From positions 10,633 through 74,632 of the forward strand of contig JAGASR010000004.1 in NCBI GenBank assembly GCA_017621705.1: a stretch of DNA of 64,000 nt. Direction: 5' to 3'. Below the pieces are notes generated by a model, which did not search any database, was not told the origin of the DNA, and saw nothing but the letters and a program-made list of their open reading frames with translations. Both the position numbers and the translations under genes were made by a program. Numbering within the stretch: position 1 is the stretch's first letter; each line of letters begins with the position of its first letter. This DNA comes from Clostridia bacterium. GTDB taxonomy: Bacteria > Bacillota > Clostridia > Oscillospirales > UBA644. This document shows positions 1-64,000 of this stretch, piece by piece.

Positions 1-45
1 TCAAATGTTATGTAAAACACATAATAGGGCTAAAGGTAATAGATG

Positions 46-85
46 AAAAATATCCCGTAACCAATTAAAGTTACGGGATATTTTT
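46..85 (-). terminator. Intrinsic terminator hairpin after the URO-D-like gene
   Basis: 12-bp stem atatcccgtaac/gttacgggatat flanked by A/T runs. It overlaps the stop codon at 84-86. Confidence 0.6.
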
Positions 86-1292
86 AATATGCTCTGTTAT
101 CCTTAAATGCATCGATCATTGCTTTTACATGATGCTCGGGCATATCCGCAGGAAGATTGTGGACACCCGAAAAGATGTAATTTCCGCCTTTGCCGAAAAC
201 TTTGAGATTTTCCGTTACAGCAGAATAGACCTGCTCGTAAGTTGCCGCTTTGTCGATAAGCTGACCGTCGTAGCCGCCGCCCCAGAGAATAACGCGATCA
301 CCGAATTCTTCTTTCAGCTTTTCGGCAGACATATTCGCCGCGGAGGTCTGAATGGGGTTTATGATATCGACGCCGCAGTCGATAAGATCGTTCATAATGC
401 CGTAGATCGAGCCGCAGGAGTGAAGATTGATCTTCATATTTGTTATCGATTTCCAGCCTGTAAAAAGCCTTGTATAATGCTCTTTATAGATCTCTCTCCA
501 GAGCGCATCGCCGATCGTTACGCCTCTGTTATCTCCGAAATCGTGCGCTATTGAAAGAATATCAACGTACTTTCCGACAGCTTGCTCGAGCAGTTTTATC
601 TGTTTCAACGCCGCATTGAGACATTTTTCGAGGAACGCCTTCATTATCTCTGGCTCTTCCATCATCAGAATCATATGGCCGATCATGCCACCGGGGGCGA
701 CCTGCAGATCCGTTATGCTTTCTCCGAGGCAGATACAAAGATCCGTCTCTTCGTAAATACGTTTTGCCTGCTCCTCGAGCGAACGGAGCGTATTTTCATT
801 GATAGTGTCTCTCGGGTTGAATTTATCGGGGTCGGGCGTTCCGAAATCCTGATGCATATCAGTACTGCCCTTGTAATCGAAATAATAGCAGCCTTTCGGA
901 CAGTATGCGCCGCCTCTTGAATCCCAGACGATGCTTCCGTCTTCGTTTTCCGTAAACTTTTCATTTACGGGGACGGCAAAAGTCTTTCCCCAGAGCCTCT
1001 GCTCCTTCCATTGATCCGCAACGTTTCCGCGAAATTCGCTCGGACACATATTCGGCGATGCCAAAAGGATTATGTCTCCGCCCATCGCTTTTATTACGGG
1101 CTCTTCGAAGACTGCGTTTGTCATGAAAGTGTCGAGCTTTGTCGGATTATTTTCGTCGCAGGCGAGCACTTTTTTCAGTTTGTCGTATGTCAGAAGATGA
1201 AGTCCCGTCGTTTCACAGCCGCCGAGGCCGTTCGGGATCTTATCGGGAACACGGTGATCGAGTACCGCGCGTACACGTTCTCTTGAAGTCAT
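84..1292 (-). CDS. Uroporphyrinogen-decarboxylase-fold (MtaA/URO-D-like) family protein
   Basis: 402-aa ORF from ATG 1292 with GGAGA upstream. The 475-aa track ORF is an upstream extension. Family resemblance judged by eye only. Confidence 0.7.
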   Translation of the reverse strand: MTSRERVRAVLDHRVPDKIPNGLGGCETTGLHLLTYDKLKKVLACDENNPTKLDTFMTNAVFEEPVIKAMGGDIILLASPNMCPSEFRGNVADQWKEQRLWGKTFAVPVNEKFTENEDGSIVWDSRGGAYCPKGCYYFDYKGSTDMHQDFGTPDPDKFNPRDTINENTLRSLEEQAKRIYEETDLCICLGESITDLQVAPGGMIGHMILMMEEPEIMKAFLEKCLNAALKQIKLLEQAVGKYVDILSIAHDFGDNRGVTIGDALWREIYKEHYTRLFTGWKSITNMKINLHSCGSIYGIMNDLIDCGVDIINPIQTSAANMSAEKLKEEFGDRVILWGGGYDGQLIDKAATYEQVYSAVTENLKVFGKGGNYIFSGVHNLPADMPEHHVKAMIDAFKDNRAY

Positions 1293-1438
1293 TGAAGATT
1301 CTCCGATCTGTTTTTTTATATTATAACATAACGGTTTTGTCCGGTCAATACTCAAAATTAATAATAATTGACATTTTCGGTTAATTGTGCTATAATCTAA
1401 AAGAAAATTCCGCATACCGAAGTGTGCGGAATGAGATG

Positions 1439-2443
1439 TTAAACAAGAATTATTCGTCTGTTCTTTTCGTTTGCGATCTGCCATGCTTTTTCTTTTGTTA
1501 TACCGTTGCATTGGTTGAAATATATAACCTGATCTTCTCGAAGACCGTCAAAATAAAGCTCAAGATCTTCTGCTGCTCTGTCGTTTACCTGCAATGATTT
1601 CAGCTTATCCATATTTCTGAAATGAGGAATGAGCTGTGAATGGCTTCCGCATAAATGGATCATGCCGCCGTTCGGGTAAACGCCCAGAAGCTCGTTGTCA
1701 AGCTCCATGATAAATTCTTCGTAAAGTTCGGGGGAAAGAAGCTGACATGTGCATCCGCATATCTGTCCGTGTCCCGGTGGTTGTGTACGGTGTCCGGCAA
1801 TTATGGGCTGCAGCTGTTCTTCGGGTATGTGCGCACGATACCATTGATGTATTTCTATGAGAAGATCATTTATTATTTTCAGATCGTGTCTTGCGGCATC
1901 GGGATCTTCTATCATTGCAATCAGAATATCCTGACCGTAAAGATTTACCGCAATATTAAGAACGCTTGCGATCGTCGGCAATCCGAAAAGAGGAACGGAT
2001 ACGTCAAAATCAACAAATGCTTTTGCGACACGTTTCGCAATAAGCCATGTTTCGTTCGTTTCAAGATCGGGCTTCTTAAGCTCGCCTATCGGAGTCTTCA
2101 GATAAAAGCTGTTCCAGCCGCCCGTTTTACGAACGACCTCTGCCCCGAAGATCTTGTCTATAAAATGTACTCCGTAGGGGTCCTGCTGAATACAGAGAGG
2201 AACAAAACGTTCTTCCGAAATGACATCATAAGCCTTCTTTGCAAGGTCTTCCAATGCCTGCTCCACCCATTTTTCTGGTTCTGTGTAAAGGATATTCGGG
2301 TCGGGCGCTGATCCGTATACACCGTTAAGATAAAAAGGCTCTTTTCTCTCGCCTCTGTAAAGAGTATACATCTCGTTGAACCATTTTTCATGGTAGGAGA
2401 TAAGCCGTTCGTCATTGAGTATTTTACGTGTTTTTTCGTTCAT
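1439..2443 (-). CDS. Hypothetical protein, possibly URO-D-fold family
   Basis: 334-aa ORF with AGGAGG RBS before ATG 2443. Same orientation as the neighbouring URO-D-like gene. Weak family resemblance. Confidence 0.6.
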   Translation of the reverse strand: MNEKTRKILNDERLISYHEKWFNEMYTLYRGERKEPFYLNGVYGSAPDPNILYTEPEKWVEQALEDLAKKAYDVISEERFVPLCIQQDPYGVHFIDKIFGAEVVRKTGGWNSFYLKTPIGELKKPDLETNETWLIAKRVAKAFVDFDVSVPLFGLPTIASVLNIAVNLYGQDILIAMIEDPDAARHDLKIINDLLIEIHQWYRAHIPEEQLQPIIAGHRTQPPGHGQICGCTCQLLSPELYEEFIMELDNELLGVYPNGGMIHLCGSHSQLIPHFRNMDKLKSLQVNDRAAEDLELYFDGLREDQVIYFNQCNGITKEKAWQIANEKNRRIILV

Positions 2444-2577
2444 ACATCTTTCCTCCTTTTATAACATTATATCATGGTTTAGGGTAAAGGTCAAGAGAAA
2501 ATTGATCTATGCGTAAAAACACTTCCGAAGAAGTGTTTGAGGATTTATTATTCTGAGTTATGCCTATCACTTATTCC

Positions 2578-2775
2578 CTCTTCTCTTTTACCTAGTTACT
2601 TCAAAAATTTCCACACCTACGTGCATGATATTCTGATCTCGTAATATAAAAATGCAATTTAACCCAAATGAAGATCTGCGAAGCAAATCAACCATACTTC
2701 TTCACTATTACCTCTTACTTATTATCTTCAAAAATTCCTGAATGCGAATTTTAGTGAAGAGGTAAAAGGTAAGAG
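2578..2775. repeat. ~200-bp segment bounded by imperfect ~23-bp inverted repeats next to tRNA-Arg
   Basis: ctcttctcttttacctagttacttc (2578-2602) versus the reverse complement of agtgaagaggtaaaaggtaagag (2753-2775). An internal direct copy lies at ~2697-2740. No ORF. Confidence 0.35.
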
Positions 2776-2817
2776 TTAAAAAGTAAAAATCCTGAACGCT
2801 TTTGCATTCAGGATTTT
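2776..2817 (-). terminator. Intrinsic terminator directly after the tRNA
   Basis: aatcctgaa...ttcaggatt hairpin followed by a T-run on the minus strand, immediately 3' of the encoded CCA. Confidence 0.75.
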
Positions 2818-2892
2818 TGGCACCCCCAACGGGAATCGAACCCATAACTAACCCTTAGGAGGGGTTTATTATATCCATTTAACTATGGGGGC
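2818..2892 (-). tRNA. tRNA-Arg (anticodon CCU)
   Basis: 75-nt cloverleaf folded by hand. Acceptor GCCCCCA/TGGGGGT, anticodon arm AACCC-CTCCTAA-GGGTT, T-arm ATGGG-TTCGATT-CCCGT, encoded GCCA 3' end. Confidence 0.9.
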
Positions 2893-2966
2893 GTGCTTTT
2901 TAGTTTTTTACGTCTTTAAATTATACAATATATTCTTTGAAAAATCAAGAGGTTTACAAAAATTTT

Positions 2967-4124
2967 ATGAAATCGCAGAATAAACAGAAAATCATGATGT
3001 TTTTCTCGGGAATTGCAGGAAAATATAACGAAAATCCCGATTATTTCCTCTGCGCCGAAGTAGAGTTCGTTTCGGGCGGCAAAAAGTACAGCGGAACCGT
3101 CCGTGAATCTGACGGTGGGCTTGAATATTCATTCCTCGGCAAGCGCCGTTTTGAATCTGTTTCCGATCTTCTTTCGGCTGTTTGCGACGATATGTTAAAA
3201 TACGATTCCGCAGTCTTTTCTTATCGCGAAAGAGGCAAAACGACCGTAATTTCAGCAGACGACCGCAACGTAAAGATCTCGAAAAACGAGACCGAGGGCG
3301 AATACGTCGATACCGCGCAACTCCGTTCAAAAGACTATATCATCAACCCCCAGAAAGCGCAGAAGCTCATGCGTGTTCTCGGTTATCTTACCGAAGACGG
3401 CAAGATCAAAAACGACATGATAAGAAAATACAATCAGACAGAGCGTTTTATCGAACTTATCGCCCCGATGTTTGACGATCTTCCCGAAAATACGACTTTG
3501 CGCATCGTTGACTGCGCCTGCGGAAAGAGCTATCTTTCTTTCGTTCTGAATTACTATCTCTGGGAAGTCCGCCGCATAAAAGCAAAATTTGTGGGTATCG
3601 ATATTTCCGAAAACGTCATCACCGAAAGCCGCAAAATGGCGGAAGAACTCAATTATAAAAACATGGAATTCATCTGCGAAGATCTTCGTTATTATGACAG
3701 CGTCGAGGCTCCCGATATCGTAATTTCTCTTCATGCATGCGACGTTGCGACCGATATGGCTCTCGGCTATGCGATCCGCGGAGGAGCAAAGAAGATCATC
3801 TGCGTTCCGTGTTGCCATAAAGAACTTCTCGATAAATACAGAAAGGACGACCTTGCGCCGATCATCAAACACGGCGTCATGCGTGCGCGTCTTAACGATA
3901 TCCTCACCGACGGTCTTCGTATGGCAAAGCTCGAAGCTGTCGGCTATTCCGTAAGCTGTGTTGAATACTGTTCTCCGCTCGATACTCCGAAAAATCTTCT
4001 CATCCGCGCGGAAAAAATCAAAAAATCCGACAAGGCAGCCGAAAAAGCTTACTACGATCTGCTTTCCGAGCTTTCCGTATTCCCCTCGATCGAAGCATAT
4101 TCGATGATAAGCGACGAAGAATAA
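2967..4124 (+). CDS. Class I SAM-dependent methyltransferase
   Basis: VDCACGKSYLS glycine-rich SAM motif plus downstream HACDVATD. The start is uncertain (TTG 2937 or ATG 2967). Confidence 0.75.
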   Translation: MKSQNKQKIMMFFSGIAGKYNENPDYFLCAEVEFVSGGKKYSGTVRESDGGLEYSFLGKRRFESVSDLLSAVCDDMLKYDSAVFSYRERGKTTVISADDRNVKISKNETEGEYVDTAQLRSKDYIINPQKAQKLMRVLGYLTEDGKIKNDMIRKYNQTERFIELIAPMFDDLPENTTLRIVDCACGKSYLSFVLNYYLWEVRRIKAKFVGIDISENVITESRKMAEELNYKNMEFICEDLRYYDSVEAPDIVISLHACDVATDMALGYAIRGGAKKIICVPCCHKELLDKYRKDDLAPIIKHGVMRARLNDILTDGLRMAKLEAVGYSVSCVEYCSPLDTPKNLLIRAEKIKKSDKAAEKAYYDLLSELSVFPSIEAYSMISDEE

Positions 4125-4134
4125 ATACGATCTT

Positions 4135-4178
4135 AAAACGGAAAAGATTTTTTTATGAAATTTTTTTCCGTTTTTTTT
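4135..4178 (+). terminator. Intrinsic terminator
   Basis: aaaacggaaaa / ttttccgtttt stem followed by T8, 11 nt after the stop at 4124. Confidence 0.8.
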
Positions 4179-4185
4179 GTTTTAC

Positions 4186-4214
4186 TTGACATTGATGCTC
4201 AAATATGATATTAT
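4186..4214 (+). promoter_or_regulatory. Sigma-A-type promoter
   Basis: TTGACA (4186-4191), 17-nt spacer ending in TGa, then TATTAT (4209-4214). Lies ~75 nt upstream of the ATG at 4289. Confidence 0.65.
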
Positions 4215-4288
4215 ATTATATAATTGTAGATTAATGGGCATATTGCGCCCTTTTACCGATAAATAATATTCAGGAGAGTTTCGGCACG

Positions 4289-5602
4289 ATGAAAAGATTT
4301 TTAACATTGATGTTCTTTATGCTTTCGATCGCCTGTATGATCGCTTTTGTAACGGCTTGTTCACCCGATGAGTCTTCCGACGACGATAATTCTCCCGATA
4401 TCGTCTCCGAAAACAGCGGAGACAACATCGAAGCTGATCCCGAAGATCTTCCCGAAACCGTAACCGAAGAAGATCCCGAAACCGAGAATACCGACGAAGA
4501 TCTGACCGAAAACGAGGTTGAGGATCTTCCCGAAGATACGGAAGAAGTTCAGACCGAATCCGAAGAACCCGTCGAACAGGAAGAAGTTGTCGAGGAAGTC
4601 CGCCTTGATGCAATTCCGCTCAAGATCGTTGATGAAGAGATCGACTGGAATGCGGATTATAACAAACCCAAGGTCGATTTTGATGCGATCGTCCCCGGTC
4701 TCGTTTCCCAGAATGTCTATGTCGGTCACGATGGCTGGATGTTCTACGGCGGCACCATCAAGGATTATACCGAAACCTGTACCTACAGCGAAAACCGTCT
4801 TAATTTCCTCACCAAAAAGCTTGTCGAACGTCTCGATTTCTGCGAAGAAAACGGCATCAAGCTTTATTTCGTCGTAACTCCCAATAAAAACTCCGTATAT
4901 CCCGAATATATGGCGACCGAAGGCATCGAAATGGCAGAAAACCGCTCTATCGATGTAATTCTCGGTCATATCGCTGAAAATACGGGTCTTACGGTCATCG
5001 ACTGCCGCGACGGTCTCTTTGCCGCAAAAGAGCAGTATCCCGACGAAAATCTTTATTATAAGCTCGATACCCACTGGAACAATCACGGCGGTTTTGCAGC
5101 GTATACCCAGATAATGGAGGCAGTCTCGAAAGATTTCCCGAATGCCGTTCAGTATAAAAAAGAAGATTATCAGATCGATTATTTCGAATCTTATATGAAA
5201 GACGAAGCATACTATCTCGGCTGGTACGACACCTTTACCGAGCAGGGCCCCGTCTACACCCTCAAAAACGGACTCACGGCTACCATGACTTCCCGTAAAG
5301 ACAGCGGTCCCTACGGCGAATTTATCCACGCTTATATTCACGAAAACGGCTACAGAGACAAGACCGATTACTGTACTTTCGAAAATACGAACGTCGCTGA
5401 CGCTCCTTCTGTTTACGTCATCCGCGACTCGTTCGGCATCGCTCTCGTTCCGTTCATCACAGACAGTTTTTCCGAGGCTACCTTTAACTGGACGCTCGGC
5501 TTCAACAAAGACGATATTCTCGCAAAGAAGCCCGATATCGTCATCATGCAGGTCGTCGAAAGAAGTCTTGCGGATTTCTTCAATCAGTCAGCATTCAAAT
5601 AA
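4289..5602 (+). CDS. Lipoprotein with acidic linker and DHHW/AlgX-like SGNH-fold domain
   Basis: Signal peptide with lipobox (FVTAC), a D/E-rich ~90-aa linker, and a YKLDTHWN motif typical of DHHW/AlgJ-AlgX-like proteins. Confidence 0.7.
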   Translation: MKRFLTLMFFMLSIACMIAFVTACSPDESSDDDNSPDIVSENSGDNIEADPEDLPETVTEEDPETENTDEDLTENEVEDLPEDTEEVQTESEEPVEQEEVVEEVRLDAIPLKIVDEEIDWNADYNKPKVDFDAIVPGLVSQNVYVGHDGWMFYGGTIKDYTETCTYSENRLNFLTKKLVERLDFCEENGIKLYFVVTPNKNSVYPEYMATEGIEMAENRSIDVILGHIAENTGLTVIDCRDGLFAAKEQYPDENLYYKLDTHWNNHGGFAAYTQIMEAVSKDFPNAVQYKKEDYQIDYFESYMKDEAYYLGWYDTFTEQGPVYTLKNGLTATMTSRKDSGPYGEFIHAYIHENGYRDKTDYCTFENTNVADAPSVYVIRDSFGIALVPFITDSFSEATFNWTLGFNKDDILAKKPDIVIMQVVERSLADFFNQSAFK

Positions 5603-5655
5603 AAACAGTACTTGAAAATATAAACAAGAACCGTCAAAACAAGGAGGTTTAACCG

Positions 5656-6471
5656 ATGAATTTCAAAATCGGATTTATAGGCGCAGGCCACATGGCAAAA
5701 GCGCTCATTTTCGGACTTGTCGGCTCCGGCGCGTACGATAAAAGAGAGATCCTTATCTACGATACAGATGCCGCTAAACTGGAAAATTACAGACAGGCGG
5801 GCTTCCGCGTTGCTTCTTCCGAAACCGAAGTAATGACGAATGCCACCTTCGTTTTCCTCGCAGTCCGTCCCGGCGATCTCGTTTCCGTCCTCAAGAAAAC
5901 AGCTCCCGTTATAACCGTAGGCAATGTCCTTATTTCCGTTGCGGCAGGCGTATCCATAAGCTTCATCAAGAAGTATACCCGCCCCGAATGCAAGGTCGTA
6001 AGAATCATGCCCAATACTGCGGCTCAGGTATGCCTCGGCGCTACCGCTCTTTCCTACGATATGCCCGTAACTTACAGCGAACTTACCGCTGTCCGTGAAA
6101 TGCTCGAAAATCTCGGCGTTGTCGAGATCCTTCCCGAGGACAGAATGAACGAAGTAATTTCACTCAACTCTTCTTCTCCCGTTTACGTTTATATGCTCGC
6201 AAGAGCTATGATCGACGGCGCGAAAAATCAGGGCATCGAAGAAGATACCGCTCGCAGACTCGCAGTACAGACAATTCTCGGTGCTGCGAAAATGCTTGAT
6301 GCTTCCGAAGAAGATATCTCCAAGATGATATCCGATGTATGCACTCCCAACGGTACCACCATCAAAGCCGTTGATTACCTTGAAAAACGCGGATTTGAAC
6401 AGGCTCTCGCAGATGCTATGTTAACTTGCACAAAGCGCGCAAACTTGATCGAAAGAGAAATCGAAAACTGA
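5656..6471 (+). CDS. proC: Pyrroline-5-carboxylate reductase
   Basis: N-terminal IGFIGAGHMAKA Rossmann motif, a ProC-like C-terminal dimerisation region, AGGAGG RBS. Confidence 0.9.
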   Translation: MNFKIGFIGAGHMAKALIFGLVGSGAYDKREILIYDTDAAKLENYRQAGFRVASSETEVMTNATFVFLAVRPGDLVSVLKKTAPVITVGNVLISVAAGVSISFIKKYTRPECKVVRIMPNTAAQVCLGATALSYDMPVTYSELTAVREMLENLGVVEILPEDRMNEVISLNSSSPVYVYMLARAMIDGAKNQGIEEDTARRLAVQTILGAAKMLDASEEDISKMISDVCTPNGTTIKAVDYLEKRGFEQALADAMLTCTKRANLIEREIEN

Positions 6472-6614
6472 TATTTTTATATTCGAATTTTTCATGGCTA
6501 ATATCTCCGATTTTGGGTATTTGTCTGGTGTACTGTCCTTTTTTTGGGACACTCGGCAAATCATATGTGCAAAGTAAACAAAAAAATATACTTTTTTTGA
6601 ATTGCTCTGCATCT

Positions 6615-6642
6615 TTTCAAAACCGGAAAAATGTGTTATAAT
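6615..6642 (+). promoter_or_regulatory. Candidate extended -10 promoter
   Basis: TGTTATAAT at 6634-6642 with a weak TTTCAA -35 element 16 nt upstream. Lies ~70 nt before the GTG at 6713. Confidence 0.45.
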
Positions 6643-6712
6643 ATTATAGCAAGAGAGATCTTGCGTTAATAAATAATCTTAATCTTAATCATATAAACGG
6701 AGGTTTTACACT

Positions 6713-7834
6713 GTGGCAGGATTAGTATTAAAGAACATTGGTAAGGTTTATCAGGGCGGCGTTCGCGCTGTTACCGACTTTAACCTTAAGATCAAAGATA
6801 AAGAGTTCATCATTCTCGTAGGTCCTTCCGGTTGCGGTAAGTCTACCACTCTTCGTATGATCGCAGGTCTCGAAGAAATCAGCGAAGGCGAACTTTACAT
6901 TGACGAACGTCTCGTTAACGATATCGCTCCCAAAGACAGAGATATCGCGATGGTTTTCCAGAACTACGCTCTTTATCCCCATATGACCGTTTTCGAAAAC
7001 ATGGCATTCGGTCTTAAACTTCGTAAAGTATCCAAAGAAGAAATCAAACGTCGCGTCGACGAAGCAGCTAGAATCCTTGACATCTCTCATCTCCTTGACA
7101 GACGTCCCAAGGCTCTTTCCGGTGGTCAGAGACAGCGTGTTGCTCTCGGTCGTGCAATCGTTCGTGAACCGAAAGTATTCCTTCTTGACGAACCTCTCTC
7201 CAACCTTGACGCTAAGCTCCGTGCTCAGATGAGAACCGAGCTCTCCAAACTCCATCTTAAACTCGGTACCACCTTCATCTACGTTACCCACGACCAGACT
7301 GAAGCTATGACCATGGCTGACCGTATCGTCGTTATGAAGGACGGCTTCATTCAGCAGTGTGATACTCCTCAGCATCTTTACGATGAACCCTGCAACCTCT
7401 TCGTTGCCGGCTTTATCGGTTCTCCCCAGATGAACTTCGTTGAAGTTAAACTCACCAAGAGAGGCGAAGACGTATTCGTTAACTTCGCAGACTTCGCAGT
7501 TAAAGTTCCCAAGGAAAAGGTTGAAACCGAAAACTACGAAAAACTCATGTCTTACGGTGGTAAGATGGTTATCATGGGTATCCGTCCCGAACATATCCAC
7601 GACGAAGAAATGTACATCGAAAGAATGCCCGACAGCATCATCACCGCTGACGTTGAAGTTACCGAACTTATGGGTGCTGAAACTTATCTCTACCTCGATG
7701 TTAAAGATAACAAGTTCACTGCTCGCGTTGACCCGAAGACCACTGCTAAACCCGGTGATACCATCAAGGTCGCTCTCGACATGAACCACATCCACCTCTT
7801 CGATATCGACACCGAACAGACCATTATTAACTAA
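6713..7834 (+). CDS. Sugar ABC transporter ATP-binding protein (MsmK/MalK/UgpC type)
   Basis: Walker A GPSGCGKST, signature LSGGQRQR, Walker B FLLDEP, C-terminal TOBE-like domain. GTG start with GGAGG RBS. Confidence 0.92.
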   Translation: MAGLVLKNIGKVYQGGVRAVTDFNLKIKDKEFIILVGPSGCGKSTTLRMIAGLEEISEGELYIDERLVNDIAPKDRDIAMVFQNYALYPHMTVFENMAFGLKLRKVSKEEIKRRVDEAARILDISHLLDRRPKALSGGQRQRVALGRAIVREPKVFLLDEPLSNLDAKLRAQMRTELSKLHLKLGTTFIYVTHDQTEAMTMADRIVVMKDGFIQQCDTPQHLYDEPCNLFVAGFIGSPQMNFVEVKLTKRGEDVFVNFADFAVKVPKEKVETENYEKLMSYGGKMVIMGIRPEHIHDEEMYIERMPDSIITADVEVTELMGAETYLYLDVKDNKFTARVDPKTTAKPGDTIKVALDMNHIHLFDIDTEQTIIN

Positions 7835-7930
7835 TTTGTCCCTGTCGATCGCAAAATCAATATTCTAAATCTCTTGAAAAGTTTTGGTACGTTATGTCTG
7901 TATCAGTAATCATACCCTAACCGAAAAACA

Positions 7931-7976
7931 GCGCCTTCCGTTCGGGAGAGATCCCGAACGGGTGGGTGCTTTTTTT
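7931..7976 (+). terminator. Intrinsic terminator
   Basis: ccgttcggga-gaga-tcccgaacgg hairpin extended by gcgcc/ggtgc pairing, then T7. Confidence 0.7.
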
Positions 7977-8005
7977 GTTAAAATGAACGGAGCGGATATA
8001 TTCTG

Positions 8006-8545
8006 ATGGATAAAATGATTTTTGAAAACGAAAATACGGCTGAAAACACCTCTCTTTCCGATTCTGAGTTTCTCGATCTTCTCTCGGAATATTCTCCGTA
8101 TATAGAGAGCGTTGCAAGTTCCTTTCCCGTAAGGCACCGTGAAGACCTCATTCAGGAAGGCATGGTTGCTCTCGACTCCGCATACAGGAGCTATGATGCC
8201 GAAAAAAACGTTCCTATCGAAGCGTACCTCAAAATTTGTATCAAAAGACGTATCTTTTCCGCATACCGTCTGATGAAAAAGAGCGACGAGACCGTCGATA
8301 TCGACGACAATGAAATAAGCGACACCGTAGATATCGAATATGACATCGTCGAAAAAAAATATGCGGAAGATTTCTTTCTTGATCTCAGAGGAAAACTTAC
8401 GGATCTTGAAAAAAACGTACTTTCCGAATATCTCGCGGATAAAACATATCAGCAGATATCCGAAAAGCTCGGTATAAGCGAAAAAACAGTTGATAACACT
8501 CTCGTTCGTATAAAAAATAAGGTAAAAAAATATTTTACCGAGTGA
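8006..8545 (+). CDS. Sigma-70 family RNA polymerase sigma factor (group 3/4-like)
   Basis: Region 2 (DLIQEGMVAL...YLKICIKRR) and region 4 HTH (YQQISEKLGISEKTVDNTLVRIKNK). Confidence 0.8.
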   Translation: MDKMIFENENTAENTSLSDSEFLDLLSEYSPYIESVASSFPVRHREDLIQEGMVALDSAYRSYDAEKNVPIEAYLKICIKRRIFSAYRLMKKSDETVDIDDNEISDTVDIEYDIVEKKYAEDFFLDLRGKLTDLEKNVLSEYLADKTYQQISEKLGISEKTVDNTLVRIKNKVKKYFTE

Positions 8546-8805
8546 GACTTCGCTCTCCATATGCCCACGAATAAATTCACGTTGAAAAAGACGCAATAAA
8601 AATTAAACCGGCAAAAGCATCGAAACAAGGAAGGCATCCTTCAACCCCGGAATGACCGCTTGCACGGCAGCAGGAAAACAGCAGGGTTGCACTCTTTGCA
8701 CCTTAGTTTACATTGTGAAGCTGTGTATAATTCTCGGCTATTGTTCGACGGCTCGGTGTGATTCCGAGACGGGCAACTATTTATTTTTAAGTGAGGTTTC
8801 ACAAA

Positions 8806-9084
8806 ATGTACGAAGATAAAGAATTAGTATGTAAAGATTGCGGCAAAACTTTCGTTTTCACCGCAGGCGAACAGGAATTCTACGCTGAAAAAGGTTTCCA
8901 GAACGAACCCCAGCGTTGCAAAGAATGTAGAAACGCTAAGAAAAACGCAGGCAAAGGCACTCGTGAATTTTTCACCGCTACTTGCGCTTCTTGCGGTGCT
9001 GAAGCTAAAGTTCCCTTCCAGCCCAGAGAAGACAGACCTGTTTACTGCAGCGAATGCTACGCTAAAATGAAGGCTGCCGAATAA
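8806..9084 (+). CDS. Zinc-ribbon domain protein (CxxC pairs)
   Basis: Motifs CKDCG...CKECR and CASCG...CSEC. ATG 8806 is preceded by GTGAGG. The track ORF starts 15 nt earlier at a GTG. Confidence 0.75.
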   Translation: MYEDKELVCKDCGKTFVFTAGEQEFYAEKGFQNEPQRCKECRNAKKNAGKGTREFFTATCASCGAEAKVPFQPREDRPVYCSECYAKMKAAE

Positions 9085-9156
9085 TCAGACCCCATTTAAT
9101 TTAAAATATGCCGTGCAAGAAGAAGGGACCTTTCTGTCCGTTCTGACAAAGACATC

Positions 9157-9188
9157 AGACGCTCGTTTTCGGGCGTCTTTTGTTTTTT
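9157..9188 (+). terminator. Intrinsic terminator
   Basis: agacgc...gcgtct hairpin followed by TTTTGTTTTTT. Confidence 0.65.
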
Positions 9189-9255
9189 CTACGAATATTG
9201 ACAACGTCGCATTGTTATGCTAAAATATAAATATATTATTTCGGGAGGCGAAATT

Positions 9256-10353
9256 ATGAAAAAGATCATTCTTGCACCGGATTCATTCAAGGGCTCATTA
9301 TCTTCATCCGATGCCTGTGACGCTATGGCGGCCGCCATAGAAAAATGCGGTGATTTCAATGTTTTGCGTTTCCCAATAGCTGACGGGGGAGAGGGGACGC
9401 TCGATGTCCTTATTTCGGCGCTCGGCGGAGAATATAAAAAGATCGAAGTCTCTGATCCGCTCGGCAGACCGATCTGCGCATCTTTCGGCATCTGCGGCAA
9501 GGTCGCGATAATCGAAAGCGCACGCGCCTGCGGTCTTCCTCTTCTTGATGAAAATGAAAAAGATCCGCTTCTGACTACTACATACGGTGTCGGTCAGCTC
9601 GTTTCTGCGGCTCTTGATGAAAATATAGAAGAAATTTATTTGACGCTCGGCGGTTCCTCGACAAACGATTGCGGTACGGGCTTCCTTTCCGCTCTCGGAG
9701 GGAAATTTTACGGCGACGGTCTTTCCCCGTTCCTTTGCGGCGGCGATCTTGATAAAATAACAAGTATCGATATGTCGGGTCTTGATGAACGTCTGAAAAA
9801 AGTTAGAATAACCGCCGTTTGCGACGTCGAAAATCCTCTTTTCGGAAAAAACGGCGCGGCATACGTCTTTGCTCCGCAAAAAGGTGCGGATGAGAAATGC
9901 GTTAAAAAATTGGATGACGGGCTCAGAAGTTTCGCAAAAGTCGTCGAAAACTGTCTTGATAAAGATATTTCATCTGTGAAAGGTGCAGGCGCCGCAGGCG
10001 GTCTCGGTGCCGCTCTTAGTCTTCTCGGCGCAAAGATGCAAAAGGGTTGTGAAATGATCCTTTCGCTCGTCGATTTTGATTCTGCGCTTTGCGACTGCGA
10101 TCTTGTTTTGACAGGGGAGGGGAGCTTCGATTCGCAGAGTTTTATGGGCAAAGCTGTCGGCAGTATTTACGGTCATGCGAATGAGAAAAAAATCCCTGTC
10201 GCCGTATTCGCGGGAAAGGTTGAAAATTTTACCGAAACGGATGGACTTTCTGCGATCTGCATCACCCCCGAAGGTCAAAATCTCGATGATGCAATGAAAA
10301 ATGCGTATCAGAATCTTTTTGATGCCGTATATAATTTTATAAAGAAGGAGTAA
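9256..10353 (+). CDS. glxK: Glycerate kinase
   Basis: APDSFKGSLSS and ADGGEGT motifs. ATG 9256 has a GGAGG RBS. The track ORF begins 39 nt upstream. Confidence 0.9.
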   Translation: MKKIILAPDSFKGSLSSSDACDAMAAAIEKCGDFNVLRFPIADGGEGTLDVLISALGGEYKKIEVSDPLGRPICASFGICGKVAIIESARACGLPLLDENEKDPLLTTTYGVGQLVSAALDENIEEIYLTLGGSSTNDCGTGFLSALGGKFYGDGLSPFLCGGDLDKITSIDMSGLDERLKKVRITAVCDVENPLFGKNGAAYVFAPQKGADEKCVKKLDDGLRSFAKVVENCLDKDISSVKGAGAAGGLGAALSLLGAKMQKGCEMILSLVDFDSALCDCDLVLTGEGSFDSQSFMGKAVGSIYGHANEKKIPVAVFAGKVENFTETDGLSAICITPEGQNLDDAMKNAYQNLFDAVYNFIKKE

Positions 10354-10359
10354 ACTGCT

Positions 10360-11760
10360 ATGAAAAAGATCAGATTTTTATTTTTGCTCTTATTGGTTTT
10401 TGCTTTTTGCGGTTGTCAGACTTCCGAACAGATTTCTTCGGGGCTTGATTCCGCTTTCGGCAGTCAAAATCTCGTTGGACAGACCTTGACCGTATCTACA
10501 AATGACGGGCTCTCGGGCAAAACGTATCTTGGCTATAATACAGGGTCTTATTTCGGCGATATGGCGATGAAGAGAGTCATGGATGTAGAAGAGAAATTCA
10601 ACTGCAAGTTGAATATGATCAACGAACCCGATCTTGCATCACAGCTTCTTATGCACTCTGCGGCAGGTTCATCTCCCGTTGATTTTGCGATAATGGAGGA
10701 TTTTGACCGTACTCTTCCCCGTAGCGGACTTTTATGCCCGATATCCGAGCTCTCGGGGCATATAGATTATTCCGATTCTAAAAAATGGGGCGCCGAAAAC
10801 CTGCTCACTCCGCTTGCCTGGGACGGAAAATTATATGGTGTTATTCCCGTTGCATGGCCTGAATACAGCCTTACCGCCGTTGATTTTGCTATCGTTTCAA
10901 ATACGGATGCCATCAGATCTTCGGGTCACACCGATCCCCGTGAATATGTCGAAAGCGGCGACTGGACAAGAGAAAAATTTGCGGAATGCGTAAACGATTA
11001 TTATTCCAAAGTTTTAACGACCTCACATTACGGACTCGGCGTTTATGATCCTCACTTTTACGAAATGGCGCTTTATTCTTCGGGCGCTTGCGCCGCAATC
11101 GAAACGGATAACGGCTGGATCAGCGGCATTCATACCGCAGAGGGTCAGGAAGCGCTCGAATGGGCAAGAAAGTTTTTGAATGTCACCTGTAAATACAGCG
11201 TTTTTCATTCCGACGATCCTGCAGCACCCGGCGTTCAGATATTCAACGAAGGGCTGATAAAGCTTCTTTTGTGCAGAACGACGAATGCGTTTTTCTCAAA
11301 TGATCCGCAATATGAAAAAACTTTTTCTTATGATATCGAAAATTACGGTATAATTCCTTTCCCGACAGCTCCGAATATGGATTCGGATTATTGGACAGGC
11401 ATATATGAAAGCGCCGCAAACGTCCTTGTTTTCCCCGTTCTTTCCGAAAGCAAGGACGTTGCCGCTATGATTGCAAATGAGATTTTTGAGCCTTTCGAAA
11501 ATTACCCGACGTCTTCTCTCGATAAGCTTTATCTCGATACGCTGTTTTTCGATGTTCGGGATGTCGAATTGATGTCTCAGTTTGTCGCTAACTGTTCGTA
11601 TTCTTTTGCCGATGAGGGCTTGAGATACGTCTCGCAGATGTGTTCATCTGAAAATAAGAGCATCGCTCAGATCCTTGAAGCGACCGAGGATGTTTATCAG
11701 ACGTATATCGATGAAAATATTGCGCCCGTAATGGATTCTTTGGGCGTTGTCTTCAAATAA
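10360..11760 (+). CDS. Extracellular solute-binding lipoprotein (ABC type)
   Basis: Lipobox FAFCGC. Size and composition fit carbohydrate solute-binding proteins. No permease genes are adjacent. Confidence 0.7.
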   Translation: MKKIRFLFLLLLVFAFCGCQTSEQISSGLDSAFGSQNLVGQTLTVSTNDGLSGKTYLGYNTGSYFGDMAMKRVMDVEEKFNCKLNMINEPDLASQLLMHSAAGSSPVDFAIMEDFDRTLPRSGLLCPISELSGHIDYSDSKKWGAENLLTPLAWDGKLYGVIPVAWPEYSLTAVDFAIVSNTDAIRSSGHTDPREYVESGDWTREKFAECVNDYYSKVLTTSHYGLGVYDPHFYEMALYSSGACAAIETDNGWISGIHTAEGQEALEWARKFLNVTCKYSVFHSDDPAAPGVQIFNEGLIKLLLCRTTNAFFSNDPQYEKTFSYDIENYGIIPFPTAPNMDSDYWTGIYESAANVLVFPVLSESKDVAAMIANEIFEPFENYPTSSLDKLYLDTLFFDVRDVELMSQFVANCSYSFADEGLRYVSQMCSSENKSIAQILEATEDVYQTYIDENIAPVMDSLGVVFK

Positions 11761-11765
11761 AAATA

Positions 11766-11815
11766 ATCCCATATCGTTTTCTGTTTTTACAGATTTTGCG
11801 ATATGGGATCTTTTT
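11766..11815. terminator. Terminator hairpin between convergent genes
   Basis: atcccatatcg / cgatatgggat stem, with T5 on the plus side. Confidence 0.65.
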
Positions 11816-11857
11816 ATGTTTTAAAATACGTTTTTGCGGAATCCGCACGTCTGAAAA

Positions 11858-13243
11858 TCAGTTGTTTTCTTCGATATCCCAGGTTATATTTTTATCGATC
11901 TCAGACTGAACCTGCTCTCTGATCTCGGAAAATACCTGAGTAGGCGTGCTCTTGCCTTGAATTGCTTTGACAAGAGTATCCTGAACTTTATTGATAACTG
12001 CATTAAGTTCGACGGAATAGTTATAGTTTGCGTTTTCAAGGAAATAGAGATAGTTTTCAAGGTCTTTATCGTGATAGAAAATGCTCTGACCGACCCAGTC
12101 TTTCCATCCGCCGGAATCATCGAGAGGTTCAAACATGAAGTCAAGTACGAGCCCCAGATCTTCCATGGAGTTTTCGCTGTAAGCGAGAACCCAGTTGAGT
12201 CTTCTGCCTTTATGCACGAATGCGGATGTATCTTCGGGACTTCCGTTCGGACCGTACGGGTAGCCTATGAGACCGTATTCAAAATCTCCGTATGGTGCAT
12301 AGTCTGTTCCGGAATTTATGCTGTCATAAAAATGGGTCGCATAATACGTTTCGCCTGAAAGAATGCCGACATTTTCATCAAAAGTGAACTGACCTGCCGA
12401 ACCGGAATTGTAAAGATCAGAATCCCAGAGTTTATTAAGAAAATCGAGAACCTCTACGCCTTCGGGACAATCATAGCCAAATGTATTTCTTCCGTTCTGA
12501 GTAACAACGGTTTTTAATCCGTTTGTGTACATAAAGCTGTGAATATCGCCTCTTGTGCTTTCAAGAGATATCCAGGGATGAAGCTGCATATCTGTGGTTG
12601 ATGCCGCCTGAACTTCAAGAAGAAGTTTTTCAAAGTTTTCCCAGTTCCACACACCGTCTTCCTGATATTCATGGGGATTTGCTATACCGTTAACGGCAAG
12701 AAGCTCGTTATTGAATATCATCGCGCCTGCGAGTTCCGGCGGAAATTCCCATGCGTACTGATAAAAACCGTACTGTCTCTGGTCGTATCTGCCGTACTGA
12801 AGGAATGCTTTTGTTCCCCATTTTTCGTCTTCGATATTGATGCCGGGGATATCTTCAAGGCAGTAGAGAAGATTTGCTTTGTAGCACTGTATACCGCCGT
12901 TTTCGGAATGAGAGTCGAGAATATCGATGGTCGGAAGACCTGCGGCAATCGTCTGAATTATTTTTGATGAACCGTCTTCCCATGCTTCGACGGTAAAATC
13001 ACAGCCGTATTTATCTTTGAGATCTTTAACTCTTTTGATCGTTTTATCACCCGCACTGCTGAAACCCGATTCGGGCATAAGCTGCTTCGGCCATGAACTT
13101 CCCCAGGTGAATGTAAGCCCCGTAAGATCTTTTTCGTATGCCTCATCGAGAGGTCTGTCGAAAACTTCTTCTTCCTCTGCGCATGATATCATGGAAAATG
13201 CAAAAATCGATATCAATAATAAACAAATAACTCTTTTCATCAA
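11858..13243 (-). CDS. Extracellular solute-binding lipoprotein (ABC type)
   Basis: Lipobox SMISC. Paralogous in architecture to 10360-11760. Confidence 0.7.
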   Translation of the reverse strand: MMKRVICLLLISIFAFSMISCAEEEEVFDRPLDEAYEKDLTGLTFTWGSSWPKQLMPESGFSSAGDKTIKRVKDLKDKYGCDFTVEAWEDGSSKIIQTIAAGLPTIDILDSHSENGGIQCYKANLLYCLEDIPGINIEDEKWGTKAFLQYGRYDQRQYGFYQYAWEFPPELAGAMIFNNELLAVNGIANPHEYQEDGVWNWENFEKLLLEVQAASTTDMQLHPWISLESTRGDIHSFMYTNGLKTVVTQNGRNTFGYDCPEGVEVLDFLNKLWDSDLYNSGSAGQFTFDENVGILSGETYYATHFYDSINSGTDYAPYGDFEYGLIGYPYGPNGSPEDTSAFVHKGRRLNWVLAYSENSMEDLGLVLDFMFEPLDDSGGWKDWVGQSIFYHDKDLENYLYFLENANYNYSVELNAVINKVQDTLVKAIQGKSTPTQVFSEIREQVQSEIDKNITWDIEENN

Positions 13244-13321
13244 TAAATGCTCCTTGAATTGTTGATTTTGTATAGATTATATCATATCAAAAAAATTTTG
13301 TCTATACTCTTAATAAATTTT

Positions 13322-14038
13322 TTATCGGATTATTCCGGCTATCCCTTTCACTGCGAGCAAAACGGCGCTGTTTATAAACGTTTCGTATTCCTCTCTCGTC
13401 ATTAAAATAAACGGGTGCGGAGACGCTTCTTTTTTCGGGATCTGTCCCATAACTCCGATCTTTCGAACGATTGCGCCGTGGGGGAGATAGTCGATATAAT
13501 CTGGAAAATCTTTCAGGGGAACGATCTCCGTCAAAAAGCCCGAATCGGGGTGAGCTTCGAGATATTCAGCCTCGATCGTCGAAATATCAGCCATACGCTC
13601 TTTCTTGCCGATCAATATTTTTGCTGAATCGAAATTTTCTTCCATTCCGACTGCTTTCGGTGCAAGTTCAGGATCTTTTTTTATCCTTTGCCACGATGCC
13701 GCAACACGCTCTTCGTCTCTTATATATCTCTGAAATTCCGCATCGGCAACAAGGTGTGCATAATATCCGAGTAAAAACGAAAGTTCGTTTTCGGAGCTGA
13801 TCTTATCTTTTCGTTTTACTATATATTCATCCAAAAATCTTTCGCAGTCCGCGGCAACTTTTTTGCCCGAAGTCATCCAGTGCGTAATTTCTCTCGGCGG
13901 AGTGAACGCAGTCCAGTCCTCGTTTTCGACGTTGCAGTCGGGCGCGATATTGCCGACACAAAACTCATTTCTTTTTAACGTCGGCAAAGCCTCCAGAATT
14001 TTATCCGCGATCATCAGATGAGTGACCCACGATGCCAT
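13322..14038 (-). CDS. Zinc-dependent phospholipase C-like family protein (function unknown)
   Basis: N-terminal SWVTHLMIADK and YYAHLVADAEF histidine motifs. Recognised by eye only. Confidence 0.5.
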   Translation of the reverse strand: MASWVTHLMIADKILEALPTLKRNEFCVGNIAPDCNVENEDWTAFTPPREITHWMTSGKKVAADCERFLDEYIVKRKDKISSENELSFLLGYYAHLVADAEFQRYIRDEERVAASWQRIKKDPELAPKAVGMEENFDSAKILIGKKERMADISTIEAEYLEAHPDSGFLTEIVPLKDFPDYIDYLPHGAIVRKIGVMGQIPKKEASPHPFILMTREEYETFINSAVLLAVKGIAGIIR

Positions 14039-14050
14039 AGTTTTTCTCCT

Positions 14051-14803
14051 TTATCTTTTCTTCGAGCCGATCTCGACCCATGCAGGGCGAAAACCGCAGT
14101 TCAATGCGATGTTCCATGAGTGATAATTCGAAAGACTCGTTCCGTAGAACGGAATATCTCCGTTTTCTTCTATCTTTTTGCGTAAAATGCTGACAAGATT
14201 CGTTCCGATGCCGCTTGAACGGTATCCCTGCATGACGTCGATTCCGATCTGCATCCAATGCGGCGCATCTTCCGAACAGCCTGCCATGCCGACGATCTTT
14301 CCGTTATCGTATGCGCAGACAACGAGCCTGTCGGGCCGTGTCGGCGTGAATTCCTCGCAGATGGCGTTCGGAAAACGTTCGTCACCGTAAAACTGCATGA
14401 TCTCTTCATCGAAAAACCATCTGATCTCAAACGGAAAAGGCTTGTCCCGCTTTATCTTTTGAGCCGGTAAAAACATATGGTGAGAAGCTGTCAAAGTATG
14501 GCCGAATTTATTCAGCTCCCGCTCAAGTCCGAGAATGTTCGGTTGTTCGAAAAGCCAGTGACCGCAACGGTTTGCAATAAATTTTTCAAGGAAAGGATGC
14601 AGACATTCGTCGGCTGTGATGACTGCATTATTGCCCGTCGTTACCATATGAAAAAAGTATTTTTCGGGGCTGTAGATGCGTCGTCCGTCAATTATTTTCG
14701 AGACGGTAAGGATATTTTTGTCCTTTTTGAAATCATCTGGCGAGCAGTTATATTCGAGTGCGAGCAAACCGTAAAGCGTTTTTTGAAGTTCTTTTTTCAT
14801 CAT
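14051..14803 (-). CDS. GNAT family N-acetyltransferase
   Basis: C-terminal acetyl-CoA motif QGYRSSGIGTNLV. ATGA overlap with the upstream gene. Confidence 0.8.
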   Translation of the reverse strand: MMKKELQKTLYGLLALEYNCSPDDFKKDKNILTVSKIIDGRRIYSPEKYFFHMVTTGNNAVITADECLHPFLEKFIANRCGHWLFEQPNILGLERELNKFGHTLTASHHMFLPAQKIKRDKPFPFEIRWFFDEEIMQFYGDERFPNAICEEFTPTRPDRLVVCAYDNGKIVGMAGCSEDAPHWMQIGIDVMQGYRSSGIGTNLVSILRKKIEENGDIPFYGTSLSNYHSWNIALNCGFRPAWVEIGSKKR

Positions 14804-15288
14804 TCGTTGATTATTTTAATCTGGCACATCTTCATCGCTTCGAGCGCGTTTTTATGGCTCTGAGGCGTAACGCCTGCGCAACATGAAGCATCCACCGTGA
14901 TCTCCGATTCGGGCACGGCGGCTTTCGTTGCAATAACGTTCGAAATGACGCATATATCCGTGCAAAGTCCGATAAATTCAATACTTTCGTAATTTTCTTT
15001 TCTGATATGATCCGCAAGTTCGAGTGAGCCGAACGTCACTTTTTTAAATGCTTTTACGGTCTTTCCGCTCCCCGCAAGCGCTTCGTCGACCTTTTTGTTT
15101 ATCTTCCAGCCGTCGGTGTTTTCAACGCAATGCATAACGGGCAGGTTTCTGCCTTCCTGCGTCGACATATAATTTCCCTGATGAGTATCAAGCGTGCAGA
15201 CAATATCTCCCTGCCAGCCGTTTATCTTTTTTACGACGTTTTCAACGATCGCCTCGGCTTCATTCGTTCCGAGCGCACCGTCAATAAA
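14800..15288 (-). CDS. Isochorismatase/nicotinamidase-family cysteine hydrolase, 3' exon
   Basis: The reading frame is open from FIDGALGTNEA... (15288) to the stop at 14800. It contains the catalytic-Cys context GLCTDICV. The track ORF shows only the part from Met 15168. Confidence 0.85.
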   Translation of the reverse strand, partial: FIDGALGTNEAEAIVENVVKKINGWQGDIVCTLDTHQGNYMSTQEGRNLPVMHCVENTDGWKINKKVDEALAGSGKTVKAFKKVTFGSLELADHIRKENYESIEFIGLCTDICVISNVIATKAAVPESEITVDASCCAGVTPQSHKNALEAMKMCQIKIINE

Positions 15289-15349
15289 GTAGAGTAGGAA
15301 GGTATCGCCTTGTCATATTACTATGATAGGTTTATACCAACCTCTCTCC

Positions 15350-15383
15350 GAACCGTACGTACACCTCTCGATGTATACGGCTC
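15350..15383 (-). ncRNA. Group II intron domain V
   Basis: The minus strand reads GAGCCGTATACATCGAGAGGTGTACGTACGGTTC, a 34-nt hairpin matching the GAGCCGUAU...ACGUACGGUUC consensus. A D6-like hairpin follows. Confidence 0.9.
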
Positions 15384-15394
15384 TCCATTACAAT

Positions 15395-17230
15395 TTAACT
15401 GTACTTATGAATGCTTCTATGACATTCTTCACACAGCACAAGCGTTTTCCTGTTCCTTGCAATCATTATCTGTTCCCAAGGCTCTTTACCTTTTAAGTCT
15501 TTGAGTTTGTGAATATGATGTATATTGAAAGGTACATTTTCTTTCCCACACATTTCGCATTTGTGTGCCATCATCCTTTGCTCTAATTCTGTTCTGTTGG
15601 CATACAATGCTGTGTTTACATTATTATCAATTTCATAGCTCTTTATTGGTGTATTGTTTTTCGCAAAACCTTGATTATAGAAATATCTAATCTTTCCAGT
15701 TTCGCTTTTGGTGTTATACCTAACACCCCAATTTTTACCAATTTTGTATTGTGTTTTTATCTTGGAAACGCTGGTTTTGTGTTTACCTGCCAACGTTTTC
15801 AAGCAACTATATTCCATCACATGATATATCATATCCATTCGTGATGATACATTTTCCGCCATAGCATAGTAATTGTATAATCCTCTGATTTCTGCATTGT
15901 AGGTGGTGACAATTTCCAAATCACTAAGGCATTGCAGGAAAGGTCTTGCTTTCCCACGCCAACTCTCAGCGTTTATGTCATCTACTACTTGTTTCTTTGT
16001 GATATACTCATACATTGTATCTTTCGGCATATACAAAGCAATTCCGTAGTTACCAACTCTGCGTTTTATTCCGTTTTTATCCTCAAAAAGTCTGTCATTT
16101 TGTCTGACTTGAATTTCGTAGTTTAGAAATCTTGCCCTGTCGCTGCTATGTGTTATCAATGTTTTTTCGTCTGACAAATCTAAATTTAAGCTTTGTTTGA
16201 GAAACTGTGCTATTTGTGTTTTAATTTCTTGACAGTCCTCTTTCGTTCCAAGCACGGCAATGATGAAGTCGTCAGCATATCTGACATATTGTAGATTTTT
16301 ATAACCCACAAGCCCCTTTTGTGCTGGTATGCGATACCGTTGTTTCTTGATGCTTTTGTACTTGTCAATTAACTGTTTTCGCTGTTTATCCTGCTTATCC
16401 AATTTATCTATCTGCTTCTCTAATGCTTGCATTTGGTGCATGAGTTTCAGATAATCAGGATTGTGTACCTTGTTATGCTTGGCTTCGCCCTTATTGAATT
16501 GTGTCAAGGTTTGCTTAATAACATTCTCAATATAGTCATCAAACTCATTCATGTATATGTTAGCAAGTATAGGACTGATAATTCCACCTTGCGGAGTACC
16601 ACTGAATGTGTTATTAAATTTCCAATCTTCTATATATCCTGCCTTCAAGAATTTCCAGATAAGCCTTATAAACCGTTCATCCTTAATCCTTTTCCGTAAG
16701 ATATTTATCAAGATTTGATGATTTATATTGTCAAAGCAACCTTCTATATCACCTTCAATGAACCAATTTGCGCCTCTAAATGTATTTTTGACTTGTTTAA
16801 GTGCTGTATGACAGCTCTTATTCGGTCTAAATCCATGTGAGTTCTCTGAAAATATCGGCTCATAGACGGCTTCCAAAACCATACGACATACTTCTTGAAG
16901 TAATCTATCATAGAAGTTGGGTATTCCCAAAGGTCTTGTTTTTCCATTCTTTTTGGGAATATAGGTTCGTCTCACCGGTTTTACTTGATAACTTTCATCT
17001 TTCAAGGCATTGATAATATTTTGAACTTTGACTTCATTAAATCCGTCTGCCGTTTCACTATCTGTTCCGTGAGTAGAACTTCCCTTGTTACTATAGATAT
17101 TACAGTATGCTTTTACATACATATCGGGATTACAGAGAATTCTATACAATCTACTAAATTGATAATTTTTATCTTGCGCTTGTTTGGACAGTTCAATTAA
17201 AACCTTTTCTGAATTTCTCATGGGGAACAT
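15395..17230 (-). CDS. Group II intron reverse transcriptase/maturase with HNH endonuclease domain
   Basis: RT motifs (RPLGIPNFYDRLLQ, YADDFII), a maturase X region, and a C-terminal CEMCG...HHIH...CEECH HNH/zinc motif. Confidence 0.95.
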   Translation of the reverse strand: MFPMRNSEKVLIELSKQAQDKNYQFSRLYRILCNPDMYVKAYCNIYSNKGSSTHGTDSETADGFNEVKVQNIINALKDESYQVKPVRRTYIPKKNGKTRPLGIPNFYDRLLQEVCRMVLEAVYEPIFSENSHGFRPNKSCHTALKQVKNTFRGANWFIEGDIEGCFDNINHQILINILRKRIKDERFIRLIWKFLKAGYIEDWKFNNTFSGTPQGGIISPILANIYMNEFDDYIENVIKQTLTQFNKGEAKHNKVHNPDYLKLMHQMQALEKQIDKLDKQDKQRKQLIDKYKSIKKQRYRIPAQKGLVGYKNLQYVRYADDFIIAVLGTKEDCQEIKTQIAQFLKQSLNLDLSDEKTLITHSSDRARFLNYEIQVRQNDRLFEDKNGIKRRVGNYGIALYMPKDTMYEYITKKQVVDDINAESWRGKARPFLQCLSDLEIVTTYNAEIRGLYNYYAMAENVSSRMDMIYHVMEYSCLKTLAGKHKTSVSKIKTQYKIGKNWGVRYNTKSETGKIRYFYNQGFAKNNTPIKSYEIDNNVNTALYANRTELEQRMMAHKCEMCGKENVPFNIHHIHKLKDLKGKEPWEQIMIARNRKTLVLCEECHRSIHKYS

Positions 17231-17502
17231 CCTCCATTCGTCTTAGTTTTAATTTATTGTAATTGTTCTCCTTCGCCATGTAACAGGCTTTCCCTGTCTC
17301 GGACTACTACGAGAACTCCGTTGCCATACCGAATATTCAAATATCGTTATATTATAGCTTTGTGAGAGCATTTCGGTTTAGGCAATCCCCATTTAGTACG
17401 GTAATTGAAAGTATGTGATTGTTTTCGGATAATTCTTTGGCGTTTTTATATCTACTCGATATACGCAATAAGTCCTTTTACACTTAATTGTGTGAGAACC
17501 AC

Positions 17503-17546
17503 GGTTTACAAAACGACTTGTTGTAAACCGCATCGGTGTTATGCAA
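17503..17546 (-). other. Intron exon-binding sites EBS2 and EBS1
   Basis: On the minus strand, TTGCAT (17546-17541) pairs with IBS2 ATGCAG. GTCGTT (17517-17512) lies in the loop of the ggtttaca/tgtaaacc hairpin and pairs with IBS1 AACGAT. Each pairing includes one G-U pair. Confidence 0.7.
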
Positions 17547-17830
17547 GGGTTTGTCATAACACCAGACTTATACTGCCGTTTCAACTGGTTTCAGCAGTGC
17601 TATGCATTTGACTGCTCACGCTCGAATTTCAGATAGTTCAATCTTTATCCTCGTACAATCTTTTGTCTCGCCATTCAGTCGTGACATTCCAGTTAGTCAA
17701 CTTATGACTTTCTAACCATGCTACACTCCCTTGTAATGTTTCCATCCAAGATAAGGTTAGTGACATTATCTCAGTTCTCTTGAGATAGGAACACTTATTG
17801 TTCCATCAATTACCGCCCTTATGGGCGCAC

Positions 17831-18175
17831 ATCGTTCTGCATATCATAAAGATCCCGAAGAAATTGGTTGGTTTCTTTATTAACACGTATCAATTCATCT
17901 TTGTCGTTTTCGTGAAGATAAATCATCGCATCATAGATGGTAGGTTCGTCATTTAAAAAGGTTTCTATGGGATGTTCGATATACATCTGACAATACGATA
18001 AATAAGTTTCGTTATTTCGCAGGGAAACCGTGAAATTATTTGTGTTAAGAACGTTCGAATATGCGCCGACAAAGAAGAAAAAAGCAGAAAGGAACAAGAT
18101 CGTTATAATTGCAATATAAATCCATTTTCGCAGATTGTTCAGCGGTTCAAAAATGTAAAGAAATAATTTGTTCAT
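17831..18175 (-). CDS. 5' exon: N-terminally membrane-anchored 115-aa segment ending in ...DMQND
   Basis: Strong promoter and AAAGGAGGA RBS. One predicted TM helix (WIYIAIITILFLSAFFFFVGA). Phase-0 junction with the isochorismatase exon. The track ORF runs 3 codons into the intron. Confidence 0.7.
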
Positions 18176-18207
18176 AATGATCCTCCTTTGTTTTGCTTTT
18201 TTGTTTC

Positions 18208-18236
18208 ATTATAACATATTTTATCTTATTTGTAAA
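18208..18236 (-). promoter_or_regulatory. Sigma-A-type promoter with extended -10
   Basis: The minus strand reads TTTACA, a 17-nt spacer ending in TGT, then TATAAT. Lies ~30 nt upstream of the RBS and ATG at 18175. Confidence 0.7.
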
Positions 18237-18252
18237 GATTTTTTTGTAAATC

Positions 18253-18296
18253 AAAACCGCCGCATTACGTTAAATTAACGGTAATACGGCGGTTTT
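18253..18296 (-). terminator. Terminator hairpin after the SGNH hydrolase gene
   Basis: 16-bp stem aaaaccgccgcattac / gtaatacggcggtttt. Confidence 0.7.
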
Positions 18297-18303
18297 CGGT
18301 TAT

Positions 18304-18915
18304 TTATATGTTTTTACTTATGCTTTCGATAATAGTTTCCGCGAGAGCTTTATATCCGTCTGCGGTGAGGTGAACGCCGTCGCCGGAAAGGAAGTTCGGG
18401 TCGGATGCCGATGCGGAATAGAGGTCGATGATCTCAAGACCGTATTTATTTGCAACAGCGGTCGCCGCTTTGTTTCTTTTCTTAACACGCAGGTCACGCT
18501 CTTCGTCTCTGACATGGGTCGTTAAAACGATATAAAGAGGGATTCCCTTGAATTCTTCTATGAGGAATTTTACCATGTCTTCATAATATTCGGCGTATTC
18601 CGTTTCGTCATCGAGGTGCCAGCCGTGAAGCCCGTTGTTGAAAATGACAGCGTTTCTCTTCGTGAGCTGCGCCGCAAAATTATGAATAGCGCCTTTGAAA
18701 TACGGGTTGTCAACGGCTCTTGATGTTCCGAAATTATCGAAAAGAACCTTGCCCATGCCCGTTCCGATACCTCTCGTGCCGACGGAAATCGAGTCGCCGA
18801 TATGCAAAAGTCTTGCGGCGTTTTCGTTCTCTGAATGTTCGATCCATGTGTTGTCCCATTCAAAGGTTTCGAGCCTGCTTCTTAAATCGGTGTATTCGTA
18901 TGTCAGTTCGCTCAT
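18304..18915 (-). CDS. SGNH/GDSL hydrolase family protein
   Basis: Block I HIGDSISVG and block V DGVHLT. Confidence 0.85.
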   Translation of the reverse strand: MSELTYEYTDLRSRLETFEWDNTWIEHSENENAARLLHIGDSISVGTRGIGTGMGKVLFDNFGTSRAVDNPYFKGAIHNFAAQLTKRNAVIFNNGLHGWHLDDETEYAEYYEDMVKFLIEEFKGIPLYIVLTTHVRDEERDLRVKKRNKAATAVANKYGLEIIDLYSASASDPNFLSGDGVHLTADGYKALAETIIESISKNI

Positions 18916-18927
18916 TTTTATCTCCTT

Positions 18928-19545
18928 TTATCTGATGAAATTCGTAAATTCGGGGAGCTCTCTTTCGGGAAGACCGTATTTTTCTTTGCCGAGCTCAATG
19001 GATTTCATTAAAAATGCCATGTTTCGCGCGAGAGTACGTGTCTGCTGAAGCCCCTCTTTATCGTCTCTTTCGTGCTCACCGAAGCCGCCGTGAACACCCG
19101 TCCAATACTGTCCCGAAGCGATCGGCATGCCGCTTATGGTGAAATATTTGTTCAGCTCATCGTGTGTCGCCGTTATTCCTCCGCGCCTTGCACAGCATAC
19201 TGCGGCGCCGACTTTCATCGTCTTTCTGAATTTCGTACTGTAAAAAAGTCTGTCAAGAACCGCAATAAGAGTGGCGTTTGCCGAAGCGTAATAAACGGGA
19301 CTGCCGAGAACAAGTCCGTCCGCCTGCTCGAATTTTACCGCAATTTCGTTGACTATATCATCAATGGCGCATTTGCCGGTCTTAAAACATGAGTAGCACG
19401 CAACGCAGCCCCTCACATTTTCAGCCCCCACATCAACTGTTTCAACCTCTATTCCCTGCTCTTCAAAAACCGCCTGCATTTCTTTCAACGCCATGGCAGT
19501 CGTGCCGCGAGTGTGCGGACTTCCGTTCAACATCAGAACTTTCAT
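18928..19545 (-). CDS. Flavodoxin-like fold NAD(P)H-dependent FMN reductase / iron-sulfur flavoprotein
   Basis: MLNGSPHTRGTT FMN-binding loop and a Cys cluster CVACYSC...C. Confidence 0.8.
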   Translation of the reverse strand: MKVLMLNGSPHTRGTTAMALKEMQAVFEEQGIEVETVDVGAENVRGCVACYSCFKTGKCAIDDIVNEIAVKFEQADGLVLGSPVYYASANATLIAVLDRLFYSTKFRKTMKVGAAVCCARRGGITATHDELNKYFTISGMPIASGQYWTGVHGGFGEHERDDKEGLQQTRTLARNMAFLMKSIELGKEKYGLPERELPEFTNFIR

Positions 19546-19620
19546 CTTTTAATCTTCCTTTCTTTTTTTTCTGTCTGAAATATGTTTATTTGCAAAATAT
19601 AATCGCGCCGAATGATTTTC

Positions 19621-20505
19621 TCAGGCATTTTTATCTCCGAGGGTATCCTTTATCATCAGATATGTGCTGACAGCGATCACGGTGAGCGCAAAATAGAAGT
19701 TGACGGCAGGGCGTTCACCTAAAAGTATGCTGAAAATTACGCCGAGAAACGGTGCGATCGAGTAGTATGCGCTTGTCTTCGCTGCTCCGAGATCTTTTTG
19801 CGCCGTTATATAAAAATTAATGCTCAAACCGTATGATATAAAGCCCAGTATCAGCGCACAGCCGATCCAGATCAATTCGGGGATTTTTTCACCGATTATC
19901 AATGCCGTAACAAGGCTTCCGAGCCCCGAAAAAATACCTTTTATAACAACTATTTCAACAGAGCTTTTGTTGCTTATCATTTTCGTGCAGTTGTTTTCGA
20001 AGCCCCAGCAGATGCACGCTGCGAGAACGAAGAGCGAGCCTTTGTTGAAGACGAGCGCCGCCTGCCCTTCAAACGAAAGCAGGATGCCTGCGATTATAAC
20101 AAGGATTATTGCCGCCCACAGCTTTTTTGAAATCTTTTCTTTGAATATTATCAATGCAATCAAAGAAGTCGCAACTATCTCAAAATTGTTGAGAAGCGAG
20201 GCATTTGCGGAGTTTGTCATCGTTAATCCGATCATTAGAAATATCGGTGCGAGAATATCCAGAACGACCATCGCTATTGTGTACGGAAGTTCTTTTCGGG
20301 TCAGCGGTTCTCTTTTGGTGCCTTTGCCTGTCAGCTTTTCCGTAAGCCCCCATATCAGAAGCCCGAGCCCAGCGCCGAGATATAAAAACGATGCCATCAT
20401 CGTCGGTTCGACGTGCTGTAAAAGGACTTTTGAGAACGGTATATTTATCGCATAAAGTGCGGCAGCGGAGATCGCATAAAATATTGCCGCTATCTTTGTT
20501 TTCAA
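19621..20505 (-). CDS. DMT superfamily (EamA-like) transporter
   Basis: About 10 hydrophobic helices in two EamA-like halves. Confidence 0.8.
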   Translation of the reverse strand: MKTKIAAIFYAISAAALYAINIPFSKVLLQHVEPTMMASFLYLGAGLGLLIWGLTEKLTGKGTKREPLTRKELPYTIAMVVLDILAPIFLMIGLTMTNSANASLLNNFEIVATSLIALIIFKEKISKKLWAAIILVIIAGILLSFEGQAALVFNKGSLFVLAACICWGFENNCTKMISNKSSVEIVVIKGIFSGLGSLVTALIIGEKIPELIWIGCALILGFISYGLSINFYITAQKDLGAAKTSAYYSIAPFLGVIFSILLGERPAVNFYFALTVIAVSTYLMIKDTLGDKNA

Positions 20506-20526
20506 CGGTTTTCTCTCCCTTTTCGG

Positions 20527-21228
20527 TCAGTTTTTGCACGCTCCGAGAAAATCCTCGAAGATCAGACGGTTGCAGTCGTCTTTATCCCATATTCTTTCGG
20601 GATGCCATTGGTATGCTCTCAGATATCGGTCGCTTTTAAGAAAGACCGCTTCGATGATATTGTCGTCCGACACCGCCATGATCTCGAGATCTTTTCCGAG
20701 GTCTTTTATCGCCTGATGATGAAAACTGTTTGCGATCATCTGTTCTTTGCCGATCAATTCATAAAGCGGTGTGTTTTTTCTGATATTGACTTCGTGAGAA
20801 GTCTCAAATTTCGCTTCTTTCTGCTGATGAAAAATATCTGACGGCTTTTCGGTCGGAAGATCCTGATAAAGCGTTCCTCCGAGCGCAACATTCACAAGCT
20901 GGATACCGCGGCAGATCGCAAGGATCGGCTTTTCCGTTCCGATCAGCGCGTTAAAGAGCCTGAGCTCAAGATCGTCTCTGTTCGGCTGGATCTCGCCGCA
21001 CGTCTCTTTTTTCGCTTCGCCGTAATGTCTCGGATCGATATCCGCGCCGCCCGTAAAAATAAAACCGTCGCAGATATTTATAAATTGCGTTAACGTTTCG
21101 TCTGCCGCCGCGCATGGGATAACTATCGGGATACCGCCCTGCCGTTCGACCGCTTTTACGTATGTGTCCTGTATTTTTACCGTCTTCTCGCCGTCTATTT
21201 CAGCGAGTATGCCGATTATCGGTTTCAT
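20527..21228 (-). CDS. Gamma-glutamyl hydrolase-type class I glutamine amidotransferase (peptidase C26)
   Basis: Nucleophile elbow AICRGIQ and FHHQAI. ATG 21228 has an AAAGGAG RBS. The track ORF is extended by 26 codons. Confidence 0.85.
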   Translation of the reverse strand: MKPIIGILAEIDGEKTVKIQDTYVKAVERQGGIPIVIPCAAADETLTQFINICDGFIFTGGADIDPRHYGEAKKETCGEIQPNRDDLELRLFNALIGTEKPILAICRGIQLVNVALGGTLYQDLPTEKPSDIFHQQKEAKFETSHEVNIRKNTPLYELIGKEQMIANSFHHQAIKDLGKDLEIMAVSDDNIIEAVFLKSDRYLRAYQWHPERIWDKDDCNRLIFEDFLGACKN

Positions 21229-21239
21229 ATTTTCTCCTT

Positions 21240-21986
21240 TTATCTTGCGTGCTGTATCAAGCCGATAATAAATAAATGCAAGGGATAGTATATGTAAAAA
21301 GACCACTTCATGATTTTGTTGGCAGTCTGGTTTTTACCGCGTTTTCCGTTATACATAAGCAATACGGGTATCGCCAGAACGACTGACATCTGAAGTATGC
21401 CGTAAATTTTATCTATCGAAAAGAAGTATACGGCGCTGTATATCGCAACATAGAATATCATCCACAGCATCTGCGTTTTGAAATTATCTCTGTTCGTTCC
21501 GAAAGCCAGAATGCAAAGACTTGCAACACAGCTCCAGTCGCTCGGAAAGCTTATAATGCAAATTAAGATGACGAGCAGTGTTTTTGTAATATCCCGATTG
21601 ATCTTTTTGCTGTTTACAACACGCAGCATCACAAGTCCCCATGCAAGCGACCACATAACACTCGTCTGATTTAATATTTCTCCGTAATAAAAAGGGACAA
21701 AGGACATGCAATCCACAAAATTTTCGGAGAAAAATATATATGCAAAGTGAGAAACAAAAGCAAAAATAAAAAGACGGCATGTGTATTTGTCGATATTTTT
21801 CGTGTAATGATAGCCTTCAGCTATAAAATAACACATTATCGGGCATGTTATCCTGCCTATAACATGCATCACGATCGGTATGACTTCTTGGGGATAATCC
21901 GGGAAAAGAAACCAGGCAATGTGATCTACGGTCATTGCGATGATCGCAATGAGTTTTATTGTGTTTGAATCAAGTATTTTTTTCAT
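21240..21986 (-). CDS. TraX family membrane protein
   Basis: N-terminal IKLIAIIAMTVDHIAW motif and a polytopic membrane profile. Confidence 0.75.
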   Translation of the reverse strand: MKKILDSNTIKLIAIIAMTVDHIAWFLFPDYPQEVIPIVMHVIGRITCPIMCYFIAEGYHYTKNIDKYTCRLFIFAFVSHFAYIFFSENFVDCMSFVPFYYGEILNQTSVMWSLAWGLVMLRVVNSKKINRDITKTLLVILICIISFPSDWSCVASLCILAFGTNRDNFKTQMLWMIFYVAIYSAVYFFSIDKIYGILQMSVVLAIPVLLMYNGKRGKNQTANKIMKWSFYIYYPLHLFIIGLIQHAR

Positions 21987-22118
21987 TTATATATTTACGG
22001 TTGATCTGTTGACCTATTCTTTAGTTAAACACACGACAGATTCCACAGTTGTCCCTTTAGGTAGGGAGTCTACCAAAGTATTTGACATATTGGAATTTGT
22101 TTGTTCTCTTCACTTAAA

Positions 22119-22526
22119 TTAATTGTACTCAAACTCAAAATCACCATCCACACATTCGCCTATCGTTTCGAGAATAATGTAGATTGATTTTTCGTTATCA
22201 TATTTATCATCAAGTATAATGGTTTCGTCGTAGGATTCTCCGCCCTTGACAATAAGGAGCAATTCTTTTTCACCATCAACACCGATATAAACATTCATCT
22301 CGCCTTCAGCAAGACTTGCTTCAAAACCAAGTGTATGCTCAGCAATACCATCTCTTCTTAATTTGAAATTATTCGTTCCCTTAAAGGTATCAAATTTCAT
22401 ACTTGCTTCATTGCCCTGACAGGAAGTAATCAAAATGGTTGCAGAATAACTCTTGACATATCCCCCACAACTACAGAGCATAAATAATGTAAGTATCAGT
22501 ACCAATACAAAACATACTTTTTTCAT
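22119..22526 (-). CDS. Hypothetical lipoprotein
   Basis: Signal peptide with lipobox LFMLCSC. No recognisable domain. Confidence 0.6.
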   Translation of the reverse strand: MKKVCFVLVLILTLFMLCSCGGYVKSYSATILITSCQGNEASMKFDTFKGTNNFKLRRDGIAEHTLGFEASLAEGEMNVYIGVDGEKELLLIVKGGESYDETIILDDKYDNEKSIYIILETIGECVDGDFEFEYN

Positions 22527-22574
22527 ACCTGTATTCCCCTTTATATTTTATTTTATCAAATTCAAGTTTGTCAG

Positions 22575-23990
22575 TCAGTTCGCCTTTGTTTTCAAGTCCT
22601 TCGTCTGAACCGAAATGCGGATATAATCGTCGGCTTTTTCCCTACTTAAAAGAACAACGCTCTCCACATGCTGTGTTCTCGGGAACATATCGAAAGGCTT
22701 GATGTCGCCCTGTTTATAGCCGAAAGCGGAGAGAGCGAGGATATCTTTCGCCTGCGTTTCGGGGTTGCAGCTGATGTAGACCACTCTCTTCGGATCGAGG
22801 CGCGCGATTGCGTTAACGGCTTCCGTTCCGAGGCCTTTTCTCGGAGGGTCAACGATGATTATATCGGGGTAACCGCCGCATTTTTCAACTATTTTCAATG
22901 TGTCTGCGGCATCTGCGGCGAAAAATTCGGCATTGTCGATCCCGTTTAGTTTTGCGTTCTTTTTCGCATCGTTTATCGCTTCTTCGATGATCTCTATGCC
23001 GACAACACGCTTCGCACCCGCTTTTGCGGCAAGCAGGGTGATCGTTCCGATTCCGCAGAAAAGGTCAAGAACTGTGTCTTCGGGGGTGATCTTTGCAAGC
23101 GAGATCGCGTAAGAATAAAGGTTTTCGGTCTGCTCGCGGTTAATCTGATAAAAAGCTCTCGGGCTTATTTCGTATTTTACGCCGCAGAGCGAATCCGTGA
23201 TCGTTTCTTTACCGTATATCAGACGGAAATTTCTGCCGAGGACTGTGTTTCCGCGAGTCGTATTTTCGTTGATAAAGATGCTCGTTGCCCCGTTCCTTGC
23301 CATTTCGTCCGCAAAAGCTTTTTCGTTTGGCAGTTTTTTACCGTTTATTACGGCGCAGACGGAGATCTCGCCCGTCGATCTTGCCGCACGAAGATAAAGC
23401 TGACGGAAAAGACCTTTGCCCGTCACTTCATCGTAAGGTTCCACTTTGTTTTCAGCTATGTATTTTTCGGCGGCGATAAGGAATTTATTGAACGCTCGGT
23501 CCTGCAGATAACAAGCGTTGTTTTCGATATTACGGTGACTTGCACGGGCGTAAAAACCGAATTTACCGTTCTTCGAAAGCGGGCAGATGACTTTGTTTCG
23601 GTAATATTCGAGGGTGGGGGAGGGGAAAGTCGGAAGCGGATCGGGAAAGTCCGTAAGGCTTCTTCTGAACGCATTGACAACCGAACGGCGCTTGATCTCG
23701 AGCTCCGTTTTGTAATCCATATTGAGATAAACACAGCCGCCGCATTTATCGAAAGTCGGGCACGGCGGTTCGATCCTTGAAGGTGACGGTTCAAGGATGT
23801 TTTCGATTATTCCGTAAGCGAATGTCTTTTCCGTTTTGACGATGCGGCAAAGTATGCGGTCGCCGGGGATAGCGTTGTGGATAAAAATAATAAATTTATC
23901 CAGTTCACCGTCCGAATACTGCGCGACACCGAGCCCCGCAAAGCTTACATCTGTTATTTTTACATCTAAAATATCGTTTTTCTTTATCAT
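22575..23990 (-). CDS. rlmD: 23S rRNA (uracil-5-)-methyltransferase RlmD/RumA family
   Basis: N-terminal TRAM domain, Fe-S Cys cluster (CPTFDKCGGC), and SAM motif LDLFCGIGT. Confidence 0.9.
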   Translation of the reverse strand: MIKKNDILDVKITDVSFAGLGVAQYSDGELDKFIIFIHNAIPGDRILCRIVKTEKTFAYGIIENILEPSPSRIEPPCPTFDKCGGCVYLNMDYKTELEIKRRSVVNAFRRSLTDFPDPLPTFPSPTLEYYRNKVICPLSKNGKFGFYARASHRNIENNACYLQDRAFNKFLIAAEKYIAENKVEPYDEVTGKGLFRQLYLRAARSTGEISVCAVINGKKLPNEKAFADEMARNGATSIFINENTTRGNTVLGRNFRLIYGKETITDSLCGVKYEISPRAFYQINREQTENLYSYAISLAKITPEDTVLDLFCGIGTITLLAAKAGAKRVVGIEIIEEAINDAKKNAKLNGIDNAEFFAADAADTLKIVEKCGGYPDIIIVDPPRKGLGTEAVNAIARLDPKRVVYISCNPETQAKDILALSAFGYKQGDIKPFDMFPRTQHVESVVLLSREKADDYIRISVQTKDLKTKAN

Positions 23991-24153
23991 GATCTTTCCC
24001 GAAAAATTAACTTGATTTATTATTTAATTATAATACGATTTTCGGGTTCTGTCAAGCGTTTGTTGCGTAATGTCACCGTTTGCGGCGGCGGAATATAATG
24101 ATAACAGATAAGCCTTTGCGTTTATCGAGAATAAAATAAAAAGGAATGATAAA

Positions 24154-24426
24154 ATGAACGAAATGATAATGAGCCCGACCGAAGAATGTATCCCCGTGAT
24201 GCTCGGTTTTTCGGAAGGCGCAAGCTGTCAGTTAAAAAAAGACTGCGACAGGGATCATTGGTCCTGCGATTTTTCCGCGGTTGACGCTTTTCCCCTTGCC
24301 ATGTCTTATGTCCCCATGCAGAAATTCAAAAACCTTTACGATACAGAAAAAGCTCTTTGCCGAGGCACTCTTTTTGAAGACCTCGATCTTCCTTTCAAGG
24401 GCGAGAGGGGAGGCGGACTTAAATGA
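24154..24426 (+). CDS. cotJA: Spore coat-associated protein CotJA
   Basis: Conserved PLAMSYVPMQ...ALCRGTLFEDLDLPF segment. First gene of a cotJABC arrangement. Confidence 0.8.
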   Translation: MNEMIMSPTEECIPVMLGFSEGASCQLKKDCDRDHWSCDFSAVDAFPLAMSYVPMQKFKNLYDTEKALCRGTLFEDLDLPFKGERGGGLK

Positions 24427-24668
24427 CCGAACAGCAGCAGCTCAAAAAGAACATCTGCGAACAGCATTTTGCCGCCGTTGACGTCAATCTCTATCTTGAC
24501 ACTCATCCGCACGATAAAAAGGCGCTCGAAGCAATGAGCCGTTATACAAAAAAATATAACGAACTCAAAAAAATCTACGAACAAAAATACGGACCTCTCG
24601 ATATTTTCGCACCCATTAACGGCGAATGCTGGCAATGGATAGAAAGTCCGTGGCCGTGGGAAAATTAA
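24423..24668 (+). CDS. cotJB: Spore coat protein CotJB
   Basis: LYLDTHPHD...YGPL...SPWPWE signature. ATGA overlap with cotJA. Confidence 0.85.
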   Translation: MTEQQQLKKNICEQHFAAVDVNLYLDTHPHDKKALEAMSRYTKKYNELKKIYEQKYGPLDIFAPINGECWQWIESPWPWEN

Positions 24669-24680
24669 GGAGGCAGAAAA

Positions 24681-25103
24681 ATGTTTGTTTACGAAAAGAA
24701 ATTACAGTATCCCATTAATATCAAACGTCCGAATCTGAAACTTGCAAAGATCATCGCAAGTCAGTACGGCGGCCCGAACGGTGAACTCGGCGCTTCGCTC
24801 CGCTATCTCAGCCAACGCTTTGCAATGCCGTATGAAGAACTCAAGGCGGCATTTACGGACATCGGAAATGAAGAACTTTCTCATCTCGAGATGGTGGGCA
24901 CAATCATTTATCAGCTGACGAAAGGTGTCAGCGTCGAGGAAGTCGAAAAGTGCGGCTTTGCAGATTATTTTGTCGATCATACCACGGGCATTTATCCGCA
25001 GAGCGCAGGCGGTACGCCTTTTACTGCCGCCATGATCGCTTCTTCCGGCGACGTCATCGCTGACCTCAGCGAAAATTTGGCTGCCGATGGCACGACCTTG
25101 TAA
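24681..25103 (+). pseudogene. cotJC: cotJC (Mn-catalase family spore coat protein), 5' portion interrupted by the ICE
   Basis: 135 codons of CotJC-like sequence (GELGASLRYL, EELSHLEM) are followed after 25087 by 5 element-derived codons and a stop. Confidence 0.85.
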
Positions 25104-25318
25104 GTGCAACCTTTTTTAAAAAGCTTGAAATCAAGCGGTTTTTTGAAGGTCGCAGACTGTACAAGCTTTCATAGGGTACGATGTTGTAAGGACAACAATG
25201 TTAAAAATACGATAGTACAAGCTGTTTTCACCGTAAACCTTAATGTGACGTTCATAATCGGAACGTCATTTTTTGTTGTTCAAAATCACATAAGAAAAAT
25301 TAAGGGAGTGTGGAATAA

Positions 25319-26215
25319 ATGGCAGTATTTAGAGTTGAAAAGAATAAGGGTTATACGGTTATGAGTAACCATCATTTAAGAAATAAGGAGTTGTCATTAA
25401 AAGCGAAGGGATTACTTTCTCAAATGTTGTCTTTACCGGAAGATTGGGATTATACTCTCGCCGGATTATCTCATATAAACAAGGAAAGTATCGATGCTGT
25501 AAGAACTGCAGTATGGGAACTTGAAAGATTGGGATATATAGAAAGACATCAGGGCAGAGATGAAAAAGGTAAGATGACAGCTATTGAATATATAATCTAT
25601 GAAACACCGAAAAATAAAGAAGAACAGCCGGTGTTGGAAAATCCAACTACGGTTGAACCGATATTGGAAAACCCGGTATTGGAAAATCCAACATCGGATA
25701 ATCCGACATCGGAAAATCCAACGGAAATAAATAAAGATATATTAATTACTGATTTAAAAAATAAAGATAAACAAACTACGTATTCAATTCCCTTCCTTTC
25801 CTTATCTTCAAAGTTTGGGGAAAGGAAAAGAAAGGATGTTGCTACGCAGAGTATTGTTGAAATGTATAAGGAACTAATCAAGGAGAATATTGAGTATGAC
25901 ATATTGTGTCAGGACAGCAATATTGAAAAAGACCGTTTGGATGAAATTGTAGATATTATGATTGAGACAGTATGTACTTCGAGAAAAACAATTCGTATTG
26001 CCGGTGATGATTTCCCGTCTGAACTTGTAAAAAGCAAGTTTATGAAGATTAACAGCTCACATATTCAGTTTGTTTTTGACAGTATGAGAGAGAACACTTC
26101 TAAAATACGTAATATAAAGCAATACATAAAAGCGGTTCTTTTTAATGCTCCGTCAACAATGGGGAATTATTATACAGCTCTTGTAGCTCATGACATGGCA
26201 AGCGGTAAGTTCTGA
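25319..26215 (+). CDS. ICE replication-initiator-like/HTH protein (DUF6017-type)
   Basis: N-terminal winged-helix-like YTVMSNHHLRNKELSLKAKGLLS, an ENPT peptide repeat, and first-gene position in the element. Confidence 0.6.
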   Translation: MAVFRVEKNKGYTVMSNHHLRNKELSLKAKGLLSQMLSLPEDWDYTLAGLSHINKESIDAVRTAVWELERLGYIERHQGRDEKGKMTAIEYIIYETPKNKEEQPVLENPTTVEPILENPVLENPTSDNPTSENPTEINKDILITDLKNKDKQTTYSIPFLSLSSKFGERKRKDVATQSIVEMYKELIKENIEYDILCQDSNIEKDRLDEIVDIMIETVCTSRKTIRIAGDDFPSELVKSKFMKINSSHIQFVFDSMRENTSKIRNIKQYIKAVLFNAPSTMGNYYTALVAHDMASGKF

Positions 26216-26229
26216 AAGGGGGTAGTCCT

Positions 26230-26694
26230 ATGCAAGATGAGGTCAATGAAAAAGTGGTTGCAATATCTGTTAAAGCATCAGGAATAACACTTGAAGTACT
26301 TCAAAAGGCAGTAATAAAACTTCTTCAGGAGATGAAAAAACAAAAAGGAAAAACAAAACACGGAAAACAGACACTTAAACAGCTTATGAAACAGGATGTC
26401 GGTGTTTCGAATATCGAAATAACTGATGGAAATATTAAGGGCTTTACGAGTATAGCAAAAAAATACGGTGTGGATTTCGCACTGAAAAAAGATTCAAGCG
26501 AAAATCCGCCACGTTATTTAGTTTTTTTCAAAGGCAGAGATGCAGATGTTTTAACTGCAGTGTTCAAGGAGTTTTCCGCTATGAAGTTAAAACAAAAGAA
26601 AACTTCTTTACTTGAAACATTAGCCGATGCAAAGGCAGAAGCAAACTTACAGATACCAAAAGAAAAAATAACAGACAGGGGGCTTTCAAGATGA
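26230..26694 (+). CDS. PcfB-family (DUF3801) conjugation accessory protein
   Basis: Size, position directly before the coupling protein, and sequence resemblance by eye. Confidence 0.55.
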   Translation: MQDEVNEKVVAISVKASGITLEVLQKAVIKLLQEMKKQKGKTKHGKQTLKQLMKQDVGVSNIEITDGNIKGFTSIAKKYGVDFALKKDSSENPPRYLVFFKGRDADVLTAVFKEFSAMKLKQKKTSLLETLADAKAEANLQIPKEKITDRGLSR

Positions 26695-28436
26695 AAAAGA
26701 TAATAGTTTTACATCTTCCGTATCTTCTGTTTGTGTATCTTTTCGGAAAACTTTCTCAGTTTGTAAGGCTTATGGAGGGAGACACTGTTACTGAAAAAAT
26801 TCTATCACTTAGTGACGGTAATTCCGCGTTTGATTCATTTGTGCCAAGCATATACCCAACAGATTTATTGATCGGGATAGCCGGTGCTGTAATTATTCGT
26901 GTAATCGTGTATTTGAAAACATTAAATGCAAAGAAGTACAGAAAAGGCGTGGAATACGGTTCTGCTCGTTGGGGGAATGCTCAGGATATAAAACCGTATA
27001 TGGATTCAGAGATTAAAAATAATGTAATACTCACGCAAACCGAAGGACTGATGATGTCAAACCGCCCGAAGAATCCAAAGTATGCAAGAAATAAGAACGT
27101 TTTAGTTGTCGGCGGTAGCGGAAGCGGTAAAACACGTTTCTATGTTAAGCCAAATCTAATGCAAATGCACAGCAGTTATGTTGTGTCAGACCCGAAAGGA
27201 ACTCTTTTAACTGAATGCGGAAAACTGCTTCAAAAAGGCGGTTATGAAATAAAAGTTCTGAATACGGTGAATTTCAAGAAATCTATGAAATACAATCCGC
27301 TTTCATACATAAGGGACGAAAAAGATATTTTGAAACTTGTAAATATACTCATAGAAAACACTAAAGGTATGGGAGAAAAGCAGAATGAAGACTTTTGGGT
27401 AAAAGCTGAAAAACTGTATTATTCGGCTCTTATAGGCTACATCTGGTATGAAGCTCCCGAAAGTGAGAAAAACTTTTCTACACTTCTTGAAATGATAAAT
27501 GCATCGGAAACAAGAGAAGATGATGAAAACTATAAAAATGCAGTAGACATTATGTTTGAACAGCTTGAAGAAAAATCTCCTGAACACTTTGCGGTACGCC
27601 AATATAAAAAATATAAGTTATCCGCAGGTAAGACAGCTAAAAGTATACTTATTTCATGTGGAGCAAGACTTTCACCATTCGATATAAAAGAACTTCGTGA
27701 TTTAATGGAGTATGACGAGCTTGAACTTGATACCTTGGGAGACAGAAAAACAGCATTGTTTATTATAACAAGTGATACAGACAGTACTTTTGATTTTGTG
27801 ACGGCTCTTGTTTGTTCTCAGATGTTTAATACTCTGTGTACAAAGGCAGATGATGTATACGGTGGACGTTTACCCATTCACGTCAGATGTTTACTTGATG
27901 AATTTGCAAATATTAAAATACCTGATATGCAAAGGCTTATAGCTGTTTTAAGAAGTAGAGAAATATCCGCTTCTTTGGTGGTTCAGTCTCAAAGTCAGTT
28001 AAAAGCAGTATATAAAGACCACGCAGATACAATAGTCGGCAACTGTGATTCACTTCTTTTCTTGGGCGGTAAAGAGAAAACAACACTGAAAGAAATCTCT
28101 GAAATCTTAGGAAAAGAAACAATAGACAGTTACAACACAAGCGAAAATAGAGGACGGGAAGTTTCTCACGGTCTTAATTACCAAAAACTCGGGAAGGAGT
28201 TGATGTCACAAGATGAACTTGCGGTTATGGATGGGGTAAAATGTGTTTTACAGATTCGGGGTATAAGACCGTTCTTTTCGGACAAGTACGATATAACAAA
28301 GCACCCGAATTATAAATACTTATCTGACTATGACCCTAAAAACGCTTTTGATATTGAAAAAATGTTGAAACGTAAAAAATCAATAATCAGGCCTGATGAA
28401 GTTTTTGATTATTACAAAATCGACTTGCAGGATTGA
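26691..28436 (+). CDS. Type IV coupling protein (VirD4/TraG family)
   Basis: Two N-terminal TM helices, Walker A VVGGSGSGKT, Walker B-like LLDEFAN. Confidence 0.9.
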   Translation: MKKIIVLHLPYLLFVYLFGKLSQFVRLMEGDTVTEKILSLSDGNSAFDSFVPSIYPTDLLIGIAGAVIIRVIVYLKTLNAKKYRKGVEYGSARWGNAQDIKPYMDSEIKNNVILTQTEGLMMSNRPKNPKYARNKNVLVVGGSGSGKTRFYVKPNLMQMHSSYVVSDPKGTLLTECGKLLQKGGYEIKVLNTVNFKKSMKYNPLSYIRDEKDILKLVNILIENTKGMGEKQNEDFWVKAEKLYYSALIGYIWYEAPESEKNFSTLLEMINASETREDDENYKNAVDIMFEQLEEKSPEHFAVRQYKKYKLSAGKTAKSILISCGARLSPFDIKELRDLMEYDELELDTLGDRKTALFIITSDTDSTFDFVTALVCSQMFNTLCTKADDVYGGRLPIHVRCLLDEFANIKIPDMQRLIAVLRSREISASLVVQSQSQLKAVYKDHADTIVGNCDSLLFLGGKEKTTLKEISEILGKETIDSYNTSENRGREVSHGLNYQKLGKELMSQDELAVMDGVKCVLQIRGIRPFFSDKYDITKHPNYKYLSDYDPKNAFDIEKMLKRKKSIIRPDEVFDYYKIDLQD

Positions 28437-28483
28437 TTATAAATATTATCAAGCCGAAAACGGCAGAAAGAGAGGAAAACGAC

Positions 28484-28702
28484 ATGAGTTTTTTCACTTC
28501 AGCAATCGGAGTATTGCAAACACTTGTAATTGCCTTAGGGGCAGGGCTTGGACTTTGGGGAATTATTAATCTTCTTGAAGGTTACGGCGGAGATAATCCC
28601 TCGGCAAAAAGTCAGGGTATTAAACAGCTTATGGCTGGCGGTGGTGTTGCGCTTATTGGTTCAACGCTGATTCCGCTGTTGACAGGGTTATTCGGTGGGT
28701 AG
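28484..28702 (+). CDS. Maff2-family small membrane protein
   Basis: 72 aa with two TM helices. ATG 28484 has a GAGAGG RBS. The track ORF is extended by 17 codons. Confidence 0.6.
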   Translation: MSFFTSAIGVLQTLVIALGAGLGLWGIINLLEGYGGDNPSAKSQGIKQLMAGGGVALIGSTLIPLLTGLFGG

Positions 28703-28705
28703 CAT

Positions 28706-29575
28706 ATGCAGAATCTTTTTGAGGCAATAACCGAATGGATAAAGGAAAACCTTATAGGAGTAATAAACGGTAATTTATCCAATATGTTCGGTGATGTAAA
28801 TGAGAAAGTCGGAACTATAGCTACTGAAGTAGGTAAGACTCCGCAAGGTTGGAACGTAAGTATATTTTCAATGGTTCAGACCCTATCTGAAAATGTAATT
28901 GTCCCGATAGCCGGAATTATTATTACATATGTTCTTTGCTATGAACTTATCTCGATGATAACGGAAAAGAATAATCTGCACGACCTGGATACATTTATGT
29001 TTTTTAAGTGGTTCTTTAAAGCGTGGGTGGCGGTTTATATCGTTACTCACACTTTTGATATTACAATGGCAGTATTTGAGCTTTCACAAAACATAGTATC
29101 AAAATCCGCAGGGGTAATAAATGTGACAACAAGCATAGATGTAACTTCAGCATTAGCTTCTATGAAGGTCGGACTTGATATGATGGAAGTCCCGGAACTT
29201 TTACTTCTCGTAATGGAAACAGGAATTGTAAGTTTAAGTATGAAAATAATGTCTGTACTTATAACTGTTATACTGTATGGAAGAATGATTGAAATATATC
29301 TGTATTGTTCAATAGCTCCGATACCGTTTGCAACAATAACGAACCGGGAATGGGGACAAATAGGCAGTAATTATTTAAAAAGTCTTTTTGCTCTCGGTTT
29401 TCAGGGTTTCTTGATTATGATTTGCATAGGTATCTACTCCGTACTTGTAAACAGTATGATAATAGCTAATAACTTACACAGTGCAATATTTTCACTTGCT
29501 TCATATACAGTTATTCTGTGCTTTTCTCTGTTTAAGACAGGCTCACTGTCTAAAGCTATTTTTAATGCACATTAA
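28706..29575 (+). CDS. VirB6/TrbL-like polytopic T4SS membrane protein (CD1112-type)
   Basis: About 6 TM helices and the conserved position between the Maff2 and PrgI genes. Confidence 0.6.
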   Translation: MQNLFEAITEWIKENLIGVINGNLSNMFGDVNEKVGTIATEVGKTPQGWNVSIFSMVQTLSENVIVPIAGIIITYVLCYELISMITEKNNLHDLDTFMFFKWFFKAWVAVYIVTHTFDITMAVFELSQNIVSKSAGVINVTTSIDVTSALASMKVGLDMMEVPELLLLVMETGIVSLSMKIMSVLITVILYGRMIEIYLYCSIAPIPFATITNREWGQIGSNYLKSLFALGFQGFLIMICIGIYSVLVNSMIIANNLHSAIFSLASYTVILCFSLFKTGSLSKAIFNAH

Positions 29576-29587
29576 GGAGGTATACTT

Positions 29588-29962
29588 ATGGCATATGTAA
29601 CCGTACCCAAAGATTTAACCAAGGTAAAAACAAAGGTCGTATTTAACCTTACAAAAAGACAGCTTATATTTTTCGGATTGGCGGTAGTTATAGGGCTACC
29701 GCTTTTCTTTTTGCTAAAAGATATTACGGGAACCAATATAGCATCGTTTGTGATGATACTTTCAATGCTCCCCTGTTTTCTTTTCGCAATGTACGAAAAG
29801 CACGGTTTACACTTAGAAACAGTTTTATGGAATATTGTTCAGACTAAGTTTTTAAGACCTAAGATACGTCCATATAAAACAAATAATTTTTACTCAGCTA
29901 TTGAAAAACAAAGGCAACTTAAAATGGAGGTTGATTCAATTGTCAAAGGTAAAAGAAAGTAA
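29588..29962 (+). CDS. PrgI-family T4SS membrane protein
   Basis: 124 aa with two TM helices, immediately upstream of the VirB4 ATPase gene. Confidence 0.6.
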   Translation: MAYVTVPKDLTKVKTKVVFNLTKRQLIFFGLAVVIGLPLFFLLKDITGTNIASFVMILSMLPCFLFAMYEKHGLHLETVLWNIVQTKFLRPKIRPYKTNNFYSAIEKQRQLKMEVDSIVKGKRK

Positions 29963-32330
29963 ACGCAAGCTTACTTTTGAAGAAAAGAATAAAATTAAGG
30001 CGATAATATCAAAAGCTAAAGGTGACGGGAAGAAACGTACAGCACAGCAAAGCATACCGTATTTGCAAATGCATCCTGACGGTGTATGTAAAGTGACGGC
30101 AGATTGTTACAGCAAATGTATACGGTTTGAAGATATCAATTATAAGCTTGTAGGAAATGATGAAAAATCAGCCGTATTTGAAAATTGGTGTGAATTCTTG
30201 AATTACTTTGACCCGTCTGTTTCGGTTCAGTTTTCTTTTGTGAAGCAAGCAAACAAGAATATTGATACGATAATAGATATTCCCCATAAAAATGATATGT
30301 TCAATGATATAAGAGATAACTTTTCCGGAATTCTGAAAACACAGTGTTCAGATGGAAACAACAAAGTGAATAAATTAAGATATATTACTTTTTCAATAGA
30401 GGCTGAAAACCTTGCTTCTGCAAGATCTCGCCTCACTCGTATTGAAAAAGATATACTGAATAGCTTTAAGAAACTTGGGGTTACTGCAGAAGTAATGACA
30501 GGATATGACAGACTTGAAATGCTATATGATATATTTCATTCAAATAAAGAAGAATTTACTTTTTCTTGGGACTACATTTCATCGTCAGGTTTAAGTACAA
30601 AAGATTTTATAGCTCCGTCTTCATTTCGTTTCGGTGAAAGCAGAACATTTTATATGGGAGAAAAAATAGGAAGTGTAAGCTTTCTTGAAATTCTTGCACC
30701 TGAACTTGAAGATACCATGCTTTCCGAAATACTTGACCTTGAAACAGATATGATTGTTAATCTTCATATAAAAAGTATAGACCAGGCAGAAGCAATCAAG
30801 ACTATCAAGCGTAAAATTACAGACCTTGATAAAATGAAAATAGAAGAACAGAAGAAAGCAATTCGTACCGGTTATGATATGGATATCTTACCTTCAGACC
30901 TTGCCACTTTCGGAGTAGAAGCAAAAAAGCTTCTTCAGGACTTACAGAATAAAAATGAAAGAATGTTTTTGCTTACATTCCTTGTTGTGAATACAGCAGG
31001 CAATAAACGGAAACTGAATAATGATGTATTTGCAGTATCAGGCATTGCCAATAAATATAACTGTTCATTGATACGTCTTGACTATCAACAAGAGGACGGT
31101 TTAATGTCAAGCCTGCCTCTTGGAAAGAATTATATTCCTATTCAAAGGGGTATGACTACATCAAGTACGGCAATATTCGTTCCGTTTATAACGCAGGAAC
31201 TTTTTCAAAGAGGAGAAGCAATATACTATGGCTTAAATTCTGTTTCAAACAATATGATAATGTGCGACAGGAAGAACTTAAAAAATCCGAACGGTTTGAT
31301 TTTAGGTACACCGGGAAGCGGAAAATCCTTTTCTGCAAAGAGGGAGATAACGAACGCATTCTTAGTGACGGACGATGACATTATAATCTGCGATCCTGAA
31401 GCTGAATACTATCCGTTAGTGAAAAGGCTGAAAGGACAGGTGATAACTTTATCTCCAACGGGTAAAGGACAAAACGGTGAAGTTCAGTATATAAACCCGA
31501 TGGATATCAACTTGAATTATTCAGATGATAATAATCCGGTAGCACTGAAAAGTGATTTTATACTTTCGCTTTGTGAACTTATAGTTGGAGGCAAAGAAGG
31601 GCTTCAGCCAATAGAAAAGACGGTTATAGACCGTTGCGTAAAGAATATCTATAACAAGTATTTTATTGACCCGAACCCTTCAAATATGCCGATACTTCAA
31701 GACTTATATGAAGACCTGTTAATACAGCCTGAACCGGAAGCTTTAAGAATTGCTTCGGCACTGGAGCTTTATGTTTCAGGGAGTCTTAATATATTTAATC
31801 ATCGTACAAATGTTGAGTTGAATAACAGGCTCGTATGTTTCGATATAAAGCAACTTGGAAAGCAGCTAAAAAAGATAGGGATGCTTATTGTTCAAGATCA
31901 GGTATGGAATAGGGTGACAACCAATAGGGCAGAAAAGAAAGCAACAAGATATTACATAGATGAGTTTCATTTACTGTTAAAAGATGAACAAACTTCTGCA
32001 TACAGTGTTGAGATATGGAAGCGGTTTAGAAAATGGGGAGGAATACCGACCGCCATAACACAGAATGTCAAAGACCTTTTAGCAAGCAGAGAGATAGAAA
32101 ATATTTTTGATAACAGCGATTTTATCTTAATGTTAAATCAGGCATCAGGTGACAGGGAAATACTTTCAAAACAACTGAATATTTCACCGAACCAACAGAA
32201 ATATATAACCAATTCAGCAGCCGGTGAAGGACTTCTTTTCTATGGTAATGTTATCCTGCCGTTTGTTGACCGTTTTCCCAAAGATACGGAACTGTATAGG
32301 ATAATGACAACTAAACCCAATGAAGTGTAA
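29940..32330 (+). CDS. VirB4-like conjugal transfer ATPase
   Basis: Walker A GTPGSGKS and Walker B YYIDEFH. TTG 29940 lies 9 nt after GGAGG. The track ORF starts at TTG 29901. Confidence 0.9.
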   Translation: MSKVKESKRKLTFEEKNKIKAIISKAKGDGKKRTAQQSIPYLQMHPDGVCKVTADCYSKCIRFEDINYKLVGNDEKSAVFENWCEFLNYFDPSVSVQFSFVKQANKNIDTIIDIPHKNDMFNDIRDNFSGILKTQCSDGNNKVNKLRYITFSIEAENLASARSRLTRIEKDILNSFKKLGVTAEVMTGYDRLEMLYDIFHSNKEEFTFSWDYISSSGLSTKDFIAPSSFRFGESRTFYMGEKIGSVSFLEILAPELEDTMLSEILDLETDMIVNLHIKSIDQAEAIKTIKRKITDLDKMKIEEQKKAIRTGYDMDILPSDLATFGVEAKKLLQDLQNKNERMFLLTFLVVNTAGNKRKLNNDVFAVSGIANKYNCSLIRLDYQQEDGLMSSLPLGKNYIPIQRGMTTSSTAIFVPFITQELFQRGEAIYYGLNSVSNNMIMCDRKNLKNPNGLILGTPGSGKSFSAKREITNAFLVTDDDIIICDPEAEYYPLVKRLKGQVITLSPTGKGQNGEVQYINPMDINLNYSDDNNPVALKSDFILSLCELIVGGKEGLQPIEKTVIDRCVKNIYNKYFIDPNPSNMPILQDLYEDLLIQPEPEALRIASALELYVSGSLNIFNHRTNVELNNRLVCFDIKQLGKQLKKIGMLIVQDQVWNRVTTNRAEKKATRYYIDEFHLLLKDEQTSAYSVEIWKRFRKWGGIPTAITQNVKDLLASREIENIFDNSDFILMLNQASGDREILSKQLNISPNQQKYITNSAAGEGLLFYGNVILPFVDRFPKDTELYRIMTTKPNEV

Positions 32331-32350
32331 TCTTTTATCTTGTATAAAAA

Positions 32351-32390
32351 ACAACCACACATTAATTCTCATCTAAATAATGTGTGGTTG
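32351..32390. terminator. Bidirectional terminator hairpin between convergent genes
   Basis: acaaccacac / tgtgtggttg 10-bp stem with A/T runs on both sides. Confidence 0.65.
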
Positions 32391-32394
32391 TAAT

Positions 32395-33027
32395 TTAGTT
32401 AATTAGCTCAGATATATCACATTTTAATGCCTTTGCAAGTCTTGTTACAATGTCGAATTGAGCCTTGTTTAAGTCTTTACTTTTTCTCTCATATGCTTTT
32501 ATGGTATTAAGTGAAACGCCTGATTCGTTTGCAAGTTATTCTTGAGTTAATCCGCAATGCTTTCTTATGATTTTCAGTTTGCTTTCACTTGAGGCAAAAT
32601 GGGAATCCAGTACTTCATAGCTTTTTTGAATATCCGCTTCGTGAAGAGTTGCATAAAGCCCTATAAGTTCATCATATGGAATAGTATCAAGTATGGACTT
32701 GAATGTTCTGCCCGAATACCATTGATAGTGCGTAAGCATCCACCCCACCCAATACTCAGGGCTTCGGTCATAGCTTTCTATAAGCTCGGCATGGTATGCT
32801 TTATCTGAAGTTTTTTCCATAACTTCGAGGAATAGCTCGATACCGCTTTTCCCTGCAATATATTTGGGATTTCCGTTTTCAAACTGCTCTGCAATATCGG
32901 ATTGAATAAAACGGTTTAAAAAGTCTATACCGTTAATACCGAATTCACAGACAGCATTGTGTAGCATATTCCCAACAGTTCTGGAAGCTTTATTCAGATA
33001 TAATTGACTGTAAGCGTGGGTCGTCAT
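32395..33027 (-). pseudogene. DUF3791-like protein fused to a C-terminal XRE-type HTH, interrupted by an in-frame TAA
   Basis: The frame reads ...KIIRKHCGLTQE-TAA-LANESGVSLNTIKAYERKSKDLNKAQFDIVTRLAKALKCDISELIN-stop. The TAA (32536-38) sits where XRE HTH domains normally have Glu (LTQEELA). Confidence 0.7.
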
Positions 33028-33691
33028 ATTTCATATCCTCCCTTATAATGTCGAGAACAAAAATATCGTCCATAAGTTGTTCTAAATTCTTTTTCTTGTT
33101 GGAATAATCAACTCTTGCGTTTTTATCTCTTTCAGCTCTTTTATAATAGTATTTGCGGTAATCCGCAACCTCATACTCGATAAATTCGATTTGACTGAAG
33201 GAACGTTCAGAAAGTAATACCACTTGCTCTCCGAGAGTTCCAAGTTTCATTGCAAAGTTTAAGTCTCGCAGGGAAATTGTATTATTCACAAAATCTTCAG
33301 CAAAAGAAAAATATGAATCGTCCGCACGGTAGCCAATCATAATGTCAACATCTTTTGTATTTGGCGTAAAACGTGAGATTATGAAATCTCTTGCGTTGTA
33401 ACCGATAGGTGATGTGATGTCAAACTTTCTATGAGAGAGAAGAATTGCAAGCCAGTTGAGAATATTAAACTCACCCTTAGTTAAATGCATTATATTCATT
33501 CCATCAAGTGATAGACGGTATTTGTTGGAATATCCGTCATTTTTAATGGGACAAGCCCATTCTTTGGCAAGTTCAATATTTTCAGTACAGTAGAATCCCT
33601 GACCATAGTCATTATATGGCTTTCCTATACCGTACTTAGGAACTTCAACAATTTGTTGAGAACCGTGATATATGATTAATTCTTGTTTCAT
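32990..33691 (-). CDS. DUF3990-family protein
   Basis: N-terminal IYHGSQQIVE...YGQGFYCTENIELAKEWA pattern typical of DUF3990. Overlaps the downstream DUF3791-like gene by 38 nt. Confidence 0.65.
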   Translation of the reverse strand: MKQELIIYHGSQQIVEVPKYGIGKPYNDYGQGFYCTENIELAKEWACPIKNDGYSNKYRLSLDGMNIMHLTKGEFNILNWLAILLSHRKFDITSPIGYNARDFIISRFTPNTKDVDIMIGYRADDSYFSFAEDFVNNTISLRDLNFAMKLGTLGEQVVLLSERSFSQIEFIEYEVADYRKYYYKRAERDKNARVDYSNKKKNLEQLMDDIFVLDIIREDMKYDDPRLQSIISE

Positions 33692-33705
33692 ATGGCACCT
33701 CCGTT

Positions 33706-33756
33706 GTAATACCGTGGTATTACTTTAATTATATTATAATACTGTAGTATTACTTT
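33706..33756 (-). promoter_or_regulatory. Two dyad-symmetric operator-like sites overlapping a TATAAT -10 element
   Basis: GTAATACCGTGGTATTACTTT (33706-26) and ATAATACTGTAGTATTACTTT (33736-56), 30 bp apart. A minus-strand TATAAT lies at 33738-33733. The region is directly upstream of the RBS and ATG at 33691. Confidence 0.6.
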
Positions 33757-33938
33757 GTCAATGGTTTTTTAGAAAAGTACAATAAAAAAACAAATTTGGA
33801 TTAGATAAAATGCATTGCGTAAAAAGAATATGTATGTACATTCGATTTTATGGAAAAAATCTTGCAATAAATATTGAGAAGTTGGTAGAAATATCTGCTT
33901 CTTTTTTTGTTGCCTAAAAACAGAAAGGACGGTATTAA

Positions 33939-34997
33939 ATGCAAACAAAAAATAATGTAAAAAAGAAGTCACGGCTTCGCTTCCCGACAGATGAAGTAAA
34001 TATGTATCTTCATAGCAGGTTCCATGAAAATGAAGATGATAATTCTTCTGTTGAAGCCTTTAATAAAAGTCAGGAAGTCCTATATTTCGGAACTTCGCCT
34101 GTGTTAAAGTATTCACGGGAATATCAATATAATGAACGACTTAAGCACCGGAATTCTGAAGATCAAAATACCGAAACTTCAAAATCTGACGAAGAGTATT
34201 CATATCATATCAGGGACAAGCCAACAGAAGAATCAAGAAATAAGCAAATACAGAAAAAACAAATAAAGAAACAGTATGTCAAGCAGGCGAGGGAAAGAAT
34301 AAAAGAAACAGCTCAAAAAGTATGGGCTGCTACAAAAGAAACAACAAGAAAGACCGATTCCTTTGTAGTCAAGCATTGGAAAGTAATAGCTGTTATTTTC
34401 TTAATCTTACTTGTTCTTACCATATTGTTTTCTGCTTTGATATCTGTACTTGCAGTCTTTTCAAGTTCGTTCTCGTCTGTTGTCGGCAGTACATATATTT
34501 CAGCAGATAATGAGATAATCAGTGCAGAAAATAAATATATACAACTCGAAGAAGATCTACAGAGAGAAATAGATAATGTAGAAAATACATACGGGGGTTA
34601 CGATGAATATGTCTACGATATAGATGAAATAAAGCATGACCCATATATCCTTACATCTATATTATCAGCTATGTATTTAGAGTATTCAGTAGAAGATATT
34701 CAAAATACACTAAAAATGCTGTTTGATAAGCAATATATATTTATGGTTACCTCACATATTGAAATAAGATATAAAACGGAAACAAGAACAGTAACATATA
34801 CGGATTCAGAAACAGGAGAAGTAAATGTAAAAACATATGAAGTTGAAGTTCCGTATGAATATAAAATATTGAATGTCAGTCTTCAGAATATAGGACTTCA
34901 AAATCTTGCTGTAGAAGTCCTAACTTCAGAGCAGTATTCAATGTACGAACTGTATATGGCAACACTCGGAAACAGACCTGATTTGTTTTCAGAATAA
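33939..34997 (+). CDS. CD1108-type mobile-element membrane protein, N-terminal portion only (no cell-wall hydrolase domain)
   Basis: Charged N-terminus, one TM helix, then the ...YELYMATLGNRPDLF segment. The ORF stops where relatives (as I recall them) continue into lysozyme/NlpC-P60 domains. Confidence 0.5.
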   Translation: MQTKNNVKKKSRLRFPTDEVNMYLHSRFHENEDDNSSVEAFNKSQEVLYFGTSPVLKYSREYQYNERLKHRNSEDQNTETSKSDEEYSYHIRDKPTEESRNKQIQKKQIKKQYVKQARERIKETAQKVWAATKETTRKTDSFVVKHWKVIAVIFLILLVLTILFSALISVLAVFSSSFSSVVGSTYISADNEIISAENKYIQLEEDLQREIDNVENTYGGYDEYVYDIDEIKHDPYILTSILSAMYLEYSVEDIQNTLKMLFDKQYIFMVTSHIEIRYKTETRTVTYTDSETGEVNVKTYEVEVPYEYKILNVSLQNIGLQNLAVEVLTSEQYSMYELYMATLGNRPDLFSE

Positions 34998-35052
34998 AAA
35001 AACGTAGTAATTAATCGTAGTAAAAATCTTAATAACAAAAGGAGCAGTCTAT

Positions 35053-35310
35053 ATGGCGAAAAACAAGATAACACGTATAGAACAGGAAATAGCGATAGTC
35101 AAAGAAAAAATAACTGAATATCAAAACAAGTTAAAAGAACTTGAACTAAAGAAAACTGAAATAGAAAACCTTCAGATAGTACAAACAGTACGTGCGTTAA
35201 AGCTTACTCCTCAGGAACTAAGTAAACTTCTTTCAAAAGGTGGAATTCCAGGTATAAAAACAGTTTCTTTCAATAAGCCTGAAAAGGAGGAAACAGCCGA
35301 TGAGAAGTAA
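35053..35310 (+). CDS. DUF4315-type coiled-coil protein
   Basis: 85-aa heptad-rich protein at the conserved position in this ICE family. Confidence 0.5.
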
Positions 35311-35926
35311 ATCTTTTTATTTGTTTACCTTTATATCCATACTTTTTATTATGATAATCTTCATTCCGGTTTCTGCATCAGCAAGCGATGGTGGAGATTT
35401 GGATATATATGAAACAAAACCTCTTACACCTGAAGGTAATATGTGCCTCGTAGATGATATTGACGGAGAAGAAGCAAGCGATAAGCAGTTTATAACCGTC
35501 GTTACCAGAAACGGGGCTTATTTTTATATCATCATAGACCGAGCTGAAGACGGAGAAAATACCGTGCATTTTCTCAACCAGGTGGATGAATCCGACTTGC
35601 TGAAGCTTATAGACGAGGAAGAAATAGAACCCCTTATATGTATCTGTAAGGATAAATGTATTATAGGGGATATAAATGCGAACTGTTCTGCTTGTATGAT
35701 ATCAATTAATGACTGTATTGGTGAAGTTAAAGAGACAGAACCTGATAAAGAAAATAATTCTTCGATAGGACTTGTGATATTTACGTTTGTTCTGATTCTT
35801 GGCGGTGGAGCAGTTTTCTATTACTTTAAGATATATAAGCCAAAACAAGAAGAGAATTTCATAGACGAAGAAGACGAATATGAGGAGTATGAAAACGATG
35901 ATGGAAATGAAGATATTGTTTTATAG
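35300..35926 (+). CDS. DUF4366/CD1107-type surface-anchored membrane protein
   Basis: Signal peptide, the [18 protein letters not shown] segment, a C-terminal TM helix and an acidic tail. Confidence 0.55.
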
Positions 35927-36024
35927 TGCGTGAAAAATAAAAGTAGGGAAATCCTTAGTCTTTTCAATTTGAAAAGGTAAGGATTTTCTTGCTTTATACT
36001 TAAACATTGAGAGGAGATTTTTTT

Positions 36025-37236
36025 ATGAGTGATGTATTTAGACCGAAACCCGATGAGGAAATTAATCATCTTAATACTAAAGAGGAAACTAAGACCGTAT
36101 CTGTAAACCCAATAAATCTTACTTCCGAAAATTCAATGGATAAACTGAAGGAAATCACGGATAAGTTGGAGCAGGGTATCAAAGATATTTTTAACAGCGA
36201 CAAGTATAAAGAATACCTGAAAGTAATGTCAAGGTTTCATAATTACAGTTGGGGTAATTCATTGCTTATAGCAATGCAGAAGCCTGATGCTTCATATGTT
36301 GCCGGATATACAGCATGGCAGAACAAGTTTAAGAGAACCGTACTTAAAGGTGAAAAGGGAATTAAAATCATAGCTCCGTCTCCGTATAAAGTTAAACTTG
36401 AAAGTTACAAATTAGACCCTATAACAAATGAAAAGCTGTTGGATAAGGACGGAAAACCAATAGTTGAAGTGAAAGAGAAAAGTATTCCATCATTCAAAGT
36501 AGTATCGGTTTTTGATGTGTCTCAAACTGAAGGGAAGGAACTTCCGGATATAACAGTAGATATGTTGACCGGGACTGTCGAGAATTTTAATGATATATAT
36601 TCTTCAATAGAATCAATTTCACCCGTACCGATTACACTTGAACCGTTAAAAAAAGATTTATACGGATATTTCAGTCATATTGAAAAACGAATAGTTGTTA
36701 ATGACAGGTTAAGCGAATTGCATACCTTAAAAACAATGATACACGAACTGGCTCATGCCAAACTGCACGGTAAGGAACCTGATGTACCAAAGGATGAAAA
36801 ACAAGATTTACCTGACAAAAGAACAAGAGAAGTTGAAGCTGAAAGTGTTGCATATACGGTATGTAATCATTTCGGTCTTGATACTTCAGATTATTCATTC
36901 GGTTATATCGCCGGATGGAGCAGTAACAAAGAACTGAATGAACTTAAGAAATCTGTTGACAGGATTTGTACAACTTCAGCTGAAATAATAAACGGAATAG
37001 AGGATATGTATTCCGAAATTCAAAAGCAGAAGAATGCTGAAATAGTCAATGAAAATAATCTTTCAGTAAATGAGAGGATTGAACGAGGTGAAGTTGTTTC
37101 AATTATGGATATGATACAGGAAGTAGCTGATGCTTCAAAGAAGCCATCTATCCGCAAACAGTTGAATTCTGAAAAGCAGAAAATATCGCAAACTCAAACA
37201 CAAACCAAAAACAAGAAACAGGACTTGGAGGTATAG
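36025..37236 (+). CDS. ArdC-like antirestriction/ssDNA-binding protein with HExxH metalloprotease domain
   Basis: N-terminal YSWGNSLLIAMQKPDASYVAGYTAWQ (ArdC_N-like) and HELAHAKLH. ATG 36025 follows GAGAGGAG. Confidence 0.75.
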   Translation: MSDVFRPKPDEEINHLNTKEETKTVSVNPINLTSENSMDKLKEITDKLEQGIKDIFNSDKYKEYLKVMSRFHNYSWGNSLLIAMQKPDASYVAGYTAWQNKFKRTVLKGEKGIKIIAPSPYKVKLESYKLDPITNEKLLDKDGKPIVEVKEKSIPSFKVVSVFDVSQTEGKELPDITVDMLTGTVENFNDIYSSIESISPVPITLEPLKKDLYGYFSHIEKRIVVNDRLSELHTLKTMIHELAHAKLHGKEPDVPKDEKQDLPDKRTREVEAESVAYTVCNHFGLDTSDYSFGYIAGWSSNKELNELKKSVDRICTTSAEIINGIEDMYSEIQKQKNAEIVNENNLSVNERIERGEVVSIMDMIQEVADASKKPSIRKQLNSEKQKISQTQTQTKNKKQDLEV

Positions 37237-37238
37237 CC

Positions 37239-37442
37239 ATGAGAGAATTTACAATCGAAGAAGAAAATTTACTGTGTTTCTTTAAGAAGGACAGTAAGGA
37301 AGCGACAATACAAAATATAAAGGTAACAATACCGTTTATGGAAGAAGATATGCAACAAATAGCATATACAACATTGGATAAACTTGATAACATGAATGAA
37401 ATAGAGTTTTCAAAACTTGAATTATATCCGATAGAAGAATAA
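37239..37442 (+). CDS. Transposon-transfer-assisting-type small protein
   Basis: 67 aa with the FTIEEENLLCFF... pattern. Recognised by eye only. Confidence 0.45.
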   Translation: MREFTIEEENLLCFFKKDSKEATIQNIKVTIPFMEEDMQQIAYTTLDKLDNMNEIEFSKLELYPIEE

Positions 37443-37451
37443 AACGCTAAC

Positions 37452-37507
37452 AAAAAAACACCGAGGCACGATGATCTTTATTAGGTCGTTGTGCCTCGGT
37501 GTTTTTT
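37452..37507. terminator. Bidirectional terminator
   Basis: Long stem aaaaaacaccgaggcac / gtgcctcggtgtttttt between convergent genes. Confidence 0.8.
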
Positions 37508-37510
37508 GCT

Positions 37511-38842
37511 TTATATAGTATACGCTTTTTCATCTTTTTTCAATGTATCAATACTTAAAATACTATCCACATTCTGTTTAATAAGTGAATACTCATTAAG
37601 TTTTTCTTTGACTTGTCGGTACTCTATATACAAATCGTTTTTCTGTTCATGAAGTTCTTTTAATTTATTCTTTAAAGCAACAGGACTGGGAAAAGTTTTG
37701 GTATCTAAAAACGGTTGCAGTTCCTTCTTGGCTGCCTCGAAAATCAATAGTTCACTTTCATGTTTTTCTTTATATTTAGTTTTGTTCTTCGCATGGATAT
37801 ATCCGTCATGTACATGTTTTGTCTGATTATAATTGGTAACGCTTTTTAATAAAAGTGATACTTCCGAAATCTCTTTTTCTGTTGATTTTATTTTATCAGA
37901 AAGGTTATCTTTCTGAACTGAAAATCTTTCAATACAACCAACTAATGATTCATAGCTCTCAATGTGATTTTCGGTAAGAAAATTCAATGTTTTTGAAGCC
38001 TGTTTTAGGTTATGTATTTTAGCCCAATGTTCATAACCTTTATTGTTTTTAGCATTAAGATTATTCTGAATATCTATAATCAAAGAAACACCGTTAGTTA
38101 TATTTTGAATCTTTTTACCACCCATTATGCGGTTTACTATTGCCGTTTCAGTATAGTTTATTCCGAGTGTTTTTAACCGTATAAACTTTGCTTGATTGGG
38201 CGCTTTACAAGAAATATATTTTCCCCGTTTTATCTCATATCCCATAGCTTGCAATTTCTCTAAAAGTTCTTCTTTACTTGAAACTTGAAGAATAAGTAAA
38301 TCTATTGCAATTCTTAGATTTTTCTTCCAACTTACGCCTGTTTTTTCTGCAGTATATTCCGTATAACTCTTACCTTTATTATCGTTCTCTGAAACAACAG
38401 ATAGACCGTATTCCTGACATAATTTATCACTTGTTTTTCTGATATTGTAGTAGCTGTTTTTATTTGAATTATACTTCTGGTGGGTAACAAAATTGACCGC
38501 ACAGAAAATTATATGATTGTGAATATGTCCCTTATCTATATGTGTTGTCAAAACATATTCATATTGACCTTTGGTTACCTTGTCTGCAAGTTCTATTCCT
38601 ATCTTATGAGCAGTTTCATAATCTACTTCACCGGGGGCAAAAGATTGAATGAGATGATGAGCTAAATTGTTTCCTTTCTGAATGGCTTGAGATATGGTAT
38701 ATTCAAATTCAATGTCCGCAGTTTCAGCACTGCAACCGAAGGAATGTACAAGAGTTTTTCCTTCGGTTTTTTCTGGATTTTGTATGTATTCGAGAGCCTT
38801 GTTCAGCGTTCCTTTAATAGGCTTAATCTTTGTAACCGCCAT
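37511..38842 (-). CDS. Relaxase/mobilisation nuclease (MobA/VirD2 family)
   Basis: N-terminal MAVTKIKPIKG...ALEYIQNPEKT and histidine triad HIDKGHIHNHIIF. Confidence 0.9.
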   Translation of the reverse strand: MAVTKIKPIKGTLNKALEYIQNPEKTEGKTLVHSFGCSAETADIEFEYTISQAIQKGNNLAHHLIQSFAPGEVDYETAHKIGIELADKVTKGQYEYVLTTHIDKGHIHNHIIFCAVNFVTHQKYNSNKNSYYNIRKTSDKLCQEYGLSVVSENDNKGKSYTEYTAEKTGVSWKKNLRIAIDLLILQVSSKEELLEKLQAMGYEIKRGKYISCKAPNQAKFIRLKTLGINYTETAIVNRIMGGKKIQNITNGVSLIIDIQNNLNAKNNKGYEHWAKIHNLKQASKTLNFLTENHIESYESLVGCIERFSVQKDNLSDKIKSTEKEISEVSLLLKSVTNYNQTKHVHDGYIHAKNKTKYKEKHESELLIFEAAKKELQPFLDTKTFPSPVALKNKLKELHEQKNDLYIEYRQVKEKLNEYSLIKQNVDSILSIDTLKKDEKAYTI

Positions 38843-39132
38843 ATCTCTTTTAATGCCTCCTTTATTTCAATTAAATCTTTGTTTGAAACAATGCCGTTAA
38901 TGTTTACTTTGTGCGCTATCTGATTGATATTTACACCGATTTTGTGAATCTCATAAGTCATAGATTTTATATTGCTGTGGTCTACTTGAACGATATAACC
39001 GTCAATGGCAATCTTCCGTATATATGCAGACATATTATCTGTTGGAATAAGTTTCATCTTTTCTTCTATAAGAGATTTTTCTTCTTTGTTTACCCAGAAT
39101 TTAATCTGAATATTTCTTTTACGTCCGTTCAT
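38803..39132 (-). CDS. MobC-family relaxosome accessory protein
   Basis: 109 aa with a ribbon-helix-helix-like N-terminus and ...INQIAHKVN.... Overlaps the relaxase start. Confidence 0.8.
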   Translation of the reverse strand: MNGRKRNIQIKFWVNKEEKSLIEEKMKLIPTDNMSAYIRKIAIDGYIVQVDHSNIKSMTYEIHKIGVNINQIAHKVNINGIVSNKDLIEIKEALKEIWRLQRLSLLKER

Positions 39133-39195
39133 GCTTTCCTCCTTAATTTAAGGGTTTGGGATTAGCCCAAAATCTATAAAAAAACGGAAGTGGGT

Positions 39196-39215
39196 ACACA
39201 CTTCCTATGCTTGCT
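39196..39215. promoter_or_regulatory. Inverted repeat upstream of mobC, candidate oriT element
   Basis: GGAAGTG-n6-CACTTCC, ~65 bp upstream of the mobC start. No nick site identified. Confidence 0.3.
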
Positions 39216-39383
39216 CTTCAATAAATTATACGCATAAAAGCGTGTAGTTTGTTGCATTTTATAAGAAAAAATATTAAAGACAAAATAAATGGCTATATGA
39301 TTTCCGTTTTCTTGTTCGGTTAATTTTTTACACTTACTGCTATAATGAATTCTGCAATAATTATTATTCAGGAGGACATGGCA

Positions 39384-39983
39384 ATGTGTAAAGAATATGG
39401 GTACATAAGAGTCTCGGCAAAAGACCAAAACGAGGCACGACAGATAGTTACTTTCAGGGGATTGGGGATACCTGAAAAACAAATATACATAGACAAAATA
39501 AGCGGTAAAAACTTTGACAGAACCAACTACCTTAGACTTATTCGAAAATTGCGGAAAGGAGATTGTTTATTTATAGATGCAATCGACAGACTTGGACGTA
39601 ATTATTCGGAGATTTTAGAACAGTGGAGACTGATAACAAAAGTAAAACAAGTGGATATCGTTGTCCTGGATATGGATTTGTTAGATACCCGACAGAAAGG
39701 CAAAGATTTGACAGGAAGATTTATTTCGGATTTGGTCTTACAGATACTTTCATACGTTGCTGAAAAAGAAAGAATAAACACTCGAAGAAGACAGGCGGAG
39801 GGTATAGCTGTGGCACTTGCAAATGGGGTTCATTTCGGCAGAACCAAAAAGGAAATTCCGGATAACTTTAATGAGATTGTCGGTCAATGGAGAAACAAAG
39901 AACTAACTTTGGATGAAGCATTACAAACACTTTCTTGCGGTCGTACATACTTCTATAAAACCGTTAAAGAACTTGGTATTTAG
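39384..39983 (+). CDS. Small serine recombinase (resolvase/invertase family)
   Basis: YGYIRVSAKDQ catalytic-Ser motif and a C-terminal HTH. ATG 39384 lies 7 nt after GGAGGA. Confidence 0.9.
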   Translation: MCKEYGYIRVSAKDQNEARQIVTFRGLGIPEKQIYIDKISGKNFDRTNYLRLIRKLRKGDCLFIDAIDRLGRNYSEILEQWRLITKVKQVDIVVLDMDLLDTRQKGKDLTGRFISDLVLQILSYVAEKERINTRRRQAEGIAVALANGVHFGRTKKEIPDNFNEIVGQWRNKELTLDEALQTLSCGRTYFYKTVKELGI

Positions 39984-40012
39984 CGTTTGTTGCATTAATC
40001 GGTCAGAGTTCG

Positions 40013-40188
40013 ACAAAAGTTCACAAAAGTATACTTTTACGCACTACTAAAATAAGGAAATTTTAGTACTTCAATATGGCATAAATTAGTAAAATATACC
40101 TCTTAAATTATACTTATTCAAAATGAAAAATTCAAGTCCGTTAAAGTATACTTTTGCGGACTGTTTGTATATCGCCGGAATACAAACA
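40013..40188. promoter_or_regulatory. Cluster of dyad-symmetric sites downstream of the serine recombinase gene
   Basis: Tandem ACAAAAGT x2 (40013 and 40023). Perfect palindrome AAAAGTATACTTTT (40025-38). IR TACTAAAAT/ATTTTAGTA (~40045-68). A 26-bp imperfect palindrome GTCCGTTAAAGTATACTTTTGCGGAC (40136-61). IR TGTTTGTAT/ATACAAACA (40163-88). Confidence 0.5.
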
Positions 40189-40298
40189 AAAACTTCAATA
40201 TCCATAAAGAAAATCAGCGATTATTTTGCTGAGGACGTATCAATTTTTTGAAAAAGAAGGGATGTATAGAAGAAAAAACAAAGGAGGTGAGTTCGCAA

Positions 40299-40712
40299 AT
40301 GGGGTGGATATTTAAGATTATATCACTTTCATTATTTATCTTAGCTTGTATAGGTAGGTTGTTCATACATGTTTATCAGAAAAATAATGTGAAAACTAAT
40401 GCCAAAATAGTAGATATTAAGCCTACATATATTTATGATTCTGAATATCGTCATAAACAAAATGCATTTGGATATGTTTATGAGTATATTTTAGATAATG
40501 GTAATAAATATTGTGGTGAAATGAAAAGTTTTGATGATAATAAATATCAAATTGGTGAAGAGATAACTTTGTACTATTTTAAGTTTTTACCTAAAATTAA
40601 TAGTATTACGAATAAACCGATAGATGAAGATTTGGAAATATATAAAGAAATAAATAAAGTCGCATTTGTTATTTCAATTATCATATTTGCAATATCATTC
40701 TTTATAAAATAG
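40299..40712 (+). CDS. Small membrane protein with TM-beta domain-TM layout (DUF3592-like)
   Basis: ATG 40299 follows AAAGGAGG. It has N- and C-terminal TM helices around an ~85-aa soluble core. Confidence 0.55.
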   Translation: MGWIFKIISLSLFILACIGRLFIHVYQKNNVKTNAKIVDIKPTYIYDSEYRHKQNAFGYVYEYILDNGNKYCGEMKSFDDNKYQIGEEITLYYFKFLPKINSITNKPIDEDLEIYKEINKVAFVISIIIFAISFFIK

Positions 40713-40804
40713 AAAATTGAAAACAATTATCGAAGTCAAAACTGATTTGTTTTGACGGACGTTTTACATAGATTTACGTAAATTAAGAAAGGTAGTTTAA
40801 CACA

Positions 40805-43800
40805 ATGAAAACTAGACGAATACTGTCAATGCTTCTTTGTATTTGTATGCTTGCCGGAACTGTTCTTCAGACGGGTACAGCTTACGCTTTGACAGAAAGT
40901 GTAACAGAAAATATTGAGGAGATTTCTTCGTATTCAGTTACAGAAACAAACGATGAAATTACTGAGGGCACAGAATTATCTATTGCCTCAACGGGTAGTT
41001 CTATTGTATCTACTTGGAATACAGTAGATGTAGCCATCAATGAAGGTGAAGAATATTATTTCATCGGTTCAGTTTCAACAACCGCAGAAAATGGACTCAA
41101 AGACCTTCAGATAAATATTAATTCTGCAACAGATGATACTGTGGGAATTAAATATTTCCGTTCGGAAAATATCGGAGCGGAAAGTTTTGATTTATCAGAA
41201 GTTCCTGCGTTGACTGTAAATGCAGAACTCAGTGATGAAGATCAAACGATAGTACTTGCTCCTGACACAACTTGGGAAGTACAACTTTGGGCTACTGATA
41301 CAGACGGAAACTCCATTGGTGCTTCTGAAATTATGATTCTAACGATTTCTGGTGAGTATATAATTTCCGGAGATTTCACTTATACAGTAAATGATGATGG
41401 CGAAACCGCGACCATCACAGGTTTTGTAGGCGAAGAAAGTGGCGACCTTATAATTCCCAGTGAAATTGATGGGTATACGGTAACAAGTATCGGCGATTAT
41501 GCATTCTATAATTGTTCTGGTTTTACAGGCACATTGATGATACCTGACAGCGTGACATCTATCGGTAGTTATGCATTTGAAGATTGTGATGGCTTTACCG
41601 GTTCACTTGTTTTACCAGATAGTCTATCTTTTATAGGGGAGTCCTCATTTTTTAGCTGTTCTGGCTTTACGGGTTCCTTAACGATACCTGATAGTGTAAC
41701 AACTATCGGTAAGTATGCATTTAGCCATTGTTCCGGTTTTACTGGCGACTTGATGATACCTGATAGTGTAACGTCTATCTCTAAAGGGACATTTAGTTAT
41801 TGTTCTGGTTTTGTGGGCGACTTGATGATACCTGATAGTGTAACAACAATAGGAGATTATGCCTTCAGTAGTTGTTCTGGCTTTACGGGCTTCTTAACGA
41901 TACCTGATAGTGTAACAACAATAGGAGATTATGCCTTCAGTGAATGTACTGGTCTGACCGGAACTCTTACAATTCCTGATAGTGTCACTACTTTAGGAGA
42001 AGGTGCTTTCCTTTTTTGTGAGAACTTTACAGGAACACTTATTATATCTGACAGTGTAACGTCCATAGAATATGCTACCTTTGTAGGATGTTCTGGATTT
42101 ACAGGAACCTTGACGATACCAGAAAGTGTAACGACTATCGGTGATTGTGCATTTCGAGACTGCGCCGGCTTTACTGGTTCATTAATAATTCCCGACGGTG
42201 TGACGACCATAGGAGATTATTCTTTTGAGGGTTGTACAGGTTTTACTGGCACCTTAACAATGCCTGACAGTGTAACATTTATTGGTGACTATTCTTTTTC
42301 TTGGTGTGAGGGTCTGACGGAAATATCTATTCCTGATAAAGTTACTTCTGTTGGAAATCATGTTTTTGATGGTTGTATTCGTTTGGAGAAAATATCTCTG
42401 CCTGACAGTATTATTTCCATTGGCGAATATGCTTTTTACCGTTGCGAAAGCTTGACGGAAATAGATATTCCCGATAGGGTTACTTCTATTGGTAACGAAG
42501 CTTTTAGAGCTTGTTATATGTTAGATAGGGTTTCTATTCCCAATGGTTTGACAACTATCGGAAACTACGCTTTTTATGATTGTGATTTCATTGAGGAAAT
42601 AATTATTCCCGATAGTCTTACATCTATTGGGGGGAAAGCTTATGGGGCTTGTGATAGTCTTCAAACAGTACATTTTAATGGTAATGTTCCGTCTATATGG
42701 GGAGAAACTGTTTTACCTGAAGAAGTTGTAATTTATTATCCCGAAGGAAACACTTCTGGTTGGACAAGTCCTACTTGGACTGCGCCTGATGGTACGGTAT
42801 ATAACACAATGACGTTTAATCCCAATGGTAGTTCTATTACATCTACTTGGGATACAACAGCTGTAACTCTCAACGAGGGCGAAGAATACTCTTTCGTTGG
42901 TTCAGTTTCAACAACAGCTGAAAACGGACTTAAAGACCTTCAGATAAACATTAATTCTGCAACAGATGATACTGTCGGAATTAAATATTATCGTGCTGAA
43001 AATATCGGAACAGAAAGTTTTGACTTATCAACAGTTCCTGTATTGACAGTAAATGCTGAACTTAGTGATGAAGACCAAACAATCGTACTTGCTCCCGGCA
43101 CAACCTGGAAAGTACAGCTCTTTGCAACTGATACTGATGGTAATGCAATCGGCGATGCTGAGATTATGATTCTCGCTATTGATGAAGAAGAAATTTCTGA
43201 TTCAATTTATTGGGACGGTTCTATTGCAAAAAGTTTTGCAGGTGGTATAGGAACTGAAAATGATCCTTATCGTATAGAAACAGCTGCACAATTGGTTTAT
43301 TTTATTATGCAAATTGCTAGTGGCGTTACTTATGAAAATGAAAACATAATTCTTGTAAATGATATTGTTCTGAATAAGGTCAAATTTTCCTATGATGTAG
43401 ACACCTCGATGATTATTTGCGAGGAACCGAATGGTAATGTTCTTTATTACCAAACTGGAAATACTGGTTGGAAGATTGAAAACGGTAATACTCAGTTTGA
43501 TGAAAATAAATATGAGGGTTGGTATAGTTTTAATGCTGAAACAAATGAATATGTTCTTATTGAAGGATATACTCACACACTCAATATTATAGACAATAGT
43601 TATTATGTTGAAGGTAGTTGTTTTAAAGGTTCGTTTAATGGTAATCAGAAGTGTATATATGGTATAGCTTCATTTCAGAGTGGATTATATTGCAAATCTC
43701 TCTTTTATAACTCTTATGGCGAAATTAAAAATTTAAATATTGCAAATTCCGCAATTTCATCTGTTGATGAGGGTGTCATTGCTAATTCTAACTATGGAAC

Positions 43801-46800
43801 AATAGATAACTGTCATGTTGATGCTGTTGTTGTAGTTAGTTCTGGTAGAACAGGTGGTTTGGCTGGATCTAATAGTGGTATTATTAAAAATTCTACTTAT
43901 AATGGTATAATTAGAGGCGGAACTTATACGGGCGGTATTGCTGGTAGAAGTCAACAAGATATTATCAATTGTACAAACTATGGAGATATTTATGCTAGTG
44001 AAAATGTGGGCGGTATTACTGGTTATTTATATACTCGCAGTAGCGCAAATGCTTCTGATTCTACTTTGATAGAAAACTGTAAAAACTATGGTAGTATTTA
44101 TGGTTCAGAAAATACAGGTGGTATATGTGGCTTAGGTTATAATGAAGCTTATAAGACGGATTCAATTTTAAAAATTGAAAATGCGCATAACTATGCTGAG
44201 GTAAGTGGAGTTAACAATGTATCTGGTATATTAGGATATTTGGAAAGTGAAGATGCTTTAGCAAAAACATACATAACCAATTGTAGTAACTGGGGTAATG
44301 TATTTGCTACTGAAAGCTATGTCGGTGGTATAATTGGTTACAAAGATATTTCCAATAACTTACGCTCAGATTACCTTCGTGTTCAAATTATACGTTGTTT
44401 TAATAACGGAAATATTGTTGGTAATTCATATGTAGGTGGACTTATTGGTTATAGTGAACCTTGGTATTGGTGTATTGTAATTCTTGAGGATTGTTATAAT
44501 AGCGGTACTATATCTGGTAATTCGTATGTTTCGGGTATAGTTAGTGAAGTATTATCTTGGTGGATGGCAGGTATTAGATTCTCGAACATATATAATATTG
44601 GAACCATAACTTCACTTGATGCTAATATTGGTGCAATTGCTTGTAAATTCCAAAATTATGGTACAACTATTCTTGAAAATTTGTATTTCAACTCTGTATT
44701 AAATGGAATTGTTGAAACAGATATTGAAGATGATAGTGAAGTTGTAAATATTATAGGATATACAGATGCTGAACTTCAAAATTCTTCATCATATATAAAC
44801 TTTGATTTCGACACCGTATGGGAAATTGGTGTAACTGAAGGTTATCCCTATCCTACATTGAGAGATAACCCCCATGTTAAAGGTTCGGATGAACCTTCCG
44901 TTCCTGATGACCCTGAGATTCCTGAAGTACCTTCTGAAATCACATCTACTTGGGACACAACATCTGTAACCCTCAATGAAGGTGAAGAATACTCTTTCGT
45001 TGGCTCAGTTTCAACAACAGCGAAAAACGGACTTAAAGACCTTCAGATAAACATTAATTCTGCAACAGATGATACTGTTGGAATTATGCATTTCCGTGCT
45101 CCCAATATTGGACTTGCAAACTTTGATTTGTCAGCGGTTCAGTCATTGACAGTAAATGCAACACTCAGCGATGATGAGCAGACAATAGTACTTGCTCCCG
45201 GCACAACCTGGGAAGTTCAGCTCTTTGCGACAGATACAGACGGTAATTCTATCGGTGATGCTGAGATTATGATTCTTACCATTGCTGAAGCAGAAGTGGA
45301 AACAGGCAGACCTACGATAACCGGTTTGTCCAATAGTTATACAATTACACTCGGAGAATCCCTTACTTTAGAGGGTACAATCTCCGCGTTTGGTGAAGGT
45401 CGCCTTAATAAGGTTACCTTACAGCATAACGAAGAAGGTTCAACTTTCGTACCTCAGACTCAGAATATAGCCCTTGCAAGCGCAACAGCAGACCTTTCAT
45501 ATTTTACACTTTCAGCGGACGAATATCCTCTGAATACTGTTGGCACGCACGAATTTATTATCTATGCTTCTGCCGATAACTTTACGGATACAGATAATCG
45601 CATTATGCATTTTAATGTAACTGTTAATCCGGCTGAAGTTGAAGAACCTACTGACTGTCAGCATAATTGGGTATTTGTTGAAGATGTTAGAAATTCCGGT
45701 ATATGGGAAAATCTTAACAACGGTACCCATAAACGTGTAAGTGTTGAAAAGAAATATGGTTGTTCTCTTTGCGGTGCAACAAAGGTTGAGCGTGAACCTG
45801 ATTCTGTAATTGAACCGCATACGACGTATGAGACAAGAGAATATTCAAATCGTATAGTATCTTTACCGACAACTGACCCTTCTTATAATACGTCACATGG
45901 TAAAGTAGTTATCGTTTATGAAGAATGCTCAGCTTCAGGTTGTAATCATAAAGTTCCGAAAAGAACGGAAACAATGTATGAGCCTCATAACATAGAAACT
46001 GAAACAACAGTTATTAAATATATACCTTCTCCTATTGTTGCTAACCACAGAAGACATTATGTGTATGAAGAGAACTTTGAGTATTGTACAGTAAATGGGT
46101 GCTCATATAAAAATTCTTTGGGAGTAACTACTAGAGAAGAATTGTGTTCTATTGTCAATAATGTTTGTACAAAATGTGCTTCAAGTTGGGAAAGTAGATA
46201 TGAAGATATTCTGAAGAATCTTCCGAGCGGAGCTAACCCTATGGATAATTCAGAATTGGTTTCTATTATGAGAGATAGATATCAATCAGTTGGTGTTTCT
46301 GAAAAGGTTATAGATCAACTTATTGATACAATTAGCGATGCTCCTGCTACATATAGGGATATTTATGTATACTCTTTCTTTGAATACGAAATAAAAATTG
46401 CTCCATTTGATTCTACACCAAAAGCTGATAATCGAAGCTTTTATAGTCATACAACTAAAATTTTGACTATGAATGAATCTAGTATAGATGAAATTGAGAC
46501 TTGGTTTCACGAATCGGGGCACGCAGTCGATTGGAATTCTCAAGCAATCGATTTGGCTGCAGATTTAATATATTTTGAAGAATCTGTAATAAATTGGTCT
46601 GAATTATATGAAGCTTTAGAAAAAGATGTAGACAACTATATAAAAAATTCTATTAATAGTTTTATATCAAGTCATAACGATAAAATATGGAATTTTGAAA
46701 AGATCGAATTAAGTCAAACGGAAATTGATTTAATTGTCGAAGCTATTCGTTCGCCTGATACTGGTACGACTTTTGTTGAAAGAGAATTTGGTGAGATACC

Positions 46801-47230
46801 AATATCTGGGCTTAGGTACCCTAAAGGACTTGAAGTTCGTCCCAATATTCCAGAAAAAATATCGTCTGCTTCAGATGTTGTTCAAGATGTCTATATTGGA
46901 GTTATCGATTCTATGATTAATGAACTATATTATAAGTGTGGAGTCGGAAATGATTATATGACTCGAGATGTTTATGAAGGTATGACTAACGGTGTTTTAT
47001 TCTCATACAATGGACACGGTGGGGCTGAAGATCAGTACTGGTTTAATGATAATGGAATTACATATAAACAATCACAAGAGGCTTGGGCTGAATTCTATAG
47101 TGCTCAAATGATTCAAAATCAAGATGCAATCAATGAAAATGAGAGCTATTTTGAAAACGCTTATGCGTATATGCTTCTTAGATGTGATGATATGGAAAAG
47201 TATTATTTTGATAAATTAAATAATAATTAA
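40805..47230 (+). CDS. Giant secreted multidomain protein: signal peptide, 3 copies of a ~120-aa module, 17 BspA-type LRRs, GLUG-like repeats, Cys/His-rich modules, C-terminal HExxH domain
   Basis: 2141-aa uninterrupted ORF with signal peptide ...TGTAYA. LRR units read IPDSVTxIGxYAFxxCxGFTG. GLUG-like units read GGLAGSN/GGIAGRS/GGITGYL/GGIIGY/GGLIGY. HESGH is at 46508-22. I saw no LPXTG or other anchor motif. Confidence 0.85.
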   Translation: MKTRRILSMLLCICMLAGTVLQTGTAYALTESVTENIEEISSYSVTETNDEITEGTELSIASTGSSIVSTWNTVDVAINEGEEYYFIGSVSTTAENGLKDLQININSATDDTVGIKYFRSENIGAESFDLSEVPALTVNAELSDEDQTIVLAPDTTWEVQLWATDTDGNSIGASEIMILTISGEYIISGDFTYTVNDDGETATITGFVGEESGDLIIPSEIDGYTVTSIGDYAFYNCSGFTGTLMIPDSVTSIGSYAFEDCDGFTGSLVLPDSLSFIGESSFFSCSGFTGSLTIPDSVTTIGKYAFSHCSGFTGDLMIPDSVTSISKGTFSYCSGFVGDLMIPDSVTTIGDYAFSSCSGFTGFLTIPDSVTTIGDYAFSECTGLTGTLTIPDSVTTLGEGAFLFCENFTGTLIISDSVTSIEYATFVGCSGFTGTLTIPESVTTIGDCAFRDCAGFTGSLIIPDGVTTIGDYSFEGCTGFTGTLTMPDSVTFIGDYSFSWCEGLTEISIPDKVTSVGNHVFDGCIRLEKISLPDSIISIGEYAFYRCESLTEIDIPDRVTSIGNEAFRACYMLDRVSIPNGLTTIGNYAFYDCDFIEEIIIPDSLTSIGGKAYGACDSLQTVHFNGNVPSIWGETVLPEEVVIYYPEGNTSGWTSPTWTAPDGTVYNTMTFNPNGSSITSTWDTTAVTLNEGEEYSFVGSVSTTAENGLKDLQININSATDDTVGIKYYRAENIGTESFDLSTVPVLTVNAELSDEDQTIVLAPGTTWKVQLFATDTDGNAIGDAEIMILAIDEEEISDSIYWDGSIAKSFAGGIGTENDPYRIETAAQLVYFIMQIASGVTYENENIILVNDIVLNKVKFSYDVDTSMIICEEPNGNVLYYQTGNTGWKIENGNTQFDENKYEGWYSFNAETNEYVLIEGYTHTLNIIDNSYYVEGSCFKGSFNGNQKCIYGIASFQSGLYCKSLFYNSYGEIKNLNIANSAISSVDEGVIANSNYGTIDNCHVDAVVVVSSGRTGGLAGSNSGIIKNSTYNGIIRGGTYTGGIAGRSQQDIINCTNYGDIYASENVGGITGYLYTRSSANASDSTLIENCKNYGSIYGSENTGGICGLGYNEAYKTDSILKIENAHNYAEVSGVNNVSGILGYLESEDALAKTYITNCSNWGNVFATESYVGGIIGYKDISNNLRSDYLRVQIIRCFNNGNIVGNSYVGGLIGYSEPWYWCIVILEDCYNSGTISGNSYVSGIVSEVLSWWMAGIRFSNIYNIGTITSLDANIGAIACKFQNYGTTILENLYFNSVLNGIVETDIEDDSEVVNIIGYTDAELQNSSSYINFDFDTVWEIGVTEGYPYPTLRDNPHVKGSDEPSVPDDPEIPEVPSEITSTWDTTSVTLNEGEEYSFVGSVSTTAKNGLKDLQININSATDDTVGIMHFRAPNIGLANFDLSAVQSLTVNATLSDDEQTIVLAPGTTWEVQLFATDTDGNSIGDAEIMILTIAEAEVETGRPTITGLSNSYTITLGESLTLEGTISAFGEGRLNKVTLQHNEEGSTFVPQTQNIALASATADLSYFTLSADEYPLNTVGTHEFIIYASADNFTDTDNRIMHFNVTVNPAEVEEPTDCQHNWVFVEDVRNSGIWENLNNGTHKRVSVEKKYGCSLCGATKVEREPDSVIEPHTTYETREYSNRIVSLPTTDPSYNTSHGKVVIVYEECSASGCNHKVPKRTETMYEPHNIETETTVIKYIPSPIVANHRRHYVYEENFEYCTVNGCSYKNSLGVTTREELCSIVNNVCTKCASSWESRYEDILKNLPSGANPMDNSELVSIMRDRYQSVGVSEKVIDQLIDTISDAPATYRDIYVYSFFEYEIKIAPFDSTPKADNRSFYSHTTKILTMNESSIDEIETWFHESGHAVDWNSQAIDLAADLIYFEESVINWSELYEALEKDVDNYIKNSINSFISSHNDKIWNFEKIELSQTEIDLIVEAIRSPDTGTTFVEREFGEIPISGLRYPKGLEVRPNIPEKISSASDVVQDVYIGVIDSMINELYYKCGVGNDYMTRDVYEGMTNGVLFSYNGHGGAEDQYWFNDNGITYKQSQEAWAEFYSAQMIQNQDAINENESYFENAYAYMLLRCDDMEKYYFDKLNNN
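40997..41356 (+). repeat. Intragenic module copy 1 (~120 aa)
   Basis: SSIVSTWNTVDV...GLKDLQININSATDDTVGIKYF...EIMILTISGE. Confidence 0.85.
41441..42705 (+). repeat. Array of 17 tandem 69-bp (23-aa) leucine-rich repeats
   Basis: Counted in the translation. Adjacent units share long identical nucleotide runs, for example gatacctgatagtgtaacaacaataggagattatgccttcagt, which occurs twice. Confidence 0.9.
42830..43189 (+). repeat. Intragenic module copy 2
   Basis: SSITSTWDTTAV...GLKDLQININSATDDTVGIKYY...EIMILAIDEE. Long identical nucleotide stretches shared with copies 1 and 3. Confidence 0.85.
44933..45289 (+). repeat. Intragenic module copy 3
   Basis: SEITSTWDTTSV...GLKDLQININSATDDTVGIMHF...EIMILTIAEAE. 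Confidence 0.85.
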
Positions 47231-47247
47231 GGATGTGATATACTGTT

Positions 47248-48306
47248 ATGAAAAAAATACATATATTTTTGTTCATTTTTTGTTCTGTACTTTTGGTTAG
47301 TTGTTCAAATAATACAGAAATTATAAATCAAAATAACAATGCTAATGAGAATGACTATGTTTTTTCTGAAAGTATTATATTAGAGAATAATAATGATGAA
47401 GATTTAGAATTATTAAATTCTGATAGTAATCTTGAACAACCCAATAATGAAAATGATGTAGCTAAAGAAAATACTGATATTGTTGAACAGAATAATAGCG
47501 TTGTAGACAATATGGAAATTGAGGAGGCTAATGAACAATTGAAGAATGAGGAAGATATTTTGTTCGAAAAAGTAAATTCTGAATCCGAAATAGAGAATAT
47601 TGAAAATAATACAGTGGATATTTTAGAAGAAGATTCAACTAATACTTCTGATGTGAAAGAATATAGACTTATAACAGTTGACGAATTGCTTGAATTTGTC
47701 GATTTGTCACGTGAAGATCTGCTGTATGTAGATATTGAAGCTTTAATTGAAGATGGAAAATGTACTACTCAATTATTTGAAATTGCTACTGCAGAAGATG
47801 TTAGGAATCAATTATTAAATGAAAATGAGCAAGGAAAGGCTAAATACGAATTCTGGAAGAACAATTTTGAATATTTGCTATTTAATCCAACCATAGAAAG
47901 AGCTGATAATTTTAATCTTACAGATTGTAAGAAAATTGTTGTTTATTATTATTTTGAAAATTCCGGTAAGGCATTTTTGCTAGATTTGGATACTAATAGG
48001 GGGTATTATGGTTCGAGTAATAAGAACCCATTATATAATATAAACAACGCAGAAATAACAGTCGATTTGACGTATGATATTCTTGCAGATGTTATTATTC
48101 GTATAGAAGATGCAAAACTCGAAGAGTTGGATTATTCATATATTTCTCAAGAAGATATAGGTGCGAGAAATTCCTGGGGTATTGCGTTTGAATGTGAAGA
48201 AGGTATAGTTCGTTACTATGTATATAATGCAACTGGCGAAGAACCTTCAAGAATAATAAACTGCGTTCACGATTTGCTTGAATACGCAAAAGGATTAGCT
48301 GAATAA
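47248..48306 (+). CDS. Lipoprotein with N/E/D-rich linker and unknown ~200-aa C-terminal domain
   Basis: Lipobox LLVSCS. The start lies 17 nt after the giant gene stop, with an AAGGA RBS. Confidence 0.7.
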   Translation: MKKIHIFLFIFCSVLLVSCSNNTEIINQNNNANENDYVFSESIILENNNDEDLELLNSDSNLEQPNNENDVAKENTDIVEQNNSVVDNMEIEEANEQLKNEEDILFEKVNSESEIENIENNTVDILEEDSTNTSDVKEYRLITVDELLEFVDLSREDLLYVDIEALIEDGKCTTQLFEIATAEDVRNQLLNENEQGKAKYEFWKNNFEYLLFNPTIERADNFNLTDCKKIVVYYYFENSGKAFLLDLDTNRGYYGSSNKNPLYNINNAEITVDLTYDILADVIIRIEDAKLEELDYSYISQEDIGARNSWGIAFECEEGIVRYYVYNATGEEPSRIINCVHDLLEYAKGLAE

Positions 48307-48325
48307 ATATAAGGAGTACAACAAA

Positions 48326-49339
48326 ATGGCTGAATTAAGTAAGTCCGAACTGATTTCTTATATACGTGAAGTTTTCAGATTGGAACACAAAAAAAATACT
48401 ATTTTAACTGAATGCAATAAAATTCAGGATGAAATAAATAAATTGAATGATAAGCCGTATCCTGAAAAACCATACTTATACCATTCTGATGCTCCCAAGC
48501 AACCGTCAAATGACATGCCAAAAGAAAAACAATATCTTCCGGGTTGTCTTTCGGTTATATTGGGTTATGTAGGCTTTTGTACGGTTATAGGTATTGGTGC
48601 ATCAATTATGACTGTATTATTACCTAATGCTACAACAGATCTTGTGTTCATACCTGCTTTAATTATATTAGGTGTTGCTGTTGTTTTATCCTTTTTGTTA
48701 GGTAAGGCTGTTAGGAATTATTTTAAACGCAAGTACGATAATGAGAAAGCAGCTGAATACAATAAGAAAATGGAAGAATATAACCAAGATGTTCAGATGG
48801 CGGAGAAAATATACCATTCGGATATCGCAGAATGGGAAAAGAAGTGTAGATTAGTTGATGAGGAAAATATAAGTAGACAATCTGCAAGAGTATATAAGAA
48901 TTCTATAAAAAATCAATTATTAAACATTGTTCCGGAAATTGATAAATCCTTGAATAAGCTGTATAGCTATGATATTCTTCATAGAAATTATCGTAATTAT
49001 AAAGCAGTGGGATATATCTTACTGTATTTTGAAACAGGACGAGTTGATACTTTAAAAGAAGCAATCAATAAGTATGAAGACGAGTTGTTTAAAGGTATGG
49101 TTGTAGAAGCATTAGATGAAATTGCCTTTAATCAGGAACTTACATATGATGCTATACGAGAGAATAACATGCTGATTCAAGGAGCTACAAGCAATATTGG
49201 AACAATTATTTCTCAGAATGAAAAGATTTCCGATTATCAGCAACTTGCGGCGGCAAACTCTAAGGATATCTTGGATTCTGTACAGAATATTGATTTCAGA
49301 CAGACGATCGAGATGTTAGACCGTTATGCTTCTAATTAA
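48326..49339 (+). CDS. Two-TM membrane protein with coiled-coil cytoplasmic regions, unknown function
   Basis: AAGGAG RBS. Two adjacent hydrophobic helices at about aa 75-125. Last gene before a strong terminator. Confidence 0.65.
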   Translation: MAELSKSELISYIREVFRLEHKKNTILTECNKIQDEINKLNDKPYPEKPYLYHSDAPKQPSNDMPKEKQYLPGCLSVILGYVGFCTVIGIGASIMTVLLPNATTDLVFIPALIILGVAVVLSFLLGKAVRNYFKRKYDNEKAAEYNKKMEEYNQDVQMAEKIYHSDIAEWEKKCRLVDEENISRQSARVYKNSIKNQLLNIVPEIDKSLNKLYSYDILHRNYRNYKAVGYILLYFETGRVDTLKEAINKYEDELFKGMVVEALDEIAFNQELTYDAIRENNMLIQGATSNIGTIISQNEKISDYQQLAAANSKDILDSVQNIDFRQTIEMLDRYASN

Positions 49340-49376
49340 CAATATCTATTAAAAATAAGCGTAAATAAACCAACAT

Positions 49377-49417
49377 AAGCATCGGGTACGAAAAATACCC
49401 GATGCTTTAAATTTTTT
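49377..49417 (+). terminator. Intrinsic terminator closing the cargo operon
   Basis: 12-bp stem aagcatcgggta / tacccgatgctt followed by a T-rich tail. Confidence 0.8.
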
Positions 49418-49516
49418 ATAAAACTATGCAACAAATCGACCTCTTTCGTGCGGATAGTTAGGTGAAAGGGAAAATCAAAGTCATTTGATTTCTATTATGG
49501 AGGGAGGTGTGAAATA

Positions 49517-49954
49517 GTGGAACCATCTTCTTCCGATAAGGAAACAATACAACATCAGTTTGATGCTTTTGCAAAGAAGAACCTTAAAGGTGAGGCTAGG
49601 AGTCTCTTTCGTGAACTGTATAAGCGCAGAAATAACGAAGTCTGTTTTTCTGATATGAGTGAAACGGAACTTAACGAGCTATATTGTTACGATGAGTATG
49701 ACCTGGCGCAGTACACCTTTAAGGTTCTTGGCTATGATGTAAATATAAAAGATGACCTTTTGGGCGAAGCATTGGAACTTCTGCCTGAGCGAAAGAGGGA
49801 TATTGTACTTATGTCATATTATCTTGAATTGAGTGATGCAGAGATTGGGAAAATGCTGAATGTTGTTCGCAGTACGGTGTTTCGAAACAGAAAGACCGCA
49901 CTTTCAAAAATTAAAAAGTATATGGAGGGAAATAAGACGGATGATGAATCGTAG
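49517..49954 (+). CDS. ICE-encoded sigma-70 family (ECF-like) sigma factor
   Basis: Region 4 HTH LSDAEIGKMLNVVRSTVFRNRKTALSKI. GTG start after GGAGGGAGG. Confidence 0.75.
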   Translation: MEPSSSDKETIQHQFDAFAKKNLKGEARSLFRELYKRRNNEVCFSDMSETELNELYCYDEYDLAQYTFKVLGYDVNIKDDLLGEALELLPERKRDIVLMSYYLELSDAEIGKMLNVVRSTVFRNRKTALSKIKKYMEGNKTDDES

Positions 49955-50180
49955 AAAAACTAACACTCTGTTGCCGTTCCCTGTAATTGCGGAGGCAACA
50001 AAAGGTAATGTTGATGCTTTATGCAAAGTTCTCGACCATTACGACGGGTATATAACGAAACTGTGTGTCCGCACTGTAAAGGATGATAAGGGTTGTTCGT
50101 ATTCTGTTGTTGATGAGGAAATGAGAAATAAACTCAGAGTACGGCTTATAATGAGAACTTTAGCTTTTCAGATAAGGTAG
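49941..50180 (+). CDS. Small helix-turn-helix/sigma-accessory protein
   Basis: 79-aa ORF from ATG 49941 (GGAGGGA RBS), overlapping the sigma gene end. This pairing is typical of Tn916-like regulatory modules, as I recall them. Confidence 0.5.
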   Translation: MMNRRKTNTLLPFPVIAEATKGNVDALCKVLDHYDGYITKLCVRTVKDDKGCSYSVVDEEMRNKLRVRLIMRTLAFQIR

Positions 50181-50644
50181 TTTAACATCAACTTAAGGTT
50201 GCAGTCTATTCCCTTTCCTGTGTCTTTAAGGATATTGAGAAGCATATTAGCGTAAGTTGATATGCTTTTCACATATAAAAAGAAAGCGATACAAGATAAC
50301 GGTATCGCAGTATAAAAATAATCGGAAACGTTCTTTTGCATTGAGCCGTAAGGAAAGTACGCCGAGACGTTGAACACCAACAGAGCGAGAAATACGAGCC
50401 TTAAAACAGATGTGGCAATCTGTCAGCGAAGATGATGTAAAAGTATAATGATACTCCTTTACAGCCATAGTTCGAGCGTTAAAAGCGTCGCAAACGATGG
50501 GTAGAGCTATATGAGAACCATATAGGGGTGAGATTCCCGTGAGGTCGAGCCAACGACCGTCCGGTTAGATATTTGTAAGTCCGAATAATGGACTTGCCAT
50601 TTTTCATATAAGTGTATTAGCTATATTGAAAGGAGGCTATACAT

Positions 50645-50794
50645 TTGGAAAAAAAAGATATATCCAAAGAAATATGTAGGAGTATTTTTAAAGGCGGCGA
50701 AAATACAACTACAAAAAGCCGATTTACAAAAAAGTGGATTGAGCTTATAAACATAATAGAAAAAGGCAAAAGTTTAAACTTTACAGGAAAATGA
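50645..50794 (+). CDS. Candidate 49-aa basic protein upstream of the recombinase
   Basis: TTG start 8 nt after GAAAGGAGG. Translation: MEKKDISKEICRSIFKGGENTTTKSRFTKKWIELINIIEKGKSLNFTGK. Not in the track because it is shorter than 60 aa. Confidence 0.4.
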   Translation: MEKKDISKEICRSIFKGGENTTTKSRFTKKWIELINIIEKGKSLNFTGK

Positions 50795-50822
50795 TGACAA
50801 GCGGTTTCGTCTGTGTTATAAT
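50794..50822 (+). promoter_or_regulatory. Sigma-A-type promoter for the large serine recombinase
   Basis: ATGACA, a 17-nt spacer ending in TGT, then TATAAT (50817-22). Lies ~40 nt upstream of AAGGAG and the ATG at 50865. Confidence 0.6.
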
Positions 50823-50864
50823 TTACAAGGAAACAGCTTGTTCTATCTCTAAGGAGATGTTAAT

Positions 50865-52421
50865 ATGAAAGTAGCTATTTATTGCCGCTTATCTGAAGAA
50901 GATAGACACAAGTTATCTGAAAATGATGATAGCAATAGCATTCAAAATCAAAAAGCAATGCTTACTCAATATTCAAATGATAAGGGTTGGGAGATTTTTG
51001 ATATTTACAGCGATGATGATTATACCGGTTCTGACAGAAACAGACCTGAATTTAACCGTTTACTTGAAGATGCTAAAAACGGCAGATTCGACATCATCTT
51101 ATGTAAGACACAGTCAAGATTCACTCGTGAATTAGAGTTGGTTGAAAAGTACATACATGGTTTATTTCCTTTGTGGGGGATAAGGTTTGTAAGTATTGTA
51201 GACAATGCCGATACGGATGTTAAGGGAAATAAAAAATCCCGTCAAATCAACGGACTTGTTAATGAATGGTATCTTGAAGACATGTCTGAAAATATCAGAA
51301 GTGTTTTGACAAACAGGCGTAAAAACGGATTTCATATCGGTGCGTTTGCTTTGTATGGTTATAAAAAAGACCCAAATCAGAAGGGACATTTGATTATTGA
51401 TGAAGAAGCTGCTACTGTGGTTCGTGAAGTCTTTAATTTATTTGTTCAAGGCTACGGAAAAACAGTTATTGCACGTATGTTGAATGATAGGGGGATACCA
51501 AATCCGACAGAGTACAAAAGATTAAAGGGGCTGCGATATCAACAACCCAAAAGGAAAAACAGTACTTTGTGGAAATATTCTGCGATTTCCGATATGCTGA
51601 TAAACGAGATTTATATCGGTAATATGGTTCAAGGGAAATACGGCAGTATTTCTTATAAAACTAAAATTAATAAGCCAAGACCAAGAAGTCAATGGTATAT
51701 TGTTGAAGGTACACATGAACCGATTATCGATAGAGAACTTTGGGACAGAGTTCAAGTTTTGGTTAAAGAACGGGCAAAACCTTTTGATACAGGAGAAGTT
51801 GGTTTATTTGCAAGGAAAGTCAGATGTGCTTATTGCGGTTATACGATGAGGTCTACAAAAAACGCTACCGGATTAAGAGCATTTAAATGCTCGAATAGGC
51901 ATGTTTCAAGGGATTCTTGTATCGGTTCTTATATTTCGCTGAATCGCTTGGAGGGCTATATTCTTAAAGAACTTAACCGGTTAGCTTCTGAATATTTGGA
52001 TAAAGACGAGGCTGAACAGAATATTGAGTTTTGCAATAATCTTAAGGAACAAAAATCAATTTTATCTTCGGATATTGAAATTTATCAAAAGAAGCTTGAA
52101 GATTGTACAAAAGGGCTCAGAGATATATATCTGGATAAAGTAAAAGGAATAATTTCTGAGTCGGATTTTATTGACCTATCCAAAGATTTCTCTGCTGAAA
52201 AAGAAAGGTTATCACATATTATTGCTGAAAATGAAAAGAAGCTTCTTGAAATAGATGATAAAATTTTGCTTGGGGATAACCGTAGAGAGATAATTGAAAG
52301 TTATGCGAATCTAGAGCATTTAAATCGGGAAATTGTTGAATTATTAATTGATCACATTAAGGTTTATAGACGTATTCCGGGTACTAAAGAAGTACCTGTT
52401 GAAATTCATTGGAATTTCTAG
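50865..52421 (+). CDS. Large serine recombinase (TndX/TnpX/SpoIVCA class)
   Basis: Catalytic motif AIYCRLSEED, a recombinase domain, a zinc ribbon CAYCGY...FKCSNRH, and a C-terminal coiled coil. The stop lies 27 bp from the element end. Confidence 0.93.
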   Translation: MKVAIYCRLSEEDRHKLSENDDSNSIQNQKAMLTQYSNDKGWEIFDIYSDDDYTGSDRNRPEFNRLLEDAKNGRFDIILCKTQSRFTRELELVEKYIHGLFPLWGIRFVSIVDNADTDVKGNKKSRQINGLVNEWYLEDMSENIRSVLTNRRKNGFHIGAFALYGYKKDPNQKGHLIIDEEAATVVREVFNLFVQGYGKTVIARMLNDRGIPNPTEYKRLKGLRYQQPKRKNSTLWKYSAISDMLINEIYIGNMVQGKYGSISYKTKINKPRPRSQWYIVEGTHEPIIDRELWDRVQVLVKERAKPFDTGEVGLFARKVRCAYCGYTMRSTKNATGLRAFKCSNRHVSRDSCIGSYISLNRLEGYILKELNRLASEYLDKDEAEQNIEFCNNLKEQKSILSSDIEIYQKKLEDCTKGLRDIYLDKVKGIISESDFIDLSKDFSAEKERLSHIIAENEKKLLEIDDKILLGDNRREIIESYANLEHLNREIVELLIDHIKVYRRIPGTKEVPVEIHWNF

Positions 52422-52449
52422 TTTGCTGTTCTTATGCAATCGCACCAGA

Positions 52450-52642
52450 ACAGAAAGCGCGCCTCGTTTACGATAACATCCTCCGCTTTGCCGATGATGC
52501 GGATGTCCGCGACCCGATACGTTTTCTCCGCGCCCGCGAAATTGTGCATTATCAGAGATTCGGCGAATGTTTAAGAATAGCGCAGGATAGGCTTAATTGC
52601 AAGAATTTCTATGCGATAAATCCTTCTTTTGATAAAAAGTAG
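52450..52642 (+). pseudogene. cotJC: cotJC 3' portion (last 63 codons plus the third base of the split Glu codon)
   Basis: ...(E)QKARLVYDNILRFADDADVRDPIRFLRAREIVHYQRF... continues the Mn-catalase/CotJC family sequence in frame with 24681-25087. Confidence 0.85.
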
Positions 52643-52652
52643 AATTAAAAAC

Positions 52653-52727
52653 GCTATTCTTAGTGCGCAGGACAGATTAAATTGTAAGAATTTCTATGCA
52701 ATCAATCCTTCTTTTGATAAGAAATAA
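52653..52727 (+). repeat. Second copy of the cotJC 3' end (last 20 codons plus stop)
   Basis: Encodes AQDRLNCKNFYAINPSFDKK-stop, identical in protein to the real end. It differs at 10 of 63 nt, all synonymous. It is in a different frame from cotJC. Confidence 0.8.
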
Positions 52728-52792
52728 TAGTTGAAGGGCAATTCTTAAGAATGCGTAAGAAGCAGTTCTTCTTGAAAAGACAGTCTGAACTA

Positions 52793-52882
52793 GCATTCTT
52801 AGTGCCCAAGGACAGATTAAATTGTAGGAATTTCTATGCAATAAAGTCCTCGCATGCTCGGTCCATCTTTTGACAAAAATAA
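52793..52882 (+). repeat. Third, degenerate copy of the cotJC 3' end
   Basis: gacagattaaattgtaggaatttctatgcaata... with a ~21-nt insertion before tcttttgacaaaaataa. Confidence 0.7.
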
Positions 52883-52898
52883 TTTAACATCAACACCT

Positions 52899-52927
52899 GA
52901 CCGGCAGATTTCTGTCGGTCTTTTTAT
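52899..52927 (+). terminator. Intrinsic terminator after the cotJC 3'-end copies
   Basis: gaccggcag / ctgtcggtc stem followed by TTTTT. Confidence 0.75.
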
Positions 52928-53032
52928 GCTAAACCGGAGATTTGACGGAACTTTTTGCCTCATTGATCGGTCTAATACAGTAAATCGGTAAAATATGTAA
53001 ATCGATATAAATTCAGAAGGGATAATGATGTT

Positions 53033-54187
53033 ATGAAAAAGATAATGTTGGTCTCAATTATTGTTATCGTTCTTATTCTTGCGGTGCTTTTTGTCCCGAT
53101 TCCCGGTGATATGTACAGAGACGGAGGCACGAGGGAATACGTCGCTTTGACATATAAGATCGTTGACTGGCACAGGCTTTACGATGTGCCCGGCGGCGAA
53201 GGCGGTCCCGTATACGAAAATACGGTCGTTTATTTCGGTGAAAATAAAAATAAGTCGATCGACGAACTTTGGCAGATGGAATCCGCAAAAATTGATATCA
53301 AGAATACGGATGATCCCCAAAATACAGAGGTCGATAACCCCGAAAAGCCCGAAATTCCCGAGTATAACGATGTCTGGCTCGATAAGGAAACCGCTGAAAA
53401 GCCCGAATACAGCCTTTTCGGAGATATTATCATAACCGAGATCTATTCGAACTGTTTCTTTGCGAGGACGGCAGTCCCGATGCCGTATCAGATCAAGCTC
53501 AACGGCGCTCTTTCCGATGAGTGGTGCGTCGGCGACCAGGTCGTTTGTACCTACGAAAATGCTTATTTTGACCGTCAGACACAGCGCATCGAAGTCGATT
53601 TTCTGACTGTTGAAGCAGGGGTATGGGAAGCGGAGCCGGATGTTTGTTATAAGCCCGTTATTTATCTTTACCCCGAAAAAGAGATTGATGTTGATGTTTA
53701 TTTGACATTGGACGGCGGTCTTACATGCACTTACCCTGCGTATAATGACGGTTGGCACGTTACCGCATCGCCCGAAGGCACGCTTACGGATAAAGACGGA
53801 CAGACGTATAATTATCTTTATTGGGAAGGCGAAACTTATGCAAAATACGGCTTTTCCGAGGGCTTCTGTGTAAAAGGCGAGGATACCGCAAAGTTCCTTG
53901 AAGATGCTCTTTCTGCACTCGGGCTGAATCGCCGCGAAGTGAATGAATTTATAGTTTATTGGCTTCCTCTGATGCAGGAAAATCCGTACAATATAATTTC
54001 GTTCCAGACCGATGTTTATACGGATGCCGCAAAGCTCGAGATCTTCCCCGAACCCGATACGCTTATCCGAGTTTTTATGGCATACAAAGCTTCTGACAGT
54101 TACGTTGAGATCCCCGAGCAAGTTCTCAATGCGCCCGAAAGAAACGGTTTTACTGTTGTCGAATGGGGCGGCACGGAAGTTAAATAA
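53033..54187 (+). CDS. Membrane-anchored hypothetical protein
   Basis: N-terminal TM helix with a 360-aa extracytoplasmic part. No recognised domain. Confidence 0.65.
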   Translation: MKKIMLVSIIVIVLILAVLFVPIPGDMYRDGGTREYVALTYKIVDWHRLYDVPGGEGGPVYENTVVYFGENKNKSIDELWQMESAKIDIKNTDDPQNTEVDNPEKPEIPEYNDVWLDKETAEKPEYSLFGDIIITEIYSNCFFARTAVPMPYQIKLNGALSDEWCVGDQVVCTYENAYFDRQTQRIEVDFLTVEAGVWEAEPDVCYKPVIYLYPEKEIDVDVYLTLDGGLTCTYPAYNDGWHVTASPEGTLTDKDGQTYNYLYWEGETYAKYGFSEGFCVKGEDTAKFLEDALSALGLNRREVNEFIVYWLPLMQENPYNIISFQTDVYTDAAKLEIFPEPDTLIRVFMAYKASDSYVEIPEQVLNAPERNGFTVVEWGGTEVK

Positions 54188-54316
54188 TAATAGAAGAGCC
54201 GCCGATAGATCAATTTATTGGCGGCTTTGTCATATTTGGTTGTGATGGTTGTCGAATGAACGACAAAATTATATGGTAATATGATCTTAACATCTGTATG
54301 AAAGAGGCTGATTTCT

Positions 54317-54646
54317 ATGTCCGTATTGATAACGACCGCTGTTTTGGGTCTGCTTCTTATAATTATCGGGATCTCGAACATGATGGGCAATATTTATTCT
54401 GTCCACTGGTATCACCGCCACAGAGTGACACCCGAAAACGTAAAACCGTTCGGGAAGCTTGTCGGTATCGGCACGGGTTTGATCGGAATTGCAATGATCA
54501 TTTTCGGTATTTTGCATCTTGTTTATCTTAAAACGCAGGCGGAATTGCTTTTGACGGTCGGTTCTGCGATTCTTATTATCTGCGCGATCATCGGTATCGC
54601 GATCAGTTTTTATGCGATGATAAAATACAATAAGGGGATATTTTAA
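54317..54646 (+). CDS. DUF3784-like small membrane protein
   Basis: Three TM helices and a NIYSVHWYHRHRV segment. Confidence 0.55.
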   Translation: MSVLITTAVLGLLLIIIGISNMMGNIYSVHWYHRHRVTPENVKPFGKLVGIGTGLIGIAMIIFGILHLVYLKTQAELLLTVGSAILIICAIIGIAISFYAMIKYNKGIF

Positions 54647-54647
54647 T

Positions 54648-54920
54648 ATGACTGAGAAAGAAACAAAAGGAGTCGTTCTGTCTGCAAAAAAACAGTGGTG
54701 GCTGAAAGTCAACACCAAAGCTATGAGGTCAGGCGCTCTTGACGGCGCGACTTTTCCGCATATTGTAAAAATATTGTATACAGTTGACGGCAAAGAATAT
54801 ATCGGGCGCAAATGGCTGAACGCAAGGGTAAGATGTCCTGCGGTCGGTGAGAGCGTTACTGTCTCTTACCGTGAAGATAAACCGTCAAAATTCAGTATTT
54901 CAATTGGTAAAGCATTATGA
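54648..54920 (+). CDS. Hypothetical small protein
   Basis: 90-aa ORF tightly packed between neighbours. Confidence 0.5.
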   Translation: MTEKETKGVVLSAKKQWWLKVNTKAMRSGALDGATFPHIVKILYTVDGKEYIGRKWLNARVRCPAVGESVTVSYREDKPSKFSISIGKAL

Positions 54921-55174
54921 AAAACAAGCCTTTTATTCGTAATCTTATCGCAGTTCTCGGGATCACGGTGTCGATTGCGGTGATCGTTTTGTCTGTTTTG
55001 CAGATTTTTGGCGTATGGCAGGATGCGCTGTATCTTATCATTCCGCTTCTCGTACTTAATCAGTTGGGCCTTGCATACGGTCAATGGGAACATAACAGAA
55101 AGATCGCATGGTTCAGCATTTGCGCCTCGGCAGTGATCTTTATCTGCTATATCGTCGTTTTGTTTATAAAATAA
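54917..55174 (+). CDS. Small membrane protein
   Basis: ATGA overlap with the upstream ORF. Three hydrophobic helices. Confidence 0.5.
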   Translation: MKNKPFIRNLIAVLGITVSIAVIVLSVLQIFGVWQDALYLIIPLLVLNQLGLAYGQWEHNRKIAWFSICASAVIFICYIVVLFIK

Positions 55175-55189
55175 TCGTGAGAGGAAATT

Positions 55190-56089
55190 ATGTTGATCGA
55201 TACAATAATTCACCGTCAGCCTATCGAAAAAGGTTGGTCGGGCGATAAAACATACCGTGTTACCGTTTCGGACGGCACAAAATATCTTTTGCGCATCTGT
55301 CCGCTCGAAAAATCTGAGCGAAGAAAACGTCAGTTTGAAAAAATGAAAGAGGTCTATGCTCTTGGTATTCCGATGCCGAAGCCTTTTGAGATAGGGATCT
55401 GCGATGACGGCGCTTATACGATCGAGAGCTTTATTGACGGTGTCGATGCCGAAGAGTATATCAACGGATCTTCTTTTGAAAAACAGTATTCCTACGGTCT
55501 TGACGCAGGCCGTATTCTTGCCCGAATGCATACTATCCCTGCGCCACCCGATGCCGAAAGATGGGATGTTCGTTTTAATGCAAAGATCGACCGTAAGATG
55601 GAAATGTATGAAAAATGCGAGTTGAAATACGATAACGGTCAGCCTTTTATCGATTATATCGCGGAAAACAGAAAATATCTTACCGACCGTCCGCAGACTT
55701 ACCAGCACGGTGATTATCATATCGGAAACATGATGATCGACAAAAACGGAGCTCTTAATATTATCGATTTTGACCGAGACGATCACGGCGATCCGTGGGA
55801 GGAGTTTAATCGAATAGTCTGGTGTGTTCCGAATATGCCGTATTTTGCAAGCGGCATGGTTGACGGATATTTTGATTTCGCTGTCCCTGCGGAATTCTGG
55901 AAACTGCTTGCGATCTATATCTGTTCAAATACGCTCAGTTCTCTGCCGTGGGCAATTCCATTCGGTGAAAAAGAAATAGCAACTATGAAAAATCAGGCGA
56001 ACGATGTTCTAAAATGGTATGATAATATGACGAAAGACGTGCCGAACTGGTATATCAGTCTCGAAAGGAACGAGAAAAATGACCGTTGA
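55190..56089 (+). CDS. Aminoglycoside/small-molecule phosphotransferase (APH) family kinase
   Basis: HGDYHIGNMMID catalytic loop and IDFDRDDHGDPWEEF. Confidence 0.85.
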   Translation: MLIDTIIHRQPIEKGWSGDKTYRVTVSDGTKYLLRICPLEKSERRKRQFEKMKEVYALGIPMPKPFEIGICDDGAYTIESFIDGVDAEEYINGSSFEKQYSYGLDAGRILARMHTIPAPPDAERWDVRFNAKIDRKMEMYEKCELKYDNGQPFIDYIAENRKYLTDRPQTYQHGDYHIGNMMIDKNGALNIIDFDRDDHGDPWEEFNRIVWCVPNMPYFASGMVDGYFDFAVPAEFWKLLAIYICSNTLSSLPWAIPFGEKEIATMKNQANDVLKWYDNMTKDVPNWYISLERNEKNDR

Positions 56090-56519
56090 TTACAGACAGA
56101 TGACTGCGGATGATATCGAGAAAGTCATACCTCTTTATATTGAATATTGGAACAGTACGGGCGATGAATGGACCCCCGAAACCGTTCACAGACGTATTTT
56201 TCAGGTTATCGGTTCTCCCGATTCCTATTGTCTTATTGCGGAGAGCGGCGAAAATGTCATAGGCTTTGCGATGGGACGTATGGAAACTTTCTTCGATCTT
56301 ACGGCGTATAACCTTGTGGAGATAGTAATAGCGTCGGAATATCAGAGAAAAGGTTACGGCTCTGCGCTCATGGCGGAGCTTGAAAAGAGGGTAGGGGCGC
56401 TCGGTGTATCGACCGTTCAGCTTGATGCCGTAAATGACGAAATGCATGAAAATTTTTATGGCAAGCTCGGCTATAAAAACGCTACGAATTTTGTCTCGAA
56501 ATTTAAATTTATCGGATAA
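56079..56519 (+). CDS. GNAT family N-acetyltransferase
   Basis: YQRKGYGSALM acetyl-CoA motif. 11-nt overlap with the kinase gene. Confidence 0.85.
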   Translation: MTVDYRQMTADDIEKVIPLYIEYWNSTGDEWTPETVHRRIFQVIGSPDSYCLIAESGENVIGFAMGRMETFFDLTAYNLVEIVIASEYQRKGYGSALMAELEKRVGALGVSTVQLDAVNDEMHENFYGKLGYKNATNFVSKFKFIG

Positions 56520-56583
56520 TTCGGCTTGACAACCGGAGTTTTATGGTGTAAAATATTGTCAAAAATATGACAGGAGTAATGCT

Positions 56584-57660
56584 ATGGAATACAGTGATAC
56601 ATATAAAGCATATATGGGCATGGCGCCCAAGAAAATTCCTCACTGGGAGCATTGGTCGAACCCCGATGCTGAAACTTATCTTACAGGTATAGATTATTAC
56701 GATCATCCCCGTCTTTGCCGTCAGAAACTTGCCGAACTCTATCCGCAGCTCGGTCTCGGAATTCCCGGCTCTGACGATCCCATTCCCCGTCCCACGGGTG
56801 ACGATGTTTCAAATCATACCGTTCGTTGGGGCGCAGGTCAGACTGCAACATGGGAACACGGCGCTCTGTTCAAGGATGCGGACGATGTTTTTGCATTCTC
56901 TCCTCTTGCTCACGGCGACTTTTCGGATATGCCGTCTGTTGTTGAATCCGCAGACTTCTCTTCTTACGAAGTGATCGAAAAACGATACAGGGGCTGGTAC
57001 GGCGAAAACTTCGGCAAACCCGCGCCCGAAGGCTCGACCGCATCCGTTGGTTTTTATAATACGACTTTCATGTGGCCGCTTCTTACTTTCGGATGGGAGC
57101 TTTTCCTCGAAACCTGCCTTGATGAACGTTTTGAACGCATTATGGACGAATTTGCGGAGATCAACCGCCGCGTATTCAAGGTCTTTGCTCAACTTCCCGT
57201 TAATTTCGTTGTCTGCCACGACGATATAGTAAACTCCAGAGGCCCGATCTGTTCTCCCGAATGGATGAAAAAATACGTTTTCCCCCGTTATGAGGAATAC
57301 TGGTCGATGGTGAAAGCGGCAGGCAAGCGCGTTATATTTATGGTTGACGGCTGTGTTGACCAGTATGCCGACGATATTTTTGCATGCGGCGCTTCGGGTA
57401 TTATCTCTGAACCGTACACAAACTACAAAGCGATCGCAAAGAAACATAAAGACTGCTTCCTTGCAGGAGAGGGCGATAACCGTATTTTACAGACCTGCGA
57501 TAAAGCTCTTATTCATAAAATGGTCGACAGCATGGTTGAGACCGCAAGCATGACCGGCGGTTACATGATGTGCATCGGCAACCATATTCCCTGGAACGTT
57601 CCCGGCGAAGGTATCAAATATTACCTCGATTATGCGGCTGAAAAAGCGGTAAGAAGCTGA
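56584..57660 (+). CDS. URO-D-fold family protein (function unknown)
   Basis: The C-terminal half resembles the decarboxylase/methyltransferase TIM-barrel family seen at 84-1292. Weak, by eye. Confidence 0.5.
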   Translation: MEYSDTYKAYMGMAPKKIPHWEHWSNPDAETYLTGIDYYDHPRLCRQKLAELYPQLGLGIPGSDDPIPRPTGDDVSNHTVRWGAGQTATWEHGALFKDADDVFAFSPLAHGDFSDMPSVVESADFSSYEVIEKRYRGWYGENFGKPAPEGSTASVGFYNTTFMWPLLTFGWELFLETCLDERFERIMDEFAEINRRVFKVFAQLPVNFVVCHDDIVNSRGPICSPEWMKKYVFPRYEEYWSMVKAAGKRVIFMVDGCVDQYADDIFACGASGIISEPYTNYKAIAKKHKDCFLAGEGDNRILQTCDKALIHKMVDSMVETASMTGGYMMCIGNHIPWNVPGEGIKYYLDYAAEKAVRS

Positions 57661-57675
57661 TCCGAAAGGTTAAAG

Positions 57676-58137
57676 ATGACTTTTGAATTTCTGACGTCCG
57701 AAAACGTAGATAAATATATTGAATATCTGAATATTGCAATGGCGCAGGAACCCGATATGATGTGCTCGGATCGCATTGATGAAGTTGCTCTTAAAAAGCG
57801 CCTTGAAGATTCTTTATACAAAAATACCCCGTCGATCCTTGCTCTCGACGGGGATAAAGTTGTCGGCAGGATAGAGTATCATTTTTACGGATGCCTTCAG
57901 GACGGCTACAGGATGGCATACGTTGATTGGATATACGTTTTGTCGGAATTTCGGCATAAAGGTATTGCACGTCAACTTTTTGGCGAGTTTGAAAAAGAGT
58001 GTATTAAAAATAAGATCGATCAATATTATCTTATACGTTCTACGGAATCCAACGCCGATAGGTTTTACCGCAGTTTTGAAAACGCGGAACTCGGCGATGA
58101 GCCGATACTGAGAAAGATGATCGTTAAAGAGGGATAA
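57676..58137 (+). CDS. GNAT family N-acetyltransferase
   Basis: FRHKGIARQLF motif. Confidence 0.8.
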   Translation: MTFEFLTSENVDKYIEYLNIAMAQEPDMMCSDRIDEVALKKRLEDSLYKNTPSILALDGDKVVGRIEYHFYGCLQDGYRMAYVDWIYVLSEFRHKGIARQLFGEFEKECIKNKIDQYYLIRSTESNADRFYRSFENAELGDEPILRKMIVKEG

Positions 58138-58140
58138 ACT

Positions 58141-59175
58141 ATGGAAATTTCGGATAAAACAGTATCTGAAATATTGCGGTTATACGGTATAGACGGTGAT
58201 ATTTGCGAACGCAAAATCTATATCGATCGTGCTTATGAGGATTTTGTCAAACAGATCTTTTCAGTAAAACTCAAAGACGGAAAGCACATTGTCGTTAAAA
58301 TATTAAGAGAAGAAGACGATTATTCCGTAAACAGACGTAAATTTGAAAAACAGAGCGAATTTTCGGAATTTATGCGTAAAAACGGAATAAAAACACCTAA
58401 ACGTTATCTTTGCGGCGACGGGTATTGCTCCGAATACGAATGCGGCGGCGTTATGTGTCACGTCACCGTTGAGGATTGGTGCGGCGAAGAGGTCGGGTTG
58501 ATCGACAGCGATCTTTCGTATAAGATCGGGCAGCTTATGGCTTGTATGCACACTGTTTCTCTTGAAAATAATTGTGAGATCGGGTTCGGCACACTGTTTT
58601 CTGCGGCTTATGAAAACGATGTCGATGCTTTTCCCGAATTCTGCAAAATATGCGAAAATGATAATATCGACAGCGGAATCGTTGAGCAAATAAAGAAAAT
58701 TCGTGAAGAAAAACTTGCTTTTCTTCGATCTGTATGGACCGAACTTCCGAAAGCCGCAGTTCAGGGGGATATTTCGATAAACAATCTTGTTTTTGACGGA
58801 AAAGATATAACGGTTTTCGATTATAACAATGCAGGGGACGAAGTGCTCATCTCCGATCTTGTCATGGAGGGGCTTTTGACTGCGTATGAAATGGATATCC
58901 CCGAAGATGCCGATCCTGCGTGTCGGGAGGAATTTTTTCCAGCATTTCTGAACGGATATCTTTCTGTTCGAAAATTGAGCGAAAAAGAAGCGGAGACTGC
59001 ATGGGTCGCTTATACTCTTTATCACGGTCTTTGGTTTACACGAATAATGTATAACAAAGATAGTCTTGAAAAACTTGTCGAGCGCGGCGACTTTTCTTCC
59101 GCAAACACTCTGCTTCGTAAAATGCTTGATGATATGACGGAAGAAAATGACGGACGTTTCCGTTCGACTGTATAA
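58141..59175 (+). CDS. Phosphotransferase (APH/CotS-like kinase) family protein
   Basis: QGDISINNLVF catalytic-loop variant and VFDYNNAGD. Confidence 0.7.
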   Translation: MEISDKTVSEILRLYGIDGDICERKIYIDRAYEDFVKQIFSVKLKDGKHIVVKILREEDDYSVNRRKFEKQSEFSEFMRKNGIKTPKRYLCGDGYCSEYECGGVMCHVTVEDWCGEEVGLIDSDLSYKIGQLMACMHTVSLENNCEIGFGTLFSAAYENDVDAFPEFCKICENDNIDSGIVEQIKKIREEKLAFLRSVWTELPKAAVQGDISINNLVFDGKDITVFDYNNAGDEVLISDLVMEGLLTAYEMDIPEDADPACREEFFPAFLNGYLSVRKLSEKEAETAWVAYTLYHGLWFTRIMYNKDSLEKLVERGDFSSANTLLRKMLDDMTEENDGRFRSTV

Positions 59176-59184
59176 ATAAGTAAA

Positions 59185-59219
59185 ATATCGACAGGAGTTT
59201 TCCCTGTCGATATTTTTTT
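59185..59219. terminator. Bidirectional terminator between convergent genes
   Basis: atatcgacagg / cctgtcgatat stem flanked by A/T runs. Confidence 0.75.
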
Positions 59220-60453
59220 ATCTTAACATCTGCTCGATTCTTATCAGTCTGTTGTATTTACACGTTCTCTCTCCTCGTGCGGGTGCGCCGATCTTGATCT
59301 GACCCGAATTTAAACCGACGGCGATATCTGCAACGGCGGTGTCTTCCGTGTCGCCGCTTCTGTGAGAAAGTATCGTTTTGAGCCCTCCCGATTTTGCCGT
59401 TATGACCGCATCGATAGTCTCTGAAAGAGTGCCGATCTGGTTTGGCTTGATCAGAACAGCGGTCGAACAGCCGCATTCGATGCCTTTTCTTATTCGGTCG
59501 GGGTTTGTGACGAAAAGATCGTCGCCCACGATCTGTACGCTCTTCATGCGCTTTGTTATCTCCGAAAAACCGATATAATCGTCTTCTCCGAACGGGTCTT
59601 CGATCGAAATGATCGGATATTCGGAAACGAGCTTCATATAATATTCGAGAAGTTGTATTCTCGTCATTTTAACGTCAGCTTTCGGCAGTTTGTATTCCGA
59701 ACCGTTGTACCACTCGCCTGCGGCGACGTCGAGAGCGATGCAGATATCGTTTTTCGGCTGATAGCCTGCGTTTTTTATTGCTTCGCATATGAGTTCAAGC
59801 GCTTCTTCTGCGCTGTCTGCCTGCGGCGCATAGCCGCCCTCGTCTCCGATCGCAGTATCGTATCCGTTTTGTTTTAAAATTTTTCCGAGCGAGGCGTAAA
59901 CTTCGGCACCCATCTGTACCGAGTCGAAAACCGTCTGCGCGGAAACGGGAATTATCATAAATTCCTGAATATCGAGTTTATTCGGTGCATGTTTGCCGCC
60001 GTTTAAAATATTCATCATCGGCATCGGAATTACGTTTGCCGAGGTTCCTCCGATATATCGAAAAAGCGGTAATCTGTATGAAAAAGCCGCCGCTTTTGCG
60101 CATGCGAGCGAGACCGATAAAATTGCGTTCGCTCCGAGATTTGCTTTTGTGTCCGTGCCGTCAAGATCGCACATCAAGCCGTCGATAAGTCGTTGTTTAT
60201 CGGCGCTTATTCCTTTTAATGCTCTTTTTATCGTGCCCTCGACATTTTTTACTGCATTCAAAACACCCTTGCCGCCGAAAGCTCTGCCGCCGTCTCGAAG
60301 CTCGTGCGCTTCGAATGTGCCCGTTGACGCTCCCGACGGGACGGATGCTATTCCTGCCGTCCCGTTTTTGAGTATAACGGTCGTTTCGACGGTCGGGTTG
60401 CCGCGTGAGTCGAGTATCTGTCTTGACTGTATGTCATGTATTCTCAGATCCAT
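59218..60453 (-). CDS. eno: Enolase (phosphopyruvate hydratase)
   Basis: SRQILDSRGNPTVE N-terminus and IKPNQIGTLSET. Confidence 0.93.
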   Translation of the reverse strand: MDLRIHDIQSRQILDSRGNPTVETTVILKNGTAGIASVPSGASTGTFEAHELRDGGRAFGGKGVLNAVKNVEGTIKRALKGISADKQRLIDGLMCDLDGTDTKANLGANAILSVSLACAKAAAFSYRLPLFRYIGGTSANVIPMPMMNILNGGKHAPNKLDIQEFMIIPVSAQTVFDSVQMGAEVYASLGKILKQNGYDTAIGDEGGYAPQADSAEEALELICEAIKNAGYQPKNDICIALDVAAGEWYNGSEYKLPKADVKMTRIQLLEYYMKLVSEYPIISIEDPFGEDDYIGFSEITKRMKSVQIVGDDLFVTNPDRIRKGIECGCSTAVLIKPNQIGTLSETIDAVITAKSGGLKTILSHRSGDTEDTAVADIAVGLNSGQIKIGAPARGERTCKYNRLIRIEQMLR

Positions 60454-60556
60454 CGTTTTTCTCCTTAAAAATTTTTTCGTTAATATTTTATCCCGAATAA
60501 ATCGTAAAACAGCGGAAATAATAGGTTAAAATATTGATGTTAGGAGAAATTTTCCA

Positions 60557-62767
60557 TTGAAAGCCGTTATTATGGCGGGCGGAATGGGCACACGTCTCCG
60601 TCCGTTGACCTACGATAAACCGAAGCCGCTCGTTGAGCTTGTCGGCAAAAGCTGTATACTTTATATTCTCGATCTTCTGAAGGCAAACGGGATAACGGAT
60701 GTCTGCGTGACACTCATGTACCTCGGAGAAAGGATCAGGGAAGAACTTTCGACGGTCTGCGATATGAATATCTTCTATATGACCGAAAATGAGCCGCTCG
60801 GGACTGCAGGCTCGGTCGCAAACTGCCGTTCTTTTCTTGACGGTGAAGACGATTTTCTTGTAATCAGCGGAGACTGTATTTGCGATTTCAGCCTCAAAAG
60901 AGCGATATCTTATCATAAAGAAAAAGGCGGCAAGGCGACGATCGTTCTTACCCGTGTCGACGATCCGCTGGAATACGGTATTGCCGTGACTTCGCCTGAC
61001 GGCTCGATTTCGGGATTCGTCGAAAAACCGTCATGGTCAAAAGTTTATTCCGATACCGTAAATACGGGAATCTATATTCTTTCAAAAGATATTTTCGATT
61101 ATTTCCCCGATAAGGTATGCGATTTTTCAAAAGACGTTTTTCCTGCGATGATGGCATCGGGCGAAAAGATCTTTGCGTATAATGCGCAGGGATATTGGTG
61201 CGATATCGGAAATATCGGTGCCTACACACACTGCACAAGAGATATTCTTTCGGGAAAAGTCCGTGTCCACGGAGTTCTTGATGCGATGAAAAGAAAAAAC
61301 GTTTTTATTCCCGAAAACTGCACCGTCAGAGAACCTTCATATATCGGCGATAATGTTTTTCTCGAAAATGCCCTGATCGGCCCGTATTCCGTTATCGGCG
61401 ACGGGTGCCGCATTTCTAACGCTTCGGTTGAAGGGTCGGTTCTTCTTGACGGAGTATCTCTCGACAAAAACTCGTCAGTCCGCGGAAGCGTTGTATGTGA
61501 AGACGTTTCCGTAGGGCAGGGGGTATCTGTCGGAGAAATGAGCGTTATAGGGCAGGGGTGTAGGGTCGGCGCGCGCTCTGTAATCGGTGCAGGTTCGATC
61601 GTAAGTTCGGGAACAGTAATTGCGGAAAATACGTTTCTGCGCTCTGAGCGCACGGGCAGCGATCTTGTGTGTGATGATGAATGTTTTGTATGCGAAACAG
61701 GTAATGCCGATCTTACGTGCTTTTTTTCTGCGGGCATTGCGGCGGCTGCCGTGATGCATAAAAGCGTTGCGGTCGCTTTTTCTTCCGAGGATAATTCTCT
61801 TTTGCCGAACGCTCTTGCGGTCGCCGCCGGTGCTGTTTTCGGCGGTGCCGATGTCTACGACTGCGGTGATTGCGATCTTAATATTTTCAGATTTACGGTT
61901 CGTCGCTTCGGCTTCGGAGGAGGTGTATATATCCGTTCGGATAACGGCAGGGTATCGGTTCTTTTTCTTGAATCGGACGGTCTTTATGTCCGTCGGGAAT
62001 ATGAGCGCAAGATCTCGCAGTTTCTTTCATTGCCTATAAAAAACGATGATAAAAACCGCGTTGCAGGCGCTTTCCGTAAGATCAGCGGACATGATAATCT
62101 GTATATAAAGAAAATTACGGATCTTCTTCGGAGGATAGCGACCGATTGCGCTGTTTCCGGGATCAGATATTTTGCGGATGCCGTACCGCGTCCGTCCGAA
62201 CCGAAAGAATATCTTCATATACTTTCCGACGGGCTTGTTTTTCAGAACTCAATGCATGAAGCTTATTCTGACGATACGGTAAGATGTGTCGCGGCATTCT
62301 GTATCGGTAAGATTTCCGGCAGTGTTTGCGTTCCGTTCGATTATCCGCTGTCGGTCGATGAGTGCGCAAAAAAATACGGATTTACGGTCAGACGGACAAC
62401 GCTCGACGATCCTGAACGTTCTAATCTTTATACTCTTTGTGATCCGTGCCTTACGGCTGCGGCAATATTGCGGTTTATGTCGGATAACGGATGCTGTTTT
62501 TCGGATATAGCCGCAATGCTTCCGAAATTCTCGTCAAGACACCGCGATGTTTCGGTCTCGGGAGGACGTGCGGCTGTGATGCATGAACTTTCAACCGAAA
62601 AAGACTGTGAGTTTTCGGACGGCATACGTATTCGCAGGGGACGTGGCTCCGTGCTTATCGTACCGCATAAAAATGCTGAAAGTTTACGTGTTTTTGCTGA
62701 GGCTGCGGATGCGGAGACTGCGGCGGAGATTTGTGATTTTTACGTGAAGAAGCTTAAAAGCCGTTGA
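60557..62767 (+). CDS. Sugar-phosphate nucleotidyltransferase fused to left-handed beta-helix and phosphohexomutase-like regions
   Basis: MAGGMGTRLRPLT motif, hexapeptide-like repeats in the middle, and a long C-terminal extension. TTG start. Confidence 0.75.
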   Translation: MKAVIMAGGMGTRLRPLTYDKPKPLVELVGKSCILYILDLLKANGITDVCVTLMYLGERIREELSTVCDMNIFYMTENEPLGTAGSVANCRSFLDGEDDFLVISGDCICDFSLKRAISYHKEKGGKATIVLTRVDDPLEYGIAVTSPDGSISGFVEKPSWSKVYSDTVNTGIYILSKDIFDYFPDKVCDFSKDVFPAMMASGEKIFAYNAQGYWCDIGNIGAYTHCTRDILSGKVRVHGVLDAMKRKNVFIPENCTVREPSYIGDNVFLENALIGPYSVIGDGCRISNASVEGSVLLDGVSLDKNSSVRGSVVCEDVSVGQGVSVGEMSVIGQGCRVGARSVIGAGSIVSSGTVIAENTFLRSERTGSDLVCDDECFVCETGNADLTCFFSAGIAAAAVMHKSVAVAFSSEDNSLLPNALAVAAGAVFGGADVYDCGDCDLNIFRFTVRRFGFGGGVYIRSDNGRVSVLFLESDGLYVRREYERKISQFLSLPIKNDDKNRVAGAFRKISGHDNLYIKKITDLLRRIATDCAVSGIRYFADAVPRPSEPKEYLHILSDGLVFQNSMHEAYSDDTVRCVAAFCIGKISGSVCVPFDYPLSVDECAKKYGFTVRRTTLDDPERSNLYTLCDPCLTAAAILRFMSDNGCCFSDIAAMLPKFSSRHRDVSVSGGRAAVMHELSTEKDCEFSDGIRIRRGRGSVLIVPHKNAESLRVFAEAADAETAAEICDFYVKKLKSR

Positions 62768-62791
62768 CAAAAATTATATTTATGTTATAAT
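62764..62791 (+). promoter_or_regulatory. Strong sigma-A promoter (extended -10) for rnj
   Basis: TTGACA overlaps the upstream TGA stop. A 16-nt spacer is followed by TGTTATAAT (62783-91). Confidence 0.7.
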
Positions 62792-63034
62792 TATAAGTAA
62801 TCAAAAACGTAACGTTCGGTGACTTTACGGAAAAGCCTGCGGCCATCGGACGGAGTGTTATCTGTTTTCTTTTTATTATAAATTGAAAAATTTGGTTTTC
62901 CGCAAAAGAATTCTTCCGGTGGCAAAGAAGGACGGTTTGTCTCCGGAAGAATGATTGCGGTATATTTTCGTTGTGATTATTTCACAGACACCTACATAAT
63001 TTTATTTTTTCAAAGCCAAAAAGGAGGTACTTAT

Positions 63035-64000
63035 TTGAAAAAAATAGATAAAGTCAGAGTTATTCCGCTCGGCGGTCTCAATGAGATCGGCAAAAACCTT
63101 ACCCTTATCGAATGCGGAAAAGATATTATTGCCGTTGACTGCGGCCTTGCGTTCCCCGATGAAGAAATGCCGGGTGTTGACTATGTTATCCCCGATATGC
63201 AATATATAGTTAAAAATAAAGACCGTTTCCGCGCTATATTCATCACTCACGGCCATGAAGACCATATCGGCGCCATTCCGTATCTTCTTCGCGATATCAA
63301 TGTTCCTATTTACGGAACGAGACTCACTCTCGGTATAATCCAGAATAAATTAAGAGAATTCAGACTCGATAAAGAAGCGGATCTCGTCGAGGTCAGAGCA
63401 GGTCAGACCGTTGATCTCGATACACTCAGCGTTGAGTTTATCCATGTCAACCATTCCATTGCGGATGCTTCCGCCCTCGCTATTCATACCCCCTGCGGAA
63501 CCATTCTTCATATGGGTGACTTTAAGATCGACGTTACTCCCGTTGACGGCGAAATGATCGACCTTACCCGTATCGGCGAACTCGGCAAAGAAGGCGTTAT
63601 GCTTCTTATGATGGAATCGACGAACGTTGAACGTCCCGGTTTTGCTATGAGTGAGCTTAAAGTCCGTGATTCTCTTCGCAATATCTTTTCGAGAGCCTCT
63701 AGCCAGAGAATCATTATCGCGACTTTCGCATCAAACGTCCACCGTGTTCAGACCATAATCGATCTTGCCGCAGATTTCAACAGAAAAGTTGCCGTAAGCG
63801 GCCGAAGCATGGTTACCGTTATCGAAGTTGCCCGTCAACTCGGCTATATGTCGATACCGGACCATGTTCTTATTGATATTGAAGATGTAAATAACTATCC
63901 GCCCGAAAAAGTTGTTATCATCACAACGGGCAGTCAGGGCGAACCCATGTCCGCTCTTTACAGAATGGCATATTCCGACCATAAAGTCGTTGAAATCAAT
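63035..64000 (+). CDS. rnj: Ribonuclease J (5' part; runs off the window)
   Basis: TTG start after AAAGGAGG. Motifs VIPLGGLNEIGKN and HGHEDHIGA (metallo-beta-lactamase). Open to position 64000. Absent from the track because it has no stop in the window. Confidence 0.9.
   Translation, partial: MKKIDKVRVIPLGGLNEIGKNLTLIECGKDIIAVDCGLAFPDEEMPGVDYVIPDMQYIVKNKDRFRAIFITHGHEDHIGAIPYLLRDINVPIYGTRLTLGIIQNKLREFRLDKEADLVEVRAGQTVDLDTLSVEFIHVNHSIADASALAIHTPCGTILHMGDFKIDVTPVDGEMIDLTRIGELGKEGVMLLMMESTNVERPGFAMSELKVRDSLRNIFSRASSQRIIIATFASNVHRVQTIIDLAADFNRKVAVSGRSMVTVIEVARQLGYMSIPDHVLIDIEDVNNYPPEKVVIITTGSQGEPMSALYRMAYSDHKVVEIN

Follow-up and report, generated by a model that had tools for sequence, protein, structure and literature searches.

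An integrative conjugative element in the spore-coat gene cotJC of a Clostridia bacterium, and a motif that suggests its excision during sporulation

The window analysed here, a whole stretch of 64,000 nucleotides, harbors an insert in the spore-coat gene cotJC that is, by its gene content, a CTn4-like integrative conjugative element (ICE) of ~27.4 kb (Table 1). The junctions indicate that a TndX-like large serine recombinase (LSR) made the insertion, with strand exchange at the GA in codon 136. The reaction is conservative, and excision thus gives back the intact 199-codon gene. A conserved sporulation-type promoter beside the LSR suggests, without proving it, that the element leaves in the sporulating mother cell, rebuilding cotJC. 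An ICE in cotJC with two excision regimes is the best explanation overall, held with slightly better than even confidence.

The cotJC gene, located directly 3' of cotJA and cotJB, is broken at 25087/52450. Its reading frame runs from an ATG at 24681 to 25087, followed by five foreign codons and a stop (D-G-T-T-L-stop), giving a product of 140 aa that ends at 25103. A GA is present at both junctions (25086-87 and 52448-49), and joining 24681-25087 with 52450-52642 yields 600 nt (199 codons plus stop), reading ...SENLAAEQKARLVYDNI... in frame. The split frame, the two GA dinucleotides, and the joined 199-codon ORF had been proposed in an earlier sequence-only reading and are borne out to the base. 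The joined ORF aligns as a colinear Mn-catalase/CotJC protein: Pfam Mn_catalase matches residues 1-183 (6.4e-51), the junction is gap-free against Anabaena Alr3090 (6J42) and Lactobacillus plantarum Mn catalase (1JKU), and 81 CotJC loci align with residues 1-199 without a gap, AAEQKAR being invariant in them. Since E136 aligns to Glu148 of 1JKU, the split codon encodes a Mn ligand, as had been proposed earlier; the second ligand expected to be lost, a histidine, is H169, aligning to His181. In the integrated state, cotJC would give just the 140-aa fragment, devoid of Glu136 and His169. In the source species group the gene is under strong purifying selection (94-98% nt identity with only 1-3 aa changes).

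Natural empty sites carry exactly the sequence that had been predicted from excision in silico. In contigs of the same species (L170-L176), whose left flank is 96-98% identical, cotJC is uninterrupted, and the blastn breakpoints, 25087 and 52448, overlap by 2 bp, the GA, so that the insertion is precise at the crossover dinucleotide, as claimed before; a more distant species (~80% nt identity, L004) shows the same breakpoints. A strain with a ~3% diverged flank carries this ICE, too (99% identity over the comparable 643 bp). Since the site is empty in further strains, ICE occupancy of cotJC is polymorphic within the species. No contig on record carries the exactly rebuilt CotJC of the source strain (best match 99%). 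The degenerate copies of the cotJC tail behind the gene (52641-52724 and 52802-52852) also occur in tandem in empty-site strains.

Table 1. Features of the interrupted cotJC locus and of the inserted element (positions in the window)
Feature	Position	Strand	Evidence or remark
cotJA	24154..24426	+	Pfam CotJA 1.1e-18
cotJB	24423..24668	+	Pfam CotJB 4.6e-28
cotJC 5' part, codons 1-135 + GA of codon 136	24681..25087	+	tblastn, residues 1-136 at 99%
attL: cotJC half-site, crossover GA (25086-87), element arm TGGCACGACCTTGTAAGTGCAAC (25088-25110)	25064..25110	.	empty-site breakpoints
ICE, 27,362 bp including one GA	25088..52449	+	34.6% GC (flanks 43-45%)
Transfer gene block	25319..32330	+	Pfam, NCBIfam
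DUF6017/HTH_36 protein	25319-26215	+	Pfam
DUF3801	26230-26694	+	Pfam
VirD4 coupling protein	26691-28436	+	Pfam
Maff2	28433-28702	+	Pfam
TrbL/VirB6-like	28706-29575	+	Pfam
PrgI	29588-29962	+	Pfam
VirB4, CD1110 family	29901-32330	+	NCBIfam conju_CD1110, 1088 bits (cut-off 325)
CD1108 to TTRAP block	33939..37442	+	
CD1108-family protein	33939-34997	+	
DUF4315	35053-35310	+	
CD1107-like	35300-35926	+	
ArdC-N/M78 anti-restriction-like	36007-37236	+	
TTRAP	37239-37442	+	
Relaxase and accessory gene pair	37511..39132	-	
MobA/VirD2-type relaxase	37511-38842	-	Pfam, NCBIfam relaxase matches
MobC/NikA-like accessory protein	38803-39132	-	Pfam
Small serine resolvase, 212 aa	39345..39983	+	Pfam Resolvase 6.6e-24
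Cargo: 2141-aa BspA-type leucine-rich-repeat/GLUG surface protein	40805..47230	+	Pfam LRR_5 3.2e-112
Regulatory pair: sigma-70 region-4 protein (49517-49954), HTH_16 protein (49860-50180)	49517..50180	+	
Sigma-A-like promoter (50420-50449) running into pemK RNA motif (50445-50542)	50420..50542	+	RF02913
Terminator-like hairpin (50575-50597), then T-run; overlaps sigma-E-type motif	50575..50612	+	
o49, conserved 49-aa ORF ...CRSIFKGGENTT..KKWIELINIIEK...	50645..50794	+	tblastn
LSR sigma-A promoter ATGACA-17-TGtTATAAT in conserved hairpin	50794..50842	+	
LSR, 518 aa, TndX-like	50865..52421	+	Resolvase + Recombinase + Zn_ribbon + DUF4368
attR: element arm GCTGTTCTTATGCAATCGCACCA (52425-47), crossover GA (52448-49), cotJC half-site	52425..52471	.	
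cotJC 3' part, codon 136 (GA+A) to stop	52448..52642	+	tblastn
Two more degenerate cotJC tail copies in tandem (last ~20-28 codons)	52641..52852	+	outside ICE

The ends of the element match as inverted repeats at 10 of 17 positions, as had been noticed, and the match extends to 14/23. The end motif conserved family-wide is GTTGTTCTTAT...CCA, and left ends related to attL were found at two further loci (L132 and L163). The earlier designation as a full ICE stands for relaxase, coupling protein, VirB4, and VirB6-like protein, but no cell-wall (peptidoglycan) hydrolase was recognised in the transfer region by Pfam or NCBIfam. The VirB4 (CD1110-family) gene is separated from the CD1108-family gene by two ORFs in reverse orientation. 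As in CTn4/Tn1549-like conjugative transposons of Clostridia, VirB4 is the CD1110 equivalog and is accompanied by CD1107- and CD1108-family proteins, TrbL_2, PrgI, Maff2, DUF3801, VirD4, and a MobA/VirD2 relaxase; the differences are the cotJC-specific LSR as integration module and the unrecognised hydrolase.

The LSR aligns with TndX over its full length (30.4% identity, E 1e-74). TndX needs a central GA and is sufficient for integration and excision (PMC4430133), which bears out the GA likeness proposed in the sequence-only reading. The size of the recombinase and its position beside the resumption of cotJC were also correct, the gap being 26 nt plus the GA rather than 27 bp. Of the LSR relatives, the 80 closest (73-79% identity) stem from 80 species. 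In 78 of these, the recombinase gene adjoins a cotJC fragment split at this very codon, the element lying in either orientation: 57 in that of the window, 20 inverted with core TC, and one with its LSR at the opposite end. A strict junction pattern retrieved 90 species genomes; among gut Clostridia, well over a hundred species have an LSR relative at this codon. An LSR relative of 67.6% identity is also located at cotJC, whereas relatives of 41-42% lie elsewhere; by these comparisons, the clade (at least ~67% identity) is dedicated to one cotJC site across Oscillospiraceae, Lachnospiraceae, and relatives. Contrary to what had been supposed, an ICE in cotJC is therefore not unusual, and interruption of this gene was already catalogued before, as cited second-hand: a preprint that cites Abe et al. 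(2013) gives cotJC as a frequent target of phage-/transposon-related integrations. Elements at the site range from a 4.6-kb mini-element in Parablautia intestinalis (L132) to the 27-kb ICE. In cotJC, three more conserved motifs are broken beside unrelated LSRs, and all four breakpoints fall into the best-conserved motifs of the gene, those of the metal ligands. In roughly one quarter of the relatives, another LSR element breaks the cotJC fragment anew, resulting in double and triple interruptions; the retained segments are in frame and stop-free from the crossover to the point where the second element enters or to the natural stop.

Upstream of the LSR, the regulatory pair is ordered like the sigma-like gene and the HTH gene that precede tndX (a Tn5397-like layout in L272). 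The pemK RNA motif (Rfam, 58.7 bits; gathering threshold 34.8) has an equivalent position in 10/19 relatives. o49, matched by tblastn in 74 of the 80 LSR relatives, has no Pfam, NCBIfam, or PHROG match and belongs to no known family; it is a candidate accessory or directionality factor. Tn5397 has a positional counterpart, yet TndX alone is reported to be enough for excision (Wang and Mullany 2000, as cited in PMC4430133), so that, by analogy, o49 does not have to act as a directionality factor. The sigma-A-like promoter of the LSR (50794-50822) had been held against strictly mother-cell-specific control. The promoter itself is confirmed and conserved across the family, with its -10 box in the loop of a hairpin (50796-50842) of 15 pairs, 10 of them with compensatory changes. 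The argument built on it fails, because the recombinases CD1231 of skinCd and SprA of SPbeta are sigma-A driven, too, a small sigma-E-dependent factor setting the timing (PMC5025042, PMC4191935).

Before o49 lies a sigma-E-type motif (consensus: PMC3789822), consisting of ATA (50585-87), 17 nt, and CATATAAG (50605-12). ATA-N17-CATA occurs at a fixed distance before o49 in 47/65 unique sequences, against a background of 0.03 per 120 nt, the family sequences being related and not 47 independent events. It is retained while the spacer differs among sublineages, and is kept in the mini-element of P. intestinalis and relatives; it is absent from the homologous module of Tn5397, whose target is a non-sporulation gene. 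Rfam detected no pemK motif in L132 or L116, and Pfam no sigma-type domain in the ORFs of the L132 element. The window's own -10 lacks the last consensus T, and in one sublineage, of 12 loci, the -35 reads CTA rather than ATA. Since the -35 and spacer overlap the hairpin and the spacer is partly conserved, the motif could be an RNA or protein-binding element instead of a promoter.

As o49, and probably the LSR, would have vegetative and sigma-E-type inputs, two excision regimes are proposed. The LSR would be produced constitutively from its conserved sigma-A promoter, as required for integration after transfer. o49, and probably the LSR by read-through, would respond to a vegetative input (sigma-A-like promoter, pemK RNA motif, and terminator-like hairpin) and to the sigma-E-type promoter directly 5' of the ORF. 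In vegetative cells, excision would be rare and serve conjugation; in the mother cell, efficient excision would rebuild cotJC for coat assembly, while the element stays in the forespore. This logic would resemble that of sprB-sprA (SPbeta) and CD1234-CD1231 (skinCd), and mother-cell excision would fit the purifying selection on cotJC and the stop-free retained segments.

Known systems share parts of this arrangement. Tn5397 of Clostridioides difficile is likewise a conjugative element moved by a terminal DUF4368-bearing LSR with a GA crossover dinucleotide and a strong preference for a conserved protein-coding motif, and shows the order sigma-like gene, HTH gene, pemK-like RNA, small ORF, promoter, and recombinase. 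In contrast, its recombinase shares only 30% identity, its target is a Fic-domain gene, its transfer genes are Tn916-like instead of CTn4-like (CD1107, CD1108, CD1110 families), and ATA-N17-CATA does not precede its small ORF. skinCd in sigK of C. difficile (CD1231 + CD1234) also interrupts a mother-cell gene, with an LSR at the element end, a recombinase sigma-A promoter flanked by inverted repeats, and a small protein under sigma-E control that sets the timing (PMC5025042); it is, however, defective prophage-like, not conjugative, has another target, and its directionality factor CD1234 is experimentally proven, while the role of o49 is inferred only. SPbeta in spsM of Bacillus subtilis (SprA + SprB) is a still-active mobile element in a mother-cell gene with a sigma-A driven recombinase. 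Its 58-aa SprB is produced by read-through on induction and from an own mother-cell promoter ~20 nt before the start codon (PMC4191935), a dual input paralleled here by promoter, pemK RNA, and hairpin followed by the sigma-E-like motif. Unlike the ICE, SPbeta is a phage, SprA lacks DUF4368, and the system is experimentally established. The gin element in gerE of Bacillus cereus (GirC + GirX), a minimal non-phage intervening element with little beyond its recombinase module, compares with the P. intestinalis mini-element, but differs in recombinase clade and target gene, and self-transfer of gin is not known.

Alternatively, the LSR clade might have evolved to use the Glu136 codon region only as a site of broad host range and low cost, its sequence being almost invariant across spore-forming Clostridia and cotJC being silent in growing cells and dispensable. 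Excision would then serve conjugation alone, carriers' spores would lack CotJC or use a paralogue, and ATA-N17-CATA would be no sporulation promoter. This explanation is a serious one, though somewhat doubtful. TndX, the closest characterised relative, works without accessory factor, and the conserved Fic-domain sequence that it targets has no relation to sporulation; most LSRs with DUF4368 are transposase-like, and the conserved LSR promoter is of sigma-A type. The position of all four breakpoints, the tolerated double and triple interruptions, the occurrence of both orientations, and B. subtilis cotJ mutants, reported to show no obvious defect (PMC12122855), point in the same direction. Against it speak the sigma-E-type motif at its fixed position before o49-LSR, kept in mini-elements and absent from Tn5397, the purifying selection on cotJC, the stop-free retained segments of the split halves, and the convergence of four unrelated LSR clades on one mother-cell gene. 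Such convergence agrees with a preference of LSR elements for sporulation genes of the mother cell that is already known (PMC4191935, PMC5595907). It is highly improbable that the element is a fixed remnant, unable to excise or transfer, with cotJC a pseudogene in the source lineage: the unrecognised hydrolase gene, the two reversed ORFs, and the absence of the rebuilt allele from the record would fit, but LSR ORF, o49, the two arms, and the two promoters have all stayed intact, in agreement with the family consensus, as have both cotJC halves, and the ICE recurs in a diverged strain while others of the species are empty. An assembly chimera of cotJC halves and ICE, conceivable as the window stems from a metagenome scaffold, is refuted by both junctions being assembled independently from other samples and sequencing runs (L165, L166, and L168 at 100% identity, L169 at 97.7%) and by the identical junction architecture in isolate genomes of other species.

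For an ICE that would leave cotJC in two regimes, the conserved sigma-E-type motif before o49 is a new lead, an in-silico support that suggests sporulation coupling. Excision coupled to sporulation is plausible, with the chances evenly balanced. In relatives with a re-broken cotJC, rebuilding the gene would take several excisions.

The spore-coat gene cotJC, which directly follows cotJA and cotJB in a cotJA-cotJB-cotJC operon, is split at codon 136 by a conjugative element of 27,362 bp. From its start codon, the frame continues through a GA dinucleotide into five foreign codons and a stop, and it resumes after a second GA at the far end of the insert (see the table). The split, the GA at both junctions, and the in-frame rebuilt gene had been put forward from a sequence-only reading; all three are real and were described correctly. 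The joined halves constitute a 199-codon ORF with a Pfam Mn_catalase match (6.4e-51), which aligns without gaps over the junction to two solved Mn catalases and, from residue 1 to 199, to 81 CotJC loci of other genomes, in all of which AAEQKAR is invariant. The expected colinearity with CotJC homologues is thus borne out. E35, E65, H68, E136 (the split codon), and H169 of the joined protein align with Glu35, Glu66, His69, Glu148, and His181 of the Lactobacillus enzyme (1JKU), which we take to be the metal ligands. Judged by this alignment, all five Mn-catalase ligands would be present in joined CotJC. The event is securely a conservative, reversible insertion that deprives CotJC of two ligands and is undone, with restoration of the gene, by excision.

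Seven contigs of the same species, with left flanks of 96-98% identity to the window, carry uninterrupted cotJC. Aligned to the window, they break off at 25087 and resume at 52448, the 2-bp overlap being GA. This dinucleotide is the only sequence common to the left junction (attL), the right junction (attR), and the empty site, in keeping with the 2-bp crossover that a serine recombinase performs. The same breakpoints are found in a more distant species (~80% nucleotide identity), and the empty sites in relatives have the very sequence of the junction rebuilt in silico. An assembly chimera is excluded, since other sequencing runs independently yielded assemblies of both junctions. The cotJC site is polymorphic for occupancy. 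In a further carrier strain, the flank differs by ~3% and the element by ~1% (643 bp comparable), and the 5' half of cotJC shows 11 changes, all synonymous. An exactly rebuilt allele of the window's own strain is not on record; the best match of the homologue search is 99% identical, and therefore provides no direct evidence of such an allele. In two of the empty-site contigs (L170 and L171), cotJC is a mosaic relative to the window, with 96-97% identity over the 5' 407 nt and only 88% over the 3' 193 nt; the crossover core lies at nt 406-407. Taking this divergence step for a footprint of past occupancy was rejected: it is confined to these two contigs, is absent from L173-L176, and has a boundary resolved to nt 397-438.

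Within the species group, cotJC alleles differ by 2-6% at the DNA level and by one to three residues, which indicates strong purifying selection; cotJC is therefore not a dispensable relic in these strains. In B. subtilis, cotJB and cotJC are members of the sigma-E regulon; in C. difficile, sigma-K controls the cotJB2-cotD operon (PMC3789822). By analogy with these species, the interrupted gene would be a sporulation gene expressed in the mother cell. The last ~20-28 codons of cotJC (..AQDRLNCKNFYAINPSFDKK) are followed, 3' of the stop, by two more degenerate tandem copies, which are also present in the empty-site strains and in the more distant species (L004).

Positions of the main features in the window, sequences of the attachment sites (attB, uninterrupted site; attP, joint of the circular element), and further breakpoints in cotJC (L-numbers denote fetched comparison loci)
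Feature	Position	Details
cotJC, 5' part	24681-25087	continues into D-G-T-T-L and a stop
Left-hand GA	25086-25087	
Element	25088-52449	
Two reverse ORFs	32536-33691	minus strand; 163 aa of unknown family and 233-aa DUF3990 protein
pemK RNA motif (RF02913)	50445-50542	58.7 bits
Terminator-like hairpin	50575-50597	followed by a T-run
49-aa ORF (o49)	50645-50794	
Hairpin around recombinase promoter	50796-50842	alignment A1, 33 relatives
Large serine recombinase (LSR)	50865-52421	518 aa
Right-hand GA	52448-52449	
cotJC, 3' part	52450-52642	in frame after the right-hand GA
Tandem copies of the cotJC end	52580-52852	period 85
attB		TTGGCTGCCGAACAGAAAGCG, spanning the rebuilt site
attP		CAATCGCACCAGATGGCACGACC, spanning the circular joint
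Breakpoint after FQRFGE	residue ~175	L113, L116, L121, L134, L141, L142, L148
Breakpoint before GGPDGE	residue ~28-30	L091, L103, L115, L130, L161
Breakpoint before TEELAH	residue ~58-62	L118, L119, L150, L159, L162

The LSR, whose stop lies 26 nt before the right-hand crossover GA, carries the Pfam domains Resolvase, Recombinase, Zn-ribbon, and a C-terminal DUF4368. It is homologous from end to end to TndX of Tn5397 (30.4% identity, residues 2-518 with 11-528, E 1e-74). TndX, whose crossover centre is always GA, has a preference for a conserved Fic-domain coding sequence and is sufficient for both integration and excision (PMC4430133); the sequence-only reading was right that Tn5397 recombines at GA. 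The 80 closest relatives of the LSR (73-79% identity, one per species) stem from Lachnospiraceae, Oscillospiraceae, Anaerotignum, Roseburia, Blautia, Anaerotruncus, Flintibacter, and others, and 78 of them adjoin a cotJC fragment broken at the same codon. The arrangement of the window is shared by 57, with the conserved end GTTGTTCTTATATGATTGCA[GC]CA, then GA, then [AG]CA[AG]AA[AG]GC. Another 20 are inverted: the same end leads into TC and then into the cotJC 5' half in reverse complement. Read on the recombinase strand, TC is the same GA of cotJC. One relative has its recombinase at the other end of the element. The two loci without cotJC (L084, 1565-1610, and L136, 4571-4618) lead from the right end via the core (GA or TC) to an inverted arm resembling the left end, and could represent a metagenome-assembled circular form (attP) or a tandem array. 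L136 comes from the same MAG as L119, a locus with an integrated junction.

A strict pattern for the commonest junction recovers at least 90 species genomes, a lower bound because the window's own arm falls outside the pattern. A relative at 67.6% identity is likewise located at cotJC, and relatives at 41-42% are not. The initial view that an ICE in cotJC is unusual is thus not upheld. In the accessible part of the full-text literature, no paper characterising cotJC interruption was found, the sole trace being a preprint that, citing Abe et al. 2013, counts cotJC among the frequent targets of phage- or transposon-related integrations. Domain architecture, TndX homology, and the central GA are common to the window's LSR and to TndX/TnpX-like (DUF4368) elements. 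Their relaxed, multi-target choice of sites is not, given 78 of 80 insertions at one codon of one gene, and the target is cotJC instead of the Fic-domain coding sequence of Tn5397. DUF4368 is rare (0.73%) in site-specific LSRs; to judge from its junctions, this LSR clade is site-specific despite possessing it. No close relative of the LSR was detected in a phage collection of 50,697 records (best 42% identical) or, apart from a Subdoligranulum fragment, among plasmid records. This Subdoligranulum 'plasmid' (OY725852.1) was considered as a circular excised form and rejected, as it is a fragment that reads from the LSR into a cotJC 3' piece.

The insert has a GC content of 34.6%, versus 43-45% on either side, and its transfer genes are of the CTn4/Tn1549-like kind. 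They encompass a MobA/VirD2 relaxase and its MobC/NikA partner, a VirD4 coupling protein, a VirB4 scoring as a CD1110 equivalog (1088 bits), and a TrbL/VirB6-like protein, along with PrgI, Maff2, DUF3801, CD1107- and CD1108-family, and ArdC-like proteins. As cargo, the element carries a BspA-type leucine-rich-repeat surface protein of 2141 aa. Relaxase, coupling protein, VirB4 ATPase, and VirB6-like channel protein make up the set that identifies an ICE. A cell-wall hydrolase domain of the mating channel was found in none of the element ORFs scanned. The earlier designation 'full ICE' therefore holds for the former components and carries a caveat for the latter: the element may not be transfer-proficient by itself and may depend on a helper. 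Two reverse ORFs are located between the VirB4 and the CD1108-family genes. Carriers range in size from this 27-kb ICE down to a 4.6-kb mini-element in Parablautia intestinalis. At that locus (L132, strain D8-82, 1-7551), cotJC holds a tandem of a 4.56-kb mini-element, which retains an intact recombinase, o49, and the sigma-E-type motif described below and is devoid of transfer genes, and a 2.6-kb remnant that has a type IV prepilin peptidase gene and a recombinase decayed into fragments; the internal joint of the two is attP-like. Since attR of a resident element resembles attB (GCAGCAGA), such accretion may be possible.

About a quarter of the loci show a second break in the cotJC fragment that they retain, at one of three further positions (see the table). 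The adjacent ORFs tested with Pfam, covering all three extra sites, are in eight of eight cases LSRs of other clades without DUF4368, a count that leaves out L091, L130, L118, L119, and L159. All four sites coincide with metal-ligand residues or lie no more than a few codons away, where the DNA of the gene is most conserved, and cotJC is a landing pad with four insertion sites. The tandem copies of the cotJC end begin just past the FQRFGE site and may therefore be relics of earlier elements there. Another mobile element associated with a cotJC-family gene is known from the literature, namely the phi027 prophage of C. difficile R20291, which adjoins a CotJC-like Mn catalase gene (CDR20291_1465 / cotG). 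In the 78 loci, the retained cotJC is in frame and devoid of stops up to the breakpoint of a second element or to the natural stop; recent insertions and selection for a rebuildable gene are both equally compatible with this.

The right end of the ICE displays the order sigma-like gene, HTH_16 gene, pemK RNA motif, o49, and recombinase. The LSR is preceded by a sigma-A promoter (11 of 12 consensus positions, extended -10) that is conserved across the family. The sequence-only reading had recognized this promoter, which is real, and had counted it against mother-cell control; that argument does not hold, as the recombinases of skinCd and SPbeta are also sigma-A driven. In skinCd, a sigma-A promoter drives CD1231 constitutively, and the timing is determined by a sigma-E-dependent factor of 72 aa (PMC5025042). 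In SPbeta, sprA is sigma-A driven, and the 58-aa SprB is served by a read-through route and its own mother-cell promoter (PMC4191935). The sigma-A promoter of the LSR is embedded in a conserved hairpin whose 5' arm contains the -35 box and whose loop contains TATAAT, while its 3' arm falls within the 5' UTR; 10 of its 15 pairs show compensatory changes. The hairpin might process or attenuate read-through RNA, serve as an operator, or form a single-strand promoter acting early after transfer. The arrangement is reminiscent of the inverted repeats around +1 of the skinCd recombinase promoter (Serrano et al.). The pemK motif, followed by a terminator-like hairpin, occupies the same position in 10 of 19 relatives and is also found upstream of tndX in a locus with Tn5397-like layout (L272); it seems to belong generally to the regulatory module in these serine-recombinase conjugative elements.

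o49, directly upstream of the LSR, is conserved in 74 of 80 relatives and has no family match in Pfam, NCBIfam, or PHROGs. About 30-45 nt before it, most members possess the motif TAATAGT-N15-CATATAGT, which in the window reads GAATAAT-N15-CATATAAG. ATA at -35 and CATA... at -10 are the signature of sigma-E promoters (PMC3789822). The pattern ATA-N17-CATA occurs at a fixed distance before o49 in 47 of 65 unique family sequences (background 0.03 per 120 nt), a type of count that overstates independence because the sequences are related. It is kept where the spacer has diverged and in mini-elements, and it is missing from the homologous module of Tn5397. Rfam detected no pemK motif in L132 or in L116, and Pfam no sigma-type domain in the ORFs of the L132 element. 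A regex scan of the whole ICE for motifs of sigma-E and of sigma-K gave counts at or below shuffle expectation; the match before o49 alone gained meaning, through its family conservation. Calibration of the sigma-E motif on host genes in the window returned no matches, and no convincing sigma-E or sigma-K match was seen by eye upstream of cotJA. For the unrelated LSRs at the other cotJC sites, the upstream regions showed no similar small ORF or sigma-E-type motif with any consistency. ATA-N17-CATA may be a mother-cell promoter of o49, itself a candidate accessory or directionality factor.

Like skin, SPbeta, vfbin, vrin, gin, and skinCd, the element interrupts the frame of a mother-cell gene, encodes its LSR at the element end by the junction, and allows the intact gene to be rebuilt by precise excision, here in silico. 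A two-input model can be proposed for its control. The sigma-A-like promoter, the pemK RNA, and the terminator-like hairpin would provide a vegetative input, the sigma-E-type promoter before o49 a mother-cell input, and both would feed o49 and, via read-through, the recombinase. Several features weaken this model: the final T is missing from the window's own -10, the -35 of one sublineage reads CTA, a hairpin overlaps the -35 and the spacer, and Tn5397, whose TndX works without a helper, has a small ORF in the position of o49. The alternative, that cotJC serves as a safe harbour only, with no developmental excision, has chances somewhat below even. The two-input model is favoured because of the conservation of the motif, its retention in mini-elements, its absence from Tn5397, and the precedent of skinCd and SPbeta. 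Sporulation-coupled excision in the mother cell, predicted from these sequence features, is given roughly an even chance. The element would then leave the chromosome of the terminal mother cell, the coat catalase gene would be rebuilt, and the element itself would be inherited through the spore. The scheme in its entirety, i.e. a developmental landing pad with four hot spots, a TndX-like clade of ICEs and mini-elements, a two-input switch, mother-cell exit that rebuilds the catalase gene, and inheritance through the spore, is tentative and stands clearly below an even chance.

The element belongs both with the LSR-borne interrupters of mother-cell sporulation genes and with the TndX-like conjugative elements that target conserved coding motifs. 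The sequence-only interpretation was, as a whole, partly right; the scale, the two orientations, the four-site pattern of cotJC, and the sigma-E-type motif go beyond it, and thanks to this motif, cultured gut strains allow a direct test of whether excision of a conjugative element is coupled to sporulation. If true, this would be the first self-transmissible conjugative element shown to be a sporulation intervening element, would widen the skin/SPbeta principle, which concerns defective prophages in model organisms, to take in active conjugative elements of the gut microbiota of humans and animals, and would prompt one to ask whether mother cells also act as conjugation donors. It would also provide a DUF4368 recombinase of natural origin and high site specificity, whose target of 40-50 bp is conserved across families, and cultured strains for direct tests linking horizontal transfer, excision, and sporulation. 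Cultured carriers include Roseburia faecis JCM 17581 (inverted type), Anaerotruncus colihominis JM4-15, Anaerotignum lactatifermentans DSM 14214, and Flintibacter muris DSM 110149, in addition to P. intestinalis D8-82. Without such coupling, cotJC is still a clear example of a 'safe harbour' shaping the host range of ICEs. Spores are the route between hosts for many gut anaerobes; an element residing in a spore-coat gene of more than 100 species is inherited with every spore and, if it pops out in the mother cell, would do so at no cost to the spore.
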